DNA from: a virus | Lineage: Duplodnaviria > Caudoviricetes | IMG/VR virus record: IMGVR_UViG_3300017971_004765 | Coordinates: 1-59,764 of that record | Direction: 5' to 3' (one strand) | DNA length: 59,764 nt | Shown here: one piece after another, positions 1 to 59,764 of the stretch | Layout of the letters: the number at the start of each line of letters is the position of its first letter | Position numbering within the stretch: the first letter of the stretch is position 1 | The notes under the pieces: model-generated | What the model was told of the DNA's origin: nothing | The model's input: only the letters and a program-made list of their open reading frames with translations | Databases searched by the model: none | Position numbers and translations under genes: made by a program

Positions 1-895
1 CTCTACCGCCAAATCCGCCATCGTATTGCTGGCAAGACATAACAAATGATCCGACGTTTGACGGAACATTTACCCCAGATTCTATGAGCGCATCTATAGC
101 GTGCCAAGTGCCCCGCATTGTGCTGCTCATTCCAGCATCGTAACCCCAGCCGCCATCTGAATTTTGTGAATTTAGTATATACTCTATTCCATAGTTTATA
201 ACGTCCTGATGTTCCCCTGGGGCTAGAACCTGTAATATTCGTATGGCGTGATGGGTTCTCCATATGCTGCTTCTCTGCTCAAAAAATCCTACTGATCTGT
301 TATGTACATCATCTACTTTCTCGAAAAGGGTTGTCCCGACGGGATCCCTCTCAAATCCGCCATCATCATTTTGGTTTGGCTCGAGTTGGGAAGATCCATA
401 CAATACTGCTTGGATTGTTTCCTCTATAGTGGGACTTGTCATTGGTTGTAATCCTAGTTCGTGGAGCCCCATAACTCTGAAGTAGTGGCTAGCCATAGTT
501 GGACCAGCAGAGGGCTCCATAGTGCTTCCAGATGTGCCGCCACCTATGCTATCCAGATATGATGCTTTCTCAGTATAAGTTATCCCGAGCGACTTAAGAG
601 CTATTACTGATAGATATGCCATTAAATGATTATCTCTCTCTGGAAAAGAATGTGCCTGTGGAGACCAGGATTTTATCTTTTCTACTATATTATCAGGTAG
701 CGTGGATCCTGTTTGGACTGCTGCCAGGGTGCCGAATCCGTCGTGGTAATATGTTGATAAGTCTGCTCCGTATGGTCCGTAGCCGCCGTCAGACTTAATT
801 GATGACAAAATAAAGTCGGCGGGGCTTTTACCAGTGGCTGGGTATATCGTTATATCTAGTGGGCGTGACCCAGAGGATAGCTTATACTGCGTCAA
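1..895 (-). CDS. Prenyltransferase/squalene-cyclase QW-repeat (alpha/alpha barrel) protein, 3' end runs off the window
   Basis: Not in the ORF track. Translated by hand from TTG at 895 after SD GAGGTG: MTQYKLSS...SIKSDGGYG...NQNDDGGF...LNSQNSDGGWG...SCQQYDGGFG, open to base 1. Confidence 0.75.
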   Translation of the reverse strand, partial: MTQYKLSSGSRPLDITIYPATGKSPADFILSSIKSDGGYGPYGADLSTYYHDGFGTLAAVQTGSTLPDNIVEKIKSWSPQAHSFPERDNHLMAYLSVIALKSLGITYTEKASYLDSIGGGTSGSTMEPSAGPTMASHYFRVMGLHELGLQPMTSPTIEETIQAVLYGSSQLEPNQNDDGGFERDPVGTTLFEKVDDVHNRSVGFFEQRSSIWRTHHAIRILQVLAPGEHQDVINYGIEYILNSQNSDGGWGYDAGMSSTMRGTWHAIDALIESGVNVPSNVGSFVMSCQQYDGGFGGR

Positions 896-897
896 TA

Positions 898-1523
898 CTA
901 CACCTCGAAGATGAAGTCTCCCCAGTTTATCATAACGGTGTGTATGCCTTCGTTTATACCAGCGCTTACCAGGGTATCCCAGGGTATGATTATACTGAAT
1001 TCCCCATTGTCGCCGCTTACCGTGGATCCAAGGACGTTGCTGTTATAAGTTACGTTTATGTCTACCCCGCTTAGGCGGGTCTCTTCGGCGGGCGGGTTCT
1101 GTGCATATATTATACCGACTATTGTGGCATCCTCGCCGTCGCTAATATAAACGTCTTGGGCGTAGGCGCCACCGCCTGCCTCAACTGGCGGCTCTATGGG
1201 CGGCGCTAACCTGTACCCGAGTCGCCAGGAAAGGCTGCGTAGTAGTCGAATGCCCCAGCGCTGTTGAACGTGTGTCCTATGCTAAAGCTGCCGTCGCTAA
1301 GGGTTAGGGTTTCCTTTACCTTAACGTCGTCTATGTAGAATTCAATTATTCTGTCGGGTAGTCCCTCAGAACTGTCAGGGTCTCTTAGAGTACCATTGAA
1401 AGTCCCAGCCAGCGGAGCATCCCCAGAAATGTTGAGCGGATCCAGCGTAAGAATTGGAAATTTGTGGGATTCACTCACCGTTGCTGTCCCGTGGGAACTG
1501 GTCACTGCGTCGTATATTACCAA
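898..1523 (-). CDS. Two-domain Ig-like protein split by a 1-bp frameshift at 1216-1218
   Basis: ORF 1206-1523 ends YAAFPGDSG. The -1 frame continues YRLAPPIEPP...LSGVDINVTYNSNVLGSTVSGDNGEFSIIIPW to TAG at 898 and has no early start codon of its own. Confidence 0.6.
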
Positions 1524-1525
1524 GT

Positions 1526-1795
1526 TTACTCACCAACTTTTAGCGTCAGAGCTGTGAACCAATCAACTGCTAGGTAACTGACAGATATTACTAGCAGGGC
1601 ATCATCCCCGCCAGAGATAGCCATCTTACCTACCAGGAACAGGAACAGTCCAACTATTGCACCTAGTGCTACTCTCCTTATCCACTCGTAGCTCTCTCCC
1701 CAGGCTTTCTGTGCCACGAGGCACCAAGCGGCGCCACCCAGCACTCCAACCAGGAGATTAACGAAGAGACCAATATAATCAAACATATTTACCAT
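1526..1795 (-). CDS. Small multi-TM membrane protein, holin-like
   Basis: 89 aa with three hydrophobic segments, downstream of the tail genes. Confidence 0.5.
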   Translation of the reverse strand: MVNMFDYIGLFVNLLVGVLGGAAWCLVAQKAWGESYEWIRRVALGAIVGLFLFLVGKMAISGGDDALLVISVSYLAVDWFTALTLKVGE

Positions 1796-1814
1796 ATCCT
1801 ATTTGTTTTCATTG

Positions 1815-1829
1815 CTTATAAATCTTTGC
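1815..1829 (-). promoter_or_regulatory. Archaeal BRE-TATA promoter
   Basis: GCAAAGATTTATAAG about 20 nt upstream of the ATG at 1795. Confidence 0.6.
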
Positions 1830-1832
1830 TTT

Positions 1833-2057
1833 TTAAAAAATAATATTAACTAATATAGTTACCAACAAAGAAACTATTCCCCCGATGCTAGCCATTTTTA
1901 TCTCCATATTGGTAACCCTGCTATTTATGGTTTTTATTTCTCCCTTTATTTCTACAAGATCTTTGTCTATATCCTCTAGCGCCTTGAGAGTATAGCCCCT
2001 CCACTCGGCTGTTTTGATCGTGAAATTGTTATTTTCAGGCATCGGTGACCTCCTCAC
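1833..2057 (-). CDS. Coiled-coil protein with C-terminal TM helix (lysis-module type)
   Basis: LEDIDKDLVEIKGEIKTINSRVTNMEI followed by hydrophobic IGGIVSLLVTILVNIIF. Confidence 0.55.
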   Translation of the reverse strand: MRRSPMPENNNFTIKTAEWRGYTLKALEDIDKDLVEIKGEIKTINSRVTNMEIKMASIGGIVSLLVTILVNIIF

Positions 2058-2451
2058 AAATGTTTATTGTGCCAGAAACACCATTGTATATTAGTGGTAT
2101 GACGGTTACGAAGAATGTTTTGTCGCTTACTGGAGACTTCTGTATGGATGTTAATATTCTTCTTGTTTCTATGGCTCTCTTGGAAGGATATATTGGAGGG
2201 GGATCTGATAGCTTCCACATCTTGTACCATTTGTCGCCTACTTCTATATTGGCGCCGCATTCAGACGCATGCACACTGGCTGCGTTATTCATAGAAACAA
2301 TGTTATCGTTATTATCTATAATAAATATAATTGATTGAATATTGTCGAATATTAACTCGAGAAGCTCTATTAGTTCTGTATGCTCGCCCAAAATTCGTAC
2401 CTGTATGGCTAACTCTGTGGTTAGCTCTTTAAGTCTAGAAAGATCTACCAT
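2035..2451 (-). CDS. Stand-alone PAS-domain protein
   Basis: IFDNIQSIIFIIDNNDNIVSMNNAA...FFVTVIPL...GTINICEEVT matches the PAS pattern; N-terminal coiled coil. Confidence 0.7.
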   Translation of the reverse strand: MVDLSRLKELTTELAIQVRILGEHTELIELLELIFDNIQSIIFIIDNNDNIVSMNNAASVHASECGANIEVGDKWYKMWKLSDPPPIYPSKRAIETRRILTSIQKSPVSDKTFFVTVIPLIYNGVSGTINICEEVTDA

Positions 2452-2487
2452 AGTATCCCTGTGGTATGATTTTGCTTGTTTCCTCGT

Positions 2488-2503
2488 CTTATAAAAGTTT
2501 CTC
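2488..2503 (-). promoter_or_regulatory. BRE-TATA promoter for the PAS/lysis unit
   Basis: GAGAAACTTTTATAAG in the intergenic gap. Confidence 0.6.
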
Positions 2504-2511
2504 TTTAATTT

Positions 2512-2937
2512 TTATTGGTGGACCCTGGTTAAGCGGATCCAAAAAGAGACGTGATCCACGTAGCCTGGGCGCATGTTGTAGTTATAGTCATCTACGCAAT
2601 ACCAGCCAGATACATCGTTGCCTGCTCCGCCGCCAGATGAAACATATCTTAACACGGAGCTGTCGGGGGAGTAGTCCTGCACGTTGTCTGCAGAGCCCCC
2701 AGGTATGACGAACTTGGCGTAGCGACCAGCCCACTTGAATTCGTCGGTGAGGGACTGTATGAAGTTGTAGGCGCCTGTTTCCCCTTTGGCATAGTCACCA
2801 GTAATATTTAGATAGTTAGTACCAACTCTTTTCGTGCGGGCGTTGTGCCCAATTGCGTTCTCAATATCGAATGTTCCTATTTTGAAGACCATAATTTCCT
2901 CTCCGGTAGGGGAATACCGATTTCTGGTGGAACCCAT
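2512..2937 (-). CDS. Hypothetical protein, probably a tail component (start may be nearer 2892)
   Basis: ORF in the tail operon, beta-rich. Confidence 0.45.
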   Translation of the reverse strand: MGSTRNRYSPTGEEIMVFKIGTFDIENAIGHNARTKRVGTNYLNITGDYAKGETGAYNFIQSLTDEFKWAGRYAKFVIPGGSADNVQDYSPDSSVLRYVSSGGGAGNDVSGWYCVDDYNYNMRPGYVDHVSFWIRLTRVHQ

Positions 2938-3137
2938 TCGTAATCGTATTCTATATAATTATCTTTATCCTTTGCTAATAAATCTATTGATGAACCAATA
3001 AATTTATTTAGTGTTGAGGAGCGAACCATAACTTGTACCCAATTATCTTCTCCTATACTCATAGAAACAGCAGAATTGGATAGGGTCTTGTATTTTTCCT
3101 TGTCGCTTATGAAGAACTCGAAAACTTTAAACTTCAT
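2877..3137 (-). CDS. Hypothetical protein
   Basis: ATGA-coupled ORF with SD GAGGTG. Confidence 0.5.
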   Translation of the reverse strand: MKFKVFEFFISDKEKYKTLSNSAVSMSIGEDNWVQVMVRSSTLNKFIGSSIDLLAKDKDNYIEYDYEWVPPEIGIPLPERKLWSSK

Positions 3138-3604
3138 GTTTCAAATGTCACCTCTAATACTCCAGGATCACCAGAATCTTCTTCTATGATAACGTTGTAT
3201 ACCCAGCAGTTCCTTAGCCAGCCGCTTGCATAGTTATCGTTAGCGTAGAATCTGAAGTTTATATTATCTTCTTCTGACCAGCCGCTTATTGTTTCTTTGT
3301 ATGTTACATATGCCCCTCCTGGTGTTCTTAATGTACCTACGGCTCCGCTGTTTCTCCATATTTGGAAATCACTTTGCGAGTCATCTGATTTACATTCCAT
3401 AGAAATTGTTAAATCAAATGTGCCAGTAATACCAACATTATTTATGTACATTGTTCTCATAGTGTACCAACCAGCACCAGGGGATGCCTCTACAAGCTCG
3501 TTTGTCCGCCGTATATCGTGTCCGGTTTCGTTGGCTTCGTCTCGCTCTGTAAACTCTACTCCTCCTCCGCCAGCACTAGCTGCCCTCCTAACGTAAACAA
3601 CCAT
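3134..3604 (-). CDS. Putative tail-tip/receptor-binding protein
   Basis: Gly-linker N-terminus and beta-sandwich-like composition, in the tail operon. Confidence 0.45.
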   Translation of the reverse strand: MVVYVRRAASAGGGGVEFTERDEANETGHDIRRTNELVEASPGAGWYTMRTMYINNVGITGTFDLTISMECKSDDSQSDFQIWRNSGAVGTLRTPGGAYVTYKETISGWSEEDNINFRFYANDNYASGWLRNCWVYNVIIEEDSGDPGVLEVTFET

Positions 3605-3609
3605 ATGTG

Positions 3610-4584
3610 TCAGTGCCTCCTCGCATATATACCATAGAAATTTCCCGTGGGGCTAGGAGTGGGCGGATTGGGGTCATAGTATCCCGAGTCCTCGAAAGAG
3701 AATATTGCCACTTGTTCCGAGGTATGGTTCCTTTCAGAGTCGTTTTGGTCTTCTAGCGACCAAACCTTGACGTTGGTTCCATCTGCAGTTTTAGAAAATG
3801 CATATCCTCCATCTCCACCATCCATAGCTTGCTGAAAAACTACGAAGACGGCAGGAGTGGTCGAAAGTGAATGCGCAATGTTGTATCCATCTGCAGAGTT
3901 TCCTAAACCTAGAATATTATCAGAGGATAACACTATTGTAACTTGAGTGCTATCATCGTCAGACATATCCATAGAAAAATTGGATGACTGCTCAACTATA
4001 ATGTAATCAATGGTTTCACCAGAACTGAAATCGCCTGTGGGAACCTCACAGTCAGTGAAGTGTATGTGGCAGGTTCCATCAGGGACGTATATCGGGTCTC
4101 CCTGAGTACCAGTTTCACAAACCCAAGTAGTCACCCAGCCTGCATTATTGTGACTTGTTCTAGAACAGAAGGCTACTGGTGTTCCAGAGAATTCTGGTAT
4201 AAGTGTAACGTTACCATCGGTGCTCCAGTTACTCTTACTATCTACATCTGTATCTTCTATCTGTCCGACCTGTACCTTTATTGATGTGTTGGGCAATGTA
4301 TAATCTGTTTCTTCGCCCGTATCCTCAGCAACTATGTAATGAATAGTGCATTCTTCTGGGTCAGTATTGGTTCCAGATTCGGTTACGACCCTGAAGCGAA
4401 CTTCGCATCCAGTAGTGGTAATATTCTTAATTTCGCCTTCTATGGTGTTTTCGGTTTGCCCCGTGTAATTATATTCTGTTGATATCACAACTCTTGGATT
4501 GGTATAGGTTTGGGCAAAGGTCTTGCTGGTCCAAGTTGTAGTTACCTCAGTCCAAGTGCCCCATTCAATTTTAAGGTTTGTCAT
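3610..4584 (-). CDS. Tail fibre-like protein with three H-type-lectin-like repeats
   Basis: Repeats TFAQTYTNPRVV / PEFSGTPVAF / HSLSTTPAVF, each ending ExIxYI or EQVAIF; EDQNDSERNHTSE motif. Confidence 0.55.
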   Translation of the reverse strand: MTNLKIEWGTWTEVTTTWTSKTFAQTYTNPRVVISTEYNYTGQTENTIEGEIKNITTTGCEVRFRVVTESGTNTDPEECTIHYIVAEDTGEETDYTLPNTSIKVQVGQIEDTDVDSKSNWSTDGNVTLIPEFSGTPVAFCSRTSHNNAGWVTTWVCETGTQGDPIYVPDGTCHIHFTDCEVPTGDFSSGETIDYIIVEQSSNFSMDMSDDDSTQVTIVLSSDNILGLGNSADGYNIAHSLSTTPAVFVVFQQAMDGGDGGYAFSKTADGTNVKVWSLEDQNDSERNHTSEQVAIFSFEDSGYYDPNPPTPSPTGNFYGIYARRH

Positions 4585-4599
4585 TGTTGCTCGTTCTCC

Positions 4600-5052
4600 T
4601 TATCGCCCCTTTACATAAAAGTCATATAGTTGTGTGACGCCCTTGGTTGTACCAGACACCTTTATCCTGAATGATATGGTGTGAGAAGATGGGCTGCTCC
4701 AGGTATTTATGGATGCTGCGGGGTCATCTTGGAAACCCACAAAAGAGAATCCGTTGCCTTTCACCTTGGTTGATGAGCCTGCCCAAGCACCATCTATGTA
4801 TACGCCAGCTATTACTGCCCCGTTGCCAGCCCCAACCCCAGATTGATATAGGGAGCACCCTATAGATATGCTGGAAACTGGGATACCGTACCCTGAGCCT
4901 GCTATTACATAATGTTCCTTGCAGGAGTCGCCAGCAGAATCGAAGCAGGTCCAATCAGTGGTGCCAGATGTCTCATCCCAGGCGTAGGGGATCCAGGCGT
5001 CTGTTCCGTACCAGTTTATTGGGTTATGATGATGTGGTGATTTTAGAGCCAT
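4600..5052 (-). CDS. Putative minor tail protein
   Basis: Position after the tail hub; beta-rich. Confidence 0.45.
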   Translation of the reverse strand: MALKSPHHHNPINWYGTDAWIPYAWDETSGTTDWTCFDSAGDSCKEHYVIAGSGYGIPVSSISIGCSLYQSGVGAGNGAVIAGVYIDGAWAGSSTKVKGNGFSFVGFQDDPAASINTWSSPSSHTISFRIKVSGTTKGVTQLYDFYVKGR

Positions 5053-5058
5053 AACTTA

Positions 5059-7089
5059 TCATCTGCTTTGTACATATCCTTCTATATATCCTTCCATTTC
5101 TCCTTGGCATTTGTCGCTAAACTCTGCCTTGAGATAGTGCCAAGTTCCAGATGTAACATATTCGGTGAATGATATATCTGTCATAGTTAGTGGTGAAGAA
5201 GTAGTTACGCTGCCTCGCCATATTTTTTGATAAGCCCCATCTGTTTTTTGCTTTATATATACAGTTACTGATAATCTATCGTATGTATCTTCGTATATAC
5301 CCGTTTCTATATTTATATTGGAAGCTGGCTGATTTATATCCCATATTTCCCAATAATAATCCCACGTACTATAAGAGTCATTCCTTGCGTTGGGATAGAA
5401 TATCCATGAAACGCCATCAGTTGGATCCCCAAGGGTTGAATTTCTGGGTATGTAATACATAAATGTATGCCAATTACTATGACCATCATCAATTATATGT
5501 CTTAATGGAGTAGTTCTTTCACTATCGTTTAAATATAAGTTATTAGCTCCTTGCTTCAAAGCAACGGTATATCCAGTGAAATCTGTTTCGTTTAATGTAT
5601 CGCAATCTACCCAAGAATGTGGTCTTAGGTGCATTTGGATTGCCCATCCGCAAGTTCCCTTACCACCAACGGCTCTAAATACTTCTCCATATCCGGTTTC
5701 TTCTTCCAAGACCATAACATTTTGTGGTTTATGCAATCCAAACCAAGGAGCGTTAGTAAAACTTTTAGTAATATAATTTCTCATTCCAGGATATACGTAA
5801 TAATTATTTATTCTATAGAAAGGAATAAAGTCACCAACTGATTCATAATTTTGGTATACCTTTATACCATTGCTCCTTATATTAATCTTTGCTTTATTTA
5901 TTTTTTTAACTTCTGGTGGTATATAAAATGGTATTATTAAAGGATAGTTTTGGTCACAATTTTCCGTTTTTGATATCTGCCATATATTAGTCGCCCCTTG
6001 CGGGTGCCGCGCGTTGTGCTCTACTTCTTGCCTAATGCCAGGATTCGTGCCAGCCATAGCTCGAGTTATGTTGCGCCCCTTTTCACCCAGGTCCATATTT
6101 ATTACTTCGCCGCCAGTATCCCACTTGTAAGACAGTTTCTTTACACGCATTTCCGTGTTGTGTAGTGCCAACCTGGGCCAGTCAACCAGAACCGTGTCGC
6201 CAAGACCAACTGTCCACTTTGGGTCATACGCTTCTGTTGTTTGGAGGGTTATTTGGTCTCTTGGCGAGTCGGTTGCGCTCAAACGATAGTTAGCTACATT
6301 TGTAGCATAATCCTGGTTATTTATGCTCCTATCATCGTATACTATTTCTCTTTCCCAGTAAGTTGTCTCAGCATCAGAGTTTACGGCGCTTGCTTTTATC
6401 TGGTTGAATCCTTCTCCTTCTCCTCTTACCCTTACACGGGTTGCTAGTTGCTCGTAATCAACTTCTCTGTAACCATCAGATATTACATTGTACCCATACT
6501 GCATAGTGAATGATGCTGTTTTATCGGTGCCAACTTCGCTCTTTAGCGTTATGGTGTTATCTGTTTCTACGTATGCCTCCCAGCCAGCAAAATTCTTTAC
6601 GGTATCCATTATTGCGCGCCACTTGTTTTCTGCGTAGAATAGACACGTTACATTTGGCGCGTCTGGTCCTGTCTCTCCTAATCTTATACCTGTACCATCG
6701 CATACTTGACTAACTACCTGATTTAGGGGAACAGATACATATGCTATATTGTCATTGGTATAGTACCTGGATATCTTAGCACCGCTGCCCCTACCAGATA
6801 CTTGTATAAGATCATTGTTTGCTCTGACTCTTTCCACTGGACCTATAAATTTTAGGTAAGAGTTCTCCTTGTTTACTATCCTGTTAAATTTGGCAGTTTT
6901 CTTTCCAGCAGAGTAACCCGTGCCGCTAAGAAAAATATTCCTATGGTAGTCATCATTTGGTACTGTAAATGCGAATCTTCCTGGTGACCAAAATTCATAC
7001 TCTACGTTGTTAAGCTGTATCAGGTCTACTTGAGAATTGGCGTCTGTATTACTTATGCTTACTACCCATTCCACTGATCCTTCTGGCAT
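5059..7089 (-). CDS. Tail hub/baseplate (Tal-like) protein with C-terminal extension
   Basis: Follows the tape measure; LATRVRVRGEGEG and VGLGDTVLV...MRVKKLSY motifs. Confidence 0.7.
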   Translation of the reverse strand: MPEGSVEWVVSISNTDANSQVDLIQLNNVEYEFWSPGRFAFTVPNDDYHRNIFLSGTGYSAGKKTAKFNRIVNKENSYLKFIGPVERVRANNDLIQVSGRGSGAKISRYYTNDNIAYVSVPLNQVVSQVCDGTGIRLGETGPDAPNVTCLFYAENKWRAIMDTVKNFAGWEAYVETDNTITLKSEVGTDKTASFTMQYGYNVISDGYREVDYEQLATRVRVRGEGEGFNQIKASAVNSDAETTYWEREIVYDDRSINNQDYATNVANYRLSATDSPRDQITLQTTEAYDPKWTVGLGDTVLVDWPRLALHNTEMRVKKLSYKWDTGGEVINMDLGEKGRNITRAMAGTNPGIRQEVEHNARHPQGATNIWQISKTENCDQNYPLIIPFYIPPEVKKINKAKINIRSNGIKVYQNYESVGDFIPFYRINNYYVYPGMRNYITKSFTNAPWFGLHKPQNVMVLEEETGYGEVFRAVGGKGTCGWAIQMHLRPHSWVDCDTLNETDFTGYTVALKQGANNLYLNDSERTTPLRHIIDDGHSNWHTFMYYIPRNSTLGDPTDGVSWIFYPNARNDSYSTWDYYWEIWDINQPASNINIETGIYEDTYDRLSVTVYIKQKTDGAYQKIWRGSVTTSSPLTMTDISFTEYVTSGTWHYLKAEFSDKCQGEMEGYIEGYVQSR

Positions 7090-10000
7090 TACGGAACACC
7101 ACTTTCTCCTTCCATTTCAGCTTCTATTGCTATCTGTTGTAGTGCTATCTCCAGGGCTGCGGCGGCTTCCTCAGGATTAGTCATATCCTCTGCCTGTATA
7201 ACTATTGCGCCCTCTTCCACTATTATTGTTGTGGTTACCCCGCTTCCGCTGAATGTTGGCATAGTGGTTGCTGTACCAGATGCAAGGGCATCAAAATATG
7301 ACTGCATATCTGGCGAAATACCGCCACCTATAACCATATTCGTAACCGTGCCGCTTGCCAAGTCGCCGTATAGCTGCCTCAGGAGGTCTGCTGTTTGTGC
7401 CTCGAGTTCGTTTACTGGCATTAGGAGCTTTTCGGCGTCAAATATTTGTTTGCCAGCCAGGGAGTTTATTATGTTTACCATTGTTACGAGTTCGTCTTCT
7501 ATGTCGCCCGTGGCGCCGCCAGCAGAGTCAACCATCTTCTGTAGCTGCCCGTCTACGCACTCGTATAGCTCCTCGAACTCGCCGCATACTCCTTGCTTTA
7601 TCACGCTGTATGTGCCGTCTGCCAGCTCTTCTATGGACTTGAAGTATATCTTGTTTATGTCGTTCCATTCCTCGCGGGTTATGCGGTCTATGCGCTCAAG
7701 TTCTGTTTCTATGTCGTCGCTTATCTTTTTGAGCTGGTGGTCCACACACTCGTATATCTCTTCCCAGGTGCCGCAGGCGCCCTTCTTGGTGACGATCCAC
7801 TGGTCATTTAGCTCCACTATATTGGTTATTGTGGTGGCGTTAAGGTTGCGCCACATCTCTGCCCACCCGTCTTCTATTTCCTCAGTGGTTCCGTAGAGTG
7901 CCGCATATAATTGGGCTTGCCACTTCCTGAATATGTCTAGGCTATTCTCTGCTGACTGCTCTGCAGTGGTGAATGGCCCAGGAGCAGCTAGGTGGGCGAA
8001 TTCGTCAGACATTGCTGATCCAGTTTCTAGGAACCTCTCGAGTTCCATTATGCCGCGCTCGTAGTAGTCGAGCCATATTTTTGCTTGCGCCTCGGTATAT
8101 GAACCCAGGATTAGAGTTCCTTCATCCATTGCGTCGTTAACGTTCCTGATTTCTTCTGCGAATCCAGCAAGAGTAGAAGCAAAATGATCAAAGAAAGATT
8201 TTGACATACCAGCTAATTCTATTGTGTTATCTAGTTTGTTATTAAATATTCCAAGAGGGGTATCTGCTCCAGGGATGACGGTAGCCATAACTTCCCATTG
8301 TCCCATCCAGTTTTTCTTAAGCATTTCTATTTGCCCCTCGGCGCTGAGACGCATAGCCTCGAAGCCCTGGTATGACCCCGTGATGCTATATTTCTCTATT
8401 AGGGCTTGCTTCTCTTTTTCTTCTTTTTCCTTTATATCTATCATTTTTTGTGCGTATTGTTCAGCTGTGAGGAGTATTTTTTCTCCAGCTACTGTATAGC
8501 ACTGATATGTTTCGGTGAATGATTCACAAGCATTCTCTTTGGTTACGTCCCATACACCAGACATTCGTTCTGTAACATTGGTAATTTCTTCAGACATAAG
8601 TTCTCCAAATTTTTCTGCGGCGCGCTTAGTCTTTTTTATCGCATAACCAGAATCAGTACATTCCCACATTTCGCTAGTAGTAGCTTCACATATTTCCAAA
8701 CCAAGCTCTTCTGCGGCTTTTCTAGCTTCTTCGCTAGCACCATATATTACTTCTACTAATCCACCGCCTAAGTCAATTACATCACTTATTTCCCTTGCTT
8801 GTAGAGATGAAAACAAGTCTTCCAAAGTTGGTTTAGTTGCTTCTACAAAATTTCTTATCCTTTCTTCTGTTAATTCTATGGTTGAGTCAGCTTGCTCAAA
8901 GAAGTCTCTTAATATCTTAGTATCAAATAGATGCTTCCAATCACCTATGAATTCCTCTACATCTAATCCCCACTTAGTTGTTGATAATCTTGCTGCCTCT
9001 ATACCGCCAAATATATCGTTGAGGTGAGAAGCAAGGTCGAATCCTTCTGTACCAACTAGAGCCATAGCGTCTTTTAATTGTTGCATAGTAATTGTGCCGC
9101 TTCTGAATAATTCAATTAGTCTTTGCCCCTCGACACTAGACATTCTTGTCTGTTCGGCATAATTAGCTTGTCCTGAGGACATATCAGATAGTTCGTCCTC
9201 TAGTTCCACAGCAGCATTATAGACATTATTTAGTGCTTTACTGAATTCTTTATGAGCAGTAGTATTTATATCAACCAGGGAAGTCCAGTTCGGGTATAAC
9301 TCGCTTATCGTCTTATTTAAATATTCTGCGTTAGTCTTCATATCTTCGTATCTTTGTCTGGCAGTGCTTGTCTGGTAATGCAACTTTTCCATTTTTGCTT
9401 CTTCGTCTTCCATAGCAAATATTAGTTCTTTCTTTGACTTGGTTAGTTTCTGTTCTGCTTCAGCCATTTTTTCTAAGTTCAAAATAAACGACTTGAATAC
9501 TTCTCCTCCCCAGGCGCCATCTATGAGATCATCGAACCAGTCAGTCATCTCTTCTACGGTCATATTTGTTTCTTTCATTATATCGTTGAGAACATCAGTG
9601 GCATTGGCGCCATCCATTATTTGCCTGAACCATTCCATATGTTTATCGGTTAAACTACCTATGCTAAATCCAAAGAGTTTTGAGGCTCCAGTAACCTCTT
9701 CTACACTGGCATCAAGTTTATCCATAGAACTCTTTATTATATCTACGCTTATTCCTGTTTGTTCGCTAGCTATAATTATACTACTAGCAAGAGAATTTAC
9801 ATCTGTAGTTGTTCCTTTATATTCTTCTTTTAGTTGTTCTAATATTTTTTGCTGACTTAGATATGCCTTGCTGCTTTCAGATACTGCGCCAACCAATTCT
9901 TCTTCTTGTCTCTTTAATTCTTCTATTTCTAATTTTAGCCCCCTAGCCATAGTATAATCATAAAGGGAACCTCTGCTGAGCATTTTCTCTCTTTTTTCTT

Positions 10001-11339
10001 CTAATCTTGTTCTCTCTTCTGTAATTGCAACTAATCTTTCTTGTAACGTAATAAATTCGGTTGCTTTTGTTCCAACTATTTCCCAATCAGTTACTTTAAA
10101 GGATTCTTTTTCAGCAAGTATCCTTTCGTGTATAGCTTTTGTTACTCTATCTTGTATAGTTTCTTCTTCTTTCAACATACCTATGTATGAGGATATTCCT
10201 TTTATAAATGTAGCAAGTGCGCTTGCTCCTTCTTTTAAGGTAGGCAAAAAGTAACTACCAATGTTTGTGTATAGCTTTGTTATCTCTGCATTAAGTTGTT
10301 TCTGTGATCCCCTATATGTGTCTAGCTGCATCGTTGCTTGCCAAGTTGCTTCACCAACCATATTTGTAGATGCATACAACTCATCAAACGCGTCTGTTCC
10401 TTGTCTCAGGAGGGCAGCCATTGCTGGACCACCACGGAGACCGAACATATCCATAAGGTCTCCTGCGTTCTCCACCATAGGCGCAAGCTTTATAAGGATA
10501 TCGCGCATACTATTTATTTTAGGGTTTATATCTTCGTATGTTAATCCATACCTAGCAAGAATCGAGGTTGCTTCTTTGGTGGGCTTGATGAGTCCTGATA
10601 TAACTCTTCTGAATCCTGTTCCAGCCATAGAAGCTGATAGACCAGCGTTATATAGGAGACCCAAAGATGTAGCTGTTTCCTTGAGATCTAATCCAGCTGT
10701 GTATGCAATTGCTCCTGCGTACCTAAGAGACTTACCTAGTTTATCTATGCGAGCCTGAGAATTAGCTATAACACCAGCAAATGTGTCGGCTATTACCATA
10801 GTGTCTCCAGCTTCTCTGCCGAATTGCTTGATGGTGCTGATCATTATTTCTCCTACGTCGTTAAGATCGGCACCCGTAGCTGCCGCCATAGTTAGGGTTC
10901 CTTCTAGGGCGCTTATTGATTCTTCTACGTCATAGCCAGCACTGGCAAATATATACATAGCGTCTGCAGCTTGTAATGCGTTATATCCAAGGTCAGAAAT
11001 TGACTGAACTTTAGCTGCCTCAGACAATTCATTTAGCTCATCAGTGGTTGCATGCGCAACTGCACCAACATTATGGATATTTTGTTCAAAGTCGGCTGCT
11101 GTTTTATATATTTCTCCTATGGTTTTCTTCAAAAATCTGAAAGCATAACTAACTGGGTCAATGGCAAACACCAAACGCCCCATAGCCTTACTCATTAAAC
11201 CAGTTTGCTTGGTCGTCTTTTCTACTGATTGCGTAAATCCTTTTATGTTTGCCGTGGTCTTTCGAATAACTGTGCCAGTATTCTTATCCATAGCCTCTAT
11301 GACTAGCTGCAGTTTCCCTATCTCGTAGGTGGTCGCCAT
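7089..11339 (-). CDS. Tail tape measure protein (TP901-type core)
   Basis: 1416 aa, helical; AADFEQNIHNVGAV...AADAMYIFASAG...GLSASMAGTGFRR. Confidence 0.92.
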   Translation of the reverse strand: MATTYEIGKLQLVIEAMDKNTGTVIRKTTANIKGFTQSVEKTTKQTGLMSKAMGRLVFAIDPVSYAFRFLKKTIGEIYKTAADFEQNIHNVGAVAHATTDELNELSEAAKVQSISDLGYNALQAADAMYIFASAGYDVEESISALEGTLTMAAATGADLNDVGEIMISTIKQFGREAGDTMVIADTFAGVIANSQARIDKLGKSLRYAGAIAYTAGLDLKETATSLGLLYNAGLSASMAGTGFRRVISGLIKPTKEATSILARYGLTYEDINPKINSMRDILIKLAPMVENAGDLMDMFGLRGGPAMAALLRQGTDAFDELYASTNMVGEATWQATMQLDTYRGSQKQLNAEITKLYTNIGSYFLPTLKEGASALATFIKGISSYIGMLKEEETIQDRVTKAIHERILAEKESFKVTDWEIVGTKATEFITLQERLVAITEERTRLEEKREKMLSRGSLYDYTMARGLKLEIEELKRQEEELVGAVSESSKAYLSQQKILEQLKEEYKGTTTDVNSLASSIIIASEQTGISVDIIKSSMDKLDASVEEVTGASKLFGFSIGSLTDKHMEWFRQIMDGANATDVLNDIMKETNMTVEEMTDWFDDLIDGAWGGEVFKSFILNLEKMAEAEQKLTKSKKELIFAMEDEEAKMEKLHYQTSTARQRYEDMKTNAEYLNKTISELYPNWTSLVDINTTAHKEFSKALNNVYNAAVELEDELSDMSSGQANYAEQTRMSSVEGQRLIELFRSGTITMQQLKDAMALVGTEGFDLASHLNDIFGGIEAARLSTTKWGLDVEEFIGDWKHLFDTKILRDFFEQADSTIELTEERIRNFVEATKPTLEDLFSSLQAREISDVIDLGGGLVEVIYGASEEARKAAEELGLEICEATTSEMWECTDSGYAIKKTKRAAEKFGELMSEEITNVTERMSGVWDVTKENACESFTETYQCYTVAGEKILLTAEQYAQKMIDIKEKEEKEKQALIEKYSITGSYQGFEAMRLSAEGQIEMLKKNWMGQWEVMATVIPGADTPLGIFNNKLDNTIELAGMSKSFFDHFASTLAGFAEEIRNVNDAMDEGTLILGSYTEAQAKIWLDYYERGIMELERFLETGSAMSDEFAHLAAPGPFTTAEQSAENSLDIFRKWQAQLYAALYGTTEEIEDGWAEMWRNLNATTITNIVELNDQWIVTKKGACGTWEEIYECVDHQLKKISDDIETELERIDRITREEWNDINKIYFKSIEELADGTYSVIKQGVCGEFEELYECVDGQLQKMVDSAGGATGDIEDELVTMVNIINSLAGKQIFDAEKLLMPVNELEAQTADLLRQLYGDLASGTVTNMVIGGGISPDMQSYFDALASGTATTMPTFSGSGVTTTIIVEEGAIVIQAEDMTNPEEAAAALEIALQQIAIEAEMEGESGVP

Positions 11340-11573
11340 CTAATCCCTTATAGTTTCTTTTCTCGTATCAAATTTTTCAGCCCGTCCAGGTGCTCCCAGG
11401 ATAGACATACTGATCGGTGATGGTCGGGGTCATCAATAATGATGCCCCAATCCATCTTTATTATCTTTGGGCAGCACCCGTGCTTACACAATTCTAGCGT
11501 TTCACTCGTCGTATCTTAACCCTCCTTTTTGGGTTTTTTGGGTATTTCCCACCGCTATTATCGCGATTTCCCG

Positions 11574-11771
11574 TCATCGGTGCATCTTCTTCTTTAGGTT
11601 TGCGCGCCTCTGTGCGTTAGCGCGCTCCCTTGAATCAACTTCCATTCCAGTCATAAGGAATGCTAATTGTTCCTGCGTTAATTCAGCCATCTGATCCGGG
11701 GTGTATCCAAATTCCTTCATTACACGGTAGATACCGAGGGCGTCATCCTCCCAGAAGAGTCGCTCAAAGGG
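11574..11771 (-). CDS. Tail assembly chaperone frameshift extension (gpGT-like)
   Basis: Slippery heptamer C CCT TTG at 11771-11765, in frame; the -1 frame reads PFERLFWEDD...FGYTPDQMAELTQEQLAFL...KKMHR*. Confidence 0.75.
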   Translation of the reverse strand, partial: PFERLFWEDDALGIYRVMKEFGYTPDQMAELTQEQLAFLMTGMEVDSRERANAQRRANLKKKMHR

Positions 11772-12175
11772 TTAGATCCTTCGCGCCCTCCTAGTCGGAG
11801 CATCTCCTCGTTGTACTCCCTAAAGATCTCTGGGTGCTTGTCTTCAAGCCACGTCTCGAGCGGCACGCGAATGTCGCTCAGGTCGCCCATAGCATTGCCC
11901 AGCGCCAGAACATCGTCTGCGCTAAGATTGTCGAGCCACTCCTGATCCTTGGGGTTGCCCCCATTCTCGAGACCCGACAGCAAGGATATATCGTTCTTAT
12001 CCCAGCCGTCTGCGGCGCGACCCACCTTCTTCATCTGGGCATACTTGAGCTTGGCTATCTTGTAGGTGCCTCCCTCATCAGGTAGGGTTACCTCTACCTT
12101 TCTCTTTCCGTCTTCCATTATTGTTCCTGTATCTATAGACACGTTTTCACCTTTAAACCCCAGCAGGGCCAACAC
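11720..12175 (-). CDS. Tail assembly chaperone (gpG-like)
   Basis: Lies between tail tube and tape measure; acidic; ends near the slippery site. Confidence 0.75.
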   Translation of the reverse strand: MLALLGFKGENVSIDTGTIMEDGKRKVEVTLPDEGGTYKIAKLKYAQMKKVGRAADGWDKNDISLLSGLENGGNPKDQEWLDNLSADDVLALGNAMGDLSDIRVPLETWLEDKHPEIFREYNEEMLRLGGREGSNPLSDSSGRMTPSVSTV

Positions 12176-12209
12176 CTGTCCGGGTCCGTTCGGTTATTCA
12201 GTGCCTAGA

Positions 12210-12593
12210 TTAGGTACTTATATTGACGCAGACAAAATCCAGGCTCTCGGTTGCAGCTCCGTCAGCTTCTCCGGCGCCTCCCCACGAGGACCACATACAC
12301 TTGCTGCATGTAATCGAAACAATGCCCTCCTTGATTGCACCAATAAAGGTGAACGAGGCGGGCTTGCTCTCGGTGGGGTTGGCTGCCAGATCAGCGTAGG
12401 TATCATTCGCGTATAGCTTGCTAATGCTGCCGGTCACATTCTTTGGACCGACGCTTATATCACAAGCGCTACGAGACCCCAGGACAAAGTGGCTCTCAGT
12501 TGAATTATCAACATCAACGCTCCACCCCTCTACCTGGGCAACCTCGGTGTCTGCAACCTTTATCTGTCCTTGCCATCCTCTATACACTACCAT
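12210..12593 (-). CDS. Tail tube protein, paralog 2
   Basis: VAQVEGWSVDVDNSTE...VGPKNVTGS; position in the operon. Confidence 0.75.
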   Translation of the reverse strand: MVVYRGWQGQIKVADTEVAQVEGWSVDVDNSTESHFVLGSRSACDISVGPKNVTGSISKLYANDTYADLAANPTESKPASFTFIGAIKEGIVSITCSKCMWSSWGGAGEADGAATESLDFVCVNIST

Positions 12594-12604
12594 TTTGTTT
12601 CCTC

Positions 12605-13036
12605 CTATGTAGCTATGTTAGCCGCAACAAAGTCTATATTTTCTGTGGCGGCTCCGTCAGCTTCTCCTGCGCCTCCCCAGGTGCTCATTTGCAATCCCCA
12701 GGCGACAACGGATGTCTTGCCTCCATAGTCAATCCATCCCTTGAATGCCCAAGACGATGGTTTAACCTCGGTGGGATTGATAAAGCTCTTCGGGAAGGTA
12801 TTCGTGTACCATAGCCTATTAAATGTGCCAGTAACGTTCTTTGGGCCAACGCTAACGTCGCCCGCGCTACGGCTCCCCAGGTAGAAATGGGTCTCAGTTG
12901 AATTGTCAACGTCGATGCTCCATCCCTCTACCTGTGCTACTGCGTAGCTAGGAACAAAACGATCAGGAAAGCTCGTCTCTACGGAGTTTGTCATACCGTA
13001 TTCTATTCGTCCTTGCCAACCTCTAAAGGTCGCCAT
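12605..13036 (-). CDS. Tail tube protein, paralog 1
   Basis: VAQVEGWSIDVDNSTE...VGPKNVTGT, close paralog of 12210-12593. Confidence 0.75.
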   Translation of the reverse strand: MATFRGWQGRIEYGMTNSVETSFPDRFVPSYAVAQVEGWSIDVDNSTETHFYLGSRSAGDVSVGPKNVTGTFNRLWYTNTFPKSFINPTEVKPSSWAFKGWIDYGGKTSVVAWGLQMSTWGGAGEADGAATENIDFVAANIAT

Positions 13037-13037
13037 A

Positions 13038-13190
13038 TTAGCCCTCCGTTTCTATTAGTTTCCTCTCTACTTTCTTTGGTTTCTTTTCCTTCTCTTCGAA
13101 TTTTGACAGCTGCTTTTTCAGGGCTTCTACCTCTTTCTTGAGTTCGTCAACCTTTTCCTCCAAACCAGCTATCACTTCTATGTGTCCCAT
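13038..13190 (-). CDS. Small coiled-coil protein (50 aa)
   Basis: Hand-translated MGHIEVIAGLEEKVDELKKEVEALKKQL..., SD GAGGTG. Confidence 0.55.
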   Translation of the reverse strand: MGHIEVIAGLEEKVDELKKEVEALKKQLSKFEEKEKKPKKVERKLIETEG

Positions 13191-13199
13191 TACAACACC

Positions 13200-13643
13200 T
13201 CAATGTGGTTTTATCACGGGTACTAGATAAGTTATCATCTTCCTCCAGCTATCCCATTCTTCTATGTATCCAAGATCTGCGAGACCTATCAGGGTGGCGT
13301 CAATCATACTGGGACCGTTCCCACTGGCGTCTGCCCAGCTCTGCATACCGCTCCTATGAGAAGCAATATAATCGCTTATGTCATCGACCATTCTGTCGGC
13401 ATCTAGGGTGTCATCGCCGTATATATCAAATTGAACCGAGAAGTCGTATCTATTGGCTTTTCGTCCCGTGGACCACAGCTCTCCGATTCCAACCTCTTCC
13501 TGGCGGGCGAAGGTGGTCCTGATCCTAACTTCTGGGGGTCCAACAAAATCTTTTTCTGGATAAGCCTCGTATATGCGCTGCACGCTGGGCATAGCTGTCC
13601 TGGCTATGTCTATCATCATTGATGTAAGAAGTTCGGTTTGCAT
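13200..13643 (-). CDS. Tail terminator-like protein
   Basis: Position before the tail tube; FSVQFDIY motif. Confidence 0.6.
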   Translation of the reverse strand: MQTELLTSMMIDIARTAMPSVQRIYEAYPEKDFVGPPEVRIRTTFARQEEVGIGELWSTGRKANRYDFSVQFDIYGDDTLDADRMVDDISDYIASHRSGMQSWADASGNGPSMIDATLIGLADLGYIEEWDSWRKMITYLVPVIKPH

Positions 13644-13647
13644 TGCC

Positions 13648-14103
13648 TCACCTGGACGCCCCTCTAGCTACCTTTTCGGTTTCTTCCTTTGCGATCTCTA
13701 CTATTCGATCCTGGTTATCAATAAAGGCAGGCCATAGAAAGGGTCGTGGAGGCACTGCGCGGAATCCAGTTGTCCCCAGCTCGTGGAACACTGAATGCTC
13801 AACGTCTGAGTAAACTATACCCAATGTTTGGTTACCCTGACTTAAATAGGTTGTCTTCATACTTTCAGCCAGTTCGCCAGTCCTATATAATCCCTCGAAG
13901 CCACCGAAGCGCCCGAGCCCCTCCTTGTACTTGAAGGGGGGCCACTCGGGGCGCCCGTGGCGGATATTGTACTCGGCGTCGGTGCGCACAAGCTCTATTA
14001 CGCGCTTTATGGTTTCTTCCATTGCGTCCTTGTTTAGGTCGTCCAATAGGTTTAGCTTGCGTATTATTTCCTTGTCGCCCTTTACCGTGAGCCTTACGTT
14101 CAT
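13648..14103 (-). CDS. HK97 gp10-like tail completion protein
   Basis: RTGELAES...VEHSVFHELGT...PPRPFLWPA; the ATG at 14103 is coupled to the upstream stop. Confidence 0.8.
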   Translation of the reverse strand: MNVRLTVKGDKEIIRKLNLLDDLNKDAMEETIKRVIELVRTDAEYNIRHGRPEWPPFKYKEGLGRFGGFEGLYRTGELAESMKTTYLSQGNQTLGIVYSDVEHSVFHELGTTGFRAVPPRPFLWPAFIDNQDRIVEIAKEETEKVARGASR

Positions 14104-14504
14104 CTTCGCCCACGCGCCCTCTTTAGACCAACCTCGTGGTATATGACGGCGCTGCCCACCAAGCTCTTTTGCTGCCAAGTAAGATTGTAGTATTCGTCGC
14201 TGTCCATACCCGCCAAGTACCACTCATCTTCCATATTGTAGTCGGTCCCAGATGGGACCACGGCAACAGCGTCACCCACCTCTATGCGCCCCAGCTGTAT
14301 TAGTCTATAGTCGTCAGCTGTAACCGTGCGCCAGACCCCAGTAAAAGATGTAACAGCTGAAGAGCCATAGCTGAGGTTGCCCCTGTAGTAAGCGTGGCTG
14401 GTGGCGCCGCTAAACTTCCTCTGGTATATCGGGCCGCCAAACTCCGTGAGGAAGTCCTCAAAATCCGACTTTACCCTGGATATATCTACGTGCTTACCGG
14501 GCAA
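14100..14504 (-). CDS. Head closure (stopper)-like protein
   Basis: Position before the gp10-like gene, and size. Confidence 0.55.
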   Translation of the reverse strand: MPGKHVDISRVKSDFEDFLTEFGGPIYQRKFSGATSHAYYRGNLSYGSSAVTSFTGVWRTVTADDYRLIQLGRIEVGDAVAVVPSGTDYNMEDEWYLAGMDSDEYYNLTWQQKSLVGSAVIYHEVGLKRARGRR

Positions 14505-14509
14505 TCAAA

Positions 14510-14863
14510 TCACGGCTGTGTTTCTTCAGTCTTGTACACGGTCCTTGCGGTTCGCCCATATCTGGTTGACCCAACATCAGTGGCGCTCAATGCGCCCCAC
14601 CACTTGACTACATACTCGGTTTCCACGGTCCCGTCGTTTGGGATTGTCCAATCATAGTAATACGCGCCCGTGTATGAGCGCGTAGGGGTCGTGGTATCCG
14701 AATTGTGAATCGTTATTGTGGGACTGGATGGATCGGTTAGAGTCGTGCCCACAAAGAACTTTCCCCATAAGCGGATCGTGTGATTCTTCTCGTATGGTCC
14801 GACAGTTCTGCCTACTCTACCCATATTTTTGCCTCTTAAGTTTATTTTATATTTTTTCACCAA
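14510..14863 (-). CDS. Putative virion Ig-like protein
   Basis: TLTDPSSPTITI...TGAYYYDWTIP. Confidence 0.45.
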   Translation of the reverse strand: MVKKYKINLRGKNMGRVGRTVGPYEKNHTIRLWGKFFVGTTLTDPSSPTITIHNSDTTTPTRSYTGAYYYDWTIPNDGTVETEYVVKWWGALSATDVGSTRYGRTARTVYKTEETQP

Positions 14864-14890
14864 ATTACGCTAAGCTGGAGCTTAGCGGTT

Positions 14891-15160
14891 TCATTTCTCC
14901 ACTGCGACTGGAGCTTCTAAGAGCAAGGCTCTCAACGATTTGGCTGCTCTGCACAGATCATCGTTGCGCTGCGCTATCCGCTTATTCTCCGCGATGATAG
15001 CCACTATATCGGAGGCCTTTGCGTCTTCTGGTAGCTCGACCAGTGACTCTAGAGGCCTCTCTGTGAAGCGGATCGTGTCCGGCAGCGTCCCCGCCTCGAC
15101 CCGGCTCTGCAGCCTCTCTCGATCCTCGACGCTTGTCTGGTAATACAGCTCCTCGCTCAT
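14891..15160 (-). CDS. Hypothetical protein
   Basis: ORF with SD GGAGTGA. Confidence 0.5.
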   Translation of the reverse strand: MSEELYYQTSVEDRERLQSRVEAGTLPDTIRFTERPLESLVELPEDAKASDIVAIIAENKRIAQRNDDLCRAAKSLRALLLEAPVAVEK

Positions 15161-15182
15161 CTCGCATCACTCCCTCCAAACA

Positions 15183-16763
15183 TCACTCCTGCACATTGCT
15201 CCCTACCGCTGTGCCTGCCGGGGGAACCGCATTCACCACGAGACCACGCAGGAAGCAGTTATAGATCGGGCACGGATCATAGGCCGACTGGCTGATGATG
15301 CTTCTCTGGTTGGTGGGGTCCAGTGTCTCGGCGTGGCTATTCGTCAGACGCCATGCATCCGCAGCCTCGGCAACATCCGTTACGTAGAATGCGTCGCTCG
15401 CCCCATTCGCAAGGAGGAAACCGTTGGCAAACCGTGCTATGCCCACCGTATCCATATACAGGGCGTAACAGGTGCCATAATTCGTCATCACGACGTACCT
15501 GACGCTGAGGCTGCCCTCCGCTATGCCTGCGCTCGGCGTGGCGTACATATAGCCCGCTGCCGCCACCTCCACATTAGTGATGGCGAAGTATTTTGCGCCG
15601 GTCGAGTCGATTGGTATGCCTGCAGCTATCTCGTTGCCCCCGATGCTGGTTCCTAGATCCAATGTGGTGCCGCCAGCAGCCGCTGATGTGACCTGGACAT
15701 ATGCTCCCACCAGTATGTATGGGTGCACTGCATAGGGCTGAAACCTGCCATTGTCTGCACTCGTATACGTCCACCAATAATTGCTCTTGGCCCCGCCCAC
15801 AGCCGTGCACTCCGCGAAGCTCGGGCTAGACGAGCTATCAGTAAAGATGCCGTAGCAGTATGTGCCTCCGCCACCACCAGTAATCGTGCACCCCGAGAAG
15901 CTCGGGCTAGACGAGCCACCAGTAATGATGCCGAAGCAGGATGTGCCTCCGCCACCACCAGTAATCGTGCACTCCGCGAAGCTCGGGCTAGACGAGCTAT
16001 CAGTAATGATGCCGAGGCAGGATGTGCCTCCGCCACCACCAGTAATCGTGCACCCCGAGAAGCTCGGGCTAGACGAGTCACCAGTAAAGATGCCGTGGCA
16101 GGATGTGCCTCCGCCACCACCAGTAATCGTGCACCCCGAGAAGCTCGGGCTAGACGAGCCACCAGTATAGATGCCGAAGCAGGATGTGCCTCCGCCACCA
16201 CCAGTAATCGTGCACCCCGAGAAGCTCGGGCTAGACGAGCCACCAGTAAAGATGCCGTGGCAGCTATTGATTGTTGCAGTGACCTCGTTCAAGAATCGGC
16301 AGCCAAAAAGCCGCAACGTATCGTCACATGTCCCCGAGAAGTAGGAAGCATGAACTGCAGCCGTGATCGGCGTGGTGTCCCGCCTCCGCACAGTCACGTC
16401 CCGCCAGATCGCGTTAGTCACCGACGCAAAATTCACGCCATTAACCGTGCTAGGTGTATCCACGATGATGTCACAGCCACAACCATACACGTCCACGTTG
16501 TTCCGAGCGGTCAGAGCGGCGGTACATGTAAAGGTGCCCCCGCTCGGCACCAGCGCAACACAGCCCCCACCAAGCCCCTGGACATAATCAAAGGCTGCCT
16601 GTATCACCACTGCGTGATCCGCACTCGGTCCCGCGATCACACCGCTATGCTCGCCAAGCCTCGCCACGGCCTGCCCATCGCAAAGATAAACCTTCGCAGT
16701 AGCACATATTCCGTACTTCCACGGAGCCGGAGAACCCATATCCACCATCAATATCTCCTCCAA
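15183..16763 (-). CDS. Right-handed beta-helix (pectate-lyase-like) spike/adhesin with 27-aa tandem repeats
   Basis: N-terminal ADHAVVIQAAFD...GGGCVAL motif; six GIxTxxSSSPSFxxCTITGGGGGTxC repeats. Confidence 0.75.
   Translation of the reverse strand: MEEILMVDMGSPAPWKYGICATAKVYLCDGQAVARLGEHSGVIAGPSADHAVVIQAAFDYVQGLGGGCVALVPSGGTFTCTAALTARNNVDVYGCGCDIIVDTPSTVNGVNFASVTNAIWRDVTVRRRDTTPITAAVHASYFSGTCDDTLRLFGCRFLNEVTATINSCHGIFTGGSSSPSFSGCTITGGGGGTSCFGIYTGGSSSPSFSGCTITGGGGGTSCHGIFTGDSSSPSFSGCTITGGGGGTSCLGIITDSSSSPSFAECTITGGGGGTSCFGIITGGSSSPSFSGCTITGGGGGTYCYGIFTDSSSSPSFAECTAVGGAKSNYWWTYTSADNGRFQPYAVHPYILVGAYVQVTSAAAGGTTLDLGTSIGGNEIAAGIPIDSTGAKYFAITNVEVAAAGYMYATPSAGIAEGSLSVRYVVMTNYGTCYALYMDTVGIARFANGFLLANGASDAFYVTDVAEAADAWRLTNSHAETLDPTNQRSIISQSAYDPCPIYNCFLRGLVVNAVPPAGTAVGSNVQE
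15804..16262 (-). repeat. Intragenic tandem repeat, 81-bp period, about 5.7 copies
   Basis: AAGCTCGGGCTAGACGAG starts at 15817, 15898, 15979, 16060, 16141 and 16222. Confidence 0.97.
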
Positions 16764-16769
16764 TTTTCG

Positions 16770-16901
16770 CTAAGCATCAACTTCGCGTATCTTATCTTCA
16801 ATTCTGTTAAGCCTCCTGTATAGCCACAGCCATCCAATAGCCATAGCAGCATAGAAAACCACATAATCCGTACATATCAAGGGTTCTATTATCCATCTCA
16901 T
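16770..16901 (-). CDS. Small single-TM protein
   Basis: MRWIIEPLICTDYVVFYAAMAIGWLWLYRRLNRIEDK. Confidence 0.45.
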   Translation of the reverse strand: MRWIIEPLICTDYVVFYAAMAIGWLWLYRRLNRIEDKIREVDA

Positions 16902-16903
16902 AT

Positions 16904-17488
16904 CTATCCCTGCTTCATATTTGGTAGCTCTACCGCCTGCACCTCGTAGGGCTTGACGTATGTTGTGCCGCTTGCAATGTATTTCCACTTGAGCTGGATG
17001 TACCTAGCCCTGAGGTATTGTGTCGGCAATTGGAATACTTCTTCTGTTTGCTCTTGATTATGGCAAAGATCGTTCTCCTGCCAAGTAGAGTTATCATCAG
17101 ACCAGCCGATATGCATACCCACGGGCTTGTCGTTATCATTCCACATACCGAACTTGCCTGTGACAAAGACGCCATAGGTAGACCCCATATCGAAGACAAG
17201 CTTGCCTACTGTGGAGAGACAGCCAGCGGCGTGTGTAGCTGAGAATGAACCCGTGCCAGCAGAGGTAGACCAGTCATTGTCGGTCATATTGCCGAGACTT
17301 GTCGGAGCGGCTGACCAGCTAGAGGCGGTTGGCGTTACCGAGTACAGCCGATTTCTTGGCAGAAAGTTTGCCTCATCGTCGCCACCGTCCTGATGGCGAC
17401 CAACGTGGCTCTTCTGATCGGCAACCATAGAGTCCCAATCGGCAGATAGAATAGGATCCCTAGCGGATTTATCTTCATCCCATGTCAT
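16904..17488 (-). CDS. Virion protein with discoidin/F5-8-like carbohydrate-binding domain
   Basis: NMTDNDWST...LVFDMG...WSDDNSTW...ARYIQL...EVQA. Confidence 0.55.
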   Translation of the reverse strand: MTWDEDKSARDPILSADWDSMVADQKSHVGRHQDGGDDEANFLPRNRLYSVTPTASSWSAAPTSLGNMTDNDWSTSAGTGSFSATHAAGCLSTVGKLVFDMGSTYGVFVTGKFGMWNDNDKPVGMHIGWSDDNSTWQENDLCHNQEQTEEVFQLPTQYLRARYIQLKWKYIASGTTYVKPYEVQAVELPNMKQG

Positions 17489-17516
17489 TATAATTACCTT
17501 TTCATTGCCTGTCTTA

Positions 17517-17783
17517 TTATATTATTTGTTCGCTTTCTAATATATGCTGATTATCTTCTTCAGACATTAATATCCTACATTGCGTGGACATCATACCGTC
17601 AAACTCATCCACATCGAATAGGGCAAAGTCAAACAGAGATGCCAAGCTACCAGTTCCAAGTGTCCCGTCTTCCTGGCAAATTATGTGGCATACGTCGTCC
17701 TCCCACATAACGAAGCGCGGATACTTGGGTATAGTGCTTATTACGTGATATATGAGTGTCAGGTCGCCAGTTACCGTTGGCAC
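17517..17783 (-). CDS. Hypothetical protein
   Basis: ORF in operon, SD GAGGTG. Confidence 0.45.
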   Translation of the reverse strand: MPTVTGDLTLIYHVISTIPKYPRFVMWEDDVCHIICQEDGTLGTGSLASLFDFALFDVDEFDGMMSTQCRILMSEEDNQHILESEQII

Positions 17784-17792
17784 TCAGCCACC

Positions 17793-18329
17793 TCAGGCGG
17801 CAGTGTCGCCCTTGATCTCGAAGCCCCAGTAGTCATTGCTGGCAGCAGCGGCATTCGCGCCCACCACTCTCTTAACCCAGACTCCGACAACCGAGCAGTT
17901 GGCGAGATTAGCGGTTCCGCCCCAGCTGATACCAGTGGCCTCGGTAGATGAGTTAACAAAAGACACCCCTGTGGGCGCCGTACTCTCATCAGCAACACTC
18001 TGACACCAGTAGGTATTACCAACCAAACCCGTATCAGGAGCATCGAAGCCAAAGTATATAATTGTACTGGGTGACGGAGTTGTCTGTGATACCCAGCAAA
18101 CCGCGCTCTGCAAAGTGAGCGTAGCATTGCTGTTCCTAATCCAGAAACATCTATACTCGGTGTCACCAGCAGCTGCCTCTGCCCCAGCAACATCGTCCCA
18201 TAGGTTGTTAGCGGAATTGTCCGCTATACTTGCCGCGAGGGACATAAATCCCCCGAGGGAGCTGTTTGCCGTAGTGTTTGCACTTCCGCCATTCAAGCGA
18301 AACTTTATCTCGTCACTCGTAATAGCCAA
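17793..18329 (-). CDS. Conserved-type phage virion protein
   Basis: NSSLGG...NNLWDDV...GDTEYRCFWIRN pattern recalled from phage structural proteins. Confidence 0.55.
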   Translation of the reverse strand: MAITSDEIKFRLNGGSANTTANSSLGGFMSLAASIADNSANNLWDDVAGAEAAAGDTEYRCFWIRNSNATLTLQSAVCWVSQTTPSPSTIIYFGFDAPDTGLVGNTYWCQSVADESTAPTGVSFVNSSTEATGISWGGTANLANCSVVGVWVKRVVGANAAAASNDYWGFEIKGDTAA

Positions 18330-18342
18330 ATATTTTCTTCCT

Positions 18343-19041
18343 TTAATATCTTAATGGATAATCTGTTCTGCTAACTCCGCCAAGAATTTCGTCTGCGGCG
18401 GATATAACCTGTCCTCCGATTTCGGTGAAGTTTGTATCGTCAGCTCTATAATGGTACGGCTCAAACATCCACATCTTTTTGCCGCCCTTGAACACGGTGT
18501 GGGCGCTTCTCTGTTTCCAGTCGTCGGTTCCAGATTGGTTAACCTTAAAACTCGTGCTTCTATCCCTGTCGTAATATGTATAGCTATGCGTCTCATACAA
18601 GCTGTGTGTGCCGTCTGTCATAGAGTACGTGCCAAGTATATCCAGGTGCCACTTGTATATCCCTCCTGGTGCAGCCGCAGGGAAGCTTACCCCAGCGTAG
18701 AAGTATTGCTTCGCGTTAGTAGCTGAACCAAAAGCACCCTTTACTGGATAAACCGTAGCAGACCAGTCCTTCGGAATAGTAGAATCAGGGCCAGAGTTAG
18801 CAACATTTGCAACAATACCCATATCATCGTAGAATGTCTTATCATCCCTCAAAGATATCTCAACGCTGTAGAGAGTAGAAGATGTTGCCTGGGTTTGGGA
18901 AACTCCGAATGCAAAACTTATGGTGTCCCATTTACCAAAATCCGGGGAACCAGCATAACTGATAGTATAAGCAGAACCAAATGGCTCTGCGCCCGTACCA
19001 TAAGTCCATATTATATCTGCTGTTGATCTACCATCTCCCAT
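18343..19041 (-). CDS. Putative virion protein
   Basis: Beta-rich ORF in the structural operon. Confidence 0.45.
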   Translation of the reverse strand: MGDGRSTADIIWTYGTGAEPFGSAYTISYAGSPDFGKWDTISFAFGVSQTQATSSTLYSVEISLRDDKTFYDDMGIVANVANSGPDSTIPKDWSATVYPVKGAFGSATNAKQYFYAGVSFPAAAPGGIYKWHLDILGTYSMTDGTHSLYETHSYTYYDRDRSTSFKVNQSGTDDWKQRSAHTVFKGGKKMWMFEPYHYRADDTNFTEIGGQVISAADEILGGVSRTDYPLRY

Positions 19042-19042
19042 A

Positions 19043-19324
19043 TTACCACTCCGCTATGTAGTGAACCCTGGGTGAGCCACCAACAACACTCTGTGATGTA
19101 AAGCTAGTTGTTTGCATATGCAAATCAATGGTCACGCTGGAAATCGTCGGCAACTTAAACTGGGTCGTACCTATAGTGACATAAGCGCCGGGTCCATCAG
19201 ACCAGAATGTTAAGCGCTTAGAAGTATAGCCAAAGTTAACTGCGGCTCCCGCTGCGGCGCTGCCAGCAGTCATATTCTGGATTACATCTACTTCACCTAC
19301 GCCCCATTTTCTATATGCTGTCAC
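19043..19324 (-). CDS. Putative virion protein
   Basis: ORF with SD AGGAGG. Confidence 0.45.
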   Translation of the reverse strand: MTAYRKWGVGEVDVIQNMTAGSAAAGAAVNFGYTSKRLTFWSDGPGAYVTIGTTQFKLPTISSVTIDLHMQTTSFTSQSVVGGSPRVHYIAEW

Positions 19325-19346
19325 ACTTAATATCCTCCTATTTTTC

Positions 19347-20558
19347 TTATGTTAACGAAGGTGTATCGAGGTCGTACCTGTCAAGCACCTCTTTGATTAA
19401 TTCAACAAACTGTTGAGCAGTGTTTCTAATATCCCAATGCTCTATAGCTCTTTTACGAGCCGTGGCTCTTATAGCTTTCGGATTGTCTTTCATTTCGTCC
19501 CACAGCTTGCAGAAACACTCACCTATGCTGACGGGATCAAAAAGATCTGCCCTATAGAAGAATGGTTCAGCGTCCCAGTCCTTTCTAGTCCTGAAGTTTA
19601 TAGCTGGTGTGCCACAAGCCATAGCTTCGCGCCCGGTCCTCGAGGATTCTCCAGTCAACACGGGGTTAAAGAATATGTCGAATGCCCTATAGAAGTGCTC
19701 TGGATATGTAACCCTAGCCATACAGGAATTTGCAGGGGTAAACCTGTGATCTATTCCCAGGTGCGAGGCAAGCCTATTCATAAGGTATGGGTCGCTCTCT
19801 GCACCAGCCACGCACATACCGATATTAGGCAGATAACTCTCGGCATACTTTATAGCATGCAAAAATGTGTCTGGGAGCTTGAAGTTTCTCCACTGCTCTA
19901 GGTAACCCACTACGGGCTCCCCAGTCATATCCTTTATTCTGGAGCCCCTTGGTCGCCACCTAGTCAAATCCACTCCGAAAGGAATGTACCTAACGTCGCC
20001 AAAACCCAACTGTTTCAAGAACCATTCTTGCCTCTTGTGGAATGCAACCGTAATATCGGCTTCCTTTGTTCTCTGGACAGTGCCAGTGAAAGGCGCGCCC
20101 ATTTGTGCGCCCTCGTATAACTCCGTAGTAAGGCAATACTCTGGATATGAACCGTGAGCCGCAAAAATTATGGGTTTCAGCTTTTCGGTCATTTGGTCGC
20201 CCTTCCAGTGCATAATGTGTATATCAGCTTCCTTTATTGCCCAATCATAATTAGCCATACACAGGAAGCGCCCATTAGAGCTATATATGTCACTTGGGAA
20301 CTTTGGTATTGGTCTAGGAATTCCGCCCTTACCTCCGCACCTACCGCAAGGATCCACGCCGTTTTTGCCAGATCCACCGCATTCGGGGCAAGGTATAGGA
20401 GAATCGTTGTGGAATTTCTCTACCTGGAGCATATCTAGAACGGGGTAATTTTCTCCGCCGTTCCTGGCAGATGGATGAAGCATTTGAGCCTCTATACCCA
20501 TAGCTCGCTCTGCCATTATCAGTTCCTTTACCGTCTCATACATCCCGCTTGGCGCCAT
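19347..20558 (-). CDS. GT4-like glycosyltransferase with inserted DnaJ-type zinc finger
   Basis: IPFGVDL, ESSRTGREAMACGTP; CPECGGSG...CGRCGGKG. The frame is open upstream with LKVLWV, so the start may be near 20620. Confidence 0.8.
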   Translation of the reverse strand: MAPSGMYETVKELIMAERAMGIEAQMLHPSARNGGENYPVLDMLQVEKFHNDSPIPCPECGGSGKNGVDPCGRCGGKGGIPRPIPKFPSDIYSSNGRFLCMANYDWAIKEADIHIMHWKGDQMTEKLKPIIFAAHGSYPEYCLTTELYEGAQMGAPFTGTVQRTKEADITVAFHKRQEWFLKQLGFGDVRYIPFGVDLTRWRPRGSRIKDMTGEPVVGYLEQWRNFKLPDTFLHAIKYAESYLPNIGMCVAGAESDPYLMNRLASHLGIDHRFTPANSCMARVTYPEHFYRAFDIFFNPVLTGESSRTGREAMACGTPAINFRTRKDWDAEPFFYRADLFDPVSIGECFCKLWDEMKDNPKAIRATARKRAIEHWDIRNTAQQFVELIKEVLDRYDLDTPSLT

Positions 20559-20729
20559 CGTAGGAGTTCGTGGGAATAACGACTCCCCATTGGGAACCCA
20601 AAGAACCTTTAAACCTATCGACAGGTTCGCCCAGGATAATAGACGTTGTGGTGTGCTACTTTAATAGTTTCCAATCAAACACCGATAACCCCTTGGCGAT
20701 TTGCACTTAAAAAGTGCACTAATAGGATT

Positions 20730-21119
20730 TTAGGTTGCTTCAAATCTGAAATACGAGGCGTTGCCTAAAACCTTTAGGGATGCGTGCGCAAGCCTCTCGT
20801 ATTGATCTGCGAGAGCCAGTAGCTGTTGACCGCCAGTGCTCTTAACCGTAGTCCATGCGCCTATTCTGTAGTCTGCCCCAGCGTAATATTTGCCAGCCGC
20901 CATATGTCGCAATACGTAGGCGGTAGTCAAATCTGTGCATGCGACCTCTACGAGGTCGGAATCCATAGAAGAAAAAGATTGCCTCTGCGTGTAGCGCTCT
21001 ATGTACGCAGAGGCGTGTGTAATGTAACGCTCAATCGTGGTGTCGTCAATATCGTGGTCTATGTTGGCGCTACCTAGCCTTTCCTTTACCTTTGTTACAG
21101 ACGTACGTGCGGTCGTCAA
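20730..21119 (-). CDS. Head-tail adaptor (gp6/gp15-like)
   Basis: Follows the MCP; VKERLG...DDTTIERYITHASAYIERYT. Confidence 0.75.
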   Translation of the reverse strand: MTTARTSVTKVKERLGSANIDHDIDDTTIERYITHASAYIERYTQRQSFSSMDSDLVEVACTDLTTAYVLRHMAAGKYYAGADYRIGAWTTVKSTGGQQLLALADQYERLAHASLKVLGNASYFRFEAT

Positions 21120-21162
21120 TCTAACCCTTTGCTATAAGGATCACTTTAATATTAAAGCGACT

Positions 21163-22086
21163 CTACAGAGAGGTTATCGCAACTATTGCCGACTCCTGGA
21201 TTACTGCAACGTCGAAACGCGAAGTAACCACAAGACCCTGCTGGTCAGTCACCGGATCCGAAACGGACTCGAGTGTCCAATCCCTCTTAAGCGTAAGAGC
21301 CCCACACTTCTGCCTCTCCAGGACCATAGCGCGGGACTTGCCCGCGTCACTGTCCTCGAGCAGGGCCGTCATAGTGACGGGGATCCCGAAGATGGGCGGC
21401 ATATTGCCAGTATTGAACATTCGCTCCTTCCAGGAAGCAGATGTGGTATCAGCAGTGGCTGCAGCAACAGCCCAGTTGAACTGCATCATATTCTCCCAGA
21501 AGTCTGGGCTAACAATGATGTCAGTTGCCCTGTGCCCGTACTGATGAAGCCTCTTGATTGCGTTCCTGATCTCGGATATTGACAAGGTGTCAGCTGCAGT
21601 TGACGTAAACGTATTAGTCGTCGCGCCATCGAATAGGGTGTCAAGGATCTTCTTGTCCTCGAACTCCTTGGCTGCACGCATAACCTCGGCAGTATTCCTA
21701 GCAATCACGTTCCAAGCGGCATCCTCAATAAGCTCCTTGGTCACGAGCGGTCTCTTACCATACTTCTTAGGTATGGATTCGACATACTCGATCTCCTGGT
21801 GCGTCTGAGGCACAGCGCCACCCTCAGGGATCTCAACCGGATCGTAGATCGACAGCTTCCTCGGGACATCGGTGGAATACTTGTCCTTCAGGTAAATAAC
21901 GGAGCGCCCTGGTTTCCCAAGGATATCCGTGTTAACCCTGACAAGACTCCTGCCAATGATCGGGTAAGCTGGCGAAGCGTCGATACCAGAGAGAACCTCA
22001 GGGATGAGCCTGTTCAGCGAGTCAGTATCCCTAGTTGCCAAGAGTTCCGAAAATTGTCTTTCTAGTTCTACCATTTCCATCTTCAA
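21163..22086 (-). CDS. Major capsid protein (HK97 fold)
   Basis: LIPEV...EIPEGGAVP...KKYG...VTKELIED...FEDKKIL...IFGIPV. Confidence 0.9.
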   Translation of the reverse strand: MKMEMVELERQFSELLATRDTDSLNRLIPEVLSGIDASPAYPIIGRSLVRVNTDILGKPGRSVIYLKDKYSTDVPRKLSIYDPVEIPEGGAVPQTHQEIEYVESIPKKYGKRPLVTKELIEDAAWNVIARNTAEVMRAAKEFEDKKILDTLFDGATTNTFTSTAADTLSISEIRNAIKRLHQYGHRATDIIVSPDFWENMMQFNWAVAAATADTTSASWKERMFNTGNMPPIFGIPVTMTALLEDSDAGKSRAMVLERQKCGALTLKRDWTLESVSDPVTDQQGLVVTSRFDVAVIQESAIVAITSL

Positions 22087-22091
22087 ACACC

Positions 22092-22616
22092 TCAGAGCAT
22101 CAGCTTCATCAGGAACTCGTCGCCAGACGCGGCAGACTGATAAGCCTTACCGACAATCTGGTCAATGTAGGACAGTCCACCAGTCCCCTCTCGGAGATCA
22201 GGTGCAGACTTGGGGTCGCCATCGCTCGCAGGCACAAGCAGCTTACCTGCCTGGACGGTGTTAGACTCCATCCCCGTGGGGGAGAAGAGAGTAACCTTGA
22301 CCACTCCAGAGTTGTAAACAGCTACCTTGTCTCCGACTTGCGCCGGATGCGCGGTAACTCCAACAACCTTTCGCGGCTCTGCGAACGCTGCTCCAGAAAC
22401 AGCCAGCCTAACGGTAGGCGTGTATCCGTACTCAGAGTCCTTCATACCATCGGCGTAGACGAGCTTGTATGCATCAATACCTGATGCCCTCACTCCGTCG
22501 ATGGTGACGTTTCCTGTTTCGCTATCTGAAATGAGGAAGAACGGCACGGGAACACAATTCTCGACAACTAGACCTTCTGCGTCTCCCCACAAATCGGTGC
22601 TAGTTATAAAAGCCAT
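22092..22616 (-). CDS. Capsid decoration/cement protein
   Basis: VVGVTAHPAQVGDKVAV...IVGKAYQSAASGD; directly upstream of the MCP. Confidence 0.65.
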   Translation of the reverse strand: MAFITSTDLWGDAEGLVVENCVPVPFFLISDSETGNVTIDGVRASGIDAYKLVYADGMKDSEYGYTPTVRLAVSGAAFAEPRKVVGVTAHPAQVGDKVAVYNSGVVKVTLFSPTGMESNTVQAGKLLVPASDGDPKSAPDLREGTGGLSYIDQIVGKAYQSAASGDEFLMKLML

Positions 22617-22627
22617 TTGTTCTCACC

Positions 22628-24121
22628 TCAAAATTCTATATACGACTCTGCACGAGTTGGTCTACTCCACAGAGTTCTAATTATTTCTCCGAGGGCAAAG
22701 TCGGCGCCCTTCATCTTGGTAGCGGCCTTAATCAAGTCCTTATCGGACATTTGATTAATGGTCTTATTGCTATCAGATTCCTGGACGACTCCCTGTCCCT
22801 CGACAGAAGTATTTTCACGATTTCGAATAAGGAAGTTCAGCAAAACATCCAAACCATGCCTATCGACAGAGACAAGGTTATCCTTATCAGCACTAGGATC
22901 AATGTCTAGGATTTTCTTGATTATGTCACTGTTATCAATGGTGTTCTCTGGCTCATCCCTTGCCGCTTCCTCAACCTTTGCAGGCTCAGGTTCTGGCTTA
23001 GGCTCGGGCTTCTCTGCCCTCATCTCTATGAGCTTGTCGATCATTTCTTTCTGCTCGCTTATCATAGACTTCAGCTTCTCTATTTCGCCGTCATTGGTGT
23101 TCTTGACATCCTCGTTGACAATCTCTTCAGAAGTTTCAACAACCTCATTCTCCTTGTTATCCTCAGTCTCTATGACCTCGGGCTCAGAAGTATCGGCTGC
23201 CTCGACCTTATTCTCGTCCTTGGGCTGATCTTCAGCCATGCTAATCACTTCTTTATTATCTTCTCCTTCAGTTTTTTCCATTTCAGTAGGCTCCTTAGGA
23301 ACCTCTGTTTTGTTCTCTTTCATCTCGTCATCTCCAAATTTTACGGATGGCATATTGTCAGAAATATCTGGTATTTCAACTTTCGTCAAAACTATGTTTC
23401 CATCCGTATTCGTTGAAGTATAAATATCAAATTGTCCTTTGCCGTTATCTATCCTTACAAAAGGAATAGTAAACGTTGTATTATCTAATGGATCTTCCAC
23501 TTTTATAGCTTTCTGCTCGCCATCTATTATCTTGGCATCTTCCCAGCACTCGTCACACTCCAGGTTGTTAAGAACGTTTGTTGAGTTGGCATCTTTACAA
23601 GCTGGACTGGTAACCCAGGCTAGGTGTTCGAATTCTAGATTCTTAGCCAATATCTTTGTTTCCATTTCTCCATCTTCAGAATTTTCCTTTGGTACATCTA
23701 TCCTATGAAGGTCTGCCCAGACGCCAACTGATACTGGACCCCACAAGTCCTTCTTGACCCTCTCAACTGCCTTCTCGAGCCTGACCTCTGCCTCGAATAT
23801 AATGCCTGACTTTACTGGTCCAGCATTCTCACCTACCAGAATTGTATCTGAATAGGTAAAATTATTTACTTTCCCAACAATGTCCCAGACATCTCTCGAG
23901 TGATTAGCTCTCAGTTGAAGCGTCTTGCAGACATTCCCCGGACACAGGGATTCTACACCCTTTTTTAATTCTTCCTTAGAAAATTCTACACCGTTCCAAG
24001 TTCCTTCGGTTATAGCTATTCCTCTTACCTTGAGAGCATCTTCTCCTGCATACTTGGACTCTTCCAATTCAATATTTGGGCTCTCTAGATACATTTGTAT
24101 ATGTTCTTTTACTCTCTCCAT
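22628..24121 (-). CDS. Prohead protease with acidic scaffold region
   Basis: VRGIAITEGTWNG...ANH...VGKV...VSVG...FEHLAWVTSPA. Confidence 0.8.
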   Translation of the reverse strand: MERVKEHIQMYLESPNIELEESKYAGEDALKVRGIAITEGTWNGVEFSKEELKKGVESLCPGNVCKTLQLRANHSRDVWDIVGKVNNFTYSDTILVGENAGPVKSGIIFEAEVRLEKAVERVKKDLWGPVSVGVWADLHRIDVPKENSEDGEMETKILAKNLEFEHLAWVTSPACKDANSTNVLNNLECDECWEDAKIIDGEQKAIKVEDPLDNTTFTIPFVRIDNGKGQFDIYTSTNTDGNIVLTKVEIPDISDNMPSVKFGDDEMKENKTEVPKEPTEMEKTEGEDNKEVISMAEDQPKDENKVEAADTSEPEVIETEDNKENEVVETSEEIVNEDVKNTNDGEIEKLKSMISEQKEMIDKLIEMRAEKPEPKPEPEPAKVEEAARDEPENTIDNSDIIKKILDIDPSADKDNLVSVDRHGLDVLLNFLIRNRENTSVEGQGVVQESDSNKTINQMSDKDLIKAATKMKGADFALGEIIRTLWSRPTRAESYIEF

Positions 24122-24388
24122 TCAAGACCTCCTTGCGTCTTCTGGATCTTCTGCTATGAATTCATCATTTTGAGTATTCTTATTCCAATTACCAGTTCCA
24201 GGATAATATTCTGGCTGCCCTATTGCGCCAACCGGAGGCAACTTTGTTGACTCAGCCACTTCTCGGGCGTGCGCCAAACTAGAATATCCTATGAAATACC
24301 CGTCAACAAGTTTTCTGCCCCCCTTGTAAACGGTTATCTTCCTGTTCTTCTGGTATCTTGGTGCAACCATTAAAATTGTACGCTCCAT
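24122..24388 (-). CDS. Hypothetical protein
   Basis: Coupled ORF. Confidence 0.45.
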   Translation of the reverse strand: MERTILMVAPRYQKNRKITVYKGGRKLVDGYFIGYSSLAHAREVAESTKLPPVGAIGQPEYYPGTGNWNKNTQNDEFIAEDPEDARRS

Positions 24389-24624
24389 CCAAGCTTAGTT
24401 ATTCTAATGCTGTCTTTTATTCTTTCAAGGTCTTCATTATTCCCTTGACTTTTAATCTTACCGTTGGCTCGTTCAAAAGCGCGCCCTTCACACTTCTTTT
24501 TTGTGGCGCCGCTCTCCTTCATACAGGAATTATATACAGAATTCCATATTGCTGCCCACTGAGCAGCTTTAGATTTTGGGACGTAACTCGGTACGTTTGA
24601 AGGTGTATATGGCATATTATTCAA
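24370..24624 (-). CDS. ChaB-like protein
   Basis: MPYTPSNVPSYVPKSKAAQWAAIWNSVY...EGRAFERA. Confidence 0.6.
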   Translation of the reverse strand: MNNMPYTPSNVPSYVPKSKAAQWAAIWNSVYNSCMKESGATKKKCEGRAFERANGKIKSQGNNEDLERIKDSIRITKLGWSVQF

Positions 24625-25288
24625 CCGCCTTTATAGTGCACGAACAATTAGGGTGATGGGGCAAAGGTGGCAAAGAATCTATGCTTGTTACTCTACCATT
24701 AAGTTTGCTGCAAGTTGAACAAGAATCTGGTAGAGATACCCAAGCCACCTTGCTTATTCCTCTATATTTATATTCGTTTATCCTGCCTTCGTTAGCCGCC
24801 CTCATAACTTCGGTTGCGGCTAGCCGATCAACCTTTGGACCCATATTTACTAAGTCGCGCTTAATATTTTGTATCATAGTTGATAGAGGCTGCCTCTCCA
24901 TAGCTCTGAGCCTCATAATTATCCTAAGCTCATTGGATAGTTTCATTATCTCTTCACCAGTGAATTCTCTAAGCTTATTCACGGCGTTCATATCTTCTGC
25001 TCTGAAACCCAATTCTGGGGGTGGCTGAGGTTTTGGTAATGTTTCTTCTGCTTGTGCCTTGCCAGATACATACGCGTCTACTATTGACTGTGTGACTTTG
25101 TTTATGCTCTCGGTATCTACAGACATCCCCCAGGATTCTGTCGCTCTGCGCCCCATATCTTCTGATAGTTCATATGCGGCAATAACCCTGTCGGTATACG
25201 TTCGTATGGCTTTTTTTACTGCGCCGCTATAGATATTATCTAGAGAATGAACCTCGTTTATCCATTCACTCTCTTCCAAAGTTATCAT
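24617..25288 (-). CDS. Minor head protein, Mu gpF/SPP1 gp7 family
   Basis: RLAATEVMRAANEG...CSTCSKLNG...LPHHPNCSC. Confidence 0.85.
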   Translation of the reverse strand: MITLEESEWINEVHSLDNIYSGAVKKAIRTYTDRVIAAYELSEDMGRRATESWGMSVDTESINKVTQSIVDAYVSGKAQAEETLPKPQPPPELGFRAEDMNAVNKLREFTGEEIMKLSNELRIIMRLRAMERQPLSTMIQNIKRDLVNMGPKVDRLAATEVMRAANEGRINEYKYRGISKVAWVSLPDSCSTCSKLNGRVTSIDSLPPLPHHPNCSCTIKAVE

Positions 25289-26738
25289 ACTCCGTATCTA
25301 TATCGAACTCGCTTCCCCTATCTGTAGCGGGGCGCTCCTTGGCTCTTTCCCCATCATCTTTCTTTCCCTTGTTGTCGTCGTCTTCTGGCTCTTCTTCTTC
25401 ATCGTCATCGCTCGGTGGGGGTCTTGCTGGTCCACCAGGGGTTCCTTCTGGACCCTGAACTGGAGGCTTTATGAATCCTTCTTTTTCTTTCTCTGGTATG
25501 GTTTGCTTGTCAACAGCCTCTGCCCATGTGCCTTGCAATCCTGGAGTCATATTCCTTATCTCGTCCCTGGTAGCCCAGCCAGTGCTCCTGTCTGATCCAA
25601 GCATTCTCTGGTACCTGAGGATCATTGCGTCCTCGTCTTCCTGTGCTATTGGGTTAAATACTATTTCTGGTACTTCCCCCATACCATATCTATGTAGGAT
25701 GGTTTTTATTGATTCCGCCATTATGCGTTGCAGTGACCTGCAATAACGCTCGAAGCTATCCATCATAACATTTGCTGAGCTTCGGTTAGAGTCCCCAGGC
25801 TTGCCCATCAATACTGGCGGGACCATCAAGGCAGCATAGACTTGCCTCTCAAAGTAGTCCAAATACGGGGAAACATTGAATGCGGCTCGAGATGATTCTA
25901 GTTGCTTGAAGTTTATCAGCGATGGAACTGCCCATAGCCTATTCTTGTCTATGTCTATCTTTCCCAGGGCATCCTTCATATCTTTTAGCGCTTTAGGTGA
26001 TGGCATAATATCCGGGCTGCCCATCTCAGCAATTATTATTGGGGCAGCAAATTTCTCAGTTATAGTGAGCATTAGTTTCTCCAGGCTCCATAGGCAATCT
26101 ATGGCGTATTTTGCAGCTGCTAGAATAGAAACCCCTTTTACGTCTGAAGAATAAGGATTGTAAGTGTGAACTATCTTTTCATACTTGAATTGTATTGGTT
26201 CTCTTCCATCGCCAACTACCTGGGAATAAGCATTTTCGTCTGGTATAACTCCGTGCTCATCTCTATTAACCTTGATCTGGCTCGTAGGCAGTATCATTAG
26301 AGCCATCTTATCGTCTTTCTTTCGTATCTCTGTGAACGTGTCGCCAGTTATGAGCATAACTTTTATGGCCCTGTTAACCCATTCGTCCATCTTAGTTTTT
26401 TCTCTAATTTTTTCTGCCTTCTTTATCAATTCCTCATCGTCTGAAATAAACTCGAAACCCACGCCTATAGTGTAATATGTAGTTAAGTCGATAGCTGATC
26501 TAACCCTGGCGTCTTTTCTGTATATATTTTCATATTCCTTTGTATCTACATCAGGGCGCTTTATGAGGAAACCGTATTTATCTTCCTTTAAACCAGATGC
26601 TCCAACTACCCCTATAGCATCCGCTAATGTTATTAAACTTTCGATAGAATTCTTTGATATATTATATGCGATGCGGGCTGGCAGTACAGATACGCCCGCC
26701 TTGAAAGCGCGGTTAAAGACGCTGGCTCTAGAAGGCAC
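25266..26738 (-). CDS. Portal protein
   Basis: 490 aa; KGVSILAAA...LMVPPVLMG...NRSSA...TRDEIR. Confidence 0.88.
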   Translation of the reverse strand: MPSRASVFNRAFKAGVSVLPARIAYNISKNSIESLITLADAIGVVGASGLKEDKYGFLIKRPDVDTKEYENIYRKDARVRSAIDLTTYYTIGVGFEFISDDEELIKKAEKIREKTKMDEWVNRAIKVMLITGDTFTEIRKKDDKMALMILPTSQIKVNRDEHGVIPDENAYSQVVGDGREPIQFKYEKIVHTYNPYSSDVKGVSILAAAKYAIDCLWSLEKLMLTITEKFAAPIIIAEMGSPDIMPSPKALKDMKDALGKIDIDKNRLWAVPSLINFKQLESSRAAFNVSPYLDYFERQVYAALMVPPVLMGKPGDSNRSSANVMMDSFERYCRSLQRIMAESIKTILHRYGMGEVPEIVFNPIAQEDEDAMILRYQRMLGSDRSTGWATRDEIRNMTPGLQGTWAEAVDKQTIPEKEKEGFIKPPVQGPEGTPGGPARPPPSDDDEEEEPEDDDNKGKKDDGERAKERPATDRGSEFDIDTEYDNFGRE

Positions 26739-26756
26739 GATTCTATTAATGTCGTC

Positions 26757-26770
26757 CGTGACTTAAATAA
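26757..26770 (-). promoter_or_regulatory. Putative late promoter (TTTAAGTCACG)
   Basis: The same 11-mer occurs at 46554-46564, upstream of the terminase operon. Confidence 0.5.
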
Positions 26771-26855
26771 CTTGGCACTATATTAGTAAAATTGTGGTAC
26801 AAAAGAAGCTCCAATATTATATTATACATACAAATAACAATATTATGTTTTGTAA

Positions 26856-27002
26856 TCACGGCTTTGGTCTGTATTTTCTACTGGGCTTACCAAGGAACTC
26901 CTTTATAGCGTGACATACCCACGCATTCCTGCTCCTGTCAGGGTAAGAACTACAGAAATCTATAAGATCATCTTTCAATTCGCTTGGTATCCAGATACTC
27001 AT
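26856..27002 (-). CDS. Ribbon-helix-helix DNA-binding protein
   Basis: MSIWIPSELKDDL...SRNAWVCHAIKEFL. Confidence 0.65.
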   Translation of the reverse strand: MSIWIPSELKDDLIDFCSSYPDRSRNAWVCHAIKEFLGKPSRKYRPKP

Positions 27003-27787
27003 CACTTCGCTTTCGCTTCTGTCCAAGCTTTCATTATTCCTCGAATCATACTCGGGACGCCAATCCTCATCATACGTGCCGCTGGAATCTCTATCGGGAG
27101 GTTGTGCGCCAAGCACACCTTCGCGTGATAATACGCCTCTTTCTCCCGATTGTTCGATATGTTCCCTGTGTGCCGCCGATTGAGTGTGAGCATCTCTTTC
27201 AAATGACCGAATGTAAATCCCTCCTTATAACACCTGATATGATAATCCCAATCTTCAACGTTTAAGAATTCTTCGTTCCATGCCAGCCTATTTATAACTT
27301 TCATATCCCAGAGAATGCTAGAACCATTTATAAAATTAACATTGCAAAGCAAGTTAAAATCAAAGTCTTGAGAAGGAGAAGCAAAAGCTTGATTATCATC
27401 AGTTATCATAACTGTGTCCGTGTAACATATATCAACTGGGTTGTTCTTAATGTATTCTAGTTGCATCTTTATCTTGTCTGGTCTCCATTCGTCGTCTCCA
27501 GCAATCCAAGCAACATATTTACATTTGGATCTCAAGTTATTTAATATATGGTTGCGAATAACGTTATCAGTTGCAGGCAAACCCATATTTTTCTTATTTT
27601 CTATTAGGGTTATTTTAGGGTTTTTACCATATTTGTTTCGAAGGTTTTTGGTAAACTCTTTTTCAGAACCATCGTTACACATAACTATCTCTACGTTTTC
27701 TCCTTGTGCCAGAACACTTTTTACAGCTAAATCTATCATACCTGGGTTGCCATTGTATATTGGCATCATAGTAACAATTCTATCCAT
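27002..27787 (-). CDS. GT2 glycosyltransferase
   Basis: MPIYNG...NDGS...IAGDDEW...EDWDY. Confidence 0.9.
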   Translation of the reverse strand: MDRIVTMMPIYNGNPGMIDLAVKSVLAQGENVEIVMCNDGSEKEFTKNLRNKYGKNPKITLIENKKNMGLPATDNVIRNHILNNLRSKCKYVAWIAGDDEWRPDKIKMQLEYIKNNPVDICYTDTVMITDDNQAFASPSQDFDFNLLCNVNFINGSSILWDMKVINRLAWNEEFLNVEDWDYHIRCYKEGFTFGHLKEMLTLNRRHTGNISNNREKEAYYHAKVCLAHNLPIEIPAARMMRIGVPSMIRGIMKAWTEAKAK

Positions 27788-28379
27788 TGTTTTTTCCCTC
27801 CATAAGTATCCATCTGTTATTTATCTCGTTATCCAGAGTTATATCGAAGTTCTCAATCTTACTAAAAGATGTTCTCAAGACACTTCCAAGTTCATAAGGA
27901 GTCATCTTATTTTTGCTGTTAACATAATCAGGGTGCTCTCTGTTCGGTGTCATAATGAAAAAGGATCCATCGTTTTTCATAACTCTATGAACCTCTGAAA
28001 CAAAGCCAATCTTATCGGTTACGAATTCTATTATTGCAATAGCCATAACTCTATCAAATATGTTGCTGCTGAAAGGTAAGCGGCAACAATCTGCCTTGAT
28101 AAATGGTATATTGGGTATTTCTTTTGCAGCGCAGGCTAACTTTGATTCATCTATGTCTATACCAACTGAATCTATATTAGAAGGCAAAAAAGATTCTAGT
28201 ACACCAACTCCGCAACCAATGCTTAGAAAGTACCCAGGCGGCAAGTTAGCTATTAGCGCTGGTAGAGCCATCCTGGGATCATTAAAGTCTCCCCAGAAAT
28301 AGTCTGGATACCTGGACCAATAGCTAAGAACTTTCCACATATATTTCTTTCGCATCTTCCTTGTCAAGTTAATTAACAA
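27780..28379 (-). CDS. Class I SAM-dependent methyltransferase
   Basis: LSIGCGVG...GIDID...ADCCRLPF...EVHRVMK. Confidence 0.85.
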   Translation of the reverse strand: MLINLTRKMRKKYMWKVLSYWSRYPDYFWGDFNDPRMALPALIANLPPGYFLSIGCGVGVLESFLPSNIDSVGIDIDESKLACAAKEIPNIPFIKADCCRLPFSSNIFDRVMAIAIIEFVTDKIGFVSEVHRVMKNDGSFFIMTPNREHPDYVNSKNKMTPYELGSVLRTSFSKIENFDITLDNEINNRWILMEGKNNG

Positions 28380-29281
28380 TTATCTATAACATCTCTGTTG
28401 TACATCAATAAGAATATGGTGGGCCAAGTTTCACTCTCGCCACCAGTGCGAATAGGAATAGAACCGTCTTCTAGTTGATCTTCGTAAACAGTTTTCATAA
28501 GCAAATCTGCCTCATATTCCATACCTATATTATGCAAGTGGTATGCGCACTGTATATTTGCTCCAGGCATAGACCACGATCTATCAGAGGACCAAGCAGG
28601 AACTCTGCCATCAGGCATCAAATTTTTTGCTGCCCAGGCAGCCCCCTTCTCATATTCTGCTGGGAAATACTTTTCTATTCCATCGAGAGCATATGCATGA
28701 AAGTGGCTGAACACATATCTGGTTTTAGGATGACAATGAAAAGCGCCGTCATCCCTCTGTAAGTGCATAAGTCCGTTGAGATATGAGCGACTCATATCAA
28801 ATCTTTCAAATATGGGCATAAGCTTTATGTAGTGTGCCCCTGGCATAGTGTAATACAAATTCTCATTGTTCCAGCAACTTCCCTTTGAATCAAACATAGC
28901 TGGTAAATGACCTAGTGTATCCAATATAGTTTTTATCCTGTTTACCATCTGATGAGCCGCATTAAAATATTTCTCTTGATAACTATATTCCCACATATCC
29001 AGAAGAGCATCTGCGCAGATCATAGTATCGAAAACATAAGCTATATCTTCATTGCCGTCCCACGACAAGAAACCATTATTGTTTAAGTTAACAATATAGT
29101 TGGCACTACGAGTAGCGTAATCGTCCTCATCATACATAAGGCATACTTTAGTGTAATAGCCCGTTATCTCGGTATATGGATATATCTTATTCTTTTGATT
29201 CGGACTTGCGAGGACGCCCCCGTCCTCTCTTTGGCTTGCTTTGAGCCAATTCAATGCCCTCGACTCTGGACTCGATTTCAC
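28373..29281 (-). CDS. QW-repeat alpha/alpha-barrel protein
   Basis: WLKASQREDGG, LQRDDGAF, DQLEDGS; YTEITGY. Confidence 0.65.
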   Translation of the reverse strand: MKSSPESRALNWLKASQREDGGVLASPNQKNKIYPYTEITGYYTKVCLMYDEDDYATRSANYIVNLNNNGFLSWDGNEDIAYVFDTMICADALLDMWEYSYQEKYFNAAHQMVNRIKTILDTLGHLPAMFDSKGSCWNNENLYYTMPGAHYIKLMPIFERFDMSRSYLNGLMHLQRDDGAFHCHPKTRYVFSHFHAYALDGIEKYFPAEYEKGAAWAAKNLMPDGRVPAWSSDRSWSMPGANIQCAYHLHNIGMEYEADLLMKTVYEDQLEDGSIPIRTGGESETWPTIFLLMYNRDVIDNC

Positions 29282-29357
29282 TTAGCTTCTCCTCCAAGGT
29301 TGCTATATAATCTATCAGCTCGTTCAGTTTTCTCTTGTTCTCGTTTATAGATTCCAT
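29187..29357 (-). CDS. Small coiled-coil protein with AT-hook, overlapping the next gene
   Basis: Hand-translated MESINENKRKLNELIDYIATLEEKLSEIESRVEGIELAQSKPKRGRGRPRKSESKE; may start at ATA 29408 after SD GGAGGTG. Confidence 0.55.
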   Translation of the reverse strand: MESINENKRKLNELIDYIATLEEKLSEIESRVEGIELAQSKPKRGRGRPRKSESKE

Positions 29358-29404
29358 ATGCGCCCCAGGGAAGGGAGCAATAGGTACTACTTCTAACTTA
29401 TTTA

Positions 29405-30427
29405 TTATTCGATCACCTCCTTATACAATTCTATCTCTGAATCTAATACCTTCTTCCTCGAGAAGTTGCGCTGTATGCGTTTCCTCCCTCTTTCTCCTTG
29501 TTTCTTCCATTCTTCCTCATCAACTATCAAGTCGTCTATCCTGGTAGCCATCTCTTCTATGTTTGTGACCCTGTAATACGGATCCATAAAATATGAGACA
29601 TCTTTATCTGGCTCATATTTATCTATAAATTCCTTTGCCCCAGAGCGGCAGAAAACTACTGGGCGCTTGCATGCCTGTGACTCCATAACTGGTATGCCGA
29701 AGCCGGTATATTCTGGTGGGTCGGCAAACAGGGTAACCTTGGATGACGATATCAACGTAGGGATCTCTGAATTAGGTACACCATCAATATGACTAAAACC
29801 ATAGCGCTCAACCTCAGAGAGCATAGGGCCGCGCCCCACGAATAAAACTTCAACATCACTCTGTACCCCAGCTGCAGCAGCGCAGACGGTAGGTATATCT
29901 TTATCACTTGCATCTAGCCTCCCAACGTGTATAATTCTATTTTCTGGCTCGCATTTCTCCTTAAATGTCTTCGTGTCCACATAATTAGGTATAAATTTTG
30001 TCTTGCCTATATGCCCAAAGTCTCTCATATACCTTACGTAGCTCTTCTGGGTAGCTATTATTGCTGAAGCAACATGCAAAGCATATATACGGCAACCAGT
30101 AAAATACTCAGCTTCTTTCTTATCATACTTCCTGGCTATATTGCACTCAACATCTATTCCGTGTAAACTGGGCACGAAAGGAACAGAATATTGCTGGCAG
30201 AAGGAAGCCACTATAGCTGATATTACGAAGCGCCCACCTTCCAGGGTGCGCACCACATCTGGCTCGGTTTGCTTCAAGAAGTCCCCGAATCTTCTAAAAT
30301 CTGTTTCGCCAGTTCTAAATACTACTACATCGTGACCCTTCTCATTATAACCCTTAGGTCGATCCCACCAGCGATCCTCGTCTGAATATGCTGACAATGG
30401 ATCATTAGGGACTATTGCTATTTTCAT
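29405..30427 (-). CDS. GT4 glycosyltransferase
   Basis: IPNYVD...HVGRL...GFGIPVMESQACKRPVV. Confidence 0.88.
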   Translation of the reverse strand: MKIAIVPNDPLSAYSDEDRWWDRPKGYNEKGHDVVVFRTGETDFRRFGDFLKQTEPDVVRTLEGGRFVISAIVASFCQQYSVPFVPSLHGIDVECNIARKYDKKEAEYFTGCRIYALHVASAIIATQKSYVRYMRDFGHIGKTKFIPNYVDTKTFKEKCEPENRIIHVGRLDASDKDIPTVCAAAAGVQSDVEVLFVGRGPMLSEVERYGFSHIDGVPNSEIPTLISSSKVTLFADPPEYTGFGIPVMESQACKRPVVFCRSGAKEFIDKYEPDKDVSYFMDPYYRVTNIEEMATRIDDLIVDEEEWKKQGERGRKRIQRNFSRKKVLDSEIELYKEVIE

Positions 30428-31124
30428 AACACCATCTCCTGTATTCTACCAATTTTCCTCCGAATTGAGACTTGAACTTGTACGCGGCATCTCTTCTGCA
30501 GCCGCCCAGATCAAACCACTCGAATTTATTATCGTGTATAGCTTTATCTATTAAGCAGGACTGGTTGCCACCAGAGCCAAGCCAATAAAACATTTCTGGA
30601 TACATAACAAGGAATACGGCAAAAGATTTTAGTTCGCCGCTCTTATTGAAATAACCATAAAACTTTGCGTGCTTGGCGTCATCCATGAGCGCGAATATGT
30701 GCGACTTATCGTAGCTTTTGACGGGATGGTTATCCCATATCTTAAATATGTACCTAAGCTGAGGATAAGTCAACCTAAATATATATCCATTCTCTAGTTC
30801 CTTGCGTATATCGTAGCGGCGATCCTTTGATGGCGCATATGTATCTGGGGTAATTATATATGTCCTATCCTGTATTGGCACCCAATCCATCATCATAAAG
30901 TAAGTGTATCTAAGTTCACATTTATTTGAACCAGCAGCTATATTTTTTACTGCTTTCCAATAATCGTCGCTCGAGAACTTCGGTATAGCCTGCGAAATAA
31001 TAGTTGTATCAATATCATCTATATTAAATGCATATATAGTTTCGGCGCCTACCGTCTCCTTTATGGGAGTTATGTTTTTAGTGGCGCCCCATATGTTGTG
31101 CATCCATTCTGTTTGAAATATCAA
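30405..31124 (-). CDS. FemAB-like/GNAT acyltransferase
   Basis: RRYDIRK...WFDLGG...YKFKSQFGG. Confidence 0.65.
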   Translation of the reverse strand: MIFQTEWMHNIWGATKNITPIKETVGAETIYAFNIDDIDTTIISQAIPKFSSDDYWKAVKNIAAGSNKCELRYTYFMMMDWVPIQDRTYIITPDTYAPSKDRRYDIRKELENGYIFRLTYPQLRYIFKIWDNHPVKSYDKSHIFALMDDAKHAKFYGYFNKSGELKSFAVFLVMYPEMFYWLGSGGNQSCLIDKAIHDNKFEWFDLGGCRRDAAYKFKSQFGGKLVEYRRWCYENSNSP

Positions 31125-31384
31125 TCTGATAACCTCGCTAAGAATTCGTCGCCAGCTGCGGCACTCTCATAATAATGCGTATATATAAGTTGATCAGCGA
31201 ACCCGCAGGAACTACATCGAATTGCGCCTAATCCATGAAGCCATCCGTGCCAGTTACCACGTTCGTCGCATCCCTGCTCCATGAAGCAGGTCTTGCTCCC
31301 GCATTTAGGGCAGATAGTAGGAAGGATCTTGCTGTTCTTTTCATTTTCTGTTAATTTGCTATAAGTAAAAACTACCATATGCAT
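31121..31384 (-). CDS. Zn-ribbon protein
   Basis: CPKCG...CSSCG. Confidence 0.55.
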   Translation of the reverse strand: MHMVVFTYSKLTENEKNSKILPTICPKCGSKTCFMEQGCDERGNWHGWLHGLGAIRCSSCGFADQLIYTHYYESAAAGDEFLARLSD

Positions 31385-31641
31385 TATATCGCCTTCTTCG
31401 CGGAAAGCACATCTTCTGAGGAAACCTTAATTGGGAGGTGCTCAGACATAGTTCTGTAATAGTGCATCTCTATATACAGGTCGCCCTCCCTGGCGTAGCG
31501 ATGAAACTTCCTGAATCCTAGTTTACCTTCTATAAGCTTCCATCCCTGATTTACCAAAAGCTCATCTATAGTGTTCATAGGGCCGTGGCTCATAGGAGTC
31601 CTATCACTTGGATACTCGGTTATTTCCATTATCGTGATCAC
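31384..31641 (-). CDS. Hypothetical protein
   Basis: Coupled ORF. Confidence 0.45.
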   Translation of the reverse strand: MITIMEITEYPSDRTPMSHGPMNTIDELLVNQGWKLIEGKLGFRKFHRYAREGDLYIEMHYYRTMSEHLPIKVSSEDVLSAKKAI

Positions 31642-32510
31642 CTATATTCAAGATACTCTATGGATTTTATAGCCGCATCTCCATTACCAAAATCTTCCTT
31701 TGTTACTCCATCAAATTCGTGGAACGGGCGCAGCGAAGTCACGGGGGTATCTAGCCATATAGACTCTCTGTATACTCCGCCAGAATCCGTATAAACGTGG
31801 TTAGCGTCACATATAAGTTTCAACATTTCTGAATGCTGTACTGGATCATTGACAATGAAATCCTTGGGTATCAGAGATGAATCAAAGTTATCTCTAACCC
31901 TTGGGTGCATTATCCACAATACGGGCAGATCCCTGGGGATCGTTTCTAGCATCTCTGAGAGCACTGGCATAGAATCTTGCCTGTGGACAGTCAGCAAATT
32001 GTATGCCTGATATAGTCTGTCCCCCTCTGTCAATGGCGGAATCTCCAGCAAGTCTAGCAGCACATCTCCCACAAAAACAGCATCCCCAAGACATCTTTCG
32101 TCTAGTAAGTTGTAATAAGACTGTTTCGTTGGACATAAATTCACATCTGACATATGGTCTACCCCCCTCCTGATAAATTCTTCTGGTATTGGGTCGGAAC
32201 ATCTCAAGCCCGCCTCTACGTGAACCAGGGGATAGTTGTATTTTTTTGCAATACCAGAAGCCTCAACCGTGCAGTTGCAGTCGCCATAAACCAAGATATA
32301 ATCAGGGTTATACTTAGCCAGCGGGTATGGGTCAAAGCCCCGTATCTGGGTGTCGTACTCCTCTGAGAACATCTTGCTCATCTCGAAGTCCCAGTGCTGA
32401 TCTAGCGACATAATCATATGTTCGCAATGATCCTTAGCCGCTCTTTCAATGGCGGCAACCTTTATAAATTGTGGGCGCGTGCCCACCAGCGATAGTAGCT
32501 TCATAACCAC
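31638..32510 (-). CDS. wecB: UDP-GlcNAc 2-epimerase, non-hydrolysing (WecB/WbpI family)
   Basis: VGTRPQFIK, VYGD, HVEAGLR, TDSGG. Confidence 0.9.
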   Translation of the reverse strand: MVMKLLSLVGTRPQFIKVAAIERAAKDHCEHMIMSLDQHWDFEMSKMFSEEYDTQIRGFDPYPLAKYNPDYILVYGDCNCTVEASGIAKKYNYPLVHVEAGLRCSDPIPEEFIRRGVDHMSDVNLCPTKQSYYNLLDERCLGDAVFVGDVLLDLLEIPPLTEGDRLYQAYNLLTVHRQDSMPVLSEMLETIPRDLPVLWIMHPRVRDNFDSSLIPKDFIVNDPVQHSEMLKLICDANHVYTDSGGVYRESIWLDTPVTSLRPFHEFDGVTKEDFGNGDAAIKSIEYLEYR

Positions 32511-33346
32511 AACACGTACCTTTTATATTGCTTATATATACCGTTATACTTACTCTTAGAGCGCTTAATACCCTCGTCCTTGCTATTAGGTTCAGGCGAT
32601 GGGGTGACCCCGCCAAGATCATAATAACTGATTCTGCGCTCCCTGGCAATATCCAAGGCCCCCATACGAATAGGTTCTATTGGATACACCTTGCTTGGTA
32701 ACTCAGTTACCCTGGCTACGTGAACCTCTTCTATCCAATCCTTCCCGCATAAGAAAGACATAGCTGATATTAGTTCATTATCAGAGTTATAGGCGCCAAG
32801 CGTAAATGTTGACTCATTTCTCCAAGCCCATATCGCATCAAAGCATCCTCGAGGCCAGGGCGCCAAGCAGAGATCCTGTCTATGCATAAGGTATAATTTG
32901 TGGTACTTTTCAAAGTCATCTTTATCTGATATGAGTTGTATATAGCACCCAGCTTTATCAAAGTTTCTGCAGTTCTGGCGCACCTTCTTTCCTGGGCGCC
33001 AATCCTCGTCTTTAAGATCTATTAGGAATGTTGCCATATCTGTATATCTAAGATTGTTGCCCTGCTCGTATATGTCGTGTATTTCTTCACCGTCACAAGT
33101 ATTAAATGGGTGCTCAACGAAATCAAATATGCTAACGCCATTATTTCTGCATATGTTTATAGCTTCCTTGAATTCTAGGGAACGATCCTCTACTATAGGA
33201 AAATACATAGTCTTTACCCATTTCTTTCCATAAGAATCCAGGGTGACTCGCAGATTTGCACCGCTTCCAAGGGTTAAGCATTGCTCACCCATCATCTTTA
33301 CGTACTCTGGGTAAAATGGAGTATGATCGAATGGCACAGGGATCAT
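32501..33346 (-). CDS. FemAB-like/GNAT acyltransferase
   Basis: TFLIDL...KKVRQNCR...YYDLGG...GIKRSKSKY; ATG at 33346 is coupled to the upstream stop. Confidence 0.7.
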   Translation of the reverse strand: MIPVPFDHTPFYPEYVKMMGEQCLTLGSGANLRVTLDSYGKKWVKTMYFPIVEDRSLEFKEAINICRNNGVSIFDFVEHPFNTCDGEEIHDIYEQGNNLRYTDMATFLIDLKDEDWRPGKKVRQNCRNFDKAGCYIQLISDKDDFEKYHKLYLMHRQDLCLAPWPRGCFDAIWAWRNESTFTLGAYNSDNELISAMSFLCGKDWIEEVHVARVTELPSKVYPIEPIRMGALDIARERRISYYDLGGVTPSPEPNSKDEGIKRSKSKYNGIYKQYKRYVLWL

Positions 33347-34347
33347 TTTGGTTTGCTCCTGGCTACACTCTCTTCTATTACGTCTACCAATAGGCGCGCT
33401 TGTGTCTCGTAGTCGTATCTCTTTTCTACCCATTCGCGCATATGCGCCGACGCCTTGGTTTTGTCGCGCTCACTTAGATTGCTCCACCAGCTTAACATTG
33501 TTTTTAATTCATCAAAGTTATCCCACACGCATTCAGGTGGATACATCTCATTTGCCCCATCCCAATGGCGCACCATAGGATACAAACCTGAAAGCATACC
33601 TTCAGCTATGACACAATGTGTTCCTTCCTCTAGGGAGGCGGACAATATTATACTGTTGTCTCTAAACATACTTGATAATTCTTCTTGTGGTACTTTAGGA
33701 GAATACGTAACATTTTTTATCTTTCTAGTCTTTATTACGTCCTGGCAATTAATCCAATATTCTTTGCCATCCTGCTTACCAGGGTCGCCAACTATATTCA
33801 AATTCCAATCTGGCATAGTGCTCATAAATTCTATCATTTCGTAGTGACCCTTCTTCCAGTATATGTTTCCAGCCATCATTATTTCGTTACCGTAAGTTTT
33901 ATCTATTGGTATATCAAATAACTCTGCATTGTAACCGTTATTTATTAGGTGCTGCCTAGATGGTTTCCTCTCTATCCACTGGTTGAATTTTCTCTGGCAC
34001 TGCGGGGCAACAAAGATTAGATCATTAATTACTTCCCAGGGTAGCGTATGAGCAAACTGTTCGTATAGCTCTATTCTATGCAGGCGCACAACAACAGGAA
34101 TTTCTAGCTTGTTTATAGCCTTCCATATTGCCACATCCATAGCCAAATTTTCTGCAAATTCCACATACGCCACATCTATATCGTCGAACATACGGAAGAA
34201 GCGAGCCCTATCAATGAAGTTGTCCCTAGTGAGCAGCATCTCATTCTTTCCTAACGCAAAGAACTTTAGATTCCACTTGCGGCGCTCCATCTCGCTAAAA
34301 ATATTACCCATAAAATTGTTATTCATACTAAATATACCAATATTCAT
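33343..34347 (-). CDS. GT4 glycosyltransferase
   Basis: GNIYWKKG...SLEEGTHCVIAEGMLSG. Confidence 0.85.
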   Translation of the reverse strand: MNIGIFSMNNNFMGNIFSEMERRKWNLKFFALGKNEMLLTRDNFIDRARFFRMFDDIDVAYVEFAENLAMDVAIWKAINKLEIPVVVRLHRIELYEQFAHTLPWEVINDLIFVAPQCQRKFNQWIERKPSRQHLINNGYNAELFDIPIDKTYGNEIMMAGNIYWKKGHYEMIEFMSTMPDWNLNIVGDPGKQDGKEYWINCQDVIKTRKIKNVTYSPKVPQEELSSMFRDNSIILSASLEEGTHCVIAEGMLSGLYPMVRHWDGANEMYPPECVWDNFDELKTMLSWWSNLSERDKTKASAHMREWVEKRYDYETQARLLVDVIEESVARSKPK

Positions 34348-34364
34348 TTTTTACACCATTTATT

Positions 34365-34679
34365 CTATTTGTCTTCTATATGGTTTATTCTGATTTTGTT
34401 GGCAATGTACTCGAAGTAATCTGCTACGCTTTTCCAGTCATAGTATGGATTGTTATATTGTTTGCAACAGCTTCCTTTTTTATCTCTGGCTCCGTATCCG
34501 CATACTACGGTCGAGAAGTCCCCATCGCAGTTGCCACACATTGGGCGAGCGGTTAGGAATCCGCAGTATGGACACTTGAGTATTCTTGGGTTATAGGTTT
34601 TAATTCCGTCTAGATGTTTATAACTATTGTGTGGAGGTTCAGGTGTATCCCATCCATCGTATGGTCCTTTTCCTGTCAT
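34365..34679 (-). CDS. Cys-rich hypothetical protein
   Basis: CPYCG, CGNC, CC. Confidence 0.5.
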   Translation of the reverse strand: MTGKGPYDGWDTPEPPHNSYKHLDGIKTYNPRILKCPYCGFLTARPMCGNCDGDFSTVVCGYGARDKKGSCCKQYNNPYYDWKSVADYFEYIANKIRINHIEDK

Positions 34680-34680
34680 T

Positions 34681-35697
34681 TTACCATCTCAACTTAGACA
34701 CATCTATAAATTCATATATATTTTGTTCCTCAATAGCAGCTTTCTTCCATATGTCACTGAACTTTTTGTGCCAATATGGATCATCGCCGTTAACCAAATG
34801 ATTGTATAAGTGTATTTGACGAGGGGCAACTGACTCATAAGATATGAACCATTCAGCCCACTCTCTAGATTTCTTTTTTATATCAATTAGATCTTTCGGG
34901 TTATCCAACAAGAACTTTATTGTGGCTTTTAATTCTTCCTCAGAATTGGGTGAGAGAACAGGACACTTTGGACGATTAACGCGTGATATAGGTTGCATAC
35001 GAGAAATGGTGGCTAGCCCAAAACAAAGCGCTTCATTTTCAGAAGCGCCAATGTCCCCAGGTCTCATCTGACCATAGAGAATATCAGAATGACGCTTAGC
35101 ATCTAGCGAAGCTTCGTAACTTTCACCCTCTAACATTATAACTTCAACATCTAAATCAGATACTGATTCTATAAACATATCTGTGTCTTTATAATCCCTT
35201 CTGCTAGGTGTGTGCACTAATCTTATAGGATTACTCAACTCGGGCCAACTATCACAAGTTTTCCATAGATGCGTAGGATAAGCCATAGGAATAAAATAAT
35301 ATCTCGGTGCAAAGCGACCCAATTCATCTGTAGTTAGTATACATAATGGGAACTTCCGTGTTCCCTTAATGAAACTTGATAACGTGTCAAGCTGAGCATT
35401 AAAAATGAATCTACCAGCCATCCTTAAAAACCCGCCTCTAAACTCCCAAACTATAGGTTTTTCTTCTTCGTCTACCCCCATACTAATTAAGCTGGTATCA
35501 GATATATGAATTATATCTGCCCACTTCAATAAGTCTTTGTCAGGCTCTTCTATATTCCATTCTAAATCTCTTTTGCTTTTCTCGTTAACCGAAGCCAGTA
35601 TCACACTATGCTCATCTCCATAGATATGCCTAATTGCTTCAGCTCTATGCCAATTACCATCACCCATATCTGTCCAAGAAAGATAAAGAATATTCAT
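34681..35697 (-). CDS. GT-B-fold glycosyltransferase-like protein (paralog of 39369-40364)
   Basis: HTPSRRDYKDT...GASENEALCFG. Confidence 0.7.
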   Translation of the reverse strand: MNILYLSWTDMGDGNWHRAEAIRHIYGDEHSVILASVNEKSKRDLEWNIEEPDKDLLKWADIIHISDTSLISMGVDEEEKPIVWEFRGGFLRMAGRFIFNAQLDTLSSFIKGTRKFPLCILTTDELGRFAPRYYFIPMAYPTHLWKTCDSWPELSNPIRLVHTPSRRDYKDTDMFIESVSDLDVEVIMLEGESYEASLDAKRHSDILYGQMRPGDIGASENEALCFGLATISRMQPISRVNRPKCPVLSPNSEEELKATIKFLLDNPKDLIDIKKKSREWAEWFISYESVAPRQIHLYNHLVNGDDPYWHKKFSDIWKKAAIEEQNIYEFIDVSKLRW

Positions 35698-36986
35698 TCT
35701 TGCTTGCCCCCCCTATAAGTATCATAAGCATATCGCTGAAGCTCCAGAAGGCGCTCCTTGGAAAGATTATGCTCTATCGTAGGAGAATAATAAAAGCAGT
35801 AGTCATCGAAATTGCTGCTCTTTATGGCTCCGAGATCCCGAGCCGTTTTTTCCATTTCTGTTCCAGGTAGAGGAATCGCTATAGTGAACTGGGCATTTTC
35901 TGTGTCCAACTCCTTAGCAAAATCAATTGTCTGCATTATAGTTTCTTCTGTATCGTAAGGAACACCTATCATATAGTTGCCCAGAATCTTAATTCCAGCT
36001 TCTTTAGTCATCCTTACAGCTTCCCTGGATTGTTCTATAGTTATTCCTTTTCTCAGGGACTTTAGTATATCGTTGTTACCAGACTCAAATCCGTATGTTA
36101 TTCTGTCACAGCCAGCTTCTTTGGCTAGCCCTAGTAATTCGGGGTCAACCCTATCAACGCGCGTACTGAACCTAAAAGATATATCCAGGGTGTTCTCTAT
36201 CATACCATTAAATATATCTATGGCGCGCTGCCTATGCATTGTGAATGTGTCATCCGAAATTATAACATTGTGTATCTTATATACATCAACTATTTCTTTC
36301 ATTTCTGCTATAACATTTGCTGGGCTCCTATAACGAATCTTCTTGCCAAATATTGCGCCAGAGCCGCAGAAAGTGCAGTGGTACGGGCAGCCCCTGGAAG
36401 TAACAACTAGCGTCGTGGGCTTACCAGTATATACGTTTGTATAAAGAGAGTTATCAACCAAGTCGCGCGCAGGGAAAGGCAAAGCATCCAAATTATCTAC
36501 AATTGGGGTCTTGTATATTCCGTGCATTTTTGCTTTCTTGTTCCTGCCAGCTTCAAACATAAGCGGCGCCGCTGGTTCCCCCTCGCCCTGCACAATGAAA
36601 TCAAAGTTCTTATCCAGTAGGGTTTCCGGGGCGGCTGAGGCATGCGGGCCACCAATAACTTGGACCACATCATCAAGTTCGTAACTTATCATGCCAGCTA
36701 TATTATTACAGGTATTTACTAGCGGAGTAGTTGCAGTATAACCAACAACATCAGGATAATTATCAATGATATATTTTTCCTCATCCATAATATTCCTTGC
36801 TTCGGCGTCAAGGATACTTACTCCCACGCCAGCATCCTGCAAAACTGCAGCGATATACATAAGCCCGATAGGATTGGACTTGCCGTGTTCCTTGTCGTTG
36901 GGGAGCACGCTACGCCTCATATTTCGGTACACTACGCTATTGTTTGGGTGCACCAGCATTATTTCTACATCTTCAAGGCTTTTCAT
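35694..36986 (-). CDS. B12-binding radical SAM protein (class B methylase-like)
   Basis: PIGLMYIAA, GGPHAS, GEGE, SRGCPYHCTFC. Confidence 0.92.
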   Translation of the reverse strand: MKSLEDVEIMLVHPNNSVVYRNMRRSVLPNDKEHGKSNPIGLMYIAAVLQDAGVGVSILDAEARNIMDEEKYIIDNYPDVVGYTATTPLVNTCNNIAGMISYELDDVVQVIGGPHASAAPETLLDKNFDFIVQGEGEPAAPLMFEAGRNKKAKMHGIYKTPIVDNLDALPFPARDLVDNSLYTNVYTGKPTTLVVTSRGCPYHCTFCGSGAIFGKKIRYRSPANVIAEMKEIVDVYKIHNVIISDDTFTMHRQRAIDIFNGMIENTLDISFRFSTRVDRVDPELLGLAKEAGCDRITYGFESGNNDILKSLRKGITIEQSREAVRMTKEAGIKILGNYMIGVPYDTEETIMQTIDFAKELDTENAQFTIAIPLPGTEMEKTARDLGAIKSSNFDDYCFYYSPTIEHNLSKERLLELQRYAYDTYRGGKQE

Positions 36987-37383
36987 AACCCTTCCATACC
37001 CCCTTGTTTACAGCTGGCGCGCCTGCCCAGAGTTCCCCGTCCAGCACCATAGTCCCCCTCTTGACAAAACTATTCGCGCCAATAATTCCGCCCCTCCCTA
37101 TAAAAACATTTGGTTCTATTACGGCATTGCTGCCAATGAATACATCGTTATCAATAGTTACGCTAGCCTTGTATGATTTGCCGCCCTCGTTTGTGTGCGT
37201 GTATATCTTTACCCCTGCGCATATAGTAACGTTGTCGCCAATAACAATGTCCTTATGGTAACCGTCCAGAATAACCCAGGGGCCAATCCAGCAACACTTG
37301 CCCATCTTTACGTTGCCGCTAATCAGCCGCTCGCACTCGCCAGCGAACTCGAGCGTCCTGACAGAATTACTATACTCGCTCAA
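36973..37383 (-). CDS. Hexapeptide-repeat acyltransferase
   Basis: VIGDNVTI...IDNDVFIGSNAVI...IGANSFV...WAGAPA. Confidence 0.85.
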   Translation of the reverse strand: MSEYSNSVRTLEFAGECERLISGNVKMGKCCWIGPWVILDGYHKDIVIGDNVTICAGVKIYTHTNEGGKSYKASVTIDNDVFIGSNAVIEPNVFIGRGGIIGANSFVKRGTMVLDGELWAGAPAVNKGVWKGYEKP

Positions 37384-38086
37384 ACAACATCACTATACCA
37401 TTATATACATCTTTACCCTTTTCCTGGTAAGTAATAACTTCCCTGCACTCGAAACCATTCTCCTTAAGAATCCTTGATGACTCAAGCGCGGGATCCGGGT
37501 AAGTCTGTATCAAAACGTAATGCACATTCGGGAGGGTCTTCAATGCGCCAGCCAAAACCTTAGGATCATATCCATTTACAGTTATCTTCAATACATCTAT
37601 ATTATTGATATTATGGTTATGGCAAAAATTATCCAAAGTTTCGGTAGTAACATTGATAGGAATCTTCTTCCCAGGTCTATATTTCTTTATCATAGATTCT
37701 CCAGAAACACCATCAGACTCAGTGTAGAGCTTAGTTTTCTTGCCGCCAACATCGGAAAGCGCCAGCATAAAGCCGCTAACCCTGACCCCATAGAGAGAGG
37801 CATTCGCTTTCATACAATAGAACGTAATGGGATTGGGTTCAAAAGCATATATCTTGCCTTTCTTACCAGCTGCCAGCGCCGCTGGGATAGTGTACTCGCC
37901 AGTGGTGGCGCCCACATCGAATATAACGTCGCCAGGAGAAATAATATCTATGTATCTCTTGTGTTTATCCACAAATGAAAGCGCCCAAAAAATTATAGAA
38001 GAATCTATAAATGGGGAACACCATTTTCTACCGTCTTTTAGATGGGCAGTATAAACCTTGTAATCCTTGTCTGGCACTAAAACCAC
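37370..38086 (-). CDS. FkbM-family methyltransferase
   Basis: FDVGATTGEY...YAFEPNP...TLD...IDVLKI. Confidence 0.85.
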   Translation of the reverse strand: MVLVPDKDYKVYTAHLKDGRKWCSPFIDSSIIFWALSFVDKHKRYIDIISPGDVIFDVGATTGEYTIPAALAAGKKGKIYAFEPNPITFYCMKANASLYGVRVSGFMLALSDVGGKKTKLYTESDGVSGESMIKKYRPGKKIPINVTTETLDNFCHNHNINNIDVLKITVNGYDPKVLAGALKTLPNVHYVLIQTYPDPALESSRILKENGFECREVITYQEKGKDVYNGIVMLFERV

Positions 38087-39372
38087 CCCAATTTATCTTC
38101 GTATTTGTCCAAATACCCCTTCAGGGCAGGGAAGGCGCCCTCATCACCGATATACGCGCCGTCTATGTAAACAGCGTCTCCCAGGTGACCAATAGTCCTG
38201 GCAGCAACCAAGTTTTCGTTCCTGGGGGAGCTTTCTAGGTTCGCTATAGCAGTAAAGACGCCACCTTCTATCTTCTCTAGCGCCCAGCTATCAGTGAATA
38301 TCTGGCGCTCATAGGGTAGGGTATTAAGTGCATATCCATCCAAAACAGAAGGAACATTTACACCTGCAGCGTCCAAAATAGTTGGAACGATATCAACCAA
38401 GCTACAGAGACGCTTGGGGTGCTTGGAAACTGGGAAACCCTTGGTAATTAACGGTATTCTTATAGCTTCTTCGGATACGGATGGAGAATTACAGAAGTTT
38501 CCATTATGCTCCATCTCCCCGTGATCAGATGTAAGTATTATTTTTACCTCAGGATCATACTCTTCTAGTTTTACTATCAGGTTGGCGAGCTTGGAGCAAT
38601 CAAATAAGCTAACGCCTTCAACGTATAGCTTTACCATCTCCTCTAGCAATGAGTTATCTTCCTTAAGTTTCTCGCGCAGAGCAAAATCGAAAGCTCTAAA
38701 GTATGCCAGCTCTTGAAGAGCATATGGGAAGCTGTTATAACCACCTATCCTGTTTACTTCTTCTAGCGCTCTTTCCGATAAGTCAAACAAACTAATGTCG
38801 TGGCGATCACATATTCTCTTTATCCTTGGTATATATGAACCATTGTTTTGTGATATTCTATCTGCCCCACCAGTTTCATAATAATAAGGCTTATGAACAT
38901 CGAACAGGTGGAAAAAGAAAAAGTTGTTTTTCCCAACGATATTATTATCGAAAACATCTTCTATATACATATCTTCGTCGCCCTCAAGGGGCTCAAACAC
39001 GAGATTAAATCCACGAGTTATGCGCTGCGTCTCGAAAGTTGGATGCTCTACCCAGGCAATGTTGAAATATCCATTGCTACTAAGCATTTGCGGCAATGTC
39101 GGGTAACTCTTGGTCATCCCAGAAAAGAACGTAACCGTCTTGTGCTTATTCGGGTAAACCCCCGTCAACATAGATGCGTGCGAAGAAGGAGTATATGACG
39201 CGGGCGCATATGCGTTAGGAAAGAATTGTCCGTCCTCAGCCAGGAAATCCATAGTTGGAGTATACACCATATCTTTGGTTATGCCATACTTTTCTAGTTT
39301 AGATATATCGTTGAAACAAGATAAACAATCCAGGCGCAAATCATCCACAGAAATCAATACAATATTAGTCAC
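38077..39372 (-). CDS. Sulfatase-like (alkaline phosphatase superfamily) hydrolase/transferase
   Basis: ISVDDLRLD, YTPSSHASMLTG, HLFDVHKPY, TSDHGE; GTG start after SD GGAGGTG. Confidence 0.85.
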   Translation of the reverse strand: MTNIVLISVDDLRLDCLSCFNDISKLEKYGITKDMVYTPTMDFLAEDGQFFPNAYAPASYTPSSHASMLTGVYPNKHKTVTFFSGMTKSYPTLPQMLSSNGYFNIAWVEHPTFETQRITRGFNLVFEPLEGDEDMYIEDVFDNNIVGKNNFFFFHLFDVHKPYYYETGGADRISQNNGSYIPRIKRICDRHDISLFDLSERALEEVNRIGGYNSFPYALQELAYFRAFDFALREKLKEDNSLLEEMVKLYVEGVSLFDCSKLANLIVKLEEYDPEVKIILTSDHGEMEHNGNFCNSPSVSEEAIRIPLITKGFPVSKHPKRLCSLVDIVPTILDAAGVNVPSVLDGYALNTLPYERQIFTDSWALEKIEGGVFTAIANLESSPRNENLVAARTIGHLGDAVYIDGAYIGDEGAFPALKGYLDKYEDKLGWF

Positions 39373-40364
39373 CAGCGCACCTCCATAGGTTCCCAAAATT
39401 CCTCTATACCGTAATGCTCCTTAGCTGCCTGTTTCCATATCTTTGAATGCTCGTCCCACCAGTATTGATCGTCGCCAAACATAACGTACTCATAGAAAGC
39501 CTCCATTCTAGGGGCGACACTCTCGAAAGATAGGAACCAGGATGCCCAGCTGCGCGACTTCTCCTTCATAAGTTTGCAGAAGTCATCATTGGACGCGAGG
39601 GCACTAAGAACATTTCTCAAGTCTTCTTTATTGCCAACATTTATTATTGGGCACATAGGATTATGAACCCTGACTATTGGTTGAAGGCGGCACACAACAG
39701 CCATACCCATAGCGAGCGCCTCTTTGCTCGAGCCGCCAAAGTTACCAGCCTTGAACTTATCGAAATAAACGTCGCACTCTTTCTTTGCTTCTATGGCGGC
39801 GCTCGGAGGCTGATCCTCGATTATAGTTAGCTCAACATCATCCAGGGAATTACAAACCTCTATCAAAACGTCGGTGTCCTTGTAGTCCCTGCGAGAAGGA
39901 GTCTGGAGAACTTTCAGTGGGTGTCTTGGCTCGGGCCACTCAGGATAAGGAATACTCATAGCGTTAATATCAAATGGAATAGGGATATAATGGAACCTTG
40001 GGACAAAGCGACCAAGTTCTGGGACAGTTATAATTGGAATCTTGTATTTGGCTTGATAATTCCAGAAACCCCTGGACAGCATTCTAAGAAATCCGCCCCT
40101 AAACTCGAGGACAAAATTTGGGTGCTTATCTAAACCAAACTGAGTAGGGAAAGTGTCGCTCTGGTGGATAACATCTGCCCACTCTATGGCTTCCTCTGGA
40201 GGCTTAGCATTATTTGTGTCTTTTCTTGCTTCAGACATATCATAGTTGCTCATACCATTCAGAGACCAGCACTTGGCATTACTATTCGTACACTTGTTTA
40301 TAGCCTGGGCGCGGAACCAGTTGCCGCTGCCCATATCTGTCCAAGAAACATATAATATATTCAT
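39369..40364 (-). CDS. GT-B-fold glycosyltransferase-like protein (paralog of 34681-35697)
   Basis: MNILYVSWTDMGSGNW...QTPSRRDYKDT...EALAMG. Confidence 0.7.
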   Translation of the reverse strand: MNILYVSWTDMGSGNWFRAQAINKCTNSNAKCWSLNGMSNYDMSEARKDTNNAKPPEEAIEWADVIHQSDTFPTQFGLDKHPNFVLEFRGGFLRMLSRGFWNYQAKYKIPIITVPELGRFVPRFHYIPIPFDINAMSIPYPEWPEPRHPLKVLQTPSRRDYKDTDVLIEVCNSLDDVELTIIEDQPPSAAIEAKKECDVYFDKFKAGNFGGSSKEALAMGMAVVCRLQPIVRVHNPMCPIINVGNKEDLRNVLSALASNDDFCKLMKEKSRSWASWFLSFESVAPRMEAFYEYVMFGDDQYWWDEHSKIWKQAAKEHYGIEEFWEPMEVRW

Positions 40365-40966
40365 TTCTTCACATACCTGATACACTCGAAGCCTTCTGCG
40401 TACTCTACGCCAACCTTCCAGCCAACGTGCTCTGCCAGACCCCTTATCTTCTCGGGCTTAATGTATAGCCTGCCCCCCTGACTGGCATACGAATCCAGGG
40501 CCTCAATCTTTTTATCTAATGCAGTGGACCTAATGGGGATAAATACATCATATGGCTCTACGCGGCAATTCCAGGGTTGTATGTAACCAAAAACACTGCA
40601 AGACTTGAAAACCTTTATTGCTTCCCTGTACACGGCATTATGGTCCTGGTGCATATCTTCTGAGCAGGGCACATATACTGCCTCTATACCTGGGAGCTTG
40701 AAACGGATCTTCAACTGTTCCATAATTACGCGAATTTTTTCTCCATCAGAATCCATATGCTTATTGGTTAAATCATACTTGAATCTTAACCATTTACATA
40801 CATTCAAGATATCCAGGGAAGAATTCCACTCGTTCTCGAGATTTTCGCTAACGTCGGGGCACATAGAGAAAGTAACCACGGCTGCCTCGTCATCCCTCAG
40901 AGTAGACAGATAGCCGCCGCAGCCCAGCTCAACGTCGTCTGGGTGCGCCCCGAAGAAGAGGATCAA
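40361..40966 (-). CDS. PIG-L family deacetylase
   Basis: GAHPDDVELGCGG, HQDH, YASQ. Confidence 0.9.
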   Translation of the reverse strand: MILFFGAHPDDVELGCGGYLSTLRDDEAAVVTFSMCPDVSENLENEWNSSLDILNVCKWLRFKYDLTNKHMDSDGEKIRVIMEQLKIRFKLPGIEAVYVPCSEDMHQDHNAVYREAIKVFKSCSVFGYIQPWNCRVEPYDVFIPIRSTALDKKIEALDSYASQGGRLYIKPEKIRGLAEHVGWKVGVEYAEGFECIRYVKK

Positions 40967-41937
40967 GACAGAGCGTCCTCCAGAACGTTGCAGACATATC
41001 TAATCTCTCCCTCGTCAAGACCAATATAGAAAGGCAGCGTAACAAAATTATAATCAGTAAACTCTGCCCACGGATCAATATAATCCTCGTAGTTAGCCAT
41101 CTTGTGCAAGCGGCTGGTCCCCTGGCAACACTCTACGCCACGAATCTTAAGATTATCTAAAATATCACTTACATCTAAAGAAGACCCAGGAACCATAACA
41201 ACAAATGACTGGTAATTGTAATCATAGTTGACATCTCTTCCTTCCTGACCCCACACGGATACACCATCTGGAAGATACCTATTGTACTTGTGTGCTAAGT
41301 AATGCCTCCTAGAAAGTATAAAATCAAACTTATTTAGCTGAACAATACCAATGGCAGCCTGGATGTCTGACAACCTAAAGTTGTATCCAAAGTCGAAACC
41401 CGTGCGCTTGCCATGATAGATAATGTTCCTGGCCCTATCGTATAGCCTCTTATTGTTGGTGCACAGGCAGCCCCCTTCGCCAGTGCTAACTGGCTTGCGG
41501 GCGTGGAAAGAATAACAGGCGATCTCTGGTGGTACACTAGTATCAGCCACGCTGCCCAGCGAGCAGGCGCAATCCCCGATGGGCCACTCCCTGTCGCCAA
41601 CCTTGAGCCCTAGCACATCGACCCCCATATCGAAGTCGCGATCAGTTATCAGTGGCTCGTAACCGGCTGCCAGCACCTGAGTGAGCGTGGCGGGGAACGT
41701 TATATGTGGGATCCTTATGGTGTCCTTGTCCCAGAACGGATAGGTATGAAGAGCAGCTAGCAATGCAGTAGAACAGGATGACGTAGCAACCCCATAATCG
41801 TATCCCTCAATCTTGGCGACCATCTCGGCAAACTCGTCGGCCTTCTCGCCGCCAGCTACCCAGCCAGAGTCCAAAACATCACCAACAGCATCCAAAGTTC
41901 CCGGAGGGAAATATGGCTTACACATACGAACATTCAT
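40963..41937 (-). CDS. DegT/DnrJ/EryC1/StrS sugar aminotransferase
   Basis: SFHARKPVSTGEGG, GYNFRLSDIQAAIG. Confidence 0.92.
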   Translation of the reverse strand: MNVRMCKPYFPPGTLDAVGDVLDSGWVAGGEKADEFAEMVAKIEGYDYGVATSSCSTALLAALHTYPFWDKDTIRIPHITFPATLTQVLAAGYEPLITDRDFDMGVDVLGLKVGDREWPIGDCACSLGSVADTSVPPEIACYSFHARKPVSTGEGGCLCTNNKRLYDRARNIIYHGKRTGFDFGYNFRLSDIQAAIGIVQLNKFDFILSRRHYLAHKYNRYLPDGVSVWGQEGRDVNYDYNYQSFVVMVPGSSLDVSDILDNLKIRGVECCQGTSRLHKMANYEDYIDPWAEFTDYNFVTLPFYIGLDEGEIRYVCNVLEDALS

Positions 41938-42099
41938 CTATATACCTCAAAAACTTTCTTCCAACCCGGCTCCAATACCTCGTTGCATCTCTTACAAAAT
42001 CTAACCCTATGCACAACGCAACTATTAGGAAAACTAACTTCCTTTGTTACGCAACCAGGGTGACCAAATACTCTGCACCGAAAATTGTTATATTTATTC

Positions 42100-42954
42100 C
42101 TAACAGACGTTAATAGATTCCCACCAAAGAGTCCAGTCAACTGTTTCCTCAAGTCTAGAGATAAACTCATTGTCGATGTCTCTAAATCTATCCTCGTCGG
42201 AGATATCAGGAATCTTATTTCTCTCCTTGTCAATTACTATTTCACCATCTATTCCCAAGGATCTGACAAGCTCTATTAAGTCTTCAGTGGATACAGACCA
42301 TACCTTTCTTATGGTAGGCACATCCGAAACACAATTAATAGACGCCCTAGCCACATCCTTAACGTACTCAAAATTAAGGGTTGTATGCCCGCTATACACA
42401 GTAAATGGGTTACCATTAATCCAATTGTGCAGCAGCATAGGAAGAAACGCTTTATACTGAGGGGCAGGCTGCCTGGGACCAAACATATTCCAGGGTTTCA
42501 TAATGGATATATTTAGCCCTTTAGAAATAGCGCCCGCGCAAGCCATATCGCATGCGGCTTTCAGGGCGCCATAAGAATTCTCGTATGGAACGTTAGCCTT
42601 GGCGGAAGATATTTGCACCATCTTGTCGAAAGTCTTGATCTCCATTTCCCTTATGAGCGTGAGAACCTCACCCGTGGCTTCCTTGAAAGCATCAACGTAA
42701 GAAGGAGTGCGCACCCAGGCGCAATTAATTACGCCGTCATAGCCCCCATATGAGAACCCGTCTATGTCAGAAATATATACCCCAGGGTTGCCCTCCCATA
42801 TCGTAGGGGAATCGGAGCCCTCCTTCTCTATATCCCACCATAGTTGCCCAGTAACCAGCAACGAAACAACATCAACGTCTATGTTTTGTTTCAGCGCCTC
42901 CTCGCAAATAGCCGAACCAAGGAAGCCGCAGCCGCCAATAACACAAATCTTCAA
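42100..42954 (-). CDS. NAD-dependent epimerase/dehydratase
   Basis: KICVIGGCGFLGS, YGALK, NMFGP; probable TTG start. Confidence 0.88.
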   Translation of the reverse strand: MKICVIGGCGFLGSAICEEALKQNIDVDVVSLLVTGQLWWDIEKEGSDSPTIWEGNPGVYISDIDGFSYGGYDGVINCAWVRTPSYVDAFKEATGEVLTLIREMEIKTFDKMVQISSAKANVPYENSYGALKAACDMACAGAISKGLNISIMKPWNMFGPRQPAPQYKAFLPMLLHNWINGNPFTVYSGHTTLNFEYVKDVARASINCVSDVPTIRKVWSVSTEDLIELVRSLGIDGEIVIDKERNKIPDISDEDRFRDIDNEFISRLEETVDWTLWWESINVC

Positions 42955-42955
42955 A

Positions 42956-43318
42956 CTAATCCTTCCATACCCAGCTATTAGGCGCCAGATTAGTGCCATC
43001 CTTTATAACCACATTCGGATCAATAACACTGTTGGCGCCAATAACCACGTCACTTCCTATAACTACATCTCCAGTCACAACATCATAATCAGGGCTGCCG
43101 TCGGGCTTGCCCCTAATCGTCTTGACAACCCTAGTGCGGATCATAACTCCCTCTTCTATAATAGATCTGTCGCCAATATCTATGTTGCCAGAGCTGGCAT
43201 CCAGCAAAGAAAATGGCGAAACAACTACCTCTTTGCCAACAATTATATTTTCATTTCCGACCAGTATGCGGTCGCCATCGTCCTTTCCCAAAAGAATATT
43301 TCCCTTCAAAATAGGCAA
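42956..43318 (-). CDS. Hexapeptide-repeat acyltransferase-like protein
   Basis: IDIGDRSIIEEGV...VVIGSDVVIGANSVI. Confidence 0.75.
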   Translation of the reverse strand: MPILKGNILLGKDDGDRILVGNENIIVGKEVVVSPFSLLDASSGNIDIGDRSIIEEGVMIRTRVVKTIRGKPDGSPDYDVVTGDVVIGSDVVIGANSVIDPNVVIKDGTNLAPNSWVWKD

Positions 43319-43329
43319 AAAAACACCTC

Positions 43330-44352
43330 TTATATACCCAAGTAATATGACTGAAATACCCGCTGCAAAGTGGATCCTATTGGCGGCGGCGGGAACCTCT
43401 TCTCGTTTACTACTTCTCCCTCAGCTAACCTGACAGCCAAATATGGAACAGAGTAATCATTGGAAGCCACGAAAGACGAGATCCTTGGGTTAACCTCTAT
43501 CAAGTGATCGTCTATGAATTGTATGTTCACCCAGTAATTAAAGCCATATTCCTTGCAGATATGCTTAGCCATAGCCAGATTAGATGGATGCCTAACAACG
43601 CTAGCCATAGTGCAAACGTGGTCGCGCTTATCCTTAACGTGCAACACCTGGGACCATAGAACCTCGCCATCCTTGCACAAGCAATTAACGAAATACTCGT
43701 TACCAGTGTAATAGGGCATAACTACCCACTTCTTGCTGGAATCGTTAAACCACTTAGAAGCAGTAAACATATTCAGGAAGCGCGGATATGACACATAAAG
43801 AAACCCTGGTTTAAACTCGTTCCTAGCTATGAAATCATCTATCTTTTTAATAATGAATACCCCTCGGGTGCCCCTACCCCCGAGAGGTTTGACAACAAGA
43901 CCCCTCTTATCTACTCCCATCTGGTTCAATCGGAGCAGCATAGATTGCCCCGTCGCAACCTTGTATGGGATGCCAAACCTGTCGTATAGGGCAGCCTTGT
44001 TGGAAGCCTCCAGTATGACATCGGGGCTGGAGGCGAGTACCTTGTTTACCCCATCTCGAGAACCATTCAAGACCTTGGACTTTTGTAGCTTGGCGGCATC
44101 CATAGAGTTAAGAGGGAAGATCCACTTACAGGACTTAGCCGTGGCTTGAACAATAGAAATATATTTAGAATCAGAAACCTCTGGAACCACAACAAACCTG
44201 TCGTACAACCACCTATTGTTAGCCCAATCGTTGGAGTCGGTGCCAACGAGAAAAACAGAGGGATGAAACTTCTTTATGTCGTGGGCAATGGCTTCCCCAT
44301 TTGGTGCCCCACAGAATGGAATCATAATTCTCGTATCAGGAATAAACGACAC
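43330..44352 (-). CDS. ATP-grasp ligase
   Basis: VVKPLGGRGTRGV...GNEY...NIQF...IEVNPRIS. Confidence 0.88.
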   Translation of the reverse strand: MSFIPDTRIMIPFCGAPNGEAIAHDIKKFHPSVFLVGTDSNDWANNRWLYDRFVVVPEVSDSKYISIVQATAKSCKWIFPLNSMDAAKLQKSKVLNGSRDGVNKVLASSPDVILEASNKAALYDRFGIPYKVATGQSMLLRLNQMGVDKRGLVVKPLGGRGTRGVFIIKKIDDFIARNEFKPGFLYVSYPRFLNMFTASKWFNDSSKKWVVMPYYTGNEYFVNCLCKDGEVLWSQVLHVKDKRDHVCTMASVVRHPSNLAMAKHICKEYGFNYWVNIQFIDDHLIEVNPRISSFVASNDYSVPYLAVRLAEGEVVNEKRFPPPPIGSTLQRVFQSYYLGI

Positions 44353-44375
44353 CTATAAGTATATATACGTCATCC

Positions 44376-44390
44376 TTTATAAACCTTTCG
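44376..44390 (-). promoter_or_regulatory. BRE-TATA promoter for the glycan island
   Basis: CGAAAGGTTTATAAA just after the terL stop. Confidence 0.65.
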
Positions 44391-44393
44391 GTT

Positions 44394-45812
44394 TTATCGG
44401 GCTTGAATATCAACAATTCTGCCAGAAAAGTTATGAAACTCGGTCCCAAGATCATTCCTGGTCGGCAAAACGCCCCCCTTACCGAAAGGCGTGATCTCCC
44501 ATATGTCATCTGGAGCAACCCTGGCGCTAGGCGACTGGCTGATGCCCCAGGCTGCCAGTGCCAACGATATGACGCAATCGTCGTGCTGCCCCTTCGGAGC
44601 TTCGTAAGTAACATTGCCAGCGTCCGTAACAGAATACTCGAACATCTCGAGTTCGCGCAATACCTCCATAAGAACGTTATCCGTGCTCCAGGGTGGCACG
44701 CTTATCATTTCCCTCTCTATGCACATAGCCAAATTGTCTATCAGAGGGATCTTTGTGGTCCTGCTAATCTTGTATGGATATATATTCGTGCCCATACGAA
44801 CCAAGATATCGAACAGCGGGTCGCCAGCACCTGTGGCATCCAGCCACACCTCGGCGCCATTCCAATCCTGGGCAAGCTCTGCTATATGGTTTATCTGCCT
44901 AGCCCAATCCATCTTATTAAAACGCTCTATGTATGCAACCCTGCCAGTTTGTTTCTCCATAACCACTATAACTGTGAAATCTATTTGCTTGCCAACGTCC
45001 ACGCCCATAATGTATTGCTTACCCTCCATCGGGGTATTAGAGATCCTGAGTTTGGGATTAATTATTTCGTCTAGACCCTGGAAAACCTCTCCGCCGCCAG
45101 ATATAAATTCAGCTAGCCATTCCTGCCTGAAAACCCTATCTGGATCGTTCTTCCTGTGATACTCGAACTCCTCTTCTGGGACATAAGGCGAAACGTCGCT
45201 AGAGAAAGTCCAAGACTTGTAATACTTGTCACTGGGATCTTGCCCCTTCAAGAATGCTTGATAAAACCAGTTCTTTCCGAAAGGTGTAGAAATAATTGCC
45301 GCCCATCCAAGTTTTGTAGCGAGGCGGGGCTGTATATACTGGCTCCATATCTCTTCATTTATTCTGGAACCCTCATCCAGAACTACCCAATCCAATGTTT
45401 CTCCAAGGAGCTGATCTGGCTCCACGCACGACTTACCAACAACTTCGGATCCATTATCCAGGCGGATGAACTTAGTATGCTCGCTTTGTTTATCAACATA
45501 TGGCTTAATAATTGGGGTGTTTACAAGCCTGTAAACCTCCCTAAAAACCTTCTCAGAGAGCGTATATGTCTGTCCTATAATCCACCCACGCGTATCAGGG
45601 AGGCACACCAGCGCCGCTAGAGCCTCGTGCGCGGCTGCATAAGTCTTCCCAGATCTTACGCCACAACAGAGGATACGAAATCGGTGGGTATCAAGATGAA
45701 ACGGAATCTGTGCTGGATGGGGCTCGTACCCCACCATCCTGAACACTTTCCACTTCATCTCCCTCGGAACGTGGGGCGCCGACTTCGGGGCTTTCTTCTT
45801 CGCTTTCGTCAT
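44394..45812 (-). CDS. terL: Terminase large subunit
   Basis: Walker A GVRSGKT, Walker B VVLDE, STP, nuclease GVDVG...HDDCV. Confidence 0.93.
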   Translation of the reverse strand: MTKAKKKAPKSAPHVPREMKWKVFRMVGYEPHPAQIPFHLDTHRFRILCCGVRSGKTYAAAHEALAALVCLPDTRGWIIGQTYTLSEKVFREVYRLVNTPIIKPYVDKQSEHTKFIRLDNGSEVVGKSCVEPDQLLGETLDWVVLDEGSRINEEIWSQYIQPRLATKLGWAAIISTPFGKNWFYQAFLKGQDPSDKYYKSWTFSSDVSPYVPEEEFEYHRKNDPDRVFRQEWLAEFISGGGEVFQGLDEIINPKLRISNTPMEGKQYIMGVDVGKQIDFTVIVVMEKQTGRVAYIERFNKMDWARQINHIAELAQDWNGAEVWLDATGAGDPLFDILVRMGTNIYPYKISRTTKIPLIDNLAMCIEREMISVPPWSTDNVLMEVLRELEMFEYSVTDAGNVTYEAPKGQHDDCVISLALAAWGISQSPSARVAPDDIWEITPFGKGGVLPTRNDLGTEFHNFSGRIVDIQAR

Positions 45813-46374
45813 CTTTATTTACCTCGTATGTAGCTTCTATGGTATTTGGATCTGGTATATCGGGCGTGGGCTGATTAGATATAACATCTTTTAGGGTTGT
45901 ATGCGCCTGCAAAGACAGGGTTGGAGTAATAATCTTCACAACTCCCAAATCAATATCAGCCATACCCTTGAGCGCCATAACTTGCTCCTTGCTCCCAGGT
46001 TCGGCGGACTCATAAGTATCATACATAAGCTTCTTTGTCTGCCTAAGAGAATCCATAAGCTCGCGGCGAACAATCTCATAGTTCTCTGGATGATTAGCAT
46101 ACCATTCTCGTATGGCGTGCCTGTCGCTATTCAAAGTTGTGGTTTTAACATCTATACCTTGTTTAGCCAACTCAGTCTTTATCTGTCTGTTGGTCATGCC
46201 GCGAATGCCCAACTCGTACACAATGGAGCGCCTATGTTCAATAGCCATCTTCTGCTTTGGAGACATCGCCCTTTTCTTCTTTCTCTTGTATGGAACCTTC
46301 TTGTCCCTTACCTGTCTCATAGCTATTTCCATTTTTTCTTCTTCGGTGAGATCTATGATACTGTCCTTACCCAT
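45691..46374 (-). CDS. Terminase small subunit (putative)
   Basis: HTH-like GMTNRQIKTEL followed by helical region, directly upstream of terL. Confidence 0.6.
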   Translation of the reverse strand: MGKDSIIDLTEEEKMEIAMRQVRDKKVPYKRKKKRAMSPKQKMAIEHRRSIVYELGIRGMTNRQIKTELAKQGIDVKTTTLNSDRHAIREWYANHPENYEIVRRELMDSLRQTKKLMYDTYESAEPGSKEQVMALKGMADIDLGVVKIITPTLSLQAHTTLKDVISNQPTPDIPDPNTIEATYEVNKDDESEEESPEVGAPRSEGDEVESVQDGGVRAPSSTDSVSS

Positions 46375-46537
46375 TACGATTTGCCCCCAGGGAGCTGGAT
46401 TTAATTAGCAAAGCTATAACTGAACCATAGTCAGGGCAGCCCTCTACAAACTTTATGTGTTTTATCTGGTTATATGTGCCCTCGGTTACGGTTATGTGCC
46501 GTGTCTTCTTCTCCGAGAGCGGCTTCTTTGGGCGCAT
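46367..46537 (-). CDS. Small RHH-type DNA-binding protein
   Basis: Hand-translated MRPKKPLSEKKTRHITVTEGTYNQIKHIK...DYGSVIALLI. Confidence 0.55.
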   Translation of the reverse strand: MRPKKPLSEKKTRHITVTEGTYNQIKHIKFVEGCPDYGSVIALLIKSSSLGANRNG

Positions 46538-46589
46538 AGAAAAGAATAAGTCGCGTGACTTAAAAAGATTTCTATTAATTAATTAAAAT

Positions 46590-46878
46590 TGCAGATCCAC
46601 TGGCGCAGAGGGGGTATGCTTCTAGAAAGCCCCCGGACGAGTCTGCTGCGGTCACGCGCGATAGGCCCGCTGTATGCGGTGGGAGTCGAACCCACAAGCC
46701 ACCAGAGACCGCTTCGGACTCCATCTGTTTCGCCGGATTCCTTTGAATATTCTTCCCGAGGGGCGGGACTCGCTGGTTAGGCTGTCCCGAATTCCCGATG
46801 CCTCGGGTTCTCCCCTCGGGGCGGGTACCACCCGCGCATATTATTTACGCACCATTGACCAACTCGAGGCCAATGGGC
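46590..46878 (-). ncRNA. Unknown structured ncRNA with tRNA-like domain (46673-46840)
   Basis: Own promoter; no credible ORF; TATGCG/CGCATA stem, GGG-TGGTA-CCC hairpin, T-arm GTGGG-TTCGACT-CCCAC; T-rich 3' end. Confidence 0.7.
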
Positions 46879-46900
46879 ACATATACTATGTACTTCATCA

Positions 46901-46915
46901 CTTATAAATGTTTCG
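46901..46915 (-). promoter_or_regulatory. BRE-TATA promoter of the ncRNA
   Basis: CGAAACATTTATAAG. Confidence 0.8.
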
Positions 46916-46919
46916 TTTT

Positions 46920-47033
46920 TTAGCGGCGATTACTGCCTCTTCCAGTGCTACGCGTAGTCTTACATCCGCCTCGACCACGATTAGCCCTCTGGCCCTTGCC
47001 GCTGCCGTCGCGCTTGGGGACTCCCTTAGCCAT
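46920..47033 (-). CDS. Small basic DUF5320-like peptide
   Basis: MAKGVPKRDGSGKGQRANRGRGGC. Confidence 0.5.
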   Translation of the reverse strand: MAKGVPKRDGSGKGQRANRGRGGCKTTRSTGRGSNRR

Positions 47034-47223
47034 AGAAGCCACGCCCCCTAGCAAAGCGCCCCCTGCCGCGACCAAAGCCGCGCCCGCGCCTGCGACCCAT
47101 ACCCCTGCCATATACAGGGATATTTTCTGGGGCAACAAACGGAGTGTCAAGCCTATACAGACCAAGACCGCGCCCCGTCAATGGGCCGCCGCCATCTGGT
47201 CCCGTACCATCAAATCCTGGCAT
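47026..47223 (-). CDS. DUF5320-family Gly/Arg-rich protein
   Basis: MPGFDGTGPDGGGPLTGRGLG...GRGMGRRRGRGFG; SD GGAGGTG; promoter at 47271-47284. Confidence 0.75.
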   Translation of the reverse strand: MPGFDGTGPDGGGPLTGRGLGLYRLDTPFVAPENIPVYGRGMGRRRGRGFGRGRGRFARGRGFYG

Positions 47224-47269
47224 TGAGCAACACCTCCTTAATGTACATATGAATAATAGTCGCCCGTCA

Positions 47270-47906
47270 CTAATAAATGTTTCGGTTAACGTTCTCCCCG
47301 TTGAACAACAAATCCAGTATGGGGCGCTCATCACTATAGTCAGCGTCTATGGTCTCTATATCTAACCCATCAAGGAAGTCGGCGTTACCATATAACTCGT
47401 GACCCTGCCCCACAATATATCCAGTGGCGCCAACATTGAGAAGAATTTCCCGTATCAATTCTTCGCCACCCGCGCCGCTGAGCTTCAAACCAGAAGAAAA
47501 TACGCACTTGGTGTCAATATCCATATTAAATCTAATAAAATCTATCAGGCACATATTCATATTTAGCAGGAGCTTCCAATTCTGCTCCAGGTAAGACAAA
47601 ACAAACTTCTTGCGACCAAGGTATATATCCTTAATGTCGGAATACAAGTAGTCAACCCTCTTGCGAGCCTTCTTCTTCCAACGATCATCCAGCGCCACTT
47701 CAACCTCCCTTATGGGGCGCCTATCAGACTTGCGGACCAAGGGGACCGTGAGCCACTCCCCATCAGCCATCCTGGTCCTGTGGGTCCACCGCTGCGGGGA
47801 ATGCTGAATGTGGTCTAAAAAAACAAATAAGTCGGCATCCACCATCTTCTGGAAATAGGGAACCCATGGCAAGAAGTTAGGGCTGGTGAATCGCTACGAG
47901 AGTCAC
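47270..47906 (-). CDS. WbqC-family protein with a 1-bp frameshift at 47880-47882
   Basis: GTG at 47906 gives MTLVAIHQP*; the shifted frame continues NFLPWVPYFQKM..ADLFVFLD..Q..RTR..WLTVP. Confidence 0.8.
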
Positions 47907-48316
47907 CGGGCATCACCTCGAAGATATTTTATTGCGCTATACAATATTTCTTCATCATTCATAAAGTTACCCAAACCTAGATTACAATGCGAACACAACA
48001 ATCCACGTATTTCCCCAGTTCTATGGTTATGATCTATATGAAGAAAGTTGTTTTTAGTTGTATCTTCTTTTCCACATATTGCGCATACGCCGCCTTGCTC
48101 TCGCAAAATATCATTGTAAATCTCTGACGTAATACCATAAAGACTCTTTAAATCTTTTGCACGATACTTCTCTGGATACTTTTTTCTATCATTGCGCATC
48201 CATTCCCGTTTACAAGCTTTGCAAGTTCCTTGAAACCCGCGCCCTCTTTTACATTTTGGGAACTCTGAAACAAGTTTCACTACGCCACATCTGTTGCACT
48301 CATATGTTTTCTTCAC
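47903..48316 (-). CDS. Endonuclease VII-like HNH nuclease with N-terminal Zn ribbon
   Basis: QGGVCAICG...HIDHNHRTGEIRGLLCSHCNLGLG. Confidence 0.9.
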   Translation of the reverse strand: MKKTYECNRCGVVKLVSEFPKCKRGRGFQGTCKACKREWMRNDRKKYPEKYRAKDLKSLYGITSEIYNDILREQGGVCAICGKEDTTKNNFLHIDHNHRTGEIRGLLCSHCNLGLGNFMNDEEILYSAIKYLRGDAR

Positions 48317-48504
48317 TTCAATTCCCCTGGCGCTGGGTAGCCGTGCTTCCAGCGCACTCGCACAGAATCACTGAGATTAGAAGTATACGTCTCGGTCGAG
48401 GTATGCGCCTTAAGGCAGCGCTTGCAATAAACCTGCCACCTCGCTATAACCTCGCCGCAACCCATACAGTAAGCCCACTCGTGACCGCACTTAGGACACT
48501 TCAT
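48313..48504 (-). CDS. Small Zn-finger protein
   Basis: CPKC, CMGC, CKRC. Confidence 0.55.
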   Translation of the reverse strand: MKCPKCGHEWAYCMGCGEVIARWQVYCKRCLKAHTSTETYTSNLSDSVRVRWKHGYPAPGELK

Positions 48505-49245
48505 CTAGAAAACCAACATCTCGAGGCAAACAGGATTCTGGTAACTCTTGTCAGCCTTGTAAGACTTTCTCCACCTGGATTCAGCAAGATATGATTCTAT
48601 ATCTAGATCATACGTTTTCTCGCTAACTATCTCATCAAAAAAGTCTCCCTCGTATACCCAGAACTCTGGGTGAACCAACAACATAACTCGCTGAGACGCC
48701 CAATTAAGCATCAAGTCAGCGTCAAAAGGATCCCACAACATACAGGAATCAGAAACGTATAGCATATTTTCGTCCCTGGCTATACGGTAAGCATTACCAT
48801 CCAAATCGTTTAGGGGATCATCGGTAATAGAAGGATTATGAGGAGATATAGACCAGACACCATCATCAATAATTTTATCTAGGATCTTTATCTGATCTTT
48901 TAGAAACCCTTCTCCAAGAGTGCCAACTGCAATTGGGTCATAGTGAACACCAACATCGTGACCATAATCACTAATAGATTGTATCAACTCTATGTTGCCG
49001 AACTCGAGCGGGTTATACCAGGGGGAAGAAAAAGACACCAAGTAAGAAGACCTGATACCGAGGCGCGACTCAACATAAGCCATATGTTCGGCGGCCTTCA
49101 AGCAAAAATCAATGTCGTGCCTGAGGACCAAGTATGGGCACTCTACCTCATCATACTCCCACATATTAGTTATATTATATTTGCACCCCAGGTGTTTTAA
49201 CAGGGCGCGATACGTGTCCATATCGAAATCGTCTAGTCTTGACAT
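48505..49245 (-). CDS. Polysaccharide deacetylase-like protein
   Basis: LRHDID...E..LGIRSSY...GHDVGVHYD...HNP...YVSDS...LLVHPEFW. Confidence 0.75.
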   Translation of the reverse strand: MSRLDDFDMDTYRALLKHLGCKYNITNMWEYDEVECPYLVLRHDIDFCLKAAEHMAYVESRLGIRSSYLVSFSSPWYNPLEFGNIELIQSISDYGHDVGVHYDPIAVGTLGEGFLKDQIKILDKIIDDGVWSISPHNPSITDDPLNDLDGNAYRIARDENMLYVSDSCMLWDPFDADLMLNWASQRVMLLVHPEFWVYEGDFFDEIVSEKTYDLDIESYLAESRWRKSYKADKSYQNPVCLEMLVF

Positions 49246-50013
49246 ACTTGCTCATCCACCGGGACAGTTATGGTAATCATACCGTACCCCTCTTTTATCT
49301 TGCCCCTCAGCCATATAGACATATCCTTGAACCCATTAATCCTGGCGTCTTCTTCAGCCACAACCACTGAGTTCCAGCCCCGCTTATGCTTATACTTTAT
49401 GGCGCGGCACAGGAACCTCATACGTAGTCCCTCTTCTCCAGGTCGCTGAAAGGCCCCTTGTTGCCGGTCGCCTGCTGGAACATAACGGTAGCCAGGGTAG
49501 CCAGCTTCTCCGGGGGATCCCCAGCGAACTGCGAAGTAACCATAACCTTACCATTAGAGTTCTGCATAAAAATAACGCGCCCAGGGGCAGCCCCCTGCTG
49601 CTGGATAATTTCCTTCTCCTTGACAATGTTGGGCTTCTCTTCTTTCTTTTCGTTATCCTCTTCCTTCTTTACATCTTTATCCGTTTTCACTTACAAATAG
49701 CCTCCTTGAATAGATTGCCATCATTGTAAACAAGCCTCTGGTGCATCTTTTCCAGACCAAGATCCTCCATCTCGCCGCCGCAGCGCAGCAAAACTTTAAT
49801 GTCGCGCTCCACAGAATAAGAGTCTTCTAATTCATCAGGCAAATCAGAACCAATCTTGAGAGACTTTGTTAGCCTTGGTTGAGTCTCGTAAATACATAGC
49901 CACAAATCCTGCTCAGCTAGCTGATTCAGAATCTCATCCCATATAATGCGCTCCTCTACGGCAGCAAGCTTCTTATACGTATCGCCAACAGTAGCAGACA
50001 AATCCTTCATCAC
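49233..50013 (-). CDS. Three small hypothetical proteins (49233-49421, 49418-49690, 49687-50013)
   Basis: ATGA/GTGA-coupled ORFs. Confidence 0.5.
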
Positions 50014-50861
50014 ATATACCCCAGGTGTCTCAACTTCTGCATCGCATTCTCCGACTCCTTATCCTGCGCCCGCCCCGAGCGCTCCTCAACCCTGCTTGAC
50101 TTCAACTCCTCGATGATATCGTCGATGGTGGCGGCCTCGCTCGCCACAGGAGACGTACAAGGATAACATCCCAGGGAGCGATAGCGGCGCCCCATGTCAG
50201 AGAAATATAGCGGGCACACGGGCAGCCCCCTGTCGCGGGTGTACTCCCATATCTCAAGCTCGGACCAGTGCAGCAGCGGGTGGACGCGAACGTGGTCCAT
50301 GCCCGGTCCAAAGTCGGACTCGAATAGGGACCATCCCTCAAGCTCCATATCAGTGTTAAGCACAATCCCCTTGGACTCTACTGCCTCGGGGTTATGCTTA
50401 TACGGAACCCAGAAGCCCTCCCTGGTGCGCGGCGACATTATATGCTCCTTGCCCCTGACACCGTGCTCGTCCCTGCGGATGCCAACGACCAGGGCGTCAT
50501 AGTGCTCCAGCGCCAACAATTGTTTCAGCGCCTCCGTCTTGAGGGCGGTACAGCACTCGAAGCGCCCATAGTCGGGGCACATATCGTTAGCCATAGCTTC
50601 CAGGTTGCGCGCCACCTTCAAATTCAGCCCCCACTTAAGGGTCAGGGCCTCGCGGAAGGCATACATCTCTGGGAACTTGTAGCCAGTGTTAATATGGATA
50701 ACATCGAAAGGAATCTGACCAAAGAAAGCCTCGCGGCACAGGGACAGCATTGCCACCGAGTCCTTGCCGAATGACGCCAGCAAGCCCACCTTCTTGAACT
50801 GGGAGTAGGTCTCGCGCAGAATGTATACGCTCTTGTCAACGAGGGGTTCGATGTCCATCAT
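50010..50861 (-). CDS. cysD: Sulfate adenylyltransferase subunit 2 (PAPS-reductase superfamily)
   Basis: SFGKDS, HINTGYKFPEM, GIRRDE, RVHPLLHW, RYRSLGCYPCT, ERSGRAQDKE...LGYM. Confidence 0.85.
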   Translation of the reverse strand: MMDIEPLVDKSVYILRETYSQFKKVGLLASFGKDSVAMLSLCREAFFGQIPFDVIHINTGYKFPEMYAFREALTLKWGLNLKVARNLEAMANDMCPDYGRFECCTALKTEALKQLLALEHYDALVVGIRRDEHGVRGKEHIMSPRTREGFWVPYKHNPEAVESKGIVLNTDMELEGWSLFESDFGPGMDHVRVHPLLHWSELEIWEYTRDRGLPVCPLYFSDMGRRYRSLGCYPCTSPVASEAATIDDIIEELKSSRVEERSGRAQDKESENAMQKLRHLGYM

Positions 50862-51131
50862 AAATCAACCAAACAACGAAAAGTATAAGCCCAATAATGC
50901 GCTGCCAAAACACAAACCGAAACCCGTAGTTACCAAACCATCCATATCAAATGAGGTTCCAAGAATCATTAGCGCCAAGCCAAGAATTGGTACAAACAGG
51001 TATACGCTATCGTCGGTCATCTAAATCCCCTGCTAGCTTTTATTCCAAGCCAGAACAACAAAACATAATTTATGACCAGCCACTGCCCCATCAACATAGT
51101 TAGTAATAAGTTTTGTGTATCACTCAACATA

Positions 51132-51842
51132 TTAACCAAAATCCTTCGTCTTCAACTTGATTACCAGCGGCTTGCCGTTGCGCCGCAGCAGCAGCGGCTC
51201 CGTGCGCGCCACGATACCCTCAGCCATGCGCTCACCGTCGCCCTCCTCCATAGAGACGAATGACGGGAAACCCTGGCGCACAAGCTCCACGATGCCGCCC
51301 AAGCCCGTCTTGTAGCCCCACACGGGGACCGCCTTTATATCTAGCTGGGCAGCAATATCCTCCACGGAACTCCTCTCGAGCCACCAGTTGCCCACCAGAA
51401 CGTCGAACAGCCGGAAACTGGGGACCGAGGAATACGCGCCGCCCCCATTGATCTTCGGACCATAGCTCTCACCGAATAGGACAACTGGACCATCCATATC
51501 AGGGAACGCGGCTGCAAGCTTATCAACCGTGAACACCTTATCGAACAGATCGACCAAACCGAGCCTCTCAAACATACTGGGGTCAGTCTTGTCGGTCCTG
51601 CCCCCATAAAATACTGTGGGACCGATTACCTCAGTGGCGCAGCCACCCTCCATACAGTTGGGCTCAAAAATAATTCTAGTGTTCGTGCCATCAATCTTCT
51701 CGGTGACCGTCCACCTGCGAATCAGGGCGGCTTCCTTGAGGCGCAAGTGGTCCTCGTCAGGGATAACTTTGAAGTCATCACCCCTGTTGTATAGGGTGTC
51801 TATTTTAGGATACTTTGGGTACACGGGCGGAGCCATATTCAT
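51132..51842 (-). CDS. RNA ligase (Rnl2-like nucleotidyltransferase domain)
   Basis: YPKI, TEKIDGTN, LFGE, FRLFDV, EGIV, KLK. Confidence 0.85.
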   Translation of the reverse strand: MNMAPPVYPKYPKIDTLYNRGDDFKVIPDEDHLRLKEAALIRRWTVTEKIDGTNTRIIFEPNCMEGGCATEVIGPTVFYGGRTDKTDPSMFERLGLVDLFDKVFTVDKLAAAFPDMDGPVVLFGESYGPKINGGGAYSSVPSFRLFDVLVGNWWLERSSVEDIAAQLDIKAVPVWGYKTGLGGIVELVRQGFPSFVSMEEGDGERMAEGIVARTEPLLLRRNGKPLVIKLKTKDFG

Positions 51843-51854
51843 AGAATAAACCCC

Positions 51855-54115
51855 CTAACCAAAAAATCGGTATCCACAACTCCTACAAAACTTGTCGCCA
51901 ATGTGGACAGCGCCCTTGCCACACAGGTAACATTTAACTTTGGCGTCCCTCAAGTGAGAGCCGCACGCATAACAATACTTATCCCTAGTAGGACGCATCT
52001 CCTCGCAACACGTACAATACTTAGAAAACATATCCTTCATACCAATCTCCTGGAACATATCAAGACCTCAAAACCATAATTAGCCCCGCGCCAAAACCAA
52101 CAAAAATCATAGATGCGAATGGGACCACGGCAAACAGGGGGGCGCCAGCGTTAACCATAGAAACAGAAATGGCAGCAACAATAAAAAGAAGCACTCCAGC
52201 TATACAGGAAACCATAATGCGCATAAGCAAAAGATCAATGTCCATATTACTCGCCGCCCTCAATTATACTATCAAGAGCCTTCTTAATAGTCCACCCATC
52301 AACATCGAAGCCCACACTCAGCGACACCATAGACTCATCCGAAAAGTATATCTCCTCGAGCCCCTTCCGAACATCTATCTGCTTAGCCAGCAACCCAACA
52401 TATTTGTCAACGTCGCCAGGGGCATAGCGAGCCGCCCTCTCTATGGCTTCCCCCAGGTGCTGCTCCAGCCCCAGGGAGTGCTTGATGGCGCAACGCATAC
52501 AATGCGGGAACCACGGCTCCTGGGGCATCACTAATCATCCTCCTCCAATTCGTCCAGGAAAAAGGAGACGGCGTAAGTAAGAAGCACAAAACATATACCA
52601 ATCGCAAAAAATGTGGCGTATTCAGGATGCGCCCTAAGAAGCTCCACAATGCCCATAGTGCCCAAAATCAAAGCGGCAGAAATAAAGCCGCCAATGGCTA
52701 GGTTACGCAGCATCATTGAAAAACATCTCTTCCAGAATTACACCAAAAAATAGAGTCAACACAAATATAAAGATACCAATAACAAACCAGGGAATAAAAT
52801 CAGGATGGTTCTTAAGAAATACAATCAAGGAAACAAAACCAGTCACCAAGGCCACAGCTAGAATTAAACCAGCAACGTAGTGGATCGCGCCCACTTCAGG
52901 CGCCCTCCATAGCGGAGAGGGCGGCGCGCGCCCTGTCGAGCCCCACCTTGTAGCCGTCGCGCACATTCTCCCAGTATTCCAGGGCGGGAGAATTACCGGG
53001 CTCCACCTGGGATAGGCGCCCCAGGGAACGGTTATAATCTTCTACCCTATTAGCCACATCGCTCCTAATCAGCTTTACAATATACTCGTATTGCCCATCA
53101 GAAAGCTCAACAGAAACCATACAAAAACACCACAATACTATACGCGCCCAGAGTATATAAATGTTTCGTTTTGCGCATCCTCTAACCCGTGCTTATAGCC
53201 GTGTATGAAAGCCCGAATATAGTGGAACCTAATAGCCTCTATCATCTCGTCGCCCACATCGTGGACCCCCAGCAAGTCGGAAATATATGACCAGTGCTCC
53301 TCTGCCAGGGGCTCAGCTCTACTTGTTAAATTGGGCATAGGCAACAAGTCCCGATAATCTAGCTCTACTCCCCCCCTTATAGGGCAACAATGTAATGCGC
53401 CGCCGTAAACCTCCTGGCGGCAGAAGGGGCATAATCCTATAGGTTCCTGACTCATACATACATCACCAAATGGCTCCGCAAGTTCAGGTTCGTTTTCGCT
53501 CATTCAGCCAGCCTCCTTAAAGGCATCGCACTCTGCAATGAACATTGAATCCATATCCTCGTTCAGAAGGGTGCACCAAAGATCCCATTCTTCTCTATGA
53601 GCCAGCCACTTGGCATCCATGTGCTTACACTTCTCACACTTCCAATCAAAGACGCAGACCGCCTCCTCCATACAAGTTTCATCGTATCCAAAAATCACTC
53701 AGCCCGCCTCCTCCTTCCCCTTCTCATCGCAAGCCCAACATAAATTAAGGTCGCCGCGCTGCACGGTCATGTCGCCAGGGAAGAACGCAAAACAGCCATC
53801 GCACCAGATCATAAGGCAATTATCATCCATATTAAGGCGCTCGATAAGATCCTGCGTGAGCCTCTCCAAGGCCCGCAACCTAAATTCTACTTCAGACTCC
53901 TTCAATAAGCCGCCTCCCATCAATCACTCAGGGCGCCCCCTCTCTTCTGGCGAGTCTATAGTCATAGTGTAGCCGCAGTGCACGGGCCACCCATGCAATA
54001 TGCATTCCTTAGGGTCAACCCTCTCGCGATGCCCGCACTTGGTACACCAGACAATACCGCGCCGAAGCCTAGGGGTATTACGTATCCATTCATCTGCAAT
54101 CATACATGCACACAT
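51855..54115 (-). CDS. Run of about ten small hypothetical proteins, several Zn-finger (51855, 53504, 53699, 53924) or membrane (52060, 52531, 52703)
   Basis: Tightly coupled ORFs with CxxC pairs or hydrophobic segments. Confidence 0.55.
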
Positions 54116-54262
54116 AGGAACAATACGCGCCCATAGTATATAAATGTTTCGGTAGCCAGGGGGCTGGTGACAGGTGACTGGGGAAACTGAAAGTTATGTG
54201 CGCTGATGGGGCCACCCCTCCTCCTCAATGGGTATAGGTTCCTTTGGACTGGAGCCTTTGTC

Positions 54263-54353
54263 GAAGGCTGAAGGCTGAAGGTCGAAGGCTGAAGGCTGAA
54301 GGCTGAAGGCTGAAGGTCGAAGGCTGAAGGCTGAAGGCTGAAGGTCGAAAGCT
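54263..54353. repeat. Heptamer tandem repeat GAAGG(CT/TC), 13 copies
   Basis: Read directly; followed by an 11-bp inverted repeat at 54374-54403. Confidence 0.95.
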
Positions 54354-54428
54354 GAAGATGAAGAAAGAGAAAGAGGGGACCGGTTCCCCATTACCGGTCC
54401 CCTGATAGATGCCTAATAGATGCCAGTC

Positions 54429-54954
54429 TTACGCATAAGGTCTAAGCTCAGCCTTGATAGCTTGGTATGGCTTCCTGTGGGGAGCATATGTGTGAAAGAC
54501 TTCTTGGTCTACGGGGCACACATATACGTTCGGACCGGTCCGCATAAGTTCGTTCCCGTGCGTTGGGCAATACGCTATTCCCCAATTGAATGTTGGCCTC
54601 ACTTGCGATTCCTCCTCAGATTTCCCAAGGGTTTTCCGATAGAACGTCTCTTGCGAATTCCAGACTACATTCTTCGCAAAAACGTGCTTCCTCTTTTCCG
54701 CATTCGCAAAGAGACTTTCGGTGTTCGTCAATTGCTTGGGCTCTTATCTTGCCAGCTAGCATCAGCAGACCTTTCCTCTTTTCCCACGAGGTAGAATCTT
54801 CGAAGATTCTATCCCACACTTTCCATGCTTCGGGATTTTCAGGCTCTCTTGACCAATCCCAAAACGCCTTAGCGAATTCCTCTGCGCTTTCCCAATTGCT
54901 CCGTTTTGTGTTCATTTTCGTTTCCTGTCCCAAAAGGGGCGTTTTGTAGTACAT
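54429..54954 (-). CDS. Two overlapping hypothetical ORFs (54429-54731, 54616-54954)
   Basis: CPTH...CPVD Zn motif in the first; promoter variant at 54963. Confidence 0.4.
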
Positions 54955-55146
54955 AGCTATGCCTTATAAAGATTTCCTAAAATCAGACCAAATTCAATCA
55001 GAATATCACAACCTTAACGTTAAGGTATCGATAGGTTTTGATTAGATGATACTGACTGGTATTCAGTCACTGACTGAGAGTCAGTCAAAAAAAACCGACC
55101 AGTCGGTTTAGGCCCCCCAAAAAACGGCTATAAAAAAGCAGAGATT

Positions 55147-55231
55147 CCATCCATCCATCCATCCATCCATCCATCTATGCCATCTATACCCTGCCATCTA
55201 TACCGTGCCATCTATACCCTGCCATCTATAC
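55147..55231. repeat. (CCAT)7 followed by four 14-bp TGCCATCTATACC(C/G) units
   Basis: Read directly; the last unit is partial. Confidence 0.95.
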
Positions 55232-55255
55232 AGAAAAAAGAAAAATGGGCGCCTC

Positions 55256-55414
55256 TCAGCGCCCGCCGTAGAAAAGCCTTCTCTCCAGGCATGCCCTGCA
55301 CATACACCCAGGCGAGTGAGTGCTATCTGCCCAAGCCCTCGAAGGCTTAGCGGTCTGCGCTGGTTTCTTGCTCTTCTTGCTCTTCTCGATGGTTTCTCTC
55401 ACACGAGTCACCAC
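55256..55414 (-). CDS. Small basic protein with HxxxCxCxxC motif
   Basis: Hand-translated ...THSPGCMCRACLERRLFYGGR; between promoter 55431 and a T-run terminator. Confidence 0.5.
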   Translation of the reverse strand: MVTRVRETIEKSKKSKKPAQTAKPSRAWADSTHSPGCMCRACLERRLFYGGR

Positions 55415-55481
55415 TAACCCATTAGCGCCCGAGTATATAAATGTTTCGGTGGCGCTCGAGCCCCCGGCATTAGAAGAAGGT

Positions 55482-55594
55482 GGGGCGGTTGCCAGTTGAC
55501 CGGCAACTGTTCATCAGGGTTGGCAGACCCCTCTTACTCGAAGCCCGCTTCTTGGCGGATCTCCAAACCCGCCTCACGGGACCGCCCCGTTGCC
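55482..55594 (-). ncRNA. Candidate multi-hairpin small RNA A
   Basis: Promoter 55613; closing stem GGGGCGGT/ACCGCCCC; hairpins GGCGGGT/ATCCGCC and GTTGCCGG/CTGGCAAC. Confidence 0.55.
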
Positions 55595-55640
55595 AATATA
55601 GCTATGCAGCCCGAGTATATAAATGTTTCGTTTCCCCACG

Positions 55641-55774
55641 GGGCGGGGGCAGAAACCCAGGCAGGCACTTCTTCTCCTGCCCAGGCCCCCGGAACCCCAG
55701 GGGATAGTGCGAAGCGGTGGAGCAGCGCCCCAGTGAGCGAGTGCCCCCACCCGCTGTGTCGGCGCCCGCCTCAC
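55641..55774 (-). ncRNA. Candidate multi-hairpin small RNA B
   Basis: Promoter 55796; stem GGGTGGGGGCA/TGCCCCCGCCC enclosing three hairpins. Confidence 0.55.
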
Positions 55775-55816
55775 ACATATACTTATGCAACCGAAGCTTA
55801 TAAATGTTTCGGTTGT

Positions 55817-55886
55817 GTGGGCGCAATCGGTTAACCAGCAAAGTGCCCGGTTTCGGGTTATGCCGACCAGCGCCGACGCCACCCAC
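55817..55886 (-). ncRNA. 70-nt hairpin small RNA C, copy 1
   Basis: Promoter 55909; 65/70 identical to 56425-56494 with a compensatory stem change. Confidence 0.7.
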
Positions 55887-56069
55887 AATATAGTCATACG
55901 AGGCGCCCCTTATAAATGTTTCCCTCGGAGCCTCGAGTCAGCTAATTTAATCGGATTTGTCCTGACCCAGCAAAATTAGTTAGAACAGGGATTTGTCTCG
56001 AGCCAGATTTTTTACTCGTAATTGTCGCCAGCCCCCATAGCCAAAAAAATAGGGGCGATTTGTCGCCCC

Positions 56070-56357
56070 TCAGTATTCGCTCGGGAACAGGATCGTTGTG
56101 GCGCTCCTGTCCGCCTCGGTTATGATCCAGATCTTGGGTATGGGATACTTGCCCTCGTAGACGCTGAACAGGCGACCCTCGCCCTCGAGTGCCTCGTCAT
56201 TCAGGGCCTTGTCCTCGGGGCGCAAGTCGCCCCAGTCGCCCTTAGTGTGTCTCTCATAGCTCCCCACCACAAATCGGTAGAAGTCCATATCTTCCCACAT
56301 AAGGGCGTCCACGCCAGCCGTAGCCACCAGTTGCCCGATGTCAAACAACACACACAT
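56070..56357 (-). CDS. Conserved mobile-element protein (GDWG...WIITEADRS.TTILxPxEY type)
   Basis: RHTKGDWGD...ED...RLFSVY...WIITEADRSATTILFPSEY; SD GAGGTG. Confidence 0.7.
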   Translation of the reverse strand: MCVLFDIGQLVATAGVDALMWEDMDFYRFVVGSYERHTKGDWGDLRPEDKALNDEALEGEGRLFSVYEGKYPIPKIWIITEADRSATTILFPSEY

Positions 56358-56424
56358 CACCTCTACAAGTACATTGCACGCCACGCTTATAAATCTTTCG
56401 TTTCCTCGAGCCTCGAGAAAAAGT

Positions 56425-56494
56425 GTGAGCGCAATCGGTTAACCAGCAAAGTGCCCGTTACCGGGTTATGCCGACCAGCGCCGACGCCACTCAC
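56425..56494 (-). ncRNA. 70-nt hairpin small RNA C, copy 2
   Basis: Promoter 56514; followed by ACTTTTT. Confidence 0.7.
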
Positions 56495-56560
56495 GTATAA
56501 CACTATGCGCCTCGAGTATATAAATGTTTCGTTTCTGGCAAAAAAGAAAAAATTGGGGGA

Positions 56561-56760
56561 TTATTCCCCCTTAACTATGAGCAGTTGCCCACGCCCGAGC
56601 CCGAGCCCTACGCCAAACTTGGGGTAGCACCCCTCACACATAAACGCCCACGGCCCCATGCGAGTCCGCCCGTCAACTTCTGCGGGCTTCCCGCAAAAGT
56701 CGCATTTCGGGCGCTCGAGCACCTCAGCCGTCCGCAAATCCTTGGTTGTGGTCACGCCAT
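56561..56760 (-). CDS. Small Zn-finger phage protein (start approximate)
   Basis: CDFC...DGRTRMGPWAFMCEGC...GVGLGLGRGQ. Confidence 0.65.
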
Positions 56761-56831
56761 CACCGAATAGTAGTATGCAGCCCGAGTATATAAATGTTTC
56801 GTTTTGGGCAAAAAAAGAAAACGGGCGCCCC

Positions 56832-57014
56832 TCAGATGAGAGACGCCACCCGATATCGCTTCTCGCAGCCCTCACAAGTGACGACATAGTTGGCGTCAGG
56901 CTCAACCAGTCGCTCGCACCCGCAATGGGGGCACTCGACCTCCGCCACCGAGTCCCACGTCAGGGGCACGGTCACGGTTCGCAGATTTTCGGTTTCACGC
57001 ATCCGCATCACCAC
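56832..57014 (-). CDS. Zn-ribbon protein
   Basis: CPHCG...CEGC; own promoter and terminator. Confidence 0.65.
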   Translation of the reverse strand: MVMRMRETENLRTVTVPLTWDSVAEVECPHCGCERLVEPDANYVVTCEGCEKRYRVASLI

Positions 57015-57065
57015 CTTGTCCTTGGATTCAGAGTATATAAATGTTTCTGAAAAAAGAGGGGGCGG

Positions 57066-57272
57066 TCACGGGATATCCGTGACCTCAAACTTGACGATCT
57101 CGACGCTCTCCAGCTCGGGGACCACGCGCTCCCACGCCTCGGGGGGCATGTCGAACGCCTTGATGACAGCGGCACGCTCCGCCGCCTTGTCGTTCTCCGC
57201 CTCGACCTCGACGGTGACGGTTGCCACCGCCGGGGTCTCGAAGGTATACTTGTATGTTGCCACACAGGTCAC
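57066..57272 (-). CDS. Small acidic hypothetical protein
   Basis: VEVEAENDKAAERAA; own promoter. Confidence 0.6.
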   Translation of the reverse strand: MTCVATYKYTFETPAVATVTVEVEAENDKAAERAAVIKAFDMPPEAWERVVPELESVEIVKFEVTDIP

Positions 57273-57467
57273 CGAATATACCTACGCAGCCCGAGTATAT
57301 AAATGTTTCGGTTATGGTCACTTCTTGAATAGATCCTTAGCCAACAGAATGAGAATCAGAACAGAATGACCATATTCTGCTGAATCATATTCAAGAAGAA
57401 TTGCGCATCGCTCAGAGTCACGACATTCACCTCCTTTAACCTGTGCCAATACCGTAGTCATCGGTGT

Positions 57468-57596
57468 TTATAAATGTTTCGGTTTCCGGCCCCTCTTCTT
57501 GGGCGGGGCTCCCAGAATGAACGCCAGCGTCTCCGCCAGCACCAGCACCACCACCGCAACAATGGCGAGCCCAATATCAGCAAACTTGAAACGCAT
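57468..57596 (-). CDS. 42-aa single-TM peptide with basic tail
   Basis: SD AAGGAGGTG; MRFKFADIGLAIVAVVVLVLAETLAFILGAPPKKRGRK. Confidence 0.6.
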   Translation of the reverse strand: MRFKFADIGLAIVAVVVLVLAETLAFILGAPPKKRGRKPKHL

Positions 57597-57886
57597 CACC
57601 TCCTTGGTAAGGTATCGGCGGGCGACCTCACGGGGACGGGAAGCTTGACGAAAGCTTGGCCACCCGCCGACTGAATACCGTTGCGCACTCGAGTATATAA
57701 ATGTTTCCTTGGTGCCCACCGAAACATATTTAAGCAGGGATGCTAATAGGCTATGGATCCTTTTTTTCTTTTTAGGTGAGAAATGTGTTTGTTAGAAGAA
57801 TAGGAGAATTCATCGGATTCGCAGCGTGTCTAACTATGGCTTTAACCATTTTTGCGGGCACAGTTATAGTTTTATTATTGAGGTAT

Positions 57887-58117
57887 TCAGTCATCACACT
57901 CACCTTTTATGAATTTAACAGCATCATCAGGGTTATCAAATAGAACGATGCTGCATACTGGACATTCATACTCATCCAATGCTGAATCAGAAGGTATGCT
58001 GTCTTCTTTCTTAAATCCTAGTTCACCGTTTTTATCTAAACCAACGTAATATACAACCAATTCATTGGTATAATTTACCAGATGTGTTATCTCTTCACCA
58101 CACACGGGACACTTCAC
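57887..58117 (-). CDS. Zn-ribbon protein
   Basis: CPVC twice. Confidence 0.65.
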   Translation of the reverse strand: MKCPVCGEEITHLVNYTNELVVYYVGLDKNGELGFKKEDSIPSDSALDEYECPVCSIVLFDNPDDAVKFIKGECDD

Positions 58118-58275
58118 TTCAAGTTGCCTCCTAGCAATGATAATCTACCGTAATCAGGTATCCTCCCTCTATATAACCGCTATGTCGCACAACCACAATA
58201 CCGCCCACGCCTCGGGCGGGAAACGACTCTTGGGTTTCACCGCCCAACTCACGGGCTCCGCCTTCTTGTAGCGCC

Positions 58276-58473
58276 TCATATCAGTCCCACCTCTTTCGCC
58301 AGCTCGATCCGCCTCTTCACCCGCTCGAGTTCTGGGTTATACTCCTCCTCGGGGTATTCCTCGTAAAGCTCCCAGCACTCGGGGCAGCGCCACGAGCGCC
58401 CACCCAAGAACTGCAGATCAGCGCCGCACTTGACGCAGACCTCCACGCCGAAGCCATCACGCACCAGCTTCAT
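58276..58473 (-). CDS. Zn-ribbon protein, probably leaderless
   Basis: CVKC...CPEC; ATG about 20 nt from promoter 58493. Confidence 0.65.
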   Translation of the reverse strand: MKLVRDGFGVEVCVKCGADLQFLGGRSWRCPECWELYEEYPEEEYNPELERVKRRIELAKEVGLI

Positions 58474-58578
58474 AAGATACCCCTTACAGGCAGAGTATAT
58501 AAATGTTTCGTTCGACCCACAAAAGAAAAGATGGGGGCTCGAGTCCTATTAGCGCTGGTTGTTAACTCCACTTAACGT

Positions 58579-59202
58579 TCAATCCAAGTCTTCGATCTGA
58601 TCTCTGATCACATCTAAATCCTTCACCGATTCTATCTTCTCGCTCGCTAGGTCAGTAAAGACCTGCTTTACTGGCTCCCGCAATCGTTTTGGCACGACCC
58701 AAACATAGTCGGGTAAAAAATATCCGCTGACATGCATATAGTTCCGCATATGCTCAAACGCGCGAATCATTCTGTGAGCATTGGTTGCCTTCTCTATTGG
58801 TCGTGTTCGGATTGCCGTTTCAATCTCACGCTCACATTCTCTGTGCGCCATAGAATTGTAACGATACTCATCCCAGTTTGCTTGGAGTGCATCGCATGAT
58901 GGCCACGCTGATCTTGACGCAGAACTACATATCTCTCCCATAAGACGCATCTGTTGAGGTCCGTAGCCAGTAAAGTTCGCAATCGAATACGAGGGGTCAT
59001 CCCGCGAGAATTTGCGTTCCGTCCGTTGCGCAATCTTGCAAAACGTGACAAGACTTTCACGAAGCACGGGTTTGCATTCGTCTGGCTCACGTTCACCTGT
59101 CTGTGCTTCTAGGATGCACCTTGTACCGTCAACTATGTCAAGCAGGTTCTTCTTGACCTTTTCGGGTCGCATAACCATCTGGTTGTTAACACCTCTTAAC
59201 AT
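58579..59202 (-). CDS. Hypothetical protein
   Basis: 207-aa ORF. Confidence 0.6.
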   Translation of the reverse strand: MLRGVNNQMVMRPEKVKKNLLDIVDGTRCILEAQTGEREPDECKPVLRESLVTFCKIAQRTERKFSRDDPSYSIANFTGYGPQQMRLMGEICSSASRSAWPSCDALQANWDEYRYNSMAHRECEREIETAIRTRPIEKATNAHRMIRAFEHMRNYMHVSGYFLPDYVWVVPKRLREPVKQVFTDLASEKIESVKDLDVIRDQIEDLD

Positions 59203-59412
59203 TCAGACGAATCCGTAGTTCTCGACCTCGACAAATACCCCGTCATATGTTACCTCACCGTTGAGTATCCGCCCTTGGTCTCGGTAGGCAGCCGCCGCCG
59301 CCTCCTCCTCAGCTCGGGCGATCTCCGCCTCAATCTCCTCGACCAGCTCCCGGTCGAGCTGCTCCTCGATTTCCGACTCAGCTACATCTCCATAGTCCAT
59401 GTCAGTCACCAC
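59203..59412 (-). CDS. Small acidic protein
   Basis: Very Glu-rich; own promoter. Confidence 0.6.
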   Translation of the reverse strand: MVTDMDYGDVAESEIEEQLDRELVEEIEAEIARAEEEAAAAAYRDQGRILNGEVTYDGVFVEVENYGFV

Positions 59413-59433
59413 ATACTACTACGCAGGCGCCCC

Positions 59434-59640
59434 TTATAAATCTTTCGGTTCGCCCGCCCACCAAGAATCGTCTCTCCGATCCTCCGCCTCGAGTTCGGTG
59501 AGTATCACATAGCGCTCCCACGCCCGATCAGCCGCCCACCTCATCTTGGGGCGGGAGTCCATTGGGTTCGGGCCGTCTATGTAGTAGTCGTCACTCGAGC
59601 AGTGCTCCAACCCATAAGTCAGCTCGTCCATGTCAGTCAC
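59434..59640 (-). CDS. Small acidic protein
   Basis: Own promoter; shares the MTDMD start with 59203-59412. Confidence 0.6.
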   Translation of the reverse strand: MTDMDELTYGLEHCSSDDYYIDGPNPMDSRPKMRWAADRAWERYVILTELEAEDRRDDSWWAGEPKDL

Positions 59641-59764
59641 CGAATAGTAGTATGCAGGCGGAGTATATAAATGTTTCGTTTCCGGGAAAAAATAAAGAGG
59701 GGCGGATTAGAAATGTACCTCGTATCTTCCAACCCGCCCGTCGCCGTACTTGAGAACAACCCGC

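What the first reader, a model, noticed from the sequence alone, without database searches (positions are those of the whole stretch)
27002..44390. 17-kb glycan synthesis and decoration island between terL and portal
Seen: about 20 coupled genes with their own promoter: ATP-grasp, two hexapeptide acyltransferases, NAD epimerase, DegT aminotransferase, PIG-L deacetylase, UDP-GlcNAc 2-epimerase, five glycosyltransferases, three methyltransferase types, a sulfatase-like enzyme and two FemAB-like proteins. No flippase, polymerase or oligosaccharyltransferase was recognised and the enzymes look soluble. Known: terL and portal are normally adjacent; these families make N-acylated amino sugars in O-antigen and archaeal glycan loci. 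Inference: a near self-contained cytoplasmic pathway for building a complex glycan on the virion, or for hypermodifying DNA during packaging, at a scale more familiar from giant eukaryotic viruses.
Basis: partly seen in the sequence, partly recalled or inferred. Interest (0 to 1): 0.82.

Follow-up and report, generated by a model that had tools for sequence, protein, structure and literature searches.

The report
Glycan-building operon inside a virus packaging module
A tailed virus from marine sediment, probably infecting an archaeon, carries between its DNA-packaging and portal genes a 17-kb operon of soluble enzymes that should build an unusual amino-acid-bearing, methylated sugar chain, most likely to coat its own particle.

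Summary
Between TerL (44394-45812) and portal (25266-26738) lie 23 co-oriented ORFs. Nineteen are glycan-type enzymes: 14 pass Pfam cut-offs, 5 rest on profile, fold or Atlas evidence. There are five glycosyltransferases, three methyltransferase types including a B12 radical-SAM enzyme, and two FemAB-like proteins. The 'sulfatase' lacks the CxPxR motif.

The block is viral, not a chimera. Contigs from two runs bridge both junctions at equal depth, and its composition matches the tail genes.

The TerL/island gap holds the only copy outside 53-59.7 kb of a 13-fold repeated element, a purine-rich stretch followed by TTTATATA. This is the archaeal BRE/TATA layout, of the methanogen type.

No lipid-carrier transferase, flippase, oligosaccharyltransferase, sugar nucleotidyltransferase, NeuB, C5-DNA methylase or hydroxymethylase occurs in the window.

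Best reading (0.45): the enzymes use host UDP-HexNAc to assemble an N-aminoacylated, methylated oligosaccharide on a soluble acceptor, probably virion proteins. Rivals are host-surface remodelling (0.27), DNA hypermodification (0.07) and a small glycoside (0.07).

The target is unproven, the host is inferred, and only 60 of at least 92 kb were seen. I rate it a new variant of known viral glycosylation clusters.

The parts
44353..44393 (-). Gap between TerL and the island, holding a BRE/TATA-like promoter element (GAAAGG-TTTATAAA at 44376-44389). The GTG start of the first island gene lies 23 nt after the TATA.
   Evidence: This is the only one of 13 matches that lies outside 53.1-59.7 kb.
43330..44352 (-). 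ATP-grasp ligase (ATPgrasp_Ter / PylC-like N-terminal domain)
   Evidence: 48.8 bits, cut-off 29.1; a homologue lies next to a GT-B fusion in L010
42956..43318 (-). Small hexapeptide-repeat (left-handed beta-helix) acyltransferase 1
42100..42999 (-). NAD-dependent epimerase/dehydratase-family SDR (GxxGxxG and YxxxK present). Whether it is a dehydratase, epimerase or reductase is not resolved.
41934..42233 (-). Small ORF (99 aa) with Cys/His pairs. It overlaps the SDR gene by 134 nt and is doubtful as called.
40963..41937 (-). DegT/DnrJ/EryC1 sugar aminotransferase (nearest models PseC, LegC and ArnB, all below their cut-offs)
40361..40966 (-). PIG-L family de-N-acetylase (AHPDD and HxDH motifs visible in the sequence)
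   Evidence: 33% homologue in L009
39369..40364 (-). Divergent GT-B glycosyltransferase, paralogue b
38077..39396 (-). Sulfatase-fold (alkaline-phosphatase superfamily) enzyme. The CxPxR position reads T-P-S-S-H.
37370..38086 (-). FkbM-family methyltransferase
   Evidence: FkbM is fused to this GT-B family in L010
36973..37383 (-). Small hexapeptide-repeat acyltransferase 2
35694..36986 (-). B12-binding radical-SAM enzyme (class B; CxxxCxxC present)
34681..35697 (-). Divergent GT-B glycosyltransferase, paralogue a
34365..34679 (-). Small CxxC-rich protein (104 aa), function unknown
33343..34347 (-). Glycosyltransferase, group 1 (GT-B)
32501..33346 (-). FemAB-like tandem-GNAT transferase, presumed aminoacyl-tRNA-dependent (281 aa)
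31638..32510 (-). UDP-GlcNAc 2-epimerase, WecB-like (short, 290 aa)
31121..31641 (-). Two small ORFs (85 and 87 aa). The second has two CxxC pairs. Function unknown.
30405..31124 (-). Second FemAB/Acetyltransf_6-like protein (support from the Atlas only)
29405..30427 (-). GT4-family glycosyltransferase
28373..29281 (-). Alpha/alpha-toroid (prenyltransferase / GH127-like) protein. In Bacillota proteins this domain is fused to Methyltransf_11.
27780..28379 (-). Class I SAM methyltransferase (Methyltransf_11)
27002..27787 (-). GT2-family glycosyltransferase
19347..20558 (-). Further group-1 glycosyltransferase with an N-terminal CxxC pair, inside the head-tail module
47270..47872 (-). WbqC-like protein (a family of O-antigen loci), upstream of the terminase genes
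44394..45812 (-). Terminase large subunit (flank)
25266..26738 (-). Portal protein (flank)

Best explanation
This is a genuine operon of a novel tailed virus. The virus comes from marine sediment or seawater metagenomes, its genome is at least 92 kb, and its host is probably an archaeon with methanogen-type promoters.

The operon has its own BRE/TATA-type promoter directly after terL and encodes only soluble enzymes. The steps below are inferred from the enzyme families.

1. Host UDP-GlcNAc-type sugars are reshaped. The WecB-like 2-epimerase acts on them, and the SDR, the DegT aminotransferase and a hexapeptide acyltransferase together produce an acylamido sugar.
2. Five glycosyltransferases, possibly with the sixth in the head-tail module, assemble an oligosaccharide on a soluble acceptor in the cytoplasm.
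3. The PIG-L enzyme removes an N-acetyl group. The freed amine is then re-acylated with amino acids by the ATP-grasp ligase and the two FemAB-like, presumably aminoacyl-tRNA-dependent, transferases. This is the same logic as in mycothiol or bacillithiol synthesis, teicoplanin and the glycylthricin-type Sba18/Sbb17 enzymes.
4. The FkbM, class I and B12-radical-SAM enzymes add methyl groups. The sulfatase-fold enzyme with a Thr at the nucleophile position handles a phospho- or sulfo-ester.
5. The acceptor is most likely one or more virion proteins, giving the particle a glycan coat.

Shown: the gene content, solubility, promoter element, contiguity and viral composition. Inferred: every chemical step, the host domain and the target.
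For: Family, fold and profile assignments.

All products appear soluble.

Six-frame searches of the window found none of the following: Bac_transf, Glycos_transf_4 (WecA/MraY type), STT3, Polysacc_synt, NeuB. NTP_transferase gave only an 11-bit match, on the GT2 gene. The controls rang in 4 to 14 of 14 genomes.

Viral ownership:
- Logan contigs of two runs from two studies bridge portal/island and island/TerL with 0 differences. Depths are 11.5 and 11.7 in X1 and 11.1, 10.5 and 11.2 in X2.
- All five island proteins whose exact sequence is on record (DegT, radical-SAM, GT4, GT2, and P0001/P0153), together with portal, tape-measure and PAPS-reductase proteins, are recorded on contigs whose longest is 92,179 bp, in JGI, ENA and Logan assemblies. 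The exact sequences of TerL and the ATP-grasp protein, as I called them, are not on record.
- Tetranucleotide correlation with the tail module is 0.90-0.92, and island GC (0.375-0.491) overlaps that of portal, TMP and TerL.

Promoter: GAAANNTTTATAWA gives 13 matches, all on the coding strand, against 0.00 expected. Twelve lie at 53.1-59.7 kb and one lies in the TerL/island gap.

Archaeal layout: a purine-rich BRE directly followed by a TATA box, and TTTATATA as the methanogen 'box A' (passages of PMC5512572 and PMC2699501). The best phage-database hits of portal and MuF are haloarchaeal tailed viruses.

Position points to the virion:
- The operon lies between terL and portal.
- A sixth GT lies between the head-tail adaptor and Neck1 genes, beside Ser/Thr-rich proteins.
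- Tunturi 4 has a GT between terL and portal.
- An unrelated viral contig, L008, has a member of the same GT-B family between TerL and MCP.

The toolkit recurs elsewhere. L009 has PIG-L, a methyltransferase, GT2 and this GT-B. L010 has an ATP-grasp gene and an FkbM::GT-B fusion.
Against: No experiment or read-out links the glycan to any acceptor.

The promoter resembles those of a region of small genes that may be early. Expression need not coincide with assembly, which weakens the timing argument.

Soluble GT2 and GT4 enzymes commonly act on lipid-linked intermediates at the membrane face. The weak NCBIfam neighbours are TuaG/TuaC, AglG and Agl16, so the host pathway could finish the job.

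The Tunturi 4 GT is not detectably similar to any GT of the window, so that precedent is positional only.

All NCBIfam equivalog scores are far below their cut-offs, so no sugar can be named.

The archaeal host is not secure. The best TerL hits are Thermus phages. Shine-Dalgarno-like sites precede many genes. The Atlas neighbours are mostly bacterial. Eighteen-mers this conserved could also be promoters for a virus-encoded RNA polymerase.

Only 59.8 kb of at least 92 kb was seen.
Confidence: 0.45

Rival explanations
1. Host-surface remodelling. The enzymes feed modified nucleotide sugars and glycosyl transfers into the host's own lipid-carrier pathway (dolichol or undecaprenol, flippase, AglB or another transferase). 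This alters S-layer, archaellin or wall glycans, either to block superinfection or to mask the receptor during infection.
For: No carrier, flippase or transferase genes are present, which also fits dependence on the host's machinery. GT2 and GT4 weakly resemble TuaG, TuaC, AglG and Agl16. The WbqC-like gene belongs to a family of O-antigen loci. The island promoter is of the same type as those of the small-gene region, which allows early expression. Published readings of cyanophage glyco-gene sets favour host-surface change (passages of PMC12801897). Asgard-virus authors name this alternative for a viral sugar methyltransferase (passage). From recall, not checked in any call: Methanococcus N-glycans carry ManNAc-type uronic acids amidated with threonine, and O-methyl groups.
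Against: Its position is inside the packaging and head module, not among lysogeny or early genes. A sixth GT lies among structural genes. No membrane-anchored product occurs anywhere in the island. A lytic-cycle operon of 17 kb is a high cost for exclusion.
Confidence: 0.27
2. DNA hypermodification. The glycosyltransferases decorate hydroxymethylated or otherwise activated bases of the viral DNA with a modified oligosaccharide, to evade restriction.
For: Phage GT clusters that put mono- to trisaccharides on 5hmC, some dependent on a partner epimerase, are documented (passages of bioRxiv 10.1101/2023.12.21.572611). The island sits next to the packaging enzyme. At least 32 kb of the genome is unseen. 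A PAPS-reductase-family gene lies nearby.
Against: Those clusters are defined by an adjacent C5-methyltransferase and 5mYOX. The window has no PF00145 and no thymidylate-synthase-type hydroxymethylase. The Tet_JBP search was uninformative because its control was silent. Aminotransferase, deacetylase, FemAB-like and ATP-grasp enzymes are not described in the passages I read.
Confidence: 0.07
3. A soluble small-molecule glycoside. The operon makes an aminoglycoside-, thiol- or streptothricin-like pseudo-oligosaccharide rather than a protein-linked glycan, for example to act on competitors or on host physiology.
For: The combination of GT4, PIG-L deacetylase, an amide-forming enzyme, DegT and a B12-radical-SAM enzyme is the logic of bacillithiol or mycothiol and of aminoglycoside pathways. 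BshA and BshB1 are among the nearest NCBIfam models, and AprD4 and methylases are nearest for the radical-SAM enzyme. The top fold matches include Sba18/Sbb17 bound to streptothrisamine.
Against: No cyclitol or aglycone-forming enzyme, and no exporter, was found. Five to six glycosyltransferases is more than such products need. The location is in the structural module.
Confidence: 0.07
4. Assembly chimera, or a recently captured and unexpressed piece of host DNA.
For: The source is a metagenome. Logan contigs of both runs break at 41771-41797 inside the DegT gene. GC varies from 0.38 to 0.58 along the contig.
Against: Both junctions are bridged by error-free contigs at equal depth in two runs. 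The same layout occurs in JGI, ENA and Logan assemblies up to 92 kb. The virus's own promoter element sits at the island's head. Composition tracks the tail genes. ORFs are intact and tightly coupled on the viral coding strand. The sequence at the contig break is ordinary. Caveat: the two runs may derive from related or source samples, a possibility flagged in the output.
Confidence: 0.03

Closest known systems
Glycosylation gene clusters of giant viruses (Megavirinae: Mimivirus 9- to 12-gene cluster, Moumouvirus 6-gene cluster, Tupanvirus 33 genes in 49 kb)
   Same: Both are virus-encoded clusters that join nucleotide-sugar tailoring (dehydratase, aminotransferase, N-acetyltransferase), several glycosyltransferases and sugar methyltransferases. 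They work in the cytoplasm without host ER-type machinery and decorate particle fibrils (passages of PMC10117803).
   Different: This one is in a tailed virus of a prokaryote with a genome of about 0.1 Mb. It is inserted between terL and portal. It adds PIG-L, ATP-grasp, two FemAB-like transferases, a B12-radical-SAM enzyme and a sulfatase-fold enzyme. Its target is unknown.
Virion glycosylation of mycobacteriophages (Freeman et al. 2023; not held in the library, known to me only through citing passages)
   Same: Phage-encoded glycosyltransferases lie in or near the structural genes, and glycans sit on capsid and tail-tube subunits (citing passage in PMC12619734).
   Different: Those systems have a few glycosyltransferases. 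This one has 19 enzymes including sugar-precursor and amide-forming steps, and no biochemical evidence.
Cyanomyovirus cell-wall and LPS gene sets (for example S-SCSM2R: 22 genes, 13 glycosyltransferases)
   Same: A large number of glyco-genes in a tailed phage from the sea, with function unproven (passages of PMC12801897).
   Different: Those genes lie in phages of about 250 kb and are read as host-surface or DNA modification. Here a single coupled operon with its own promoter sits in the packaging module, with a different enzyme set.
Phage DNA-glycan hypermodification clusters (Pyle et al., bioRxiv 2023.12.21.572611)
   Same: Several viral glycosyltransferases, sometimes with a partner sugar epimerase.
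   Different: The defining neighbours, C5-methyltransferase and 5mYOX, are absent from the window.
GlcNAc transfer, then PIG-L deacetylation, then N-acylation (bacillithiol BshA/BshB, mycothiol MshA/MshB; FemX and Sba18/Sbb17 for aminoacyl-tRNA-dependent amide formation)
   Same: GT4, PIG-L and amide-forming enzymes occur in one operon. BshA, BshB1 and MshA are among the nearest models. FemX and Sba18/Sbb17 are the top fold matches.
   Different: All scores are far below the equivalog cut-offs. There are many more transferases. No cysteine ligase or malate/inositol logic is evident.
Tunturiibacter phage Tunturi 4 (TerL, glycosyltransferase gp2, portal)
   Same: A glycosyltransferase gene occupies the same terL-portal slot, in a phage whose TerL is 32% identical.
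   Different: It has one gene, not 23, and gp2 shows no detectable similarity to the window's GTs. The paper does not discuss gp2 in the passages found; its supplementary tables could not be read.

Membership tests
Type I (formylglycine) sulfatase | C/S-x-P-x-R motif that is converted to formylglycine | tested here: not met
   In alignments to 5g2v and 7oz8 the motif positions read T-P-S-S-H. The Sulfatase fold itself passes the Pfam cut-off (78.5 bits).
FemAB / aminoacyl-tRNA-dependent transferases | Tandem-GNAT fold like FemX | tested here: met
   Model pLDDT 76.8, pTM 0.75. FemX entries 7z6a and 1ne9 give TMq 0.70-0.73, E 4e-11. Sba18/Sbb17 and aa-PG synthases follow.
FemAB / aminoacyl-tRNA-dependent transferases | Pfam FemAB (PF02388) above the gathering score | tested here: not met
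   The protein's own sequence scores 13.3 bits against a cut-off of 24. A 48%-identical homologue, P0155, carries PF02388 in precomputed data.
FemAB / aminoacyl-tRNA-dependent transferases | Use of aminoacyl-tRNA as donor | not testable with these tools
   Needs an enzyme assay.
GT-B (GT4-like) glycosyltransferase, for the two 338-aa paralogues | Homology to the nucleotide-sugar-binding domain of GT4 | tested here: met
   hhalign of A2 against the window's GT4 gave probability 94.3%, E 9.6e-8 over 171 columns. Seven of 35 family members hit Glycos_transf_1. K170 and E222 are invariant.
GT-B (GT4-like) glycosyltransferase, for the two 338-aa paralogues | Confident GT-B fold model | tested here: inconclusive
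   The AlphaFold model has pLDDT 45.6 and was not used.
Class B (cobalamin-dependent) radical-SAM enzymes | B12-binding domain plus a radical-SAM core with CxxxCxxC | tested here: met
   PF02310 scores 69 bits and PF04055 scores 105 bits, both above their cut-offs. C-PYH-C-TF-C is visible in the sequence. The specific reaction is not assignable.
Lipid-carrier (Wzx/Wzy, AglB or PglB) glycan pathways | Initiating phosphoglycosyl transferase, flippase and oligosaccharyltransferase | tested here: not met
   PF02397, PF00953, PF01943 and PF02516 gave no match in six frames. The controls rang in 10, 12, 13 and 4 of 14 genomes. This covers the window only.
Nonulosonic acid (legionaminic / pseudaminic) pathway | NeuB-type synthase | tested here: not met
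   PF03102 gave no match. LegB, LegC and PseC are only weak neighbours. The CMP-transferase was not searched separately.
Phage DNA-glycan hypermodification cluster | Adjacent C5-cytosine methyltransferase and 5mYOX, or a hydroxymethylase | tested here: not met
   PF00145 and PF00303 gave no match. The PF12851 search is uninformative because nothing rang in the controls. The rest of the genome was not seen.
Archaeal basal promoter | Purine-rich BRE directly upstream of a TATA box | tested here: met
   CGAAACA-TTTATATA occurs 12 times and CGAAAGG-TTTATAAA once, at the island head. The layout and the methanogen 'box A' are described in passages.
Archaeal basal promoter | Transcription start about 26-27 bp downstream of the TATA centre; bound by TBP and TFB | not testable with these tools
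   No RNA run holds the sequence.
Virus-encoded virion glycosylation | Glycan present on structural proteins | not testable with these tools
   Positional evidence only.

The most novel reading that the evidence does not exclude
An archaeal tailed virus autonomously builds, in the cytoplasm and from its own promoter, a peptide-bearing sugar coat for its particle. GlcNAc-type residues are deacetylated and then aminoacylated by FemAB-like enzymes that take amino acids from host aminoacyl-tRNA, and are C- or O-methylated by a B12-radical-SAM, FkbM and class I methyltransferase trio. This would be the first autonomous glycosylation system in an archaeal virus, and the first tRNA-dependent aminoacylation of a glycan encoded by any virus.
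Probability: 0.28. Interest if true: 0.86.

Novelty: new variant of a known kind. Interest (0 to 1): 0.66.

Why it matters
Virus-encoded, host-independent glycosylation is established for giant eukaryotic viruses and, on a small scale, for actinobacteriophages. An operon of 19 enzymes in a tailed virus of about 0.1 Mb, probably archaeal, would show that small prokaryotic viruses also invest a fifth of their seen genome in their own glycan chemistry.

The enzyme set predicts chemistry not yet described for a viral glycan: tRNA-dependent transferases, an ATP-grasp ligase, a B12-radical-SAM enzyme and a Thr-type alkaline-phosphatase-fold enzyme.

The two 338-aa proteins define a large, unannotated branch of GT-B enzymes. 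It has 3344 representatives at E <= 1e-3, and some members are fused to FkbM methyltransferases.

The repeated BRE/TATA element gives a handle on host domain and on transcription units for an uncultured virus.

Tried and rejected
Structure and family searches that led nowhere:
- The AlphaFold model of the 338-aa protein has pLDDT 45.6 and was not used for fold search.
- PDB sequence searches of both FemAB-like ORFs gave no hits. The search of the toroid ORF gave only non-significant ones.
- PHROGs gave nothing for the ten unassigned ORFs except a weak 'RNase E' hit for the terS-like protein.
- The SDR could not be assigned to dehydratase, epimerase or reductase from PDB alignments.

Searches for relatives:
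- IMG/VR found only TerL relatives at 33% identity or less, and none for portal or MCP as single queries.
- A profile of portal homologues found one IMG/VR contig at 26% identity.
- A1 found one distant locus, L008 (22-25% identity), in IMG/VR. A3 found none.
- A1 in JGI metagenomes returned three loci at 20-24% identity. It did not return the contigs of the 38-40% homologues P0002 and P0003.
- The genome-contig scan with TerL gave only a 27% partial match in a WOR-3 MAG.
- Megablast of the island against 50,697 phage records gave no match.
- The FemAB-like protein has no tblastn match in those records. DegT matches in 9 records.
- The ORF after TerL in L004 is unresolved.
- The G20c, Hardycor1 and Tunturi portals and MCPs find nothing in L002-L007 or in the window.
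- The 18-mer promoter has no exact match in IMG/VR and none in the other 19 loci.

Other:
- The sigma-70 and terminator scans are at chance level.
- No tRNA genes were found.
- No RNA holder is listed for the sequence.
- Freeman et al. 2023 is not held.
- Complex prediction was not used. It would have been an enzyme-substrate question, for which the tool's own text advises against a job.

Full report
**What the window is.** The window is a whole IMG/VR virus record of 59,764 bp. It is linear, and CheckV estimates it at 35% complete. All recognisable genes are on the minus strand. In the direction of transcription the order is:
- a terS-like gene (45691-46374);
- TerL (44394-45812; Terminase_6N/6C);
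- the block in question;
- portal (25266-26738), a MuF-like protein, a scaffold-like protein, MCP (21163-22086) and an Ad1-type adaptor;
- a further glycosyltransferase (19347-20558), several Ser/Thr-rich proteins, Neck1, two tube-like paralogues, the tape-measure protein (7089-11339) and distal tail genes.

Upstream of the terminase lie a WbqC-like gene, an endonuclease VII, a PAPS-reductase-family gene and an RNA ligase.

**The observation.** Between TerL and portal there are 23 ORFs, 19 of enzyme size and 4 small (85-104 aa).

Fourteen of the 19 pass Pfam gathering scores: ATPgrasp_Ter, two Hexapep, Epimerase, DegT_DnrJ_EryC1, PIG-L, Sulfatase, Methyltransf_21 (FkbM), B12-binding plus Radical_SAM, Glycos_transf_1, Epimerase_2, Glyco_trans_1_4/GT4, Methyltransf_11 and Glycos_transf_2.

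The five without a Pfam hit were resolved as follows.
- The two 338-aa ORFs are paralogues, 43% identical. They have only two close homologues among 5.8 billion proteins.
  - A profile of the four sequences finds 3344 representatives at E <= 1e-3 and 684 at E <= 1e-10.
  - Seven of 35 aligned members hit Glycos_transf_1.
  - The profile aligns to the nucleotide-sugar domain of the window's own GT4 with probability 94.3%.
  - They are divergent GT-B glycosyltransferases.
- The ORF at 32501-33433 is probably a 281-aa protein. A 48%-identical homologue carries PF02388 FemAB. The model has pLDDT 76.8. Its best PDB matches are FemX (TMq 0.70-0.73), the aminoacyl-tRNA-dependent peptide synthases Sba18/Sbb17 bound to streptothrisamine, and aminoacyl-phosphatidylglycerol synthases.
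- The ORF at 30405-31124 resembles FemAB/Acetyltransf_6 clusters in the Atlas (feature score 0.96, TM 0.74-0.79). It has no Pfam or PDB sequence support.
- The ORF at 28373-29281 is an alpha/alpha toroid of the prenyltransferase / GH127 type (TM 0.83-0.86). In Bacillota proteins of 606-611 aa this domain is fused to Methyltransf_11, which is the very family encoded by the next gene.

Further checks on the observation:
- Eighteen of 22 junctions overlap, using the longest-ORF starts.
- No product has a plausible membrane helix.
- The 'sulfatase' has the fold but reads T-P-S-S-H where sulfatases have C/S-x-P-x-R. It is not a formylglycine sulfatase. A Thr nucleophile is, from recall, typical of phosphoryl-transfer members of the superfamily.

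**Is it part of the virus?**
- Two public runs from two studies hold the sequence: a sediment metagenome and a seawater metagenome.
- In X1 one error-free contig of 25,552 bp covers 25500-41771, which bridges the portal/island junction. Another, of 12,496 bp, covers 41797-45400, which bridges the island/TerL junction. Depths are 11.5 and 11.7.
- X2 gives the same picture with depths 11.1, 10.5 and 11.2.
- Both runs break at 41771-41797, inside the DegT gene, where the sequence is unremarkable. The tool warns that these runs may be the source samples, so they are not fully independent.
- Of the ten proteins looked up, eight are on record: four island proteins, portal, the structural GT, tape measure and PAPS reductase. 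Each is recorded on contigs whose longest is 92,179 bp, from JGI, ENA and Logan. The exact TerL and ATP-grasp sequences, as I called them, are not on record.
- Island GC (0.375-0.491) overlaps that of portal (0.443), TMP (0.419) and TerL (0.488). Its tetranucleotide profile correlates best with the tail module (r 0.90-0.92).
- A chimera or raw host insert is therefore unlikely.

**The promoter and the host.**
- A sigma-70 consensus scan is at chance level, with nothing in the TerL/island gap.
- The 41-nt gap contains CGAAAGG-TTTATAAA, with the GTG start 23 nt further on.
- The pattern GAAANNTTTATAWA occurs 13 times in the window. All copies are on the coding strand, against 0.00 expected from shuffles. 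Twelve copies lie at 53.1-59.7 kb in front of small ORFs, and the thirteenth is the one at the head of the island.
- The twelve share an 18-mer, CGAAACATTTATATACTC. Eight are exact copies and four have 1-2 mismatches. A thirteenth site at 55794-55811 matches with 3 mismatches.
- A purine-rich element directly followed by a TATA box is the basal archaeal promoter. TTTATATA is the 'box A' described as characteristic of methanogens (passages of PMC5512572 and PMC2699501).
- Further hints of an archaeal host: the best phage-database matches of portal (Halorubrum tailed virus 27, 26%) and of MuF (Hardycor1) are haloarchaeal, and several small CxxC proteins are present. I put the host at about 65% archaeal.
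- Against an archaeal host: the best TerL matches are Thermus phages at 35%, SD-like sites precede many genes, the Atlas neighbours are mostly bacterial, and 18-mers this uniform could serve a virus-encoded polymerase.
The element also ties the island to the virus's own regulatory system.

**What is missing.** Six-frame family searches of the window found none of the following (controls rang in 4 to 14 of 14 genomes):
- Bac_transf;
- WecA/MraY-type transferase;
- STT3;
- Wzx-type flippase;
- NeuB;
- C5-DNA methylase;
- thymidylate-synthase-type hydroxymethylase;
- NTP_transferase, for which the only match is an 11-bit one on the GT2 gene.

The Tet_JBP search is uninformative because its control was silent.

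The pathway therefore starts from host nucleotide sugars and contains nothing that handles a lipid carrier or a DNA base. All of this holds for 59.8 kb of a genome of at least 92 kb.

**Site and relatives.** I examined six TerL or portal relatives.
- TerL is directly followed by portal in four: G20c, Hardycor1, L003 and L020.
- Tunturi 4 has one annotated glycosyltransferase in the slot. It is not detectably similar to the window's GTs.
- L004 is unresolved.

An unrelated high-GC viral contig, L008, carries a member of the new GT-B branch between TerL and MCP.

Two metagenome contigs repeat parts of the toolkit. L009 has a UDP-sugar dehydrogenase, PIG-L (33% identical), a methyltransferase, a sulfotransferase, GT2 and this GT-B. 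L010 has an ATPgrasp_Ter gene and an FkbM::GT-B fusion.

No closer relative of the virus or of the island could be fetched.

**Mechanism.** Every step here is inferred from enzyme families; none is shown.
1. Host UDP-GlcNAc-type donors are epimerised by the WecB-like enzyme. The SDR, the DegT aminotransferase and a hexapeptide transferase convert them to an acylamido sugar.
2. Five to six glycosyltransferases build an oligosaccharide on a soluble acceptor.
3. PIG-L frees an amine, which the ATP-grasp ligase and the two FemAB-like transferases re-acylate with amino acids.
4. Three kinds of methyltransferase and the Thr-type sulfatase-fold enzyme finish the decoration.

No sugar can be named, because all NCBIfam equivalog scores are far below their cut-offs and the SDR subtype is unresolved.

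The acceptor is most likely virion protein, for three reasons: the position in the head and packaging module, the extra GT among structural genes, and the positional precedents. A candidate substrate is the protein at 15183-16763, which has 5.6 copies of a 27-residue Ser-rich repeat. This is speculation.

Because the island promoter is of the same type as those of the small-gene region, late timing cannot be assumed. That keeps host-surface remodelling a serious rival.

**Comparison and novelty.**
- Viral glycosylation clusters are known in giant viruses (passages).
- Large glyco-gene sets occur in cyanomyoviruses (passages).
- A few GTs drive virion glycosylation in mycobacteriophages. I know this only through citing passages, because the original paper is not held.
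- DNA-glycan clusters sit next to C5-MT and 5mYOX genes (passages).
- Papers on Asgard and Bathyarchaeia viruses mention single GT or sugar-methyltransferase genes in the passages I found.
- My literature searches turned up no description of an operon of this size and content in a tailed virus, nor of FemAB-like enzymes in a viral glycan locus. These were keyword searches of an open-access library and are not proof of absence.
- In BFVD only one viral protein, annotated FemAB family, matched the model with TM above 0.5.

I rate this a new variant of a known kind.

**Limits.**
- The target is unknown.
- The host is inferred.
- No expression data exist; no RNA holder is listed for the sequence.
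- One third or more of the genome is unseen.
- Supplementary files could not be read.

Noticed in passing
window 53151-59678 (minus strand): Twelve near-identical copies of CGAAACA-TTTATATA-CTCGGGC lie in front of small ORFs. SD-like GGTGA sites or start codons follow 18-31 nt after the TATA. They look like archaeal (methanogen 'box A') promoters of a probable early region. None of the ORFs tested there has a Pfam family.
   Followed up: partly
window 15183-16763 (repeat array 15804-16257): A 526-aa protein in the head-tail module has 5.6 tandem copies of an 81-nt unit (93% matches). The unit encodes a 27-residue Gly/Ser-rich repeat (GGGGTSC.GI.TGGSSSPSFSGCTIT). Local GC is 0.58. By my arithmetic from the record coordinates, the Logan contig ends near 16.2 kb. 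It is a possible fibre or glycan acceptor, with no family hit.
   Followed up: partly
window 19347-20558: A sixth glycosyltransferase (group 1) with an N-terminal double CxxC lies between the head-tail adaptor and a run of Ser/Thr-rich unknown proteins (19043-19324, 18343-19041, 17793-18329 = phrog_13135, 16904-17488).
   Followed up: partly
window 2-895: A second prenyltransferase-type alpha/alpha-toroid protein (PF00432, E 1.3e-9) is cut by the contig end, next to distal tail genes. It is only weakly similar to the island's toroid protein (E 0.041).
   Followed up: partly
window 47270-52000: A WbqC-like protein (47270-47872), endonuclease VII (47903-48316), a PAPS-reductase-family protein (50010-50861, GC3 0.76) and an RNA ligase (51132-51842) lie upstream of the terminase genes. 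The last two are much GC-richer than their neighbours.
   Followed up: no
window 26856-27116: A small ORF between GT2 and portal has a C-terminal half that looks, by eye, like a ribbon-helix-helix DNA-binding domain. It has no family hit, and its longest form overlaps GT2 by 115 nt.
   Followed up: no
window 41771-41797: Logan contigs of both runs break at the same 25-nt interval inside the DegT gene, although the sequence is ordinary. A population variant is the likely cause, but this was not examined.
   Followed up: partly
L009 1-6075 and L010 1-4350 (JGI metagenome contigs): Other uncultured loci combine PIG-L, a class I methyltransferase, a sulfotransferase, GT2 and the new GT-B branch (L009), or an ATPgrasp_Ter gene with an FkbM::GT-B fusion of 645 aa (L010). 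This points to a recurrent, undescribed glycan-decoration toolkit.
   Followed up: partly
L008 30-9300 (IMG/VR contig, high GC): An unrelated tailed virus has a member of the same GT-B branch (4257-5438) between its TerL (30-1601) and MCP (6166-7083).
   Followed up: partly
window 12210-13036: Two adjacent paralogous ORFs of 127 and 143 aa (shared RGWQG...VEGWSVDVDNSTE motif) sit upstream of the tape-measure gene. They are probably duplicated tail-tube or Ig-like proteins, with no family hit for the one tested.
   Followed up: no

What the first reader, a model, noticed from the sequence alone, without database searches (positions are those of the whole stretch)
53151..59678. Cassette array: one strong promoter per micro-gene
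Seen: about 17 copies of CGAAACATTTATA, often 110-300 bp apart; the typical unit is promoter, tiny acidic or Zn-finger ORF or RNA, then a GC-rich stretch plus T-run (for example TGAGGGGCGCCCGTTTTCTTTTTT). Known: archaeal viral anti-defence genes tend to be small, early and driven by consensus promoters. Inference: a host-takeover and anti-defence array in which promoter repeats also serve as recombination points and may titrate host TBP/TFB.
Basis: partly seen in the sequence, partly recalled or inferred. Interest (0 to 1): 0.75.

Follow-up and report, generated by a model that had tools for sequence, protein, structure and literature searches.

The report
Early promoter array in archaeal virus
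One end of this uncultivated tailed virus fragment carries 16 copies of a near-perfect archaeal promoter, each driving a tiny gene or a small folded RNA, an arrangement already described in other archaeal viruses as a probable early host-takeover or anti-defence region.

Summary
CGAAACATTTATA occurs 16 times (11 exact, 5 with one mismatch) on the minus strand between 53156 and 59678. Across the window there are 23 matches at two mismatches or fewer, against 1.76 expected.

The motif matches an archaeal BRE plus TATA box. In 9 of 12 coding units a start codon lies 20-27 nt after it, which fits leaderless mRNAs. Four units are non-coding. Two of these are copies of a 70-nt hairpin RNA that differ by one compensatory pair and three loop bases.

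The window is a 59.8-kb fragment of a tailed virus from sediment metagenomes, with a genome of at least 92 kb. The archaeal host is inferred only from promoter geometry.

The architecture is already known: conserved strong-promoter early regulons in Sulfolobales viruses, HF2 intergenic repeats, and the HGTV-1 motif. In HGTV-1 I found the same core 36 times and the same 24-nt spacing.

Not shown here: anti-defence function, recombination at the repeats, and TBP/TFB titration. No close relatives or RNA data could be obtained.

Array unitigs have 1.5-2x the depth of the rest, which could mean a terminal repeat.

Verdict: a real feature and a new member of a known kind. The RNA cassettes are its most original part.

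The parts
59666..59678 (-). Promoter P1 (BRE+TATA, exact 13-mer, class TTTATATACTC)
59434..59640 (-). U1: 68-aa acidic ORF (pI 4.2). GTG lies 25 nt after the motif. Its stop codon lies inside the TATA box of P2.
   Evidence: (coding score 0.377)
59435..59447 (-). Promoter P2 (1 mismatch, class TTTATAAG)
59203..59412 (-). U2a: 69-aa very acidic ORF (net charge -17). Shares the promoter-proximal block and first codons (MTDMD) with U1.
   Evidence: (D6)
58579..59202 (-). U2b: 207-aa ORF with lower GC and no promoter of its own. Flanked by a 26-44 nt direct repeat (59179-59222 / 58555-58598). Only 7 relatives among 1.84 billion representatives.
   Evidence: (D13)
58498..58510 (-). Promoter P3 (exact)
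58276..58473 (-). U3a: 65-aa ORF with two CxxC pairs (Zn-ribbon-like). ATG lies 24 nt after the motif.
57772..58117 (-). U3c/U3d: 76-aa Zn-ribbon-like ORF and 43-aa ORF in an AT-rich insert (GC 0.37-0.38) without a consensus promoter
57696..57708 (-). Promoter P4 (1 mismatch). A weak divergent copy lies at 57720-57732 on the plus strand.
   Evidence: I2
57468..57671 (-). U4: structured leader of about 96 nt (fold z-score -3.9) with a GGAGGTG Shine-Dalgarno, then a 42-aa hydrophobic, basic-tailed peptide. Its stop codon lies in the TATA box of P5.
   Evidence: Coding score ambiguous.
57469..57481 (-). Promoter P5 (exact, class TTTATAA)
57356..57421 (-). U5: possible 21-aa ORF behind a GGAGGTG Shine-Dalgarno, or non-coding
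   Evidence: ambiguous
57298..57310 (-). Promoter P6 (exact)
57066..57272 (-). U6: 68-aa acidic ORF. GTG lies 25 nt after the motif. Followed by a T6 run.
   Evidence: (0.303)
57036..57048 (-). Promoter P7 (1 mismatch)
56824..57014 (-). U7: 60-aa ORF with two CxxC pairs, then a hairpin plus T-run terminator (56847-56824)
   Evidence: Coding score ambiguous (-0.017).
56789..56801 (-). Promoter P8 (exact)
56555..56755 (-). U8: 64-aa Zn-finger ORF (phrog_23287, E=4.9e-13; homologues in Arthrobacter and Gordonia phages), then a terminator at 56570-56555
56519..56531 (-). Promoter P9 (exact)
56425..56494 (-). RNA-A copy 2: 70-nt rod-like hairpin that starts at the predicted +1 and is followed by T5
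   Evidence: -31.7 kcal/mol, z -2.84; D8; non-coding
56388..56400 (-). Promoter P10 (1 mismatch, class TTTATAAG)
56051..56357 (-). U10: 95-aa acidic ORF of a very large unnamed family, then a hairpin plus T7 terminator (56070-56051)
55911..55923 (-). Promoter P11 (1 mismatch, class TTTATAAG)
55814..55886 (-). RNA-A copy 1: same hairpin as copy 2 (93% identical). All 5 differences keep the structure.
   Evidence: (D8)
55799..55811 (-). Promoter P12 (exact, class TTTATAAG)
55634..55774 (-). RNA-B: GC-rich non-coding stretch of about 140 nt with a stable fold
   Evidence: (-81.3 kcal/mol, z -2.86)
55618..55630 (-). Promoter P13 (exact)
55452..55593 (-). RNA-C: non-coding stretch of about 140 nt whose fold is no better than shuffles
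   Evidence: (z -0.22)
55436..55448 (-). Promoter P14 (exact)
55247..55414 (-). U14: 52-aa basic ORF (pI 10.4), then a hairpin plus T-run terminator (55264-55247)
54429..54954 (-). Two lower-GC ORFs (112 and 100 aa) behind a weaker BRE/TATA-like site near 54983. They lie between tandem-repeat blocks.
54139..54151 (-). Promoter P15 (exact)
53138..54115 (-). U15a-d: four abutting ORFs (63, 74, 64 and 121 aa; Cys-rich or acidic). The last runs through promoter P16.
53156..53168 (-). Promoter P16 (exact). It heads a longer run of small genes leading to the RNA ligase at 51132-51842.

Best explanation
This is the upstream, probably immediate-early, accessory region of an uncultivated tailed virus whose host is most likely an archaeon in marine or sediment habitats.

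Sixteen copies of an almost invariant BRE (CGAAA) plus TATA box (TTTATATA or TTTATAAG) recruit host TBP, TFB and RNA polymerase without any viral factor. Transcription would start about 24 nt after the 13-mer, at a conserved GTG(A).
- In 9 of 12 coding units that position coincides with the start codon, giving leaderless mRNAs.
- In 3 of the 4 non-coding units it is the first base of the putative RNA; in the two RNA-A copies that base opens the hairpin.
- About half of the units end at an oligo-T tract, with or without a hairpin. These units are largely independent, mono- or oligocistronic and strongly expressed.

The products are acidic or Zn-ribbon-like micro-proteins, one hydrophobic peptide, and at least two kinds of structured RNA.

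By analogy with SIRV2-type early regulons, the HGTV-1 end region and the SPO1 host-takeover module, their likely role is host takeover or counter-defence.

Shown: motif count and clustering, strand bias, geometry relative to start codons, coding versus non-coding calls, and the mosaic make-up.
Inferred: promoter activity, timing of expression, and the function of the products.
For: 1. Enrichment and clustering. There are 23 matches against 1.76 expected. Sixteen lie in 6.5 kb on one strand, and only 4 further minus-strand copies lie in the other 53 kb.

2. Conservation pattern. Information content peaks over AAACGAAACATTTATATACTC. Downstream come a GC-rich spacer, an AT-rich block and G at the presumed +1. 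The TATA box equals the TTTAWATA consensus quoted for strong archaeal viral early promoters (PMC11065993, section 6).

3. Geometry. Potential start codons that open the coding ORF lie 20-27 nt after the 13-mer in U1, U2a, U3a, U6, U7, U10, U14, U15a and U16. U8 is at 33 nt. U4 and U5 instead have GGAGGTG Shine-Dalgarno leaders.

4. The same core in bona fide archaeal DNA.
- HGTV-1 has 36 near-matches against 1 for the reversed control.
- In HGTV-1, 25 of 40 end-region ORFs have a BRE/TATA-like 11-mer that ends 18-30 nt before the start codon, with a mode of 24-25.
- Metagenome contig L182 carries the motif 7 times beside a TFB gene (452 bits, cut-off 384).
- Thermus phage P23-45 has 0 matches.

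5. Sigma-70-like sites are not enriched: 11 found against 5.8 +/- 2.8 expected. Three of the 11 merely reuse TTTATA as the first hexamer.

6. Coding test. Of 60-codon in-frame chunks of the large genes, 98% score above 0.05, against 1.5% of off-frame chunks. U1, U2a, U3a, U3c, U6, U8, U10, U14, U15a-d and U16 pass. The units at 56531, 55923, 55811 and 55630 fail in every frame.

7. RNA-A. The two copies differ at 5 of 70 positions: one G-C to A-U double change, plus 3 bases in the apical loop. All 25 pairs are kept. Only 1.7% of random sets of 5 substitutions achieve this.

8. Not an assembly chimera. Array proteins, portal, capsid and RNA ligase are all recorded on contigs of 92179 and 91851 bp.
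Against: - No transcript data. No RNA run holds the sequence, so no start site was observed.
- No protein in the window is archaea-specific.
- The nearest terminase relatives are Thermus phages at 35% identity.
- Two array proteins have their relatives in bacterial phages and bacteria.
- The haloarchaeal virus HCTV-1 has 0 matches, so the motif is not universal among archaeal viruses.
- GTG is a weak start codon for leaderless mRNAs (my own knowledge, not tested here).
- No micro-ORF matches a known anti-defence family.
- No HTH or RHH regulator of the Aca type was found among the 20 array proteins scanned with Pfam.
- Only 6 of 16 promoters have a T-run close upstream, so many units may read through into the next.
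Confidence: 0.7

Rival explanations
1. The repeats are kept mainly as recombination scaffolds, like the PeSL promoter-terminator cassettes of T4-type phages. Homologous exchange between 40-70-nt terminator-promoter blocks would shuffle, duplicate and delete small accessory genes. This is compatible with the promoter explanation and is probably an added role.
For: - The conserved block extends well beyond the core: 39 nt in 14 copies, and 68 nt in 4 copies at 68-87% identity, including the upstream T-run (D1 and D4).
- The RNA-A cassette is duplicated 608 nt apart (D8).
- U1 and U2a share the promoter plus their first five codons (D6).
- There are low-GC inserts at 57.7-58.15 kb, 54.7-55.15 kb and the 207-aa gene.
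- A direct repeat flanks the 207-aa gene (D13).
- The same idea was proposed for HGTV-1 (PMC3950731, passage read) and shown for T4-type phages (PMC2839356 and PMC4122927, abstracts read).
Against: - No relative with a different cassette content could be obtained.
- The near-identical strains in two runs and in the 92-kb contigs differ from the window only by one SNP and one 14-nt repeat copy.
- The joints in the laid contigs have sides of 21-23 nt, which is within what the repeats themselves produce.
Confidence: 0.3
2. The array acts as a sponge that titrates host TBP and TFB away from host promoters.
For: There are 16 or more near-consensus BRE/TATA sites in 6.5 kb. Their number would multiply as the genome replicates. 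This is inference only.
Against: - Nothing in the data speaks for it.
- Every unit has a plausible product placed precisely at the start site, which a pure decoy would not need.
- A dozen sites per genome are few compared with the promoters of a host cell (my own knowledge).
Confidence: 0.05
3. The virus infects a bacterium, and the repeat is a promoter for a bacterial sigma factor or for a phage-encoded RNA polymerase.
For: - The nearest terminase is in Thermus phages.
- U8 and U10 have relatives in bacterial phages and bacteria.
- No archaeal hallmark protein is present.
Against: - The invariant part would lie at about -37 to -25 relative to the start codon. The region where a -10 box would sit varies between units.
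- Sigma-70-like sites are not enriched.
- A start site placed right after the motif would give leaders of about 20 nt without a Shine-Dalgarno.
- Thermus phage P23-45 has 0 matches, while archaeal HGTV-1 has 36 with the same spacing.
- No RNA polymerase gene is present in the window, although about 32 kb of the genome is unseen.
Confidence: 0.07
4. The array belongs to a different element and was joined to the virus by misassembly at the 7-mer tandem repeat near 54.3 kb.
For: - Unitig depth steps from 11.7 (45000-54292) to 17.8-23.7 (54320-59764) in run X1, and from 11.2 to 16.1-19.6 in run X2.
- The array genes are more GC-rich than the rest.
Against: - The same promoter, including the TATACTC extension, occurs on the low-depth side at 54151 and 53168. 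The core also occurs at 46915 and 47284.
- Array proteins and structural proteins are recorded on contigs of the same lengths, 92179 and 91851 bp.
Confidence: 0.03

Closest known systems
Conserved strong-promoter early or anti-defence regulons of Sulfolobales viruses (SIRV2 and others; Bhoobalan-Chitty et al. 2024, PMC11065993; sections 6, 7 and 11 read)
   Same: - Small, mostly single, unannotated genes clustered near a genome end.
- Each is preceded by the same BRE plus TTTAWATA promoter embedded in a longer shared regulatory sequence.
- The proteins themselves are unrelated to each other.
   Different: - The host lineage and the virus type differ: here a tailed virus from sediment, there rod-shaped, filamentous and spindle viruses of hot springs.
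- No Aca8-like regulator and no homologue of a known archaeal Acr was found.
- Four units here are non-coding RNAs, which that study does not describe (a term search of the paper for 'RNA gene' and 'non-coding' gave 0 hits).
- Early timing and anti-defence activity are untested here.
Conserved TATA-containing motif before most ORFs on one side of the haloarchaeal myovirus HGTV-1 (Sencilo et al. 2013, as cited in PMC3950731; only the passage in the 2014 review was read, the 2013 paper is not held)
   Same: - A tailed archaeal virus.
- In the last 16.9 kb of the record, 40 small minus-strand ORFs; 25 of the 40 have a BRE/TATA-like 11-mer that ends 18-30 nt before the start, with a mode of 24-25.
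- The same CGAAA..TTTATA-type core: 36 near-matches against 1 for the control.
   Different: - No detectable sequence relationship between the viruses.
- HGTV-1 units carry a second upstream GGTATATAAA-like element that is absent here.
- The HGTV-1 host is an extreme halophile. Here the median pI of the large proteins is 5.2.
- RNA cassettes are not annotated in that HGTV-1 region.
Intergenic repeats of halovirus HF2 (Russ et al. 2021, PMC8707807; abstract and section 3.1 read)
   Same: Repeated intergenic sequences in an archaeal tailed virus that carry promoters. For HF2, promoter activity was shown with a reporter.
   Different: - HF2 has 7 class I repeats (58 bp) and 2 class II repeats (29 bp) spread over the genome, heading very long transcripts.
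- Here 16 copies head micro-units within 6.5 kb.
PeSL promoter-terminator cassettes of T4-type phages (PMC2839356 and PMC4122927; abstracts read)
   Same: Composite terminator plus strong early promoter, repeated between small non-essential ORFs in a plastic region.
   Different: - PeSLs use bacterial sigma-70 promoters.
- Their role in recombination was shown by comparing close relatives and by detecting mini-circles. Neither test could be done here.
Host-takeover module in the terminal redundancy of Bacillus phage SPO1 (PMC10531801; abstract and introduction passages read)
   Same: - A cluster of about two dozen small genes of mostly unknown function at the genome end.
- A possible link to a terminal repeat: the array here has 1.5-2x unitig depth.
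   Different: - SPO1 is a bacterial phage.
- The terminal repeat here is only a possibility.
- That SPO1 uses one strong promoter per small operon is recalled from memory, not from a passage I read.

Membership tests
Archaeal viral early/anti-defence regulon (criteria of PMC11065993) | Predicted strong promoter: purine-rich BRE followed by a TTTAWATA TATA box | tested here: met
   16 copies of CGAAACATTTATA. Ten continue as TTTATATACTC.
Archaeal viral early/anti-defence regulon (criteria of PMC11065993) | A shared regulatory sequence around the promoter within the same genome | tested here: met
   A 39-nt block in 14 copies (62-100% identity to the reference copy) and a 68-nt block in 4 copies. 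The downstream GC-rich, AT-rich and GTG pattern is also shared.
Archaeal viral early/anti-defence regulon (criteria of PMC11065993) | Small single genes without annotation | tested here: met
   20 array proteins were scanned with Pfam and none reached a curated cut-off. Ten were scanned with PHROGs and one had a clear match, to a family of unknown function. Units 2, 3 and 15 hold 2-4 genes.
Archaeal viral early/anti-defence regulon (criteria of PMC11065993) | Transcription immediately after infection | not testable with these tools
   No RNA holder is listed.
Archaeal viral early/anti-defence regulon (criteria of PMC11065993) | At least one member inhibits a defence system or is homologous to a known inhibitor | tested here: not met
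   The best match was AcrIC5 at E=0.17. The U10 fold has no PDB match at E<=0.001. Activity itself cannot be tested here. The paper's Supplementary Data 1, which lists the ADG families, could not be seen.
PeSL-type mobile regulatory cassette | Composite element: terminator directly followed by a strong early promoter | tested here: inconclusive
   Six of 16 promoters have a T-run within 45 nt upstream. Six minus-strand hairpin-plus-T sites follow array genes. Other units lack any terminator.
PeSL-type mobile regulatory cassette | Insertions and deletions between close relatives are bounded by the repeats | not testable with these tools
   No informative relatives were found. The near-identical strains show none.
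Host-takeover module in a long terminal repeat (SPO1/T5 type) | The module lies in a direct terminal repeat | tested here: inconclusive
   Unitig depth is 1.5-2.0x that of the neighbouring 9 kb in two runs. The runs may be the source sample. Genome ends were not seen, and strain sharing would give the same signal.
Integron-like gene cassette array | Integrase and attC-type recombination sites | tested here: not met
   No integrase was found among the proteins scanned. The only repeats are promoter blocks and tandem repeats.
Known RNA families (Rfam 15) for the non-coding units | A score at or above the family's gathering threshold | tested here: not met
   No match at gathering thresholds. The best weak matches had E of 2.1-9.9. 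ARAGORN found no tRNA.

The most novel reading that the evidence does not exclude
Four of the sixteen immediate-early promoter units make structured non-coding RNAs rather than proteins. They include a duplicated 70-nt hairpin RNA that has been kept by compensatory change. These RNAs would be part of the virus's first-wave takeover or counter-defence arsenal, for example as decoys or mimics of host RNAs. In addition, the whole array may lie in a long terminal repeat, which would double its dosage, as in SPO1 or T5. That would be an RNA-based early strategy not yet described for archaeal tailed viruses.
Probability: 0.2. Interest if true: 0.75.

Novelty: new member of a known kind. Interest (0 to 1): 0.45.

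Why it matters
The array extends the 'one conserved strong promoter per small early gene' architecture from hot-spring and hypersaline archaeal viruses to an uncultivated tailed virus lineage from sediments. This lineage is rare: its portal has 3 relatives above 50% identity among 5.8 billion protein clusters.

It gives a short, defined list of candidates for archaeal host-takeover or anti-defence factors: 12 micro-proteins and up to 4 RNAs. One of these, the 95-aa U10 protein, belongs to a family with at least 5557 clusters in the protein collection and relatives on 353 IMG/VR stretches. That family has no Pfam model, and its confidently predicted fold has no match among solved structures.

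The promoter itself is a compact, near-ideal BRE/TATA/initiator unit that could be tested directly in archaeal reporter systems.

Tried and rejected
Searches for relatives that came back empty
- DNA search of the array against the phage collection: no match.
- Terminase, 207-aa protein and portal-alignment searches of IMG/VR: only distant hits at 26-33% identity, or none.
- Promoter 20-mer and RNA-A 21-mer in IMG/VR: 0 hits.
- Promoter 18-mer in metagenome contigs: 89 loci. None is related to the window by blastn, and tblastx gave only a trivial match.

No host search in named genomes was possible.
- The HGTV-1 primary paper is not held.
- Supplementary files were not consulted.

Expression
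- No RNA holder is listed for the sequence.

Laid contigs
- The joints 55231>59427 and 59449>59657 have sides of only 21-23 nt. I read them as alignments at the promoter repeats, not as deletions.

Host and function clues that led nowhere
- The ESM Atlas search with the terminase gave no host clue.
- Rfam: nothing at gathering thresholds. A full-length but 14.8-bit match of RNA-C to cold-seep-1 RNA (gathering score 125.8) runs across the next promoter, so I rejected it.
- RNA-A is not a tRNA (my manual parsing also failed at the anticodon and T arms).
- The RNAs have no antisense target longer than 12 nt in the window.
- U10: no PDB sequence match. The best fold matches are RelE/HigB-like at E about 0.2 and TM about 0.4, which is not significant.
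- Neighbours of U10 homologues in 80 viral loci: of 128 ORFs, 10 are DNA methylases, 6 are ssDNA-binding proteins and 5 are Bro-N proteins. This is too diffuse to assign a function.
- I considered an extreme-halophile host and rejected it: median pI is 5.2.

Full report
WHAT THE WINDOW IS

The window is a complete IMG/VR virus record of 59764 bp. It is linear, and CheckV estimates it as 35% complete. All sizeable ORFs lie on the minus strand. Reading that strand from 59764 downwards, the order is:
- the array (59.7-53.1 kb);
- more small genes;
- an RNA ligase, a PAPS-reductase-domain protein, an HNH-like protein and a WbqC-like protein (52-47 kb);
- the large terminase (45812-44394);
- a block of about 17 kb of sugar-modifying genes;
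- the portal (26738-25266), the HK97-type capsid, tail tube proteins and a 1416-aa tape measure.

No tRNA and no Rfam family was found. There is no DNA match in the phage collection.

The lineage is rare. The portal has three relatives at 55-59% identity, and the capsid has eight at 48-70%. All are on short unnamed metagenome contigs.

The identical portal, capsid, RNA ligase and array proteins are recorded on contigs of 92179 and 91851 bp. So the genome is at least 92 kb, and the array really belongs to this virus. Two coded DNA runs, one labelled a sediment metagenome and one a seawater metagenome, hold the sequence. No RNA run does.

THE OBSERVATION

CGAAACATTTATA has 23 matches at two mismatches or fewer, against 1.76 expected from shuffles. 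Sixteen minus-strand copies lie between 53156 and 59678: 11 exact and 5 with one mismatch. A weak plus-strand copy lies at 57720.

Only four more minus-strand copies occur in the remaining 53 kb: 47284, 46915, 44390 (just upstream of the terminase) and 2502.

The extended form TTTATATACTC occurs ten times, only in the array. A second class, TTTATAAG, is shared by four array promoters and by copies outside the array, including the one at 46915.

WHAT THE REPEAT IS

When the 16 units are aligned, information content peaks over AAACGAAACATTTATATACTC. Downstream come a GC-rich stretch, an AT-rich stretch and a conserved G, often as GTGA, 24-25 nt after the 13-mer. This is the layout of an archaeal core promoter: BRE, TATA box, an easily melted region and an initiator. 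The TATA box equals the TTTAWATA consensus reported for strong early promoters of archaeal viruses (PMC11065993, section 6).

Geometry relative to the ORFs:
- The start codon that opens the coding ORF lies 20-27 nt after the motif in nine coding units (U1, U2a, U3a, U6, U7, U10, U14, U15a, U16).
- It lies at 33 nt in U8.
- U4 and U5 instead have leaders with a GGAGGTG Shine-Dalgarno.

This fits mostly leaderless mRNAs.

Controls:
- Sigma-70-like sites are not enriched: 11 found against 5.8 +/- 2.8 expected.
- The position where a -10 box would sit varies between units.
- Thermus phage P23-45, the nearest terminase relative at 35% identity, has no match to the motif.
- The haloarchaeal myovirus HGTV-1 has 36 matches, against 1 for the reversed control.
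- HCTV-1, another haloarchaeal virus, has none, so the motif is not universal.

In the last 16.9 kb of the HGTV-1 record, 25 of 40 small ORFs have a BRE/TATA-like 11-mer that ends 18-30 nt before the start codon, mostly 24-25.

An unrelated metagenome contig, L182, carries the motif seven times beside a TFB gene. Another, L171, is a tailed virus with a psiM2-like terminase domain and uses the same promoter before ordinary genes.

I conclude that the repeats are archaeal promoters and that the host is an archaeon, with about 90% confidence. This rests on promoter logic alone. No protein in the window is archaea-specific. The host is not an extreme halophile, since the median pI is 5.2.

WHAT THE UNITS ENCODE

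I trained a codon-usage score on the 40 large genes of the window. It separates in-frame from off-frame 60-codon chunks well: 98% against 1.5% score above 0.05.
- Coding by this test: U1, U2a, U2b, U3a, U3c, U3d, U6, U8, U10, U14, U15a-d and U16.
- Ambiguous: U4, U5 and U7.
- Failing in every frame: the units at 56531, 55923, 55811 and 55630.

The proteins:
- acidic: U1, U2a with net charge -17, U6, U10, U15c and U15d;
- carrying two CxxC pairs: U3a, U3c, U7, U8 and U15b;
- one is a 42-aa hydrophobic peptide with a basic tail (U4);
- one is strongly basic (U14).

None reaches a curated Pfam or NCBIfam cut-off.

Two have relatives outside this lineage:
- U8 matches phrog_23287 (E=4.9e-13) and hypothetical proteins of Arthrobacter and Gordonia phages.
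- U10 belongs to a family with 5557 clusters at E<=0.001, found in bacteria, phages and sediment metagenomes, and has relatives on 353 IMG/VR stretches. The family has no Pfam model. Its predicted structure is confident (pLDDT 95.5), but no solved structure matches at E<=0.001. Neighbours of U10 homologues are mixed early or replication genes: of 128 ORFs, 10 are DNA methylases, 6 are ssDNA-binding proteins and 5 are Bro-N proteins.

The 207-aa U2b has only seven relatives among 1.84 billion representatives.

THE NON-CODING UNITS

Promoters P9 and P11 each drive a copy of the same sequence of about 70 nt (93% identical, D8).
- It starts at the predicted +1.
- It folds into one long irregular hairpin: -31.7 and -34.5 kcal/mol, z-scores -2.8 and -2.6.
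- Copy 2 is followed directly by T5.

The two copies differ at five positions. One is a G-C to A-U double change in the closing stem, and three are bases of the apical loop. All 25 pairs are kept, which only 1.7% of random sets of five substitutions achieve. Read as protein, the same differences would change four residues and leave none synonymous.

RNA-B (about 140 nt, GC-rich) also folds better than shuffles (z -2.9). RNA-C does not (z -0.2).

None matches Rfam, a tRNA model, or another part of the window in antisense. I regard RNA-A as a likely RNA gene, RNA-B as possible and RNA-C as open.

TERMINATION AND MOSAIC STRUCTURE

Six promoters have a T-run within 45 nt upstream. Six minus-strand hairpin-plus-T sites follow array genes. 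Elsewhere the next promoter overlaps the end of the preceding ORF, so read-through is likely.

The conserved block between units can reach 68 nt: T-run, promoter, initiator and first codons (D4 and D6).

GC content is 0.55-0.63 in the promoter-proximal micro-genes. It is 0.37-0.49 in three second-position segments: 57.7-58.15 kb, 54.7-55.15 kb and the 207-aa gene. The 207-aa gene is flanked by a direct repeat (D13).

These features fit gene gain by recombination, as proposed for PeSLs and for HGTV-1. However, no relatives with a different content were available, so that idea remains untested.

DEPTH

In contigs of both DNA runs, the unitigs that cover 54320-59764 have depth 17.8-23.7 (run X2: 16.1-19.6). 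The unitig that covers 45000-54292 has depth 11.7 (X2: 11.2). Unitigs break at the tandem repeats and at two promoter copies, and one ends exactly at 59764.

A direct terminal repeat, as in SPO1 where the host-takeover module lies in the 13,185-bp redundancy (PMC10531801), would explain this. So would two strains that share an identical early region. I could not tell the two apart.

COMPARISON WITH WHAT IS KNOWN, AND VERDICT

The architecture meets the two bioinformatic criteria of Bhoobalan-Chitty et al. 2024: a strong BRE/TATA promoter, and a shared surrounding sequence before small single genes. It closely parallels the HGTV-1 end region. HF2 intergenic repeats, T4 PeSLs and the SPO1 module are functional analogues.

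It is therefore a new member of a known kind, found in a new and rare virus lineage.

The promoter and micro-gene reading is supported. The anti-defence role is a reasonable analogy without direct evidence. Recombination at the repeats is circumstantial. TBP/TFB titration is unsupported.

The most original element is that a quarter of the units appear to make structured RNAs.

Limits on the evidence: the search of earlier findings, the look-up of encoding contigs and paper supplements were closed, and the genome-contig scan was lost to machine failures. These gaps limit host assignment and comparison with relatives.

Noticed in passing
window 54320-59764 versus 45000-54292: Unitig depth is 1.5-2.0 times higher over the array than over the adjoining 9 kb, in both DNA runs. 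One unitig ends exactly at the window end. Possible causes: a terminal repeat, or a region shared by co-occurring strains.
   Followed up: partly
window 55051-55231: An intergenic block with a 14-mer x3.9 (TGCCATCTATACCC), a TCCA x9.5 run and an 18-mer x2.1, next to an AT-rich stretch. The public contigs carry one more 14-mer copy at 55205. It looks like iterons, so it may be an origin of replication or a regulator-binding region.
   Followed up: no
window 54263-54357: A 7-mer (GAAGGCT) repeated 13.6 times in tandem, between a hairpin terminator and promoter P15. Assemblies break here.
   Followed up: no
window 59179-59222 and 58555-58598: A direct repeat of 26-44 nt (75% identical) brackets the 207-aa ORF exactly, as if the gene had been inserted or was once duplicated (D13).
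   Followed up: no
window 55953-56064, minus strand: Three copies of GACAAATC(C/G) lie within 112 nt of the ORF-free gap between the U10 terminator and promoter P11. Window-wide enrichment is weak: 21 matches against 12.9 expected at one mismatch. This may be a regulator-binding site.
   Followed up: partly
window 57468-57671: U4 is a 42-aa hydrophobic peptide with a basic tail. Its leader is about 96 nt long and strongly folded (z -3.9), and the predicted fold pairs the Shine-Dalgarno. This resembles small membrane toxins or holin-like peptides.
   Followed up: no
window 56070-56357 (U10) and alignment A3: A 95-aa family with at least 5557 clusters in bacteria, phages and sediments. It has 21 invariant columns among the 43 aligned members, no Pfam model, a confident predicted fold (pLDDT 95.5), and no solved structural relative.
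   Followed up: partly
window 27000-44400: About 17 kb of the viral fragment encodes sugar and cell-surface chemistry: glycosyltransferases, a UDP-GlcNAc 2-epimerase, a DegT aminotransferase, an NAD epimerase, a B12-radical SAM enzyme, a sulfatase, an ATP-grasp enzyme, methyltransferases and hexapeptide transferases. This is unusually large for a virus.
   Followed up: no
L182:3400-3760 and L182:6550-6710 (metagenome contig): An unrelated archaeal contig has a TFB gene (4099-5040) flanked by tandem stacks of the same BRE/TATA motif. One stack has about 110-nt spacing (4 copies) and the other 70-nt spacing (3 copies), with GC-rich or tiny units between the copies.
   Followed up: partly
L218:8100-10300 (metagenome contig): Another unrelated contig shows a promoter before each small gene, with the same core motif and start codons about 27-30 nt downstream.
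   Followed up: no
L085 (IMG/VR contig of 196 kb, GC 0.20): 14 near-matches to the 13-mer (one mismatch or fewer) in 11.7 kb of a very AT-rich viral contig. Its nature was not examined.
   Followed up: no
window 57720-57732, plus strand: A weak divergent copy of the motif lies back to back with promoter P4. A T-run on the plus strand follows about 40 nt further on. This could be a short antisense transcript or a bidirectional element.
   Followed up: no

Follow-up and report, generated by a model that had tools for sequence, protein, structure and literature searches.

A 70-nt hairpin-forming element is present in two copies on the minus strand of a viral genome record, and each copy begins directly behind a promoter of its own. 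We lean towards the view that these copies are two paralogous genes for a structured non-coding RNA, situated in an early, promoter-dense region of the virus. The repeat, the fold, the strand asymmetry of that fold and the geometry of promoters and terminators can all be read from the window, by which we mean the entire 59,764-bp stretch that was analyzed, a linear IMG/VR record (IMGVR_UViG_3300017971_004765) with a completeness estimate of 35%. The two copies and their promoters are placed as follows.

56495 to 56533, minus strand: copy 2 promoter, with BRE at 56533-56525, TATA heptamer TTTATAT at 56524-56518 and a 23-nt spacer at 56517-56495.
56494 to 56425, minus strand: hairpin RNA copy 2, 70 nt, 25 pairs, apical loop GUAA, pair 4/67 A-U.
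55887 to 55925, minus strand: copy 1 promoter, with a BRE-like element at 55925-55917, TATA heptamer TTTATAA at 55916-55910 and a 23-nt spacer at 55909-55887.
55886 to 55817, minus strand: hairpin RNA copy 1, 70 nt, 25 pairs, apical loop AAAC, pair 4/67 G-C.

The repeat finder reported one two-copy family of 72 nt (55815-55886 and 56423-56494) with 93% identity, which overshoots each 70-nt core by 2 nt (AC), to 55815 and 56423. No further non-promoter repeat of similar length and identity was reported within 54000-59764. Alignment of the cores in minus-strand orientation places the differences at positions 4, 34, 35, 37 and 67. Positions 4 and 67 make up one base pair, which is G-C in copy 1 and A-U in copy 2, while positions 34, 35 and 37 sit in the 4-nt apical loop, giving AAAC in copy 1 and GUAA in copy 2; we take the latter to be of the GNRA type. 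A preliminary description of this DNA had reported two 70-nt copies with five differences, and both the repeat finder and the alignment bear this out. The motifs that it listed (GTGGG/CCCAC versus GTGAG/CTCAC, and AAAC versus GTAA) are also correct, as minus-strand readings.

The boundaries of the duplicated unit are sharp. Similarity between the copies begins at the predicted transcription start site and ends 2 nt past the foot of the stem, and the flanks are unrelated except for the promoter module. In both copies the first base of the hairpin is the 24th past the TATA heptamer, as in the leaderless ORFs of the region. This spacing, also noted in the preliminary description, is kept despite 23-nt spacers that are dissimilar and TATA variants that differ. 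Two DNA sequencing runs, from separate studies, yielded contigs that match the window exactly over both copies and so add no variants. No RNA run was among the sequencing runs listed for the region, which tells nothing for or against expression. The only difference of the two sets of contigs nearby is at position 56222, inside an ORF of about 95 amino acids that lies between the copies.

The promoters belong to a larger pattern. Very small ORFs, of which many contain CxxC pairs, fill the last 6.7 kb of the window (53.1-59.7 kb). A strict promoter motif, defined as a BRE-like GAAAC or GAAAG followed by TTTATA[AT], occurs 17 times in the window, always on the minus strand, and 16 of these 17 sites fall within 53167-59677. 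Where the unit carries an ORF, a GTG or ATG start is found at about the 22nd to 28th base past the TATA heptamer, mostly the 24th or 25th, and there is no ribosome-binding site. Such spacing is characteristic of leaderless mRNAs made from archaeal BRE/TATA promoters. Searches of the small early ORFs against Pfam, PHROGs and NCBIfam gave no informative family, and the block, with its many promoters and tiny genes, has the appearance of an early or host-takeover region. Furthermore, in an unrelated metagenome contig (L055) the same promoter module stands before tandem short units without ORFs, which hints that the cassette arrangement also exists outside this virus.

As minus-strand RNA, both copies are predicted to form the same unbranched rod of four stems and 25 pairs. 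The rod is built from a 7-bp terminal stem that pairs the first base with the last, a 2x2 loop, a 5-bp stem, a 3x1 loop, a 9-bp stem, a 3x5 loop, a 4-bp stem and the tetraloop. Fold energies are -35.1 kcal/mol for copy 1 and -33.2 kcal/mol for copy 2 (z -3.04 and -3.57), with none of 200 shuffled sequences folding equally well, and the lowest-energy fold accounts for 33-41% of the ensemble. In contrast, the plus-strand RNA folds more weakly (z -1.89 for copy 1 and -1.26 for copy 2), and with DNA parameters neither strand beats its shuffles (z -0.59, -0.86, -1.47 and -0.65). The plus strand and the DNA form fold weakly because the minus-strand rod has six G·U pairs among its 25. These are the only non-Watson-Crick pairs of the rod, four of them lie within the 9-bp stem, and on the opposite strand they turn into A·C mismatches. 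The orientation of the G·U pairs agrees with that of the promoters.

This asymmetry bears directly on whether the element acts as DNA, either as a protein-bound or extruded imperfect palindrome with a role as an origin, in packaging or in regulation, or as a pair of promoter decoys with an irrelevant transcript. A change from G-C to A-T that restores pairing would preserve a DNA palindrome too, and repeated motifs do occur close by. The 120-nt spacer between the terminator of the 95-aa ORF and the copy 1 promoter contains three copies of the iteron-like GACAAATC (in 55954-56064, just upstream of the promoter), although this motif occurs four times in the window against 1.67 expected and 8 of 100 shuffles reach four; tandem repeats are found at 55146-55231. 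However, the element begins at the predicted start site and does not span the promoter, and a palindrome acting as DNA is hard to square with G·U pairs that become mismatches on the other strand and with DNA folds no better than those of shuffled sequences. A DNA hairpin had been named in the preliminary description as a possible reinterpretation; folding of either strand as DNA is not significant, and we regard a DNA-level role as quite improbable.

The evidence from covariation is narrower than had been described. All 25 pairs are standard in both copies and the five differences break none of them, but 24 of the 25 are invariant and only pair 4/67 has changed, on both sides. The reported "internal covariation" amounts to one compensatory pair. 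In simulations, two random point substitutions hit and restored a single pair in 0.4% of trials, and five random substitutions preserved all 25 pairs in 1.7% of trials, or 7% when a transition bias was applied. A formal covariation test is powerless with two sequences, as 263 of 500 shuffles reach the observed value.

Several of these numbers could be accommodated if a GC-rich segment with a fortuitous fold had been duplicated neutrally and fairly recently, the element having no function and the compensatory pair having arisen by chance. There are only two copies with nearly all pairs unchanged, random substitution with transition bias keeps every pair in 7% of trials, and no homologue was found that would show conservation. 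Such a duplication would nevertheless have had to capture a hairpin, place it at the predicted start under two promoter variants between unrelated flanks, and leave no comparable non-promoter repeat in 54000-59764. The low chance of restoring a pair by two point changes, the G·U asymmetry and the z-scores of the fold also speak against it, and we consider this explanation improbable.

The earlier claim that the RNA structure is under selection thus comes down to the single compensatory pair. It is several independent features in sum, and not covariation alone, that make the case for an RNA. Together the G·U asymmetry, the RNA z-scores, the lack of a DNA fold, the boundaries and a run of five T residues (T5) after copy 2 support an element that acts at the level of minus-strand RNA and has its own promoter.

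The transcription units around the two copies are arranged on the minus strand as follows, in the order in which they would be transcribed.

56555 to 56570, minus strand: terminator (hairpin and T-run) of the upstream 67-aa zinc-ribbon ORF.
56418 to 56422, minus strand: T5 run, two bases past the foot of the copy 2 hairpin; by its sequence, a likely archaeal termination signal.
56070 to 56360, minus strand: leaderless ORF of about 95 aa between the copies, with its own promoter (TATA 56393-56387).
56051 to 56070, minus strand: terminator of the 95-aa ORF (hairpin and T7).
55636 to 55774, minus strand: cassette X, about 139 nt, GC-rich, with a promoter (TATA 55804-55798) directly past copy 1.
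55455 to 55593, minus strand: cassette Y, about 139 nt, with its own promoter (TATA 55623-55617).
55414 to 55256, minus strand: basic leaderless ORF of 52 aa, followed by a terminator at 55264-55247.

Both copies have a promoter and a predicted start of their own, and they are separated from what lies upstream: the terminator at 56570-56555 isolates the copy 2 unit from upstream transcription, and that at 56070-56051 does the same for copy 1. The two differ at their 3' sides. Oligo-T acts as an archaeal terminator, although T5 alone may terminate only partly, and the run after copy 2 makes this copy a self-contained unit of promoter, hairpin and T5. Copy 1 passes directly into the next promoter; the 641 nt that follow it contain no T5 run, and a strong terminator is first reached at 55264-55247, with its T-run, after the 52-aa ORF. 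Copy 1 therefore has no terminator of its own and may form the 5' end of longer transcripts unless trimming shortens these to the stem.

Copy 1, X and Y, together with copy 2 further upstream, make four promoter units without a plausible ORF. The 5' end of cassette X is fully paired (unpaired probability of bases 1-6, 0.00) and cassette Y has a multi-branched predicted fold, yet neither folds better than its shuffles (z -1.4 for X and -0.6 for Y). Copy 1, X and Y use one terminator jointly with the 52-aa ORF and so may not be separate small RNAs. The preliminary description had suggested a set of small RNAs arranged as cassettes; the layout is real, but the set of RNAs is putative, as X and Y fold no better than their shuffles and share a terminator with an ORF.

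The same anatomy gives rise to the main rival explanation, in which the element is a 5'-terminal leader hairpin that stabilizes or attenuates longer mRNAs and is not a free small RNA. In that case, transcripts would read from copy 2 into the 95-aa ORF and from copy 1 into X, Y and the 52-aa ORF, and the internal promoters would add nested transcripts. Known hairpins of this kind share the very 5' position of the element, and the U-run after copy 2 is also alike. The long stretch past copy 1 without a T5 run or strong terminator fits such leaders, as does the possibility that the T5 run terminates only in part. Additionally, the region offers an example in the cassette with a start site at 57671, where a 5'-terminal hairpin (unpaired probability of bases 1-6, 0.02; z -3.75) precedes a 42-aa ORF with its ribosome-binding site; mRNA leaders with 5' hairpins thus occur in this region as well. 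Genuine ORF cassettes can be equally structured across their first 70 nt, with z reaching -4.7 at 57272, for example.

Leader hairpins do not, however, account well for a sharply bounded duplicate that stands before unrelated sequences with promoters of their own. The copies cease to resemble each other 2 nt beyond the foot of the stem. Neither the sequences nor the genes that follow them are related, and every one of those genes has a complete promoter of its own, 112-131 nt further along. The T5 run directly after copy 2 is a further argument against a leader. We consider the leader explanation rather unlikely, although it deserves more weight than any other alternative to a non-coding RNA gene.

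The copies might instead be translated. Each starts with GTG, placed just as the start codons of the region's leaderless ORFs are, and the frames opened by these codons run for 94 codons in copy 1 and 35 codons in copy 2, so that a 5'-terminal GUG could start a short basic peptide. The two frames have 24 codons in common and then end differently, the first running across the next promoter and cassette X and the second stopping in the next TATA box. The five differences between the copies all fall at codon positions 1 or 2, giving four amino-acid changes and no synonymous one. The hypothetical peptide would have a pI of 10.5-10.7 in a moderately acidic proteome whose median pI is 5.1 (44 ORFs) and in which many early ORFs have values of 4.0-4.4. 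Furthermore, the GUG would be buried in the 7-bp stem: the unpaired probability of bases 1-6 is 0.01 in both copies, against 0.17-0.93 in 10 ORF-bearing cassettes of the region. A search of the longest frame over copy 1 and X against a collection of 5.8 billion proteins found no word-sharing protein for this one frame, in a band of 58-188 aa. A leaderless micro-ORF is thus very unlikely, and like neutral duplication and a DNA-level role it is less likely than a leader hairpin.

Having weighed these alternatives, we return to the reading of the copies as genes for a structured RNA and ask which kind of RNA they resemble. None of the 4227 families of Rfam 15 matched the window at the gathering threshold, and when matches with E up to 10 were admitted in 54900-56900, six weak ones appeared, none overlapping either copy. 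ARAGORN predicted no tRNA genes in the whole window. A tRNA or tRNA-like RNA was rejected on the same grounds, along with the absence of an Rfam tRNA match at E up to 10 and a fold that is an unbranched rod and not a cloverleaf.

Archaeal guide RNAs of the H/ACA and C/D classes are, like the copies, single-hairpin RNAs of 50-75 nt. C/D box sRNAs carry a C box near the 5' end and a D box near the 3' end; both the C box (RUGAUGA) and the D box (CUGA) are absent from the two 70-nt copies. In archaeal H/ACA sRNAs the lower stem is followed on its 3' side by an ACA box, and the RNA also contains a pseudouridylation pocket and tandem G·A pairs in a kink-turn or K-loop. Both copies carry an ACA triplet (positions 69-71) that overlaps the stem at its 3' end. 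Their largest internal loop measures 3x5 nt and forms no pseudouridylation pocket, and no GA dinucleotide in an unpaired region is common to both copies, as a kink-turn or K-loop would have. An antisense sRNA was also considered. The longest perfect complement elsewhere on the minus-strand RNA of the window is 10 nt, a length of at least 10 nt is reached by 170 of 200 shuffles, and shuffled RNAs typically find complements of 10-11 nt.

Genes for tRNAs are reported from haloarchaeal tailed viruses (PMC13532342, PMC8651126). Such genes resemble the element in giving a stable RNA of about 70 nt with a 7-bp terminal stem that joins the ends. They differ from it in that the cloverleaf is absent here. 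The portion of the archaeal-virus literature that we covered, which is not exhaustive, includes tRNA genes and CRISPR-related RNAs but no stand-alone gene for a structured small RNA.

Homologues of the element were sought at several levels. Megablast and blastn of the region against GenBank phages gave no match, and blastn of the 70-mer against phages and plasmids gave chance matches only (E at least 0.1). An exact 18-mer of the RNA and an 18-mer of the promoter core are both absent from IMG/VR, and a gapped 22-base pattern around the apical hairpin is absent from metagenome contigs. The promoter 18-mer was found at 89 loci in metagenome contigs; when the window was compared by blastn and tblastx with every collected locus, including these 89, they gave just one 25-nt promoter match.

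A covariance model built from the two copies (R1), which the preliminary description had suggested as a way to find relatives, fared no better. Run with default filters over 86 and 90 sources, it recovered only its own two copies (101.7 bits for copy 1 and 101 bits for copy 2). With filters off, the best score in Halorubrum phage Hardycor1 and contig L055 was 17 bits, in DNA of 74-78% GC, and the next best after the copies in the whole window was 12.3 bits. The 95-aa ORF between the copies belongs to a family widespread in viral contigs of IMG/VR (113 relatives), although a sequence search of the PDB gave no match for it, and the five upstream regions of relatives that were inspected carry ribosome-binding sites like those of bacterial phages. 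Around the 80 loci kept from these 113 relatives, the model found no RNA match nearby. No source thus yielded a homologue beyond the two copies themselves.

The virus itself has no close relatives in the collections searched (IMG/VR, GenBank phages and genome contigs). The record encodes a tape-measure protein, a major capsid protein, a portal, a MuF-like protein and a large terminase, as well as a large block of sugar-modification genes, a PAPS reductase and an Rnl2-like RNA ligase; the structural, terminase, sugar-modification, PAPS reductase and RNA ligase genes are all on the minus strand. In GenBank the large terminase is best matched by Thermus phages (35% identity) and Halorubrum phage Hardycor1 (31%). 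Its relatives in IMG/VR comprise five loci that are merely 27-33% identical, and among genome contigs a single bacterial genome was matched. Similarly, a 207-aa early ORF has no relatives in IMG/VR. The record is probably that of a tailed archaeal virus of a halophile. The absence of homologues of the hairpin is largely explained by a lineage that is unsampled, and it says little about conservation.

Based on these features, we propose a model for the action of the element. The host RNA polymerase would use the BRE/TATA promoter of each copy to make a predicted minus-strand RNA of about 70-75 nt. The transcript would begin at the first base of the 7-bp terminal stem and fold into the rod-like hairpin, whose paired 5' and 3' ends should shield it from exonucleases and hide the 5'-terminal GUG from leaderless translation. 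The copy 2 transcript would end at the T5 run, and the 3' end of copy 1 could be produced by read-through with trimming back to the stem. The RNA would then bind a protein as a decoy, sponge or cofactor, and the paralogues would present different apical tetraloops to it. Since the rod has almost no single-stranded stretch and no complementary target was found in the window, protein binding is likelier than antisense pairing. Transcription, stability, early action and protein binding are all steps that we infer, and the protein-binding decoy step, taken alone, is a tentative suggestion. The early, highly expressed RNA of the preliminary description, perhaps a decoy or an inhibitor of host defence, is likewise putative.

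Virus-encoded structured RNAs that bind proteins are known from elsewhere. The VA RNA of adenovirus and the EBER of EBV are protein-binding RNAs of about 160-170 nt made by RNA polymerase III. They are like the element in having dedicated promoters, rod-like folds with paired ends, and paralogous pairs (VA-I/II and EBER1/2). They are longer, they belong to another domain of life and they have no sequence or structural homology to it, so the likeness is one of analogy only. Phage RNA anti-CRISPRs (Racrs) are solitary repeat units that have been proposed to act as protein-binding decoys of host defence (PMC10651486). Like the element, Racrs are virus-encoded small non-coding RNAs that occur as stand-alone units. 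Racrs, however, mimic the CRISPR repeat of their host, whereas the element is a 70-nt rod and the region around its two copies showed no repeat-spacer structure. By analogy, then, the element would work most like these virus-encoded decoy RNAs (Racrs, VA and EBER), while probably being a member of none of these groups.

Taken together, the results describe a plausible new orphan small RNA encoded by a virus, with moderate support in silico. Small RNAs by which viruses disarm or reprogram their hosts are known from eukaryotic viruses and, more recently, from bacteriophages. It is possible, though doubtful at present, that archaeal tailed viruses carry a class of unrecognised RNA effectors of host takeover, short and end-paired, and produced by stand-alone cassettes with strong BRE/TATA promoters of their own, of which this hairpin would be the clearest example. 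If so, the paralogues with their different tetraloops might titrate or redirect a host RNA-binding protein, for example a defence or RNA-processing factor, and would represent an archaeal counterpart of the VA and EBER RNAs or of the phage Racrs. If the element is a real and abundant early RNA, its 70-nt length, its natural paralogues with swapped loops and its portable promoter would make it a compact and testable handle on the conflict between archaeal viruses and their hosts. It would also mean that functional cassettes escape gene callers where such viruses have early regions rich in promoters.

The two copies of the duplicated 70-nt predicted hairpin RNA (copy 1, 55817-55886; copy 2, 56425-56494; both minus strand) lie within an array of promoter modules that holds 16 of the 17 matches to the strict promoter motif in the window, all on the minus strand. 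The features considered here are as follows.

Features in the window and on contig L055, a separate metagenome contig
53131-59677, minus strand: promoter-module array of near-identical 40-nt modules
55455-55774, minus strand: cassettes X (55636-55774) and Y (55455-55593), directly 3' of RNA copy 1
55954-56064, minus strand: three GACAAATC motifs, within the AT-rich spacer immediately 5' of the copy-1 promoter
56070-56360, minus strand: 95-aa ORF flanked by RNA copies 1 and 2
57480-57671, minus strand: leadered promoter unit
55146-55231 and 54249-54371: tandem repeats
51132-51842, minus strand: Rnl2-like RNA ligase (Pfam RNA_ligase, E 2e-16)
27000-44400, minus strand: sugar-modification block, ~17 kb, between the portal and terminase genes
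L055 3300-3720 and 6500-6750, minus strand: ORF-less promoter units

Each module of the array consists of a BRE-like element followed by a TATA element and a conserved GC[AG]TA...TAT spacer, and the modules precede tiny leaderless ORFs, many of which encode CxxC pairs. The TATA element occurs in two variants, TTTATATACTC and TTTATAAG, which may mark promoters of different timing classes. The three GACAAATC motifs at 55954-56064 are spaced 36 and 67 nt apart; the whole window contains four occurrences versus 1.67 expected. These motifs may be a binding site for a regulator.

Cassettes X and Y are GC-rich units of ~139 nt, each with its own promoter and neither with a plausible ORF. Their predicted folding was no better than that of shuffled sequences, and neither cassette had a tRNA or Rfam match. 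The fold predicted for cassette Y is a closed multi-branch structure, and this cassette may be the "tRNA-like RNA" of the preliminary description.

The predicted transcript of the 57480-57671 unit opens with a stable 5' hairpin (z of -3.75 for fold energy relative to shuffled sequences), after which come a GGAGGTGA ribosome-binding site and a hydrophobic ORF of 42 aa. This is a leadered gene with leaderless neighbours. The 95-aa ORF had no match in Pfam, PHROG, NCBIfam or the PDB and has 113 relatives in IMG/VR at ~40-56% identity. In the five upstream regions inspected, these relatives have bacterial-type ribosome-binding sites and lack BRE/TATA elements. The gene apparently came from bacterial phages and has been adapted in this virus to function as a leaderless archaeal gene.

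The tandem repeats comprise 14-nt units (TGCCATCTATACCC), (TCCA)n, and 7-nt GAAGGCT units within an ORF. The copy number of the 14-nt unit varies, since contigs from both DNA sequencing runs covering the RNA copies carry one extra unit at 55205. These repeats are followed by inverted repeats and T-runs (55040-55140), and the region may represent an origin or packaging region. In both runs, word depth was ~18-20 for the 55185-59764 contigs versus ~11-12 for the 50000-54292 contig, a ratio of ~1.6-1.7, contig depth being a weak measure. On this weak measure, the promoter-dense block might belong to a genome segment that is repeated, for example a long terminal redundancy.

The RNA ligase gene, adjacent to a PAPS reductase gene, is separated from the upstream RNA cassettes by 4 kb. 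Any link between the ligase and the small RNAs, for example that it joins the paired ends of the hairpin, is purely speculative. The sugar-modification block, unusually large for a viral genome, encodes several glycosyltransferases, a UDP-GlcNAc 2-epimerase, a DegT aminotransferase, a sulfatase, a radical SAM/B12 enzyme, an FkbM methyltransferase and an ATP-grasp protein.

On L055 (8.8 kb), which is unrelated to the window, the same BRE/TATA core stands ahead of tandem short ORF-less units, three of them GC-rich and ~80-110 nt long; elsewhere on this contig, three promoters follow one another at intervals of only ~70 nt. Other archaeal viruses may share the cassette layout.
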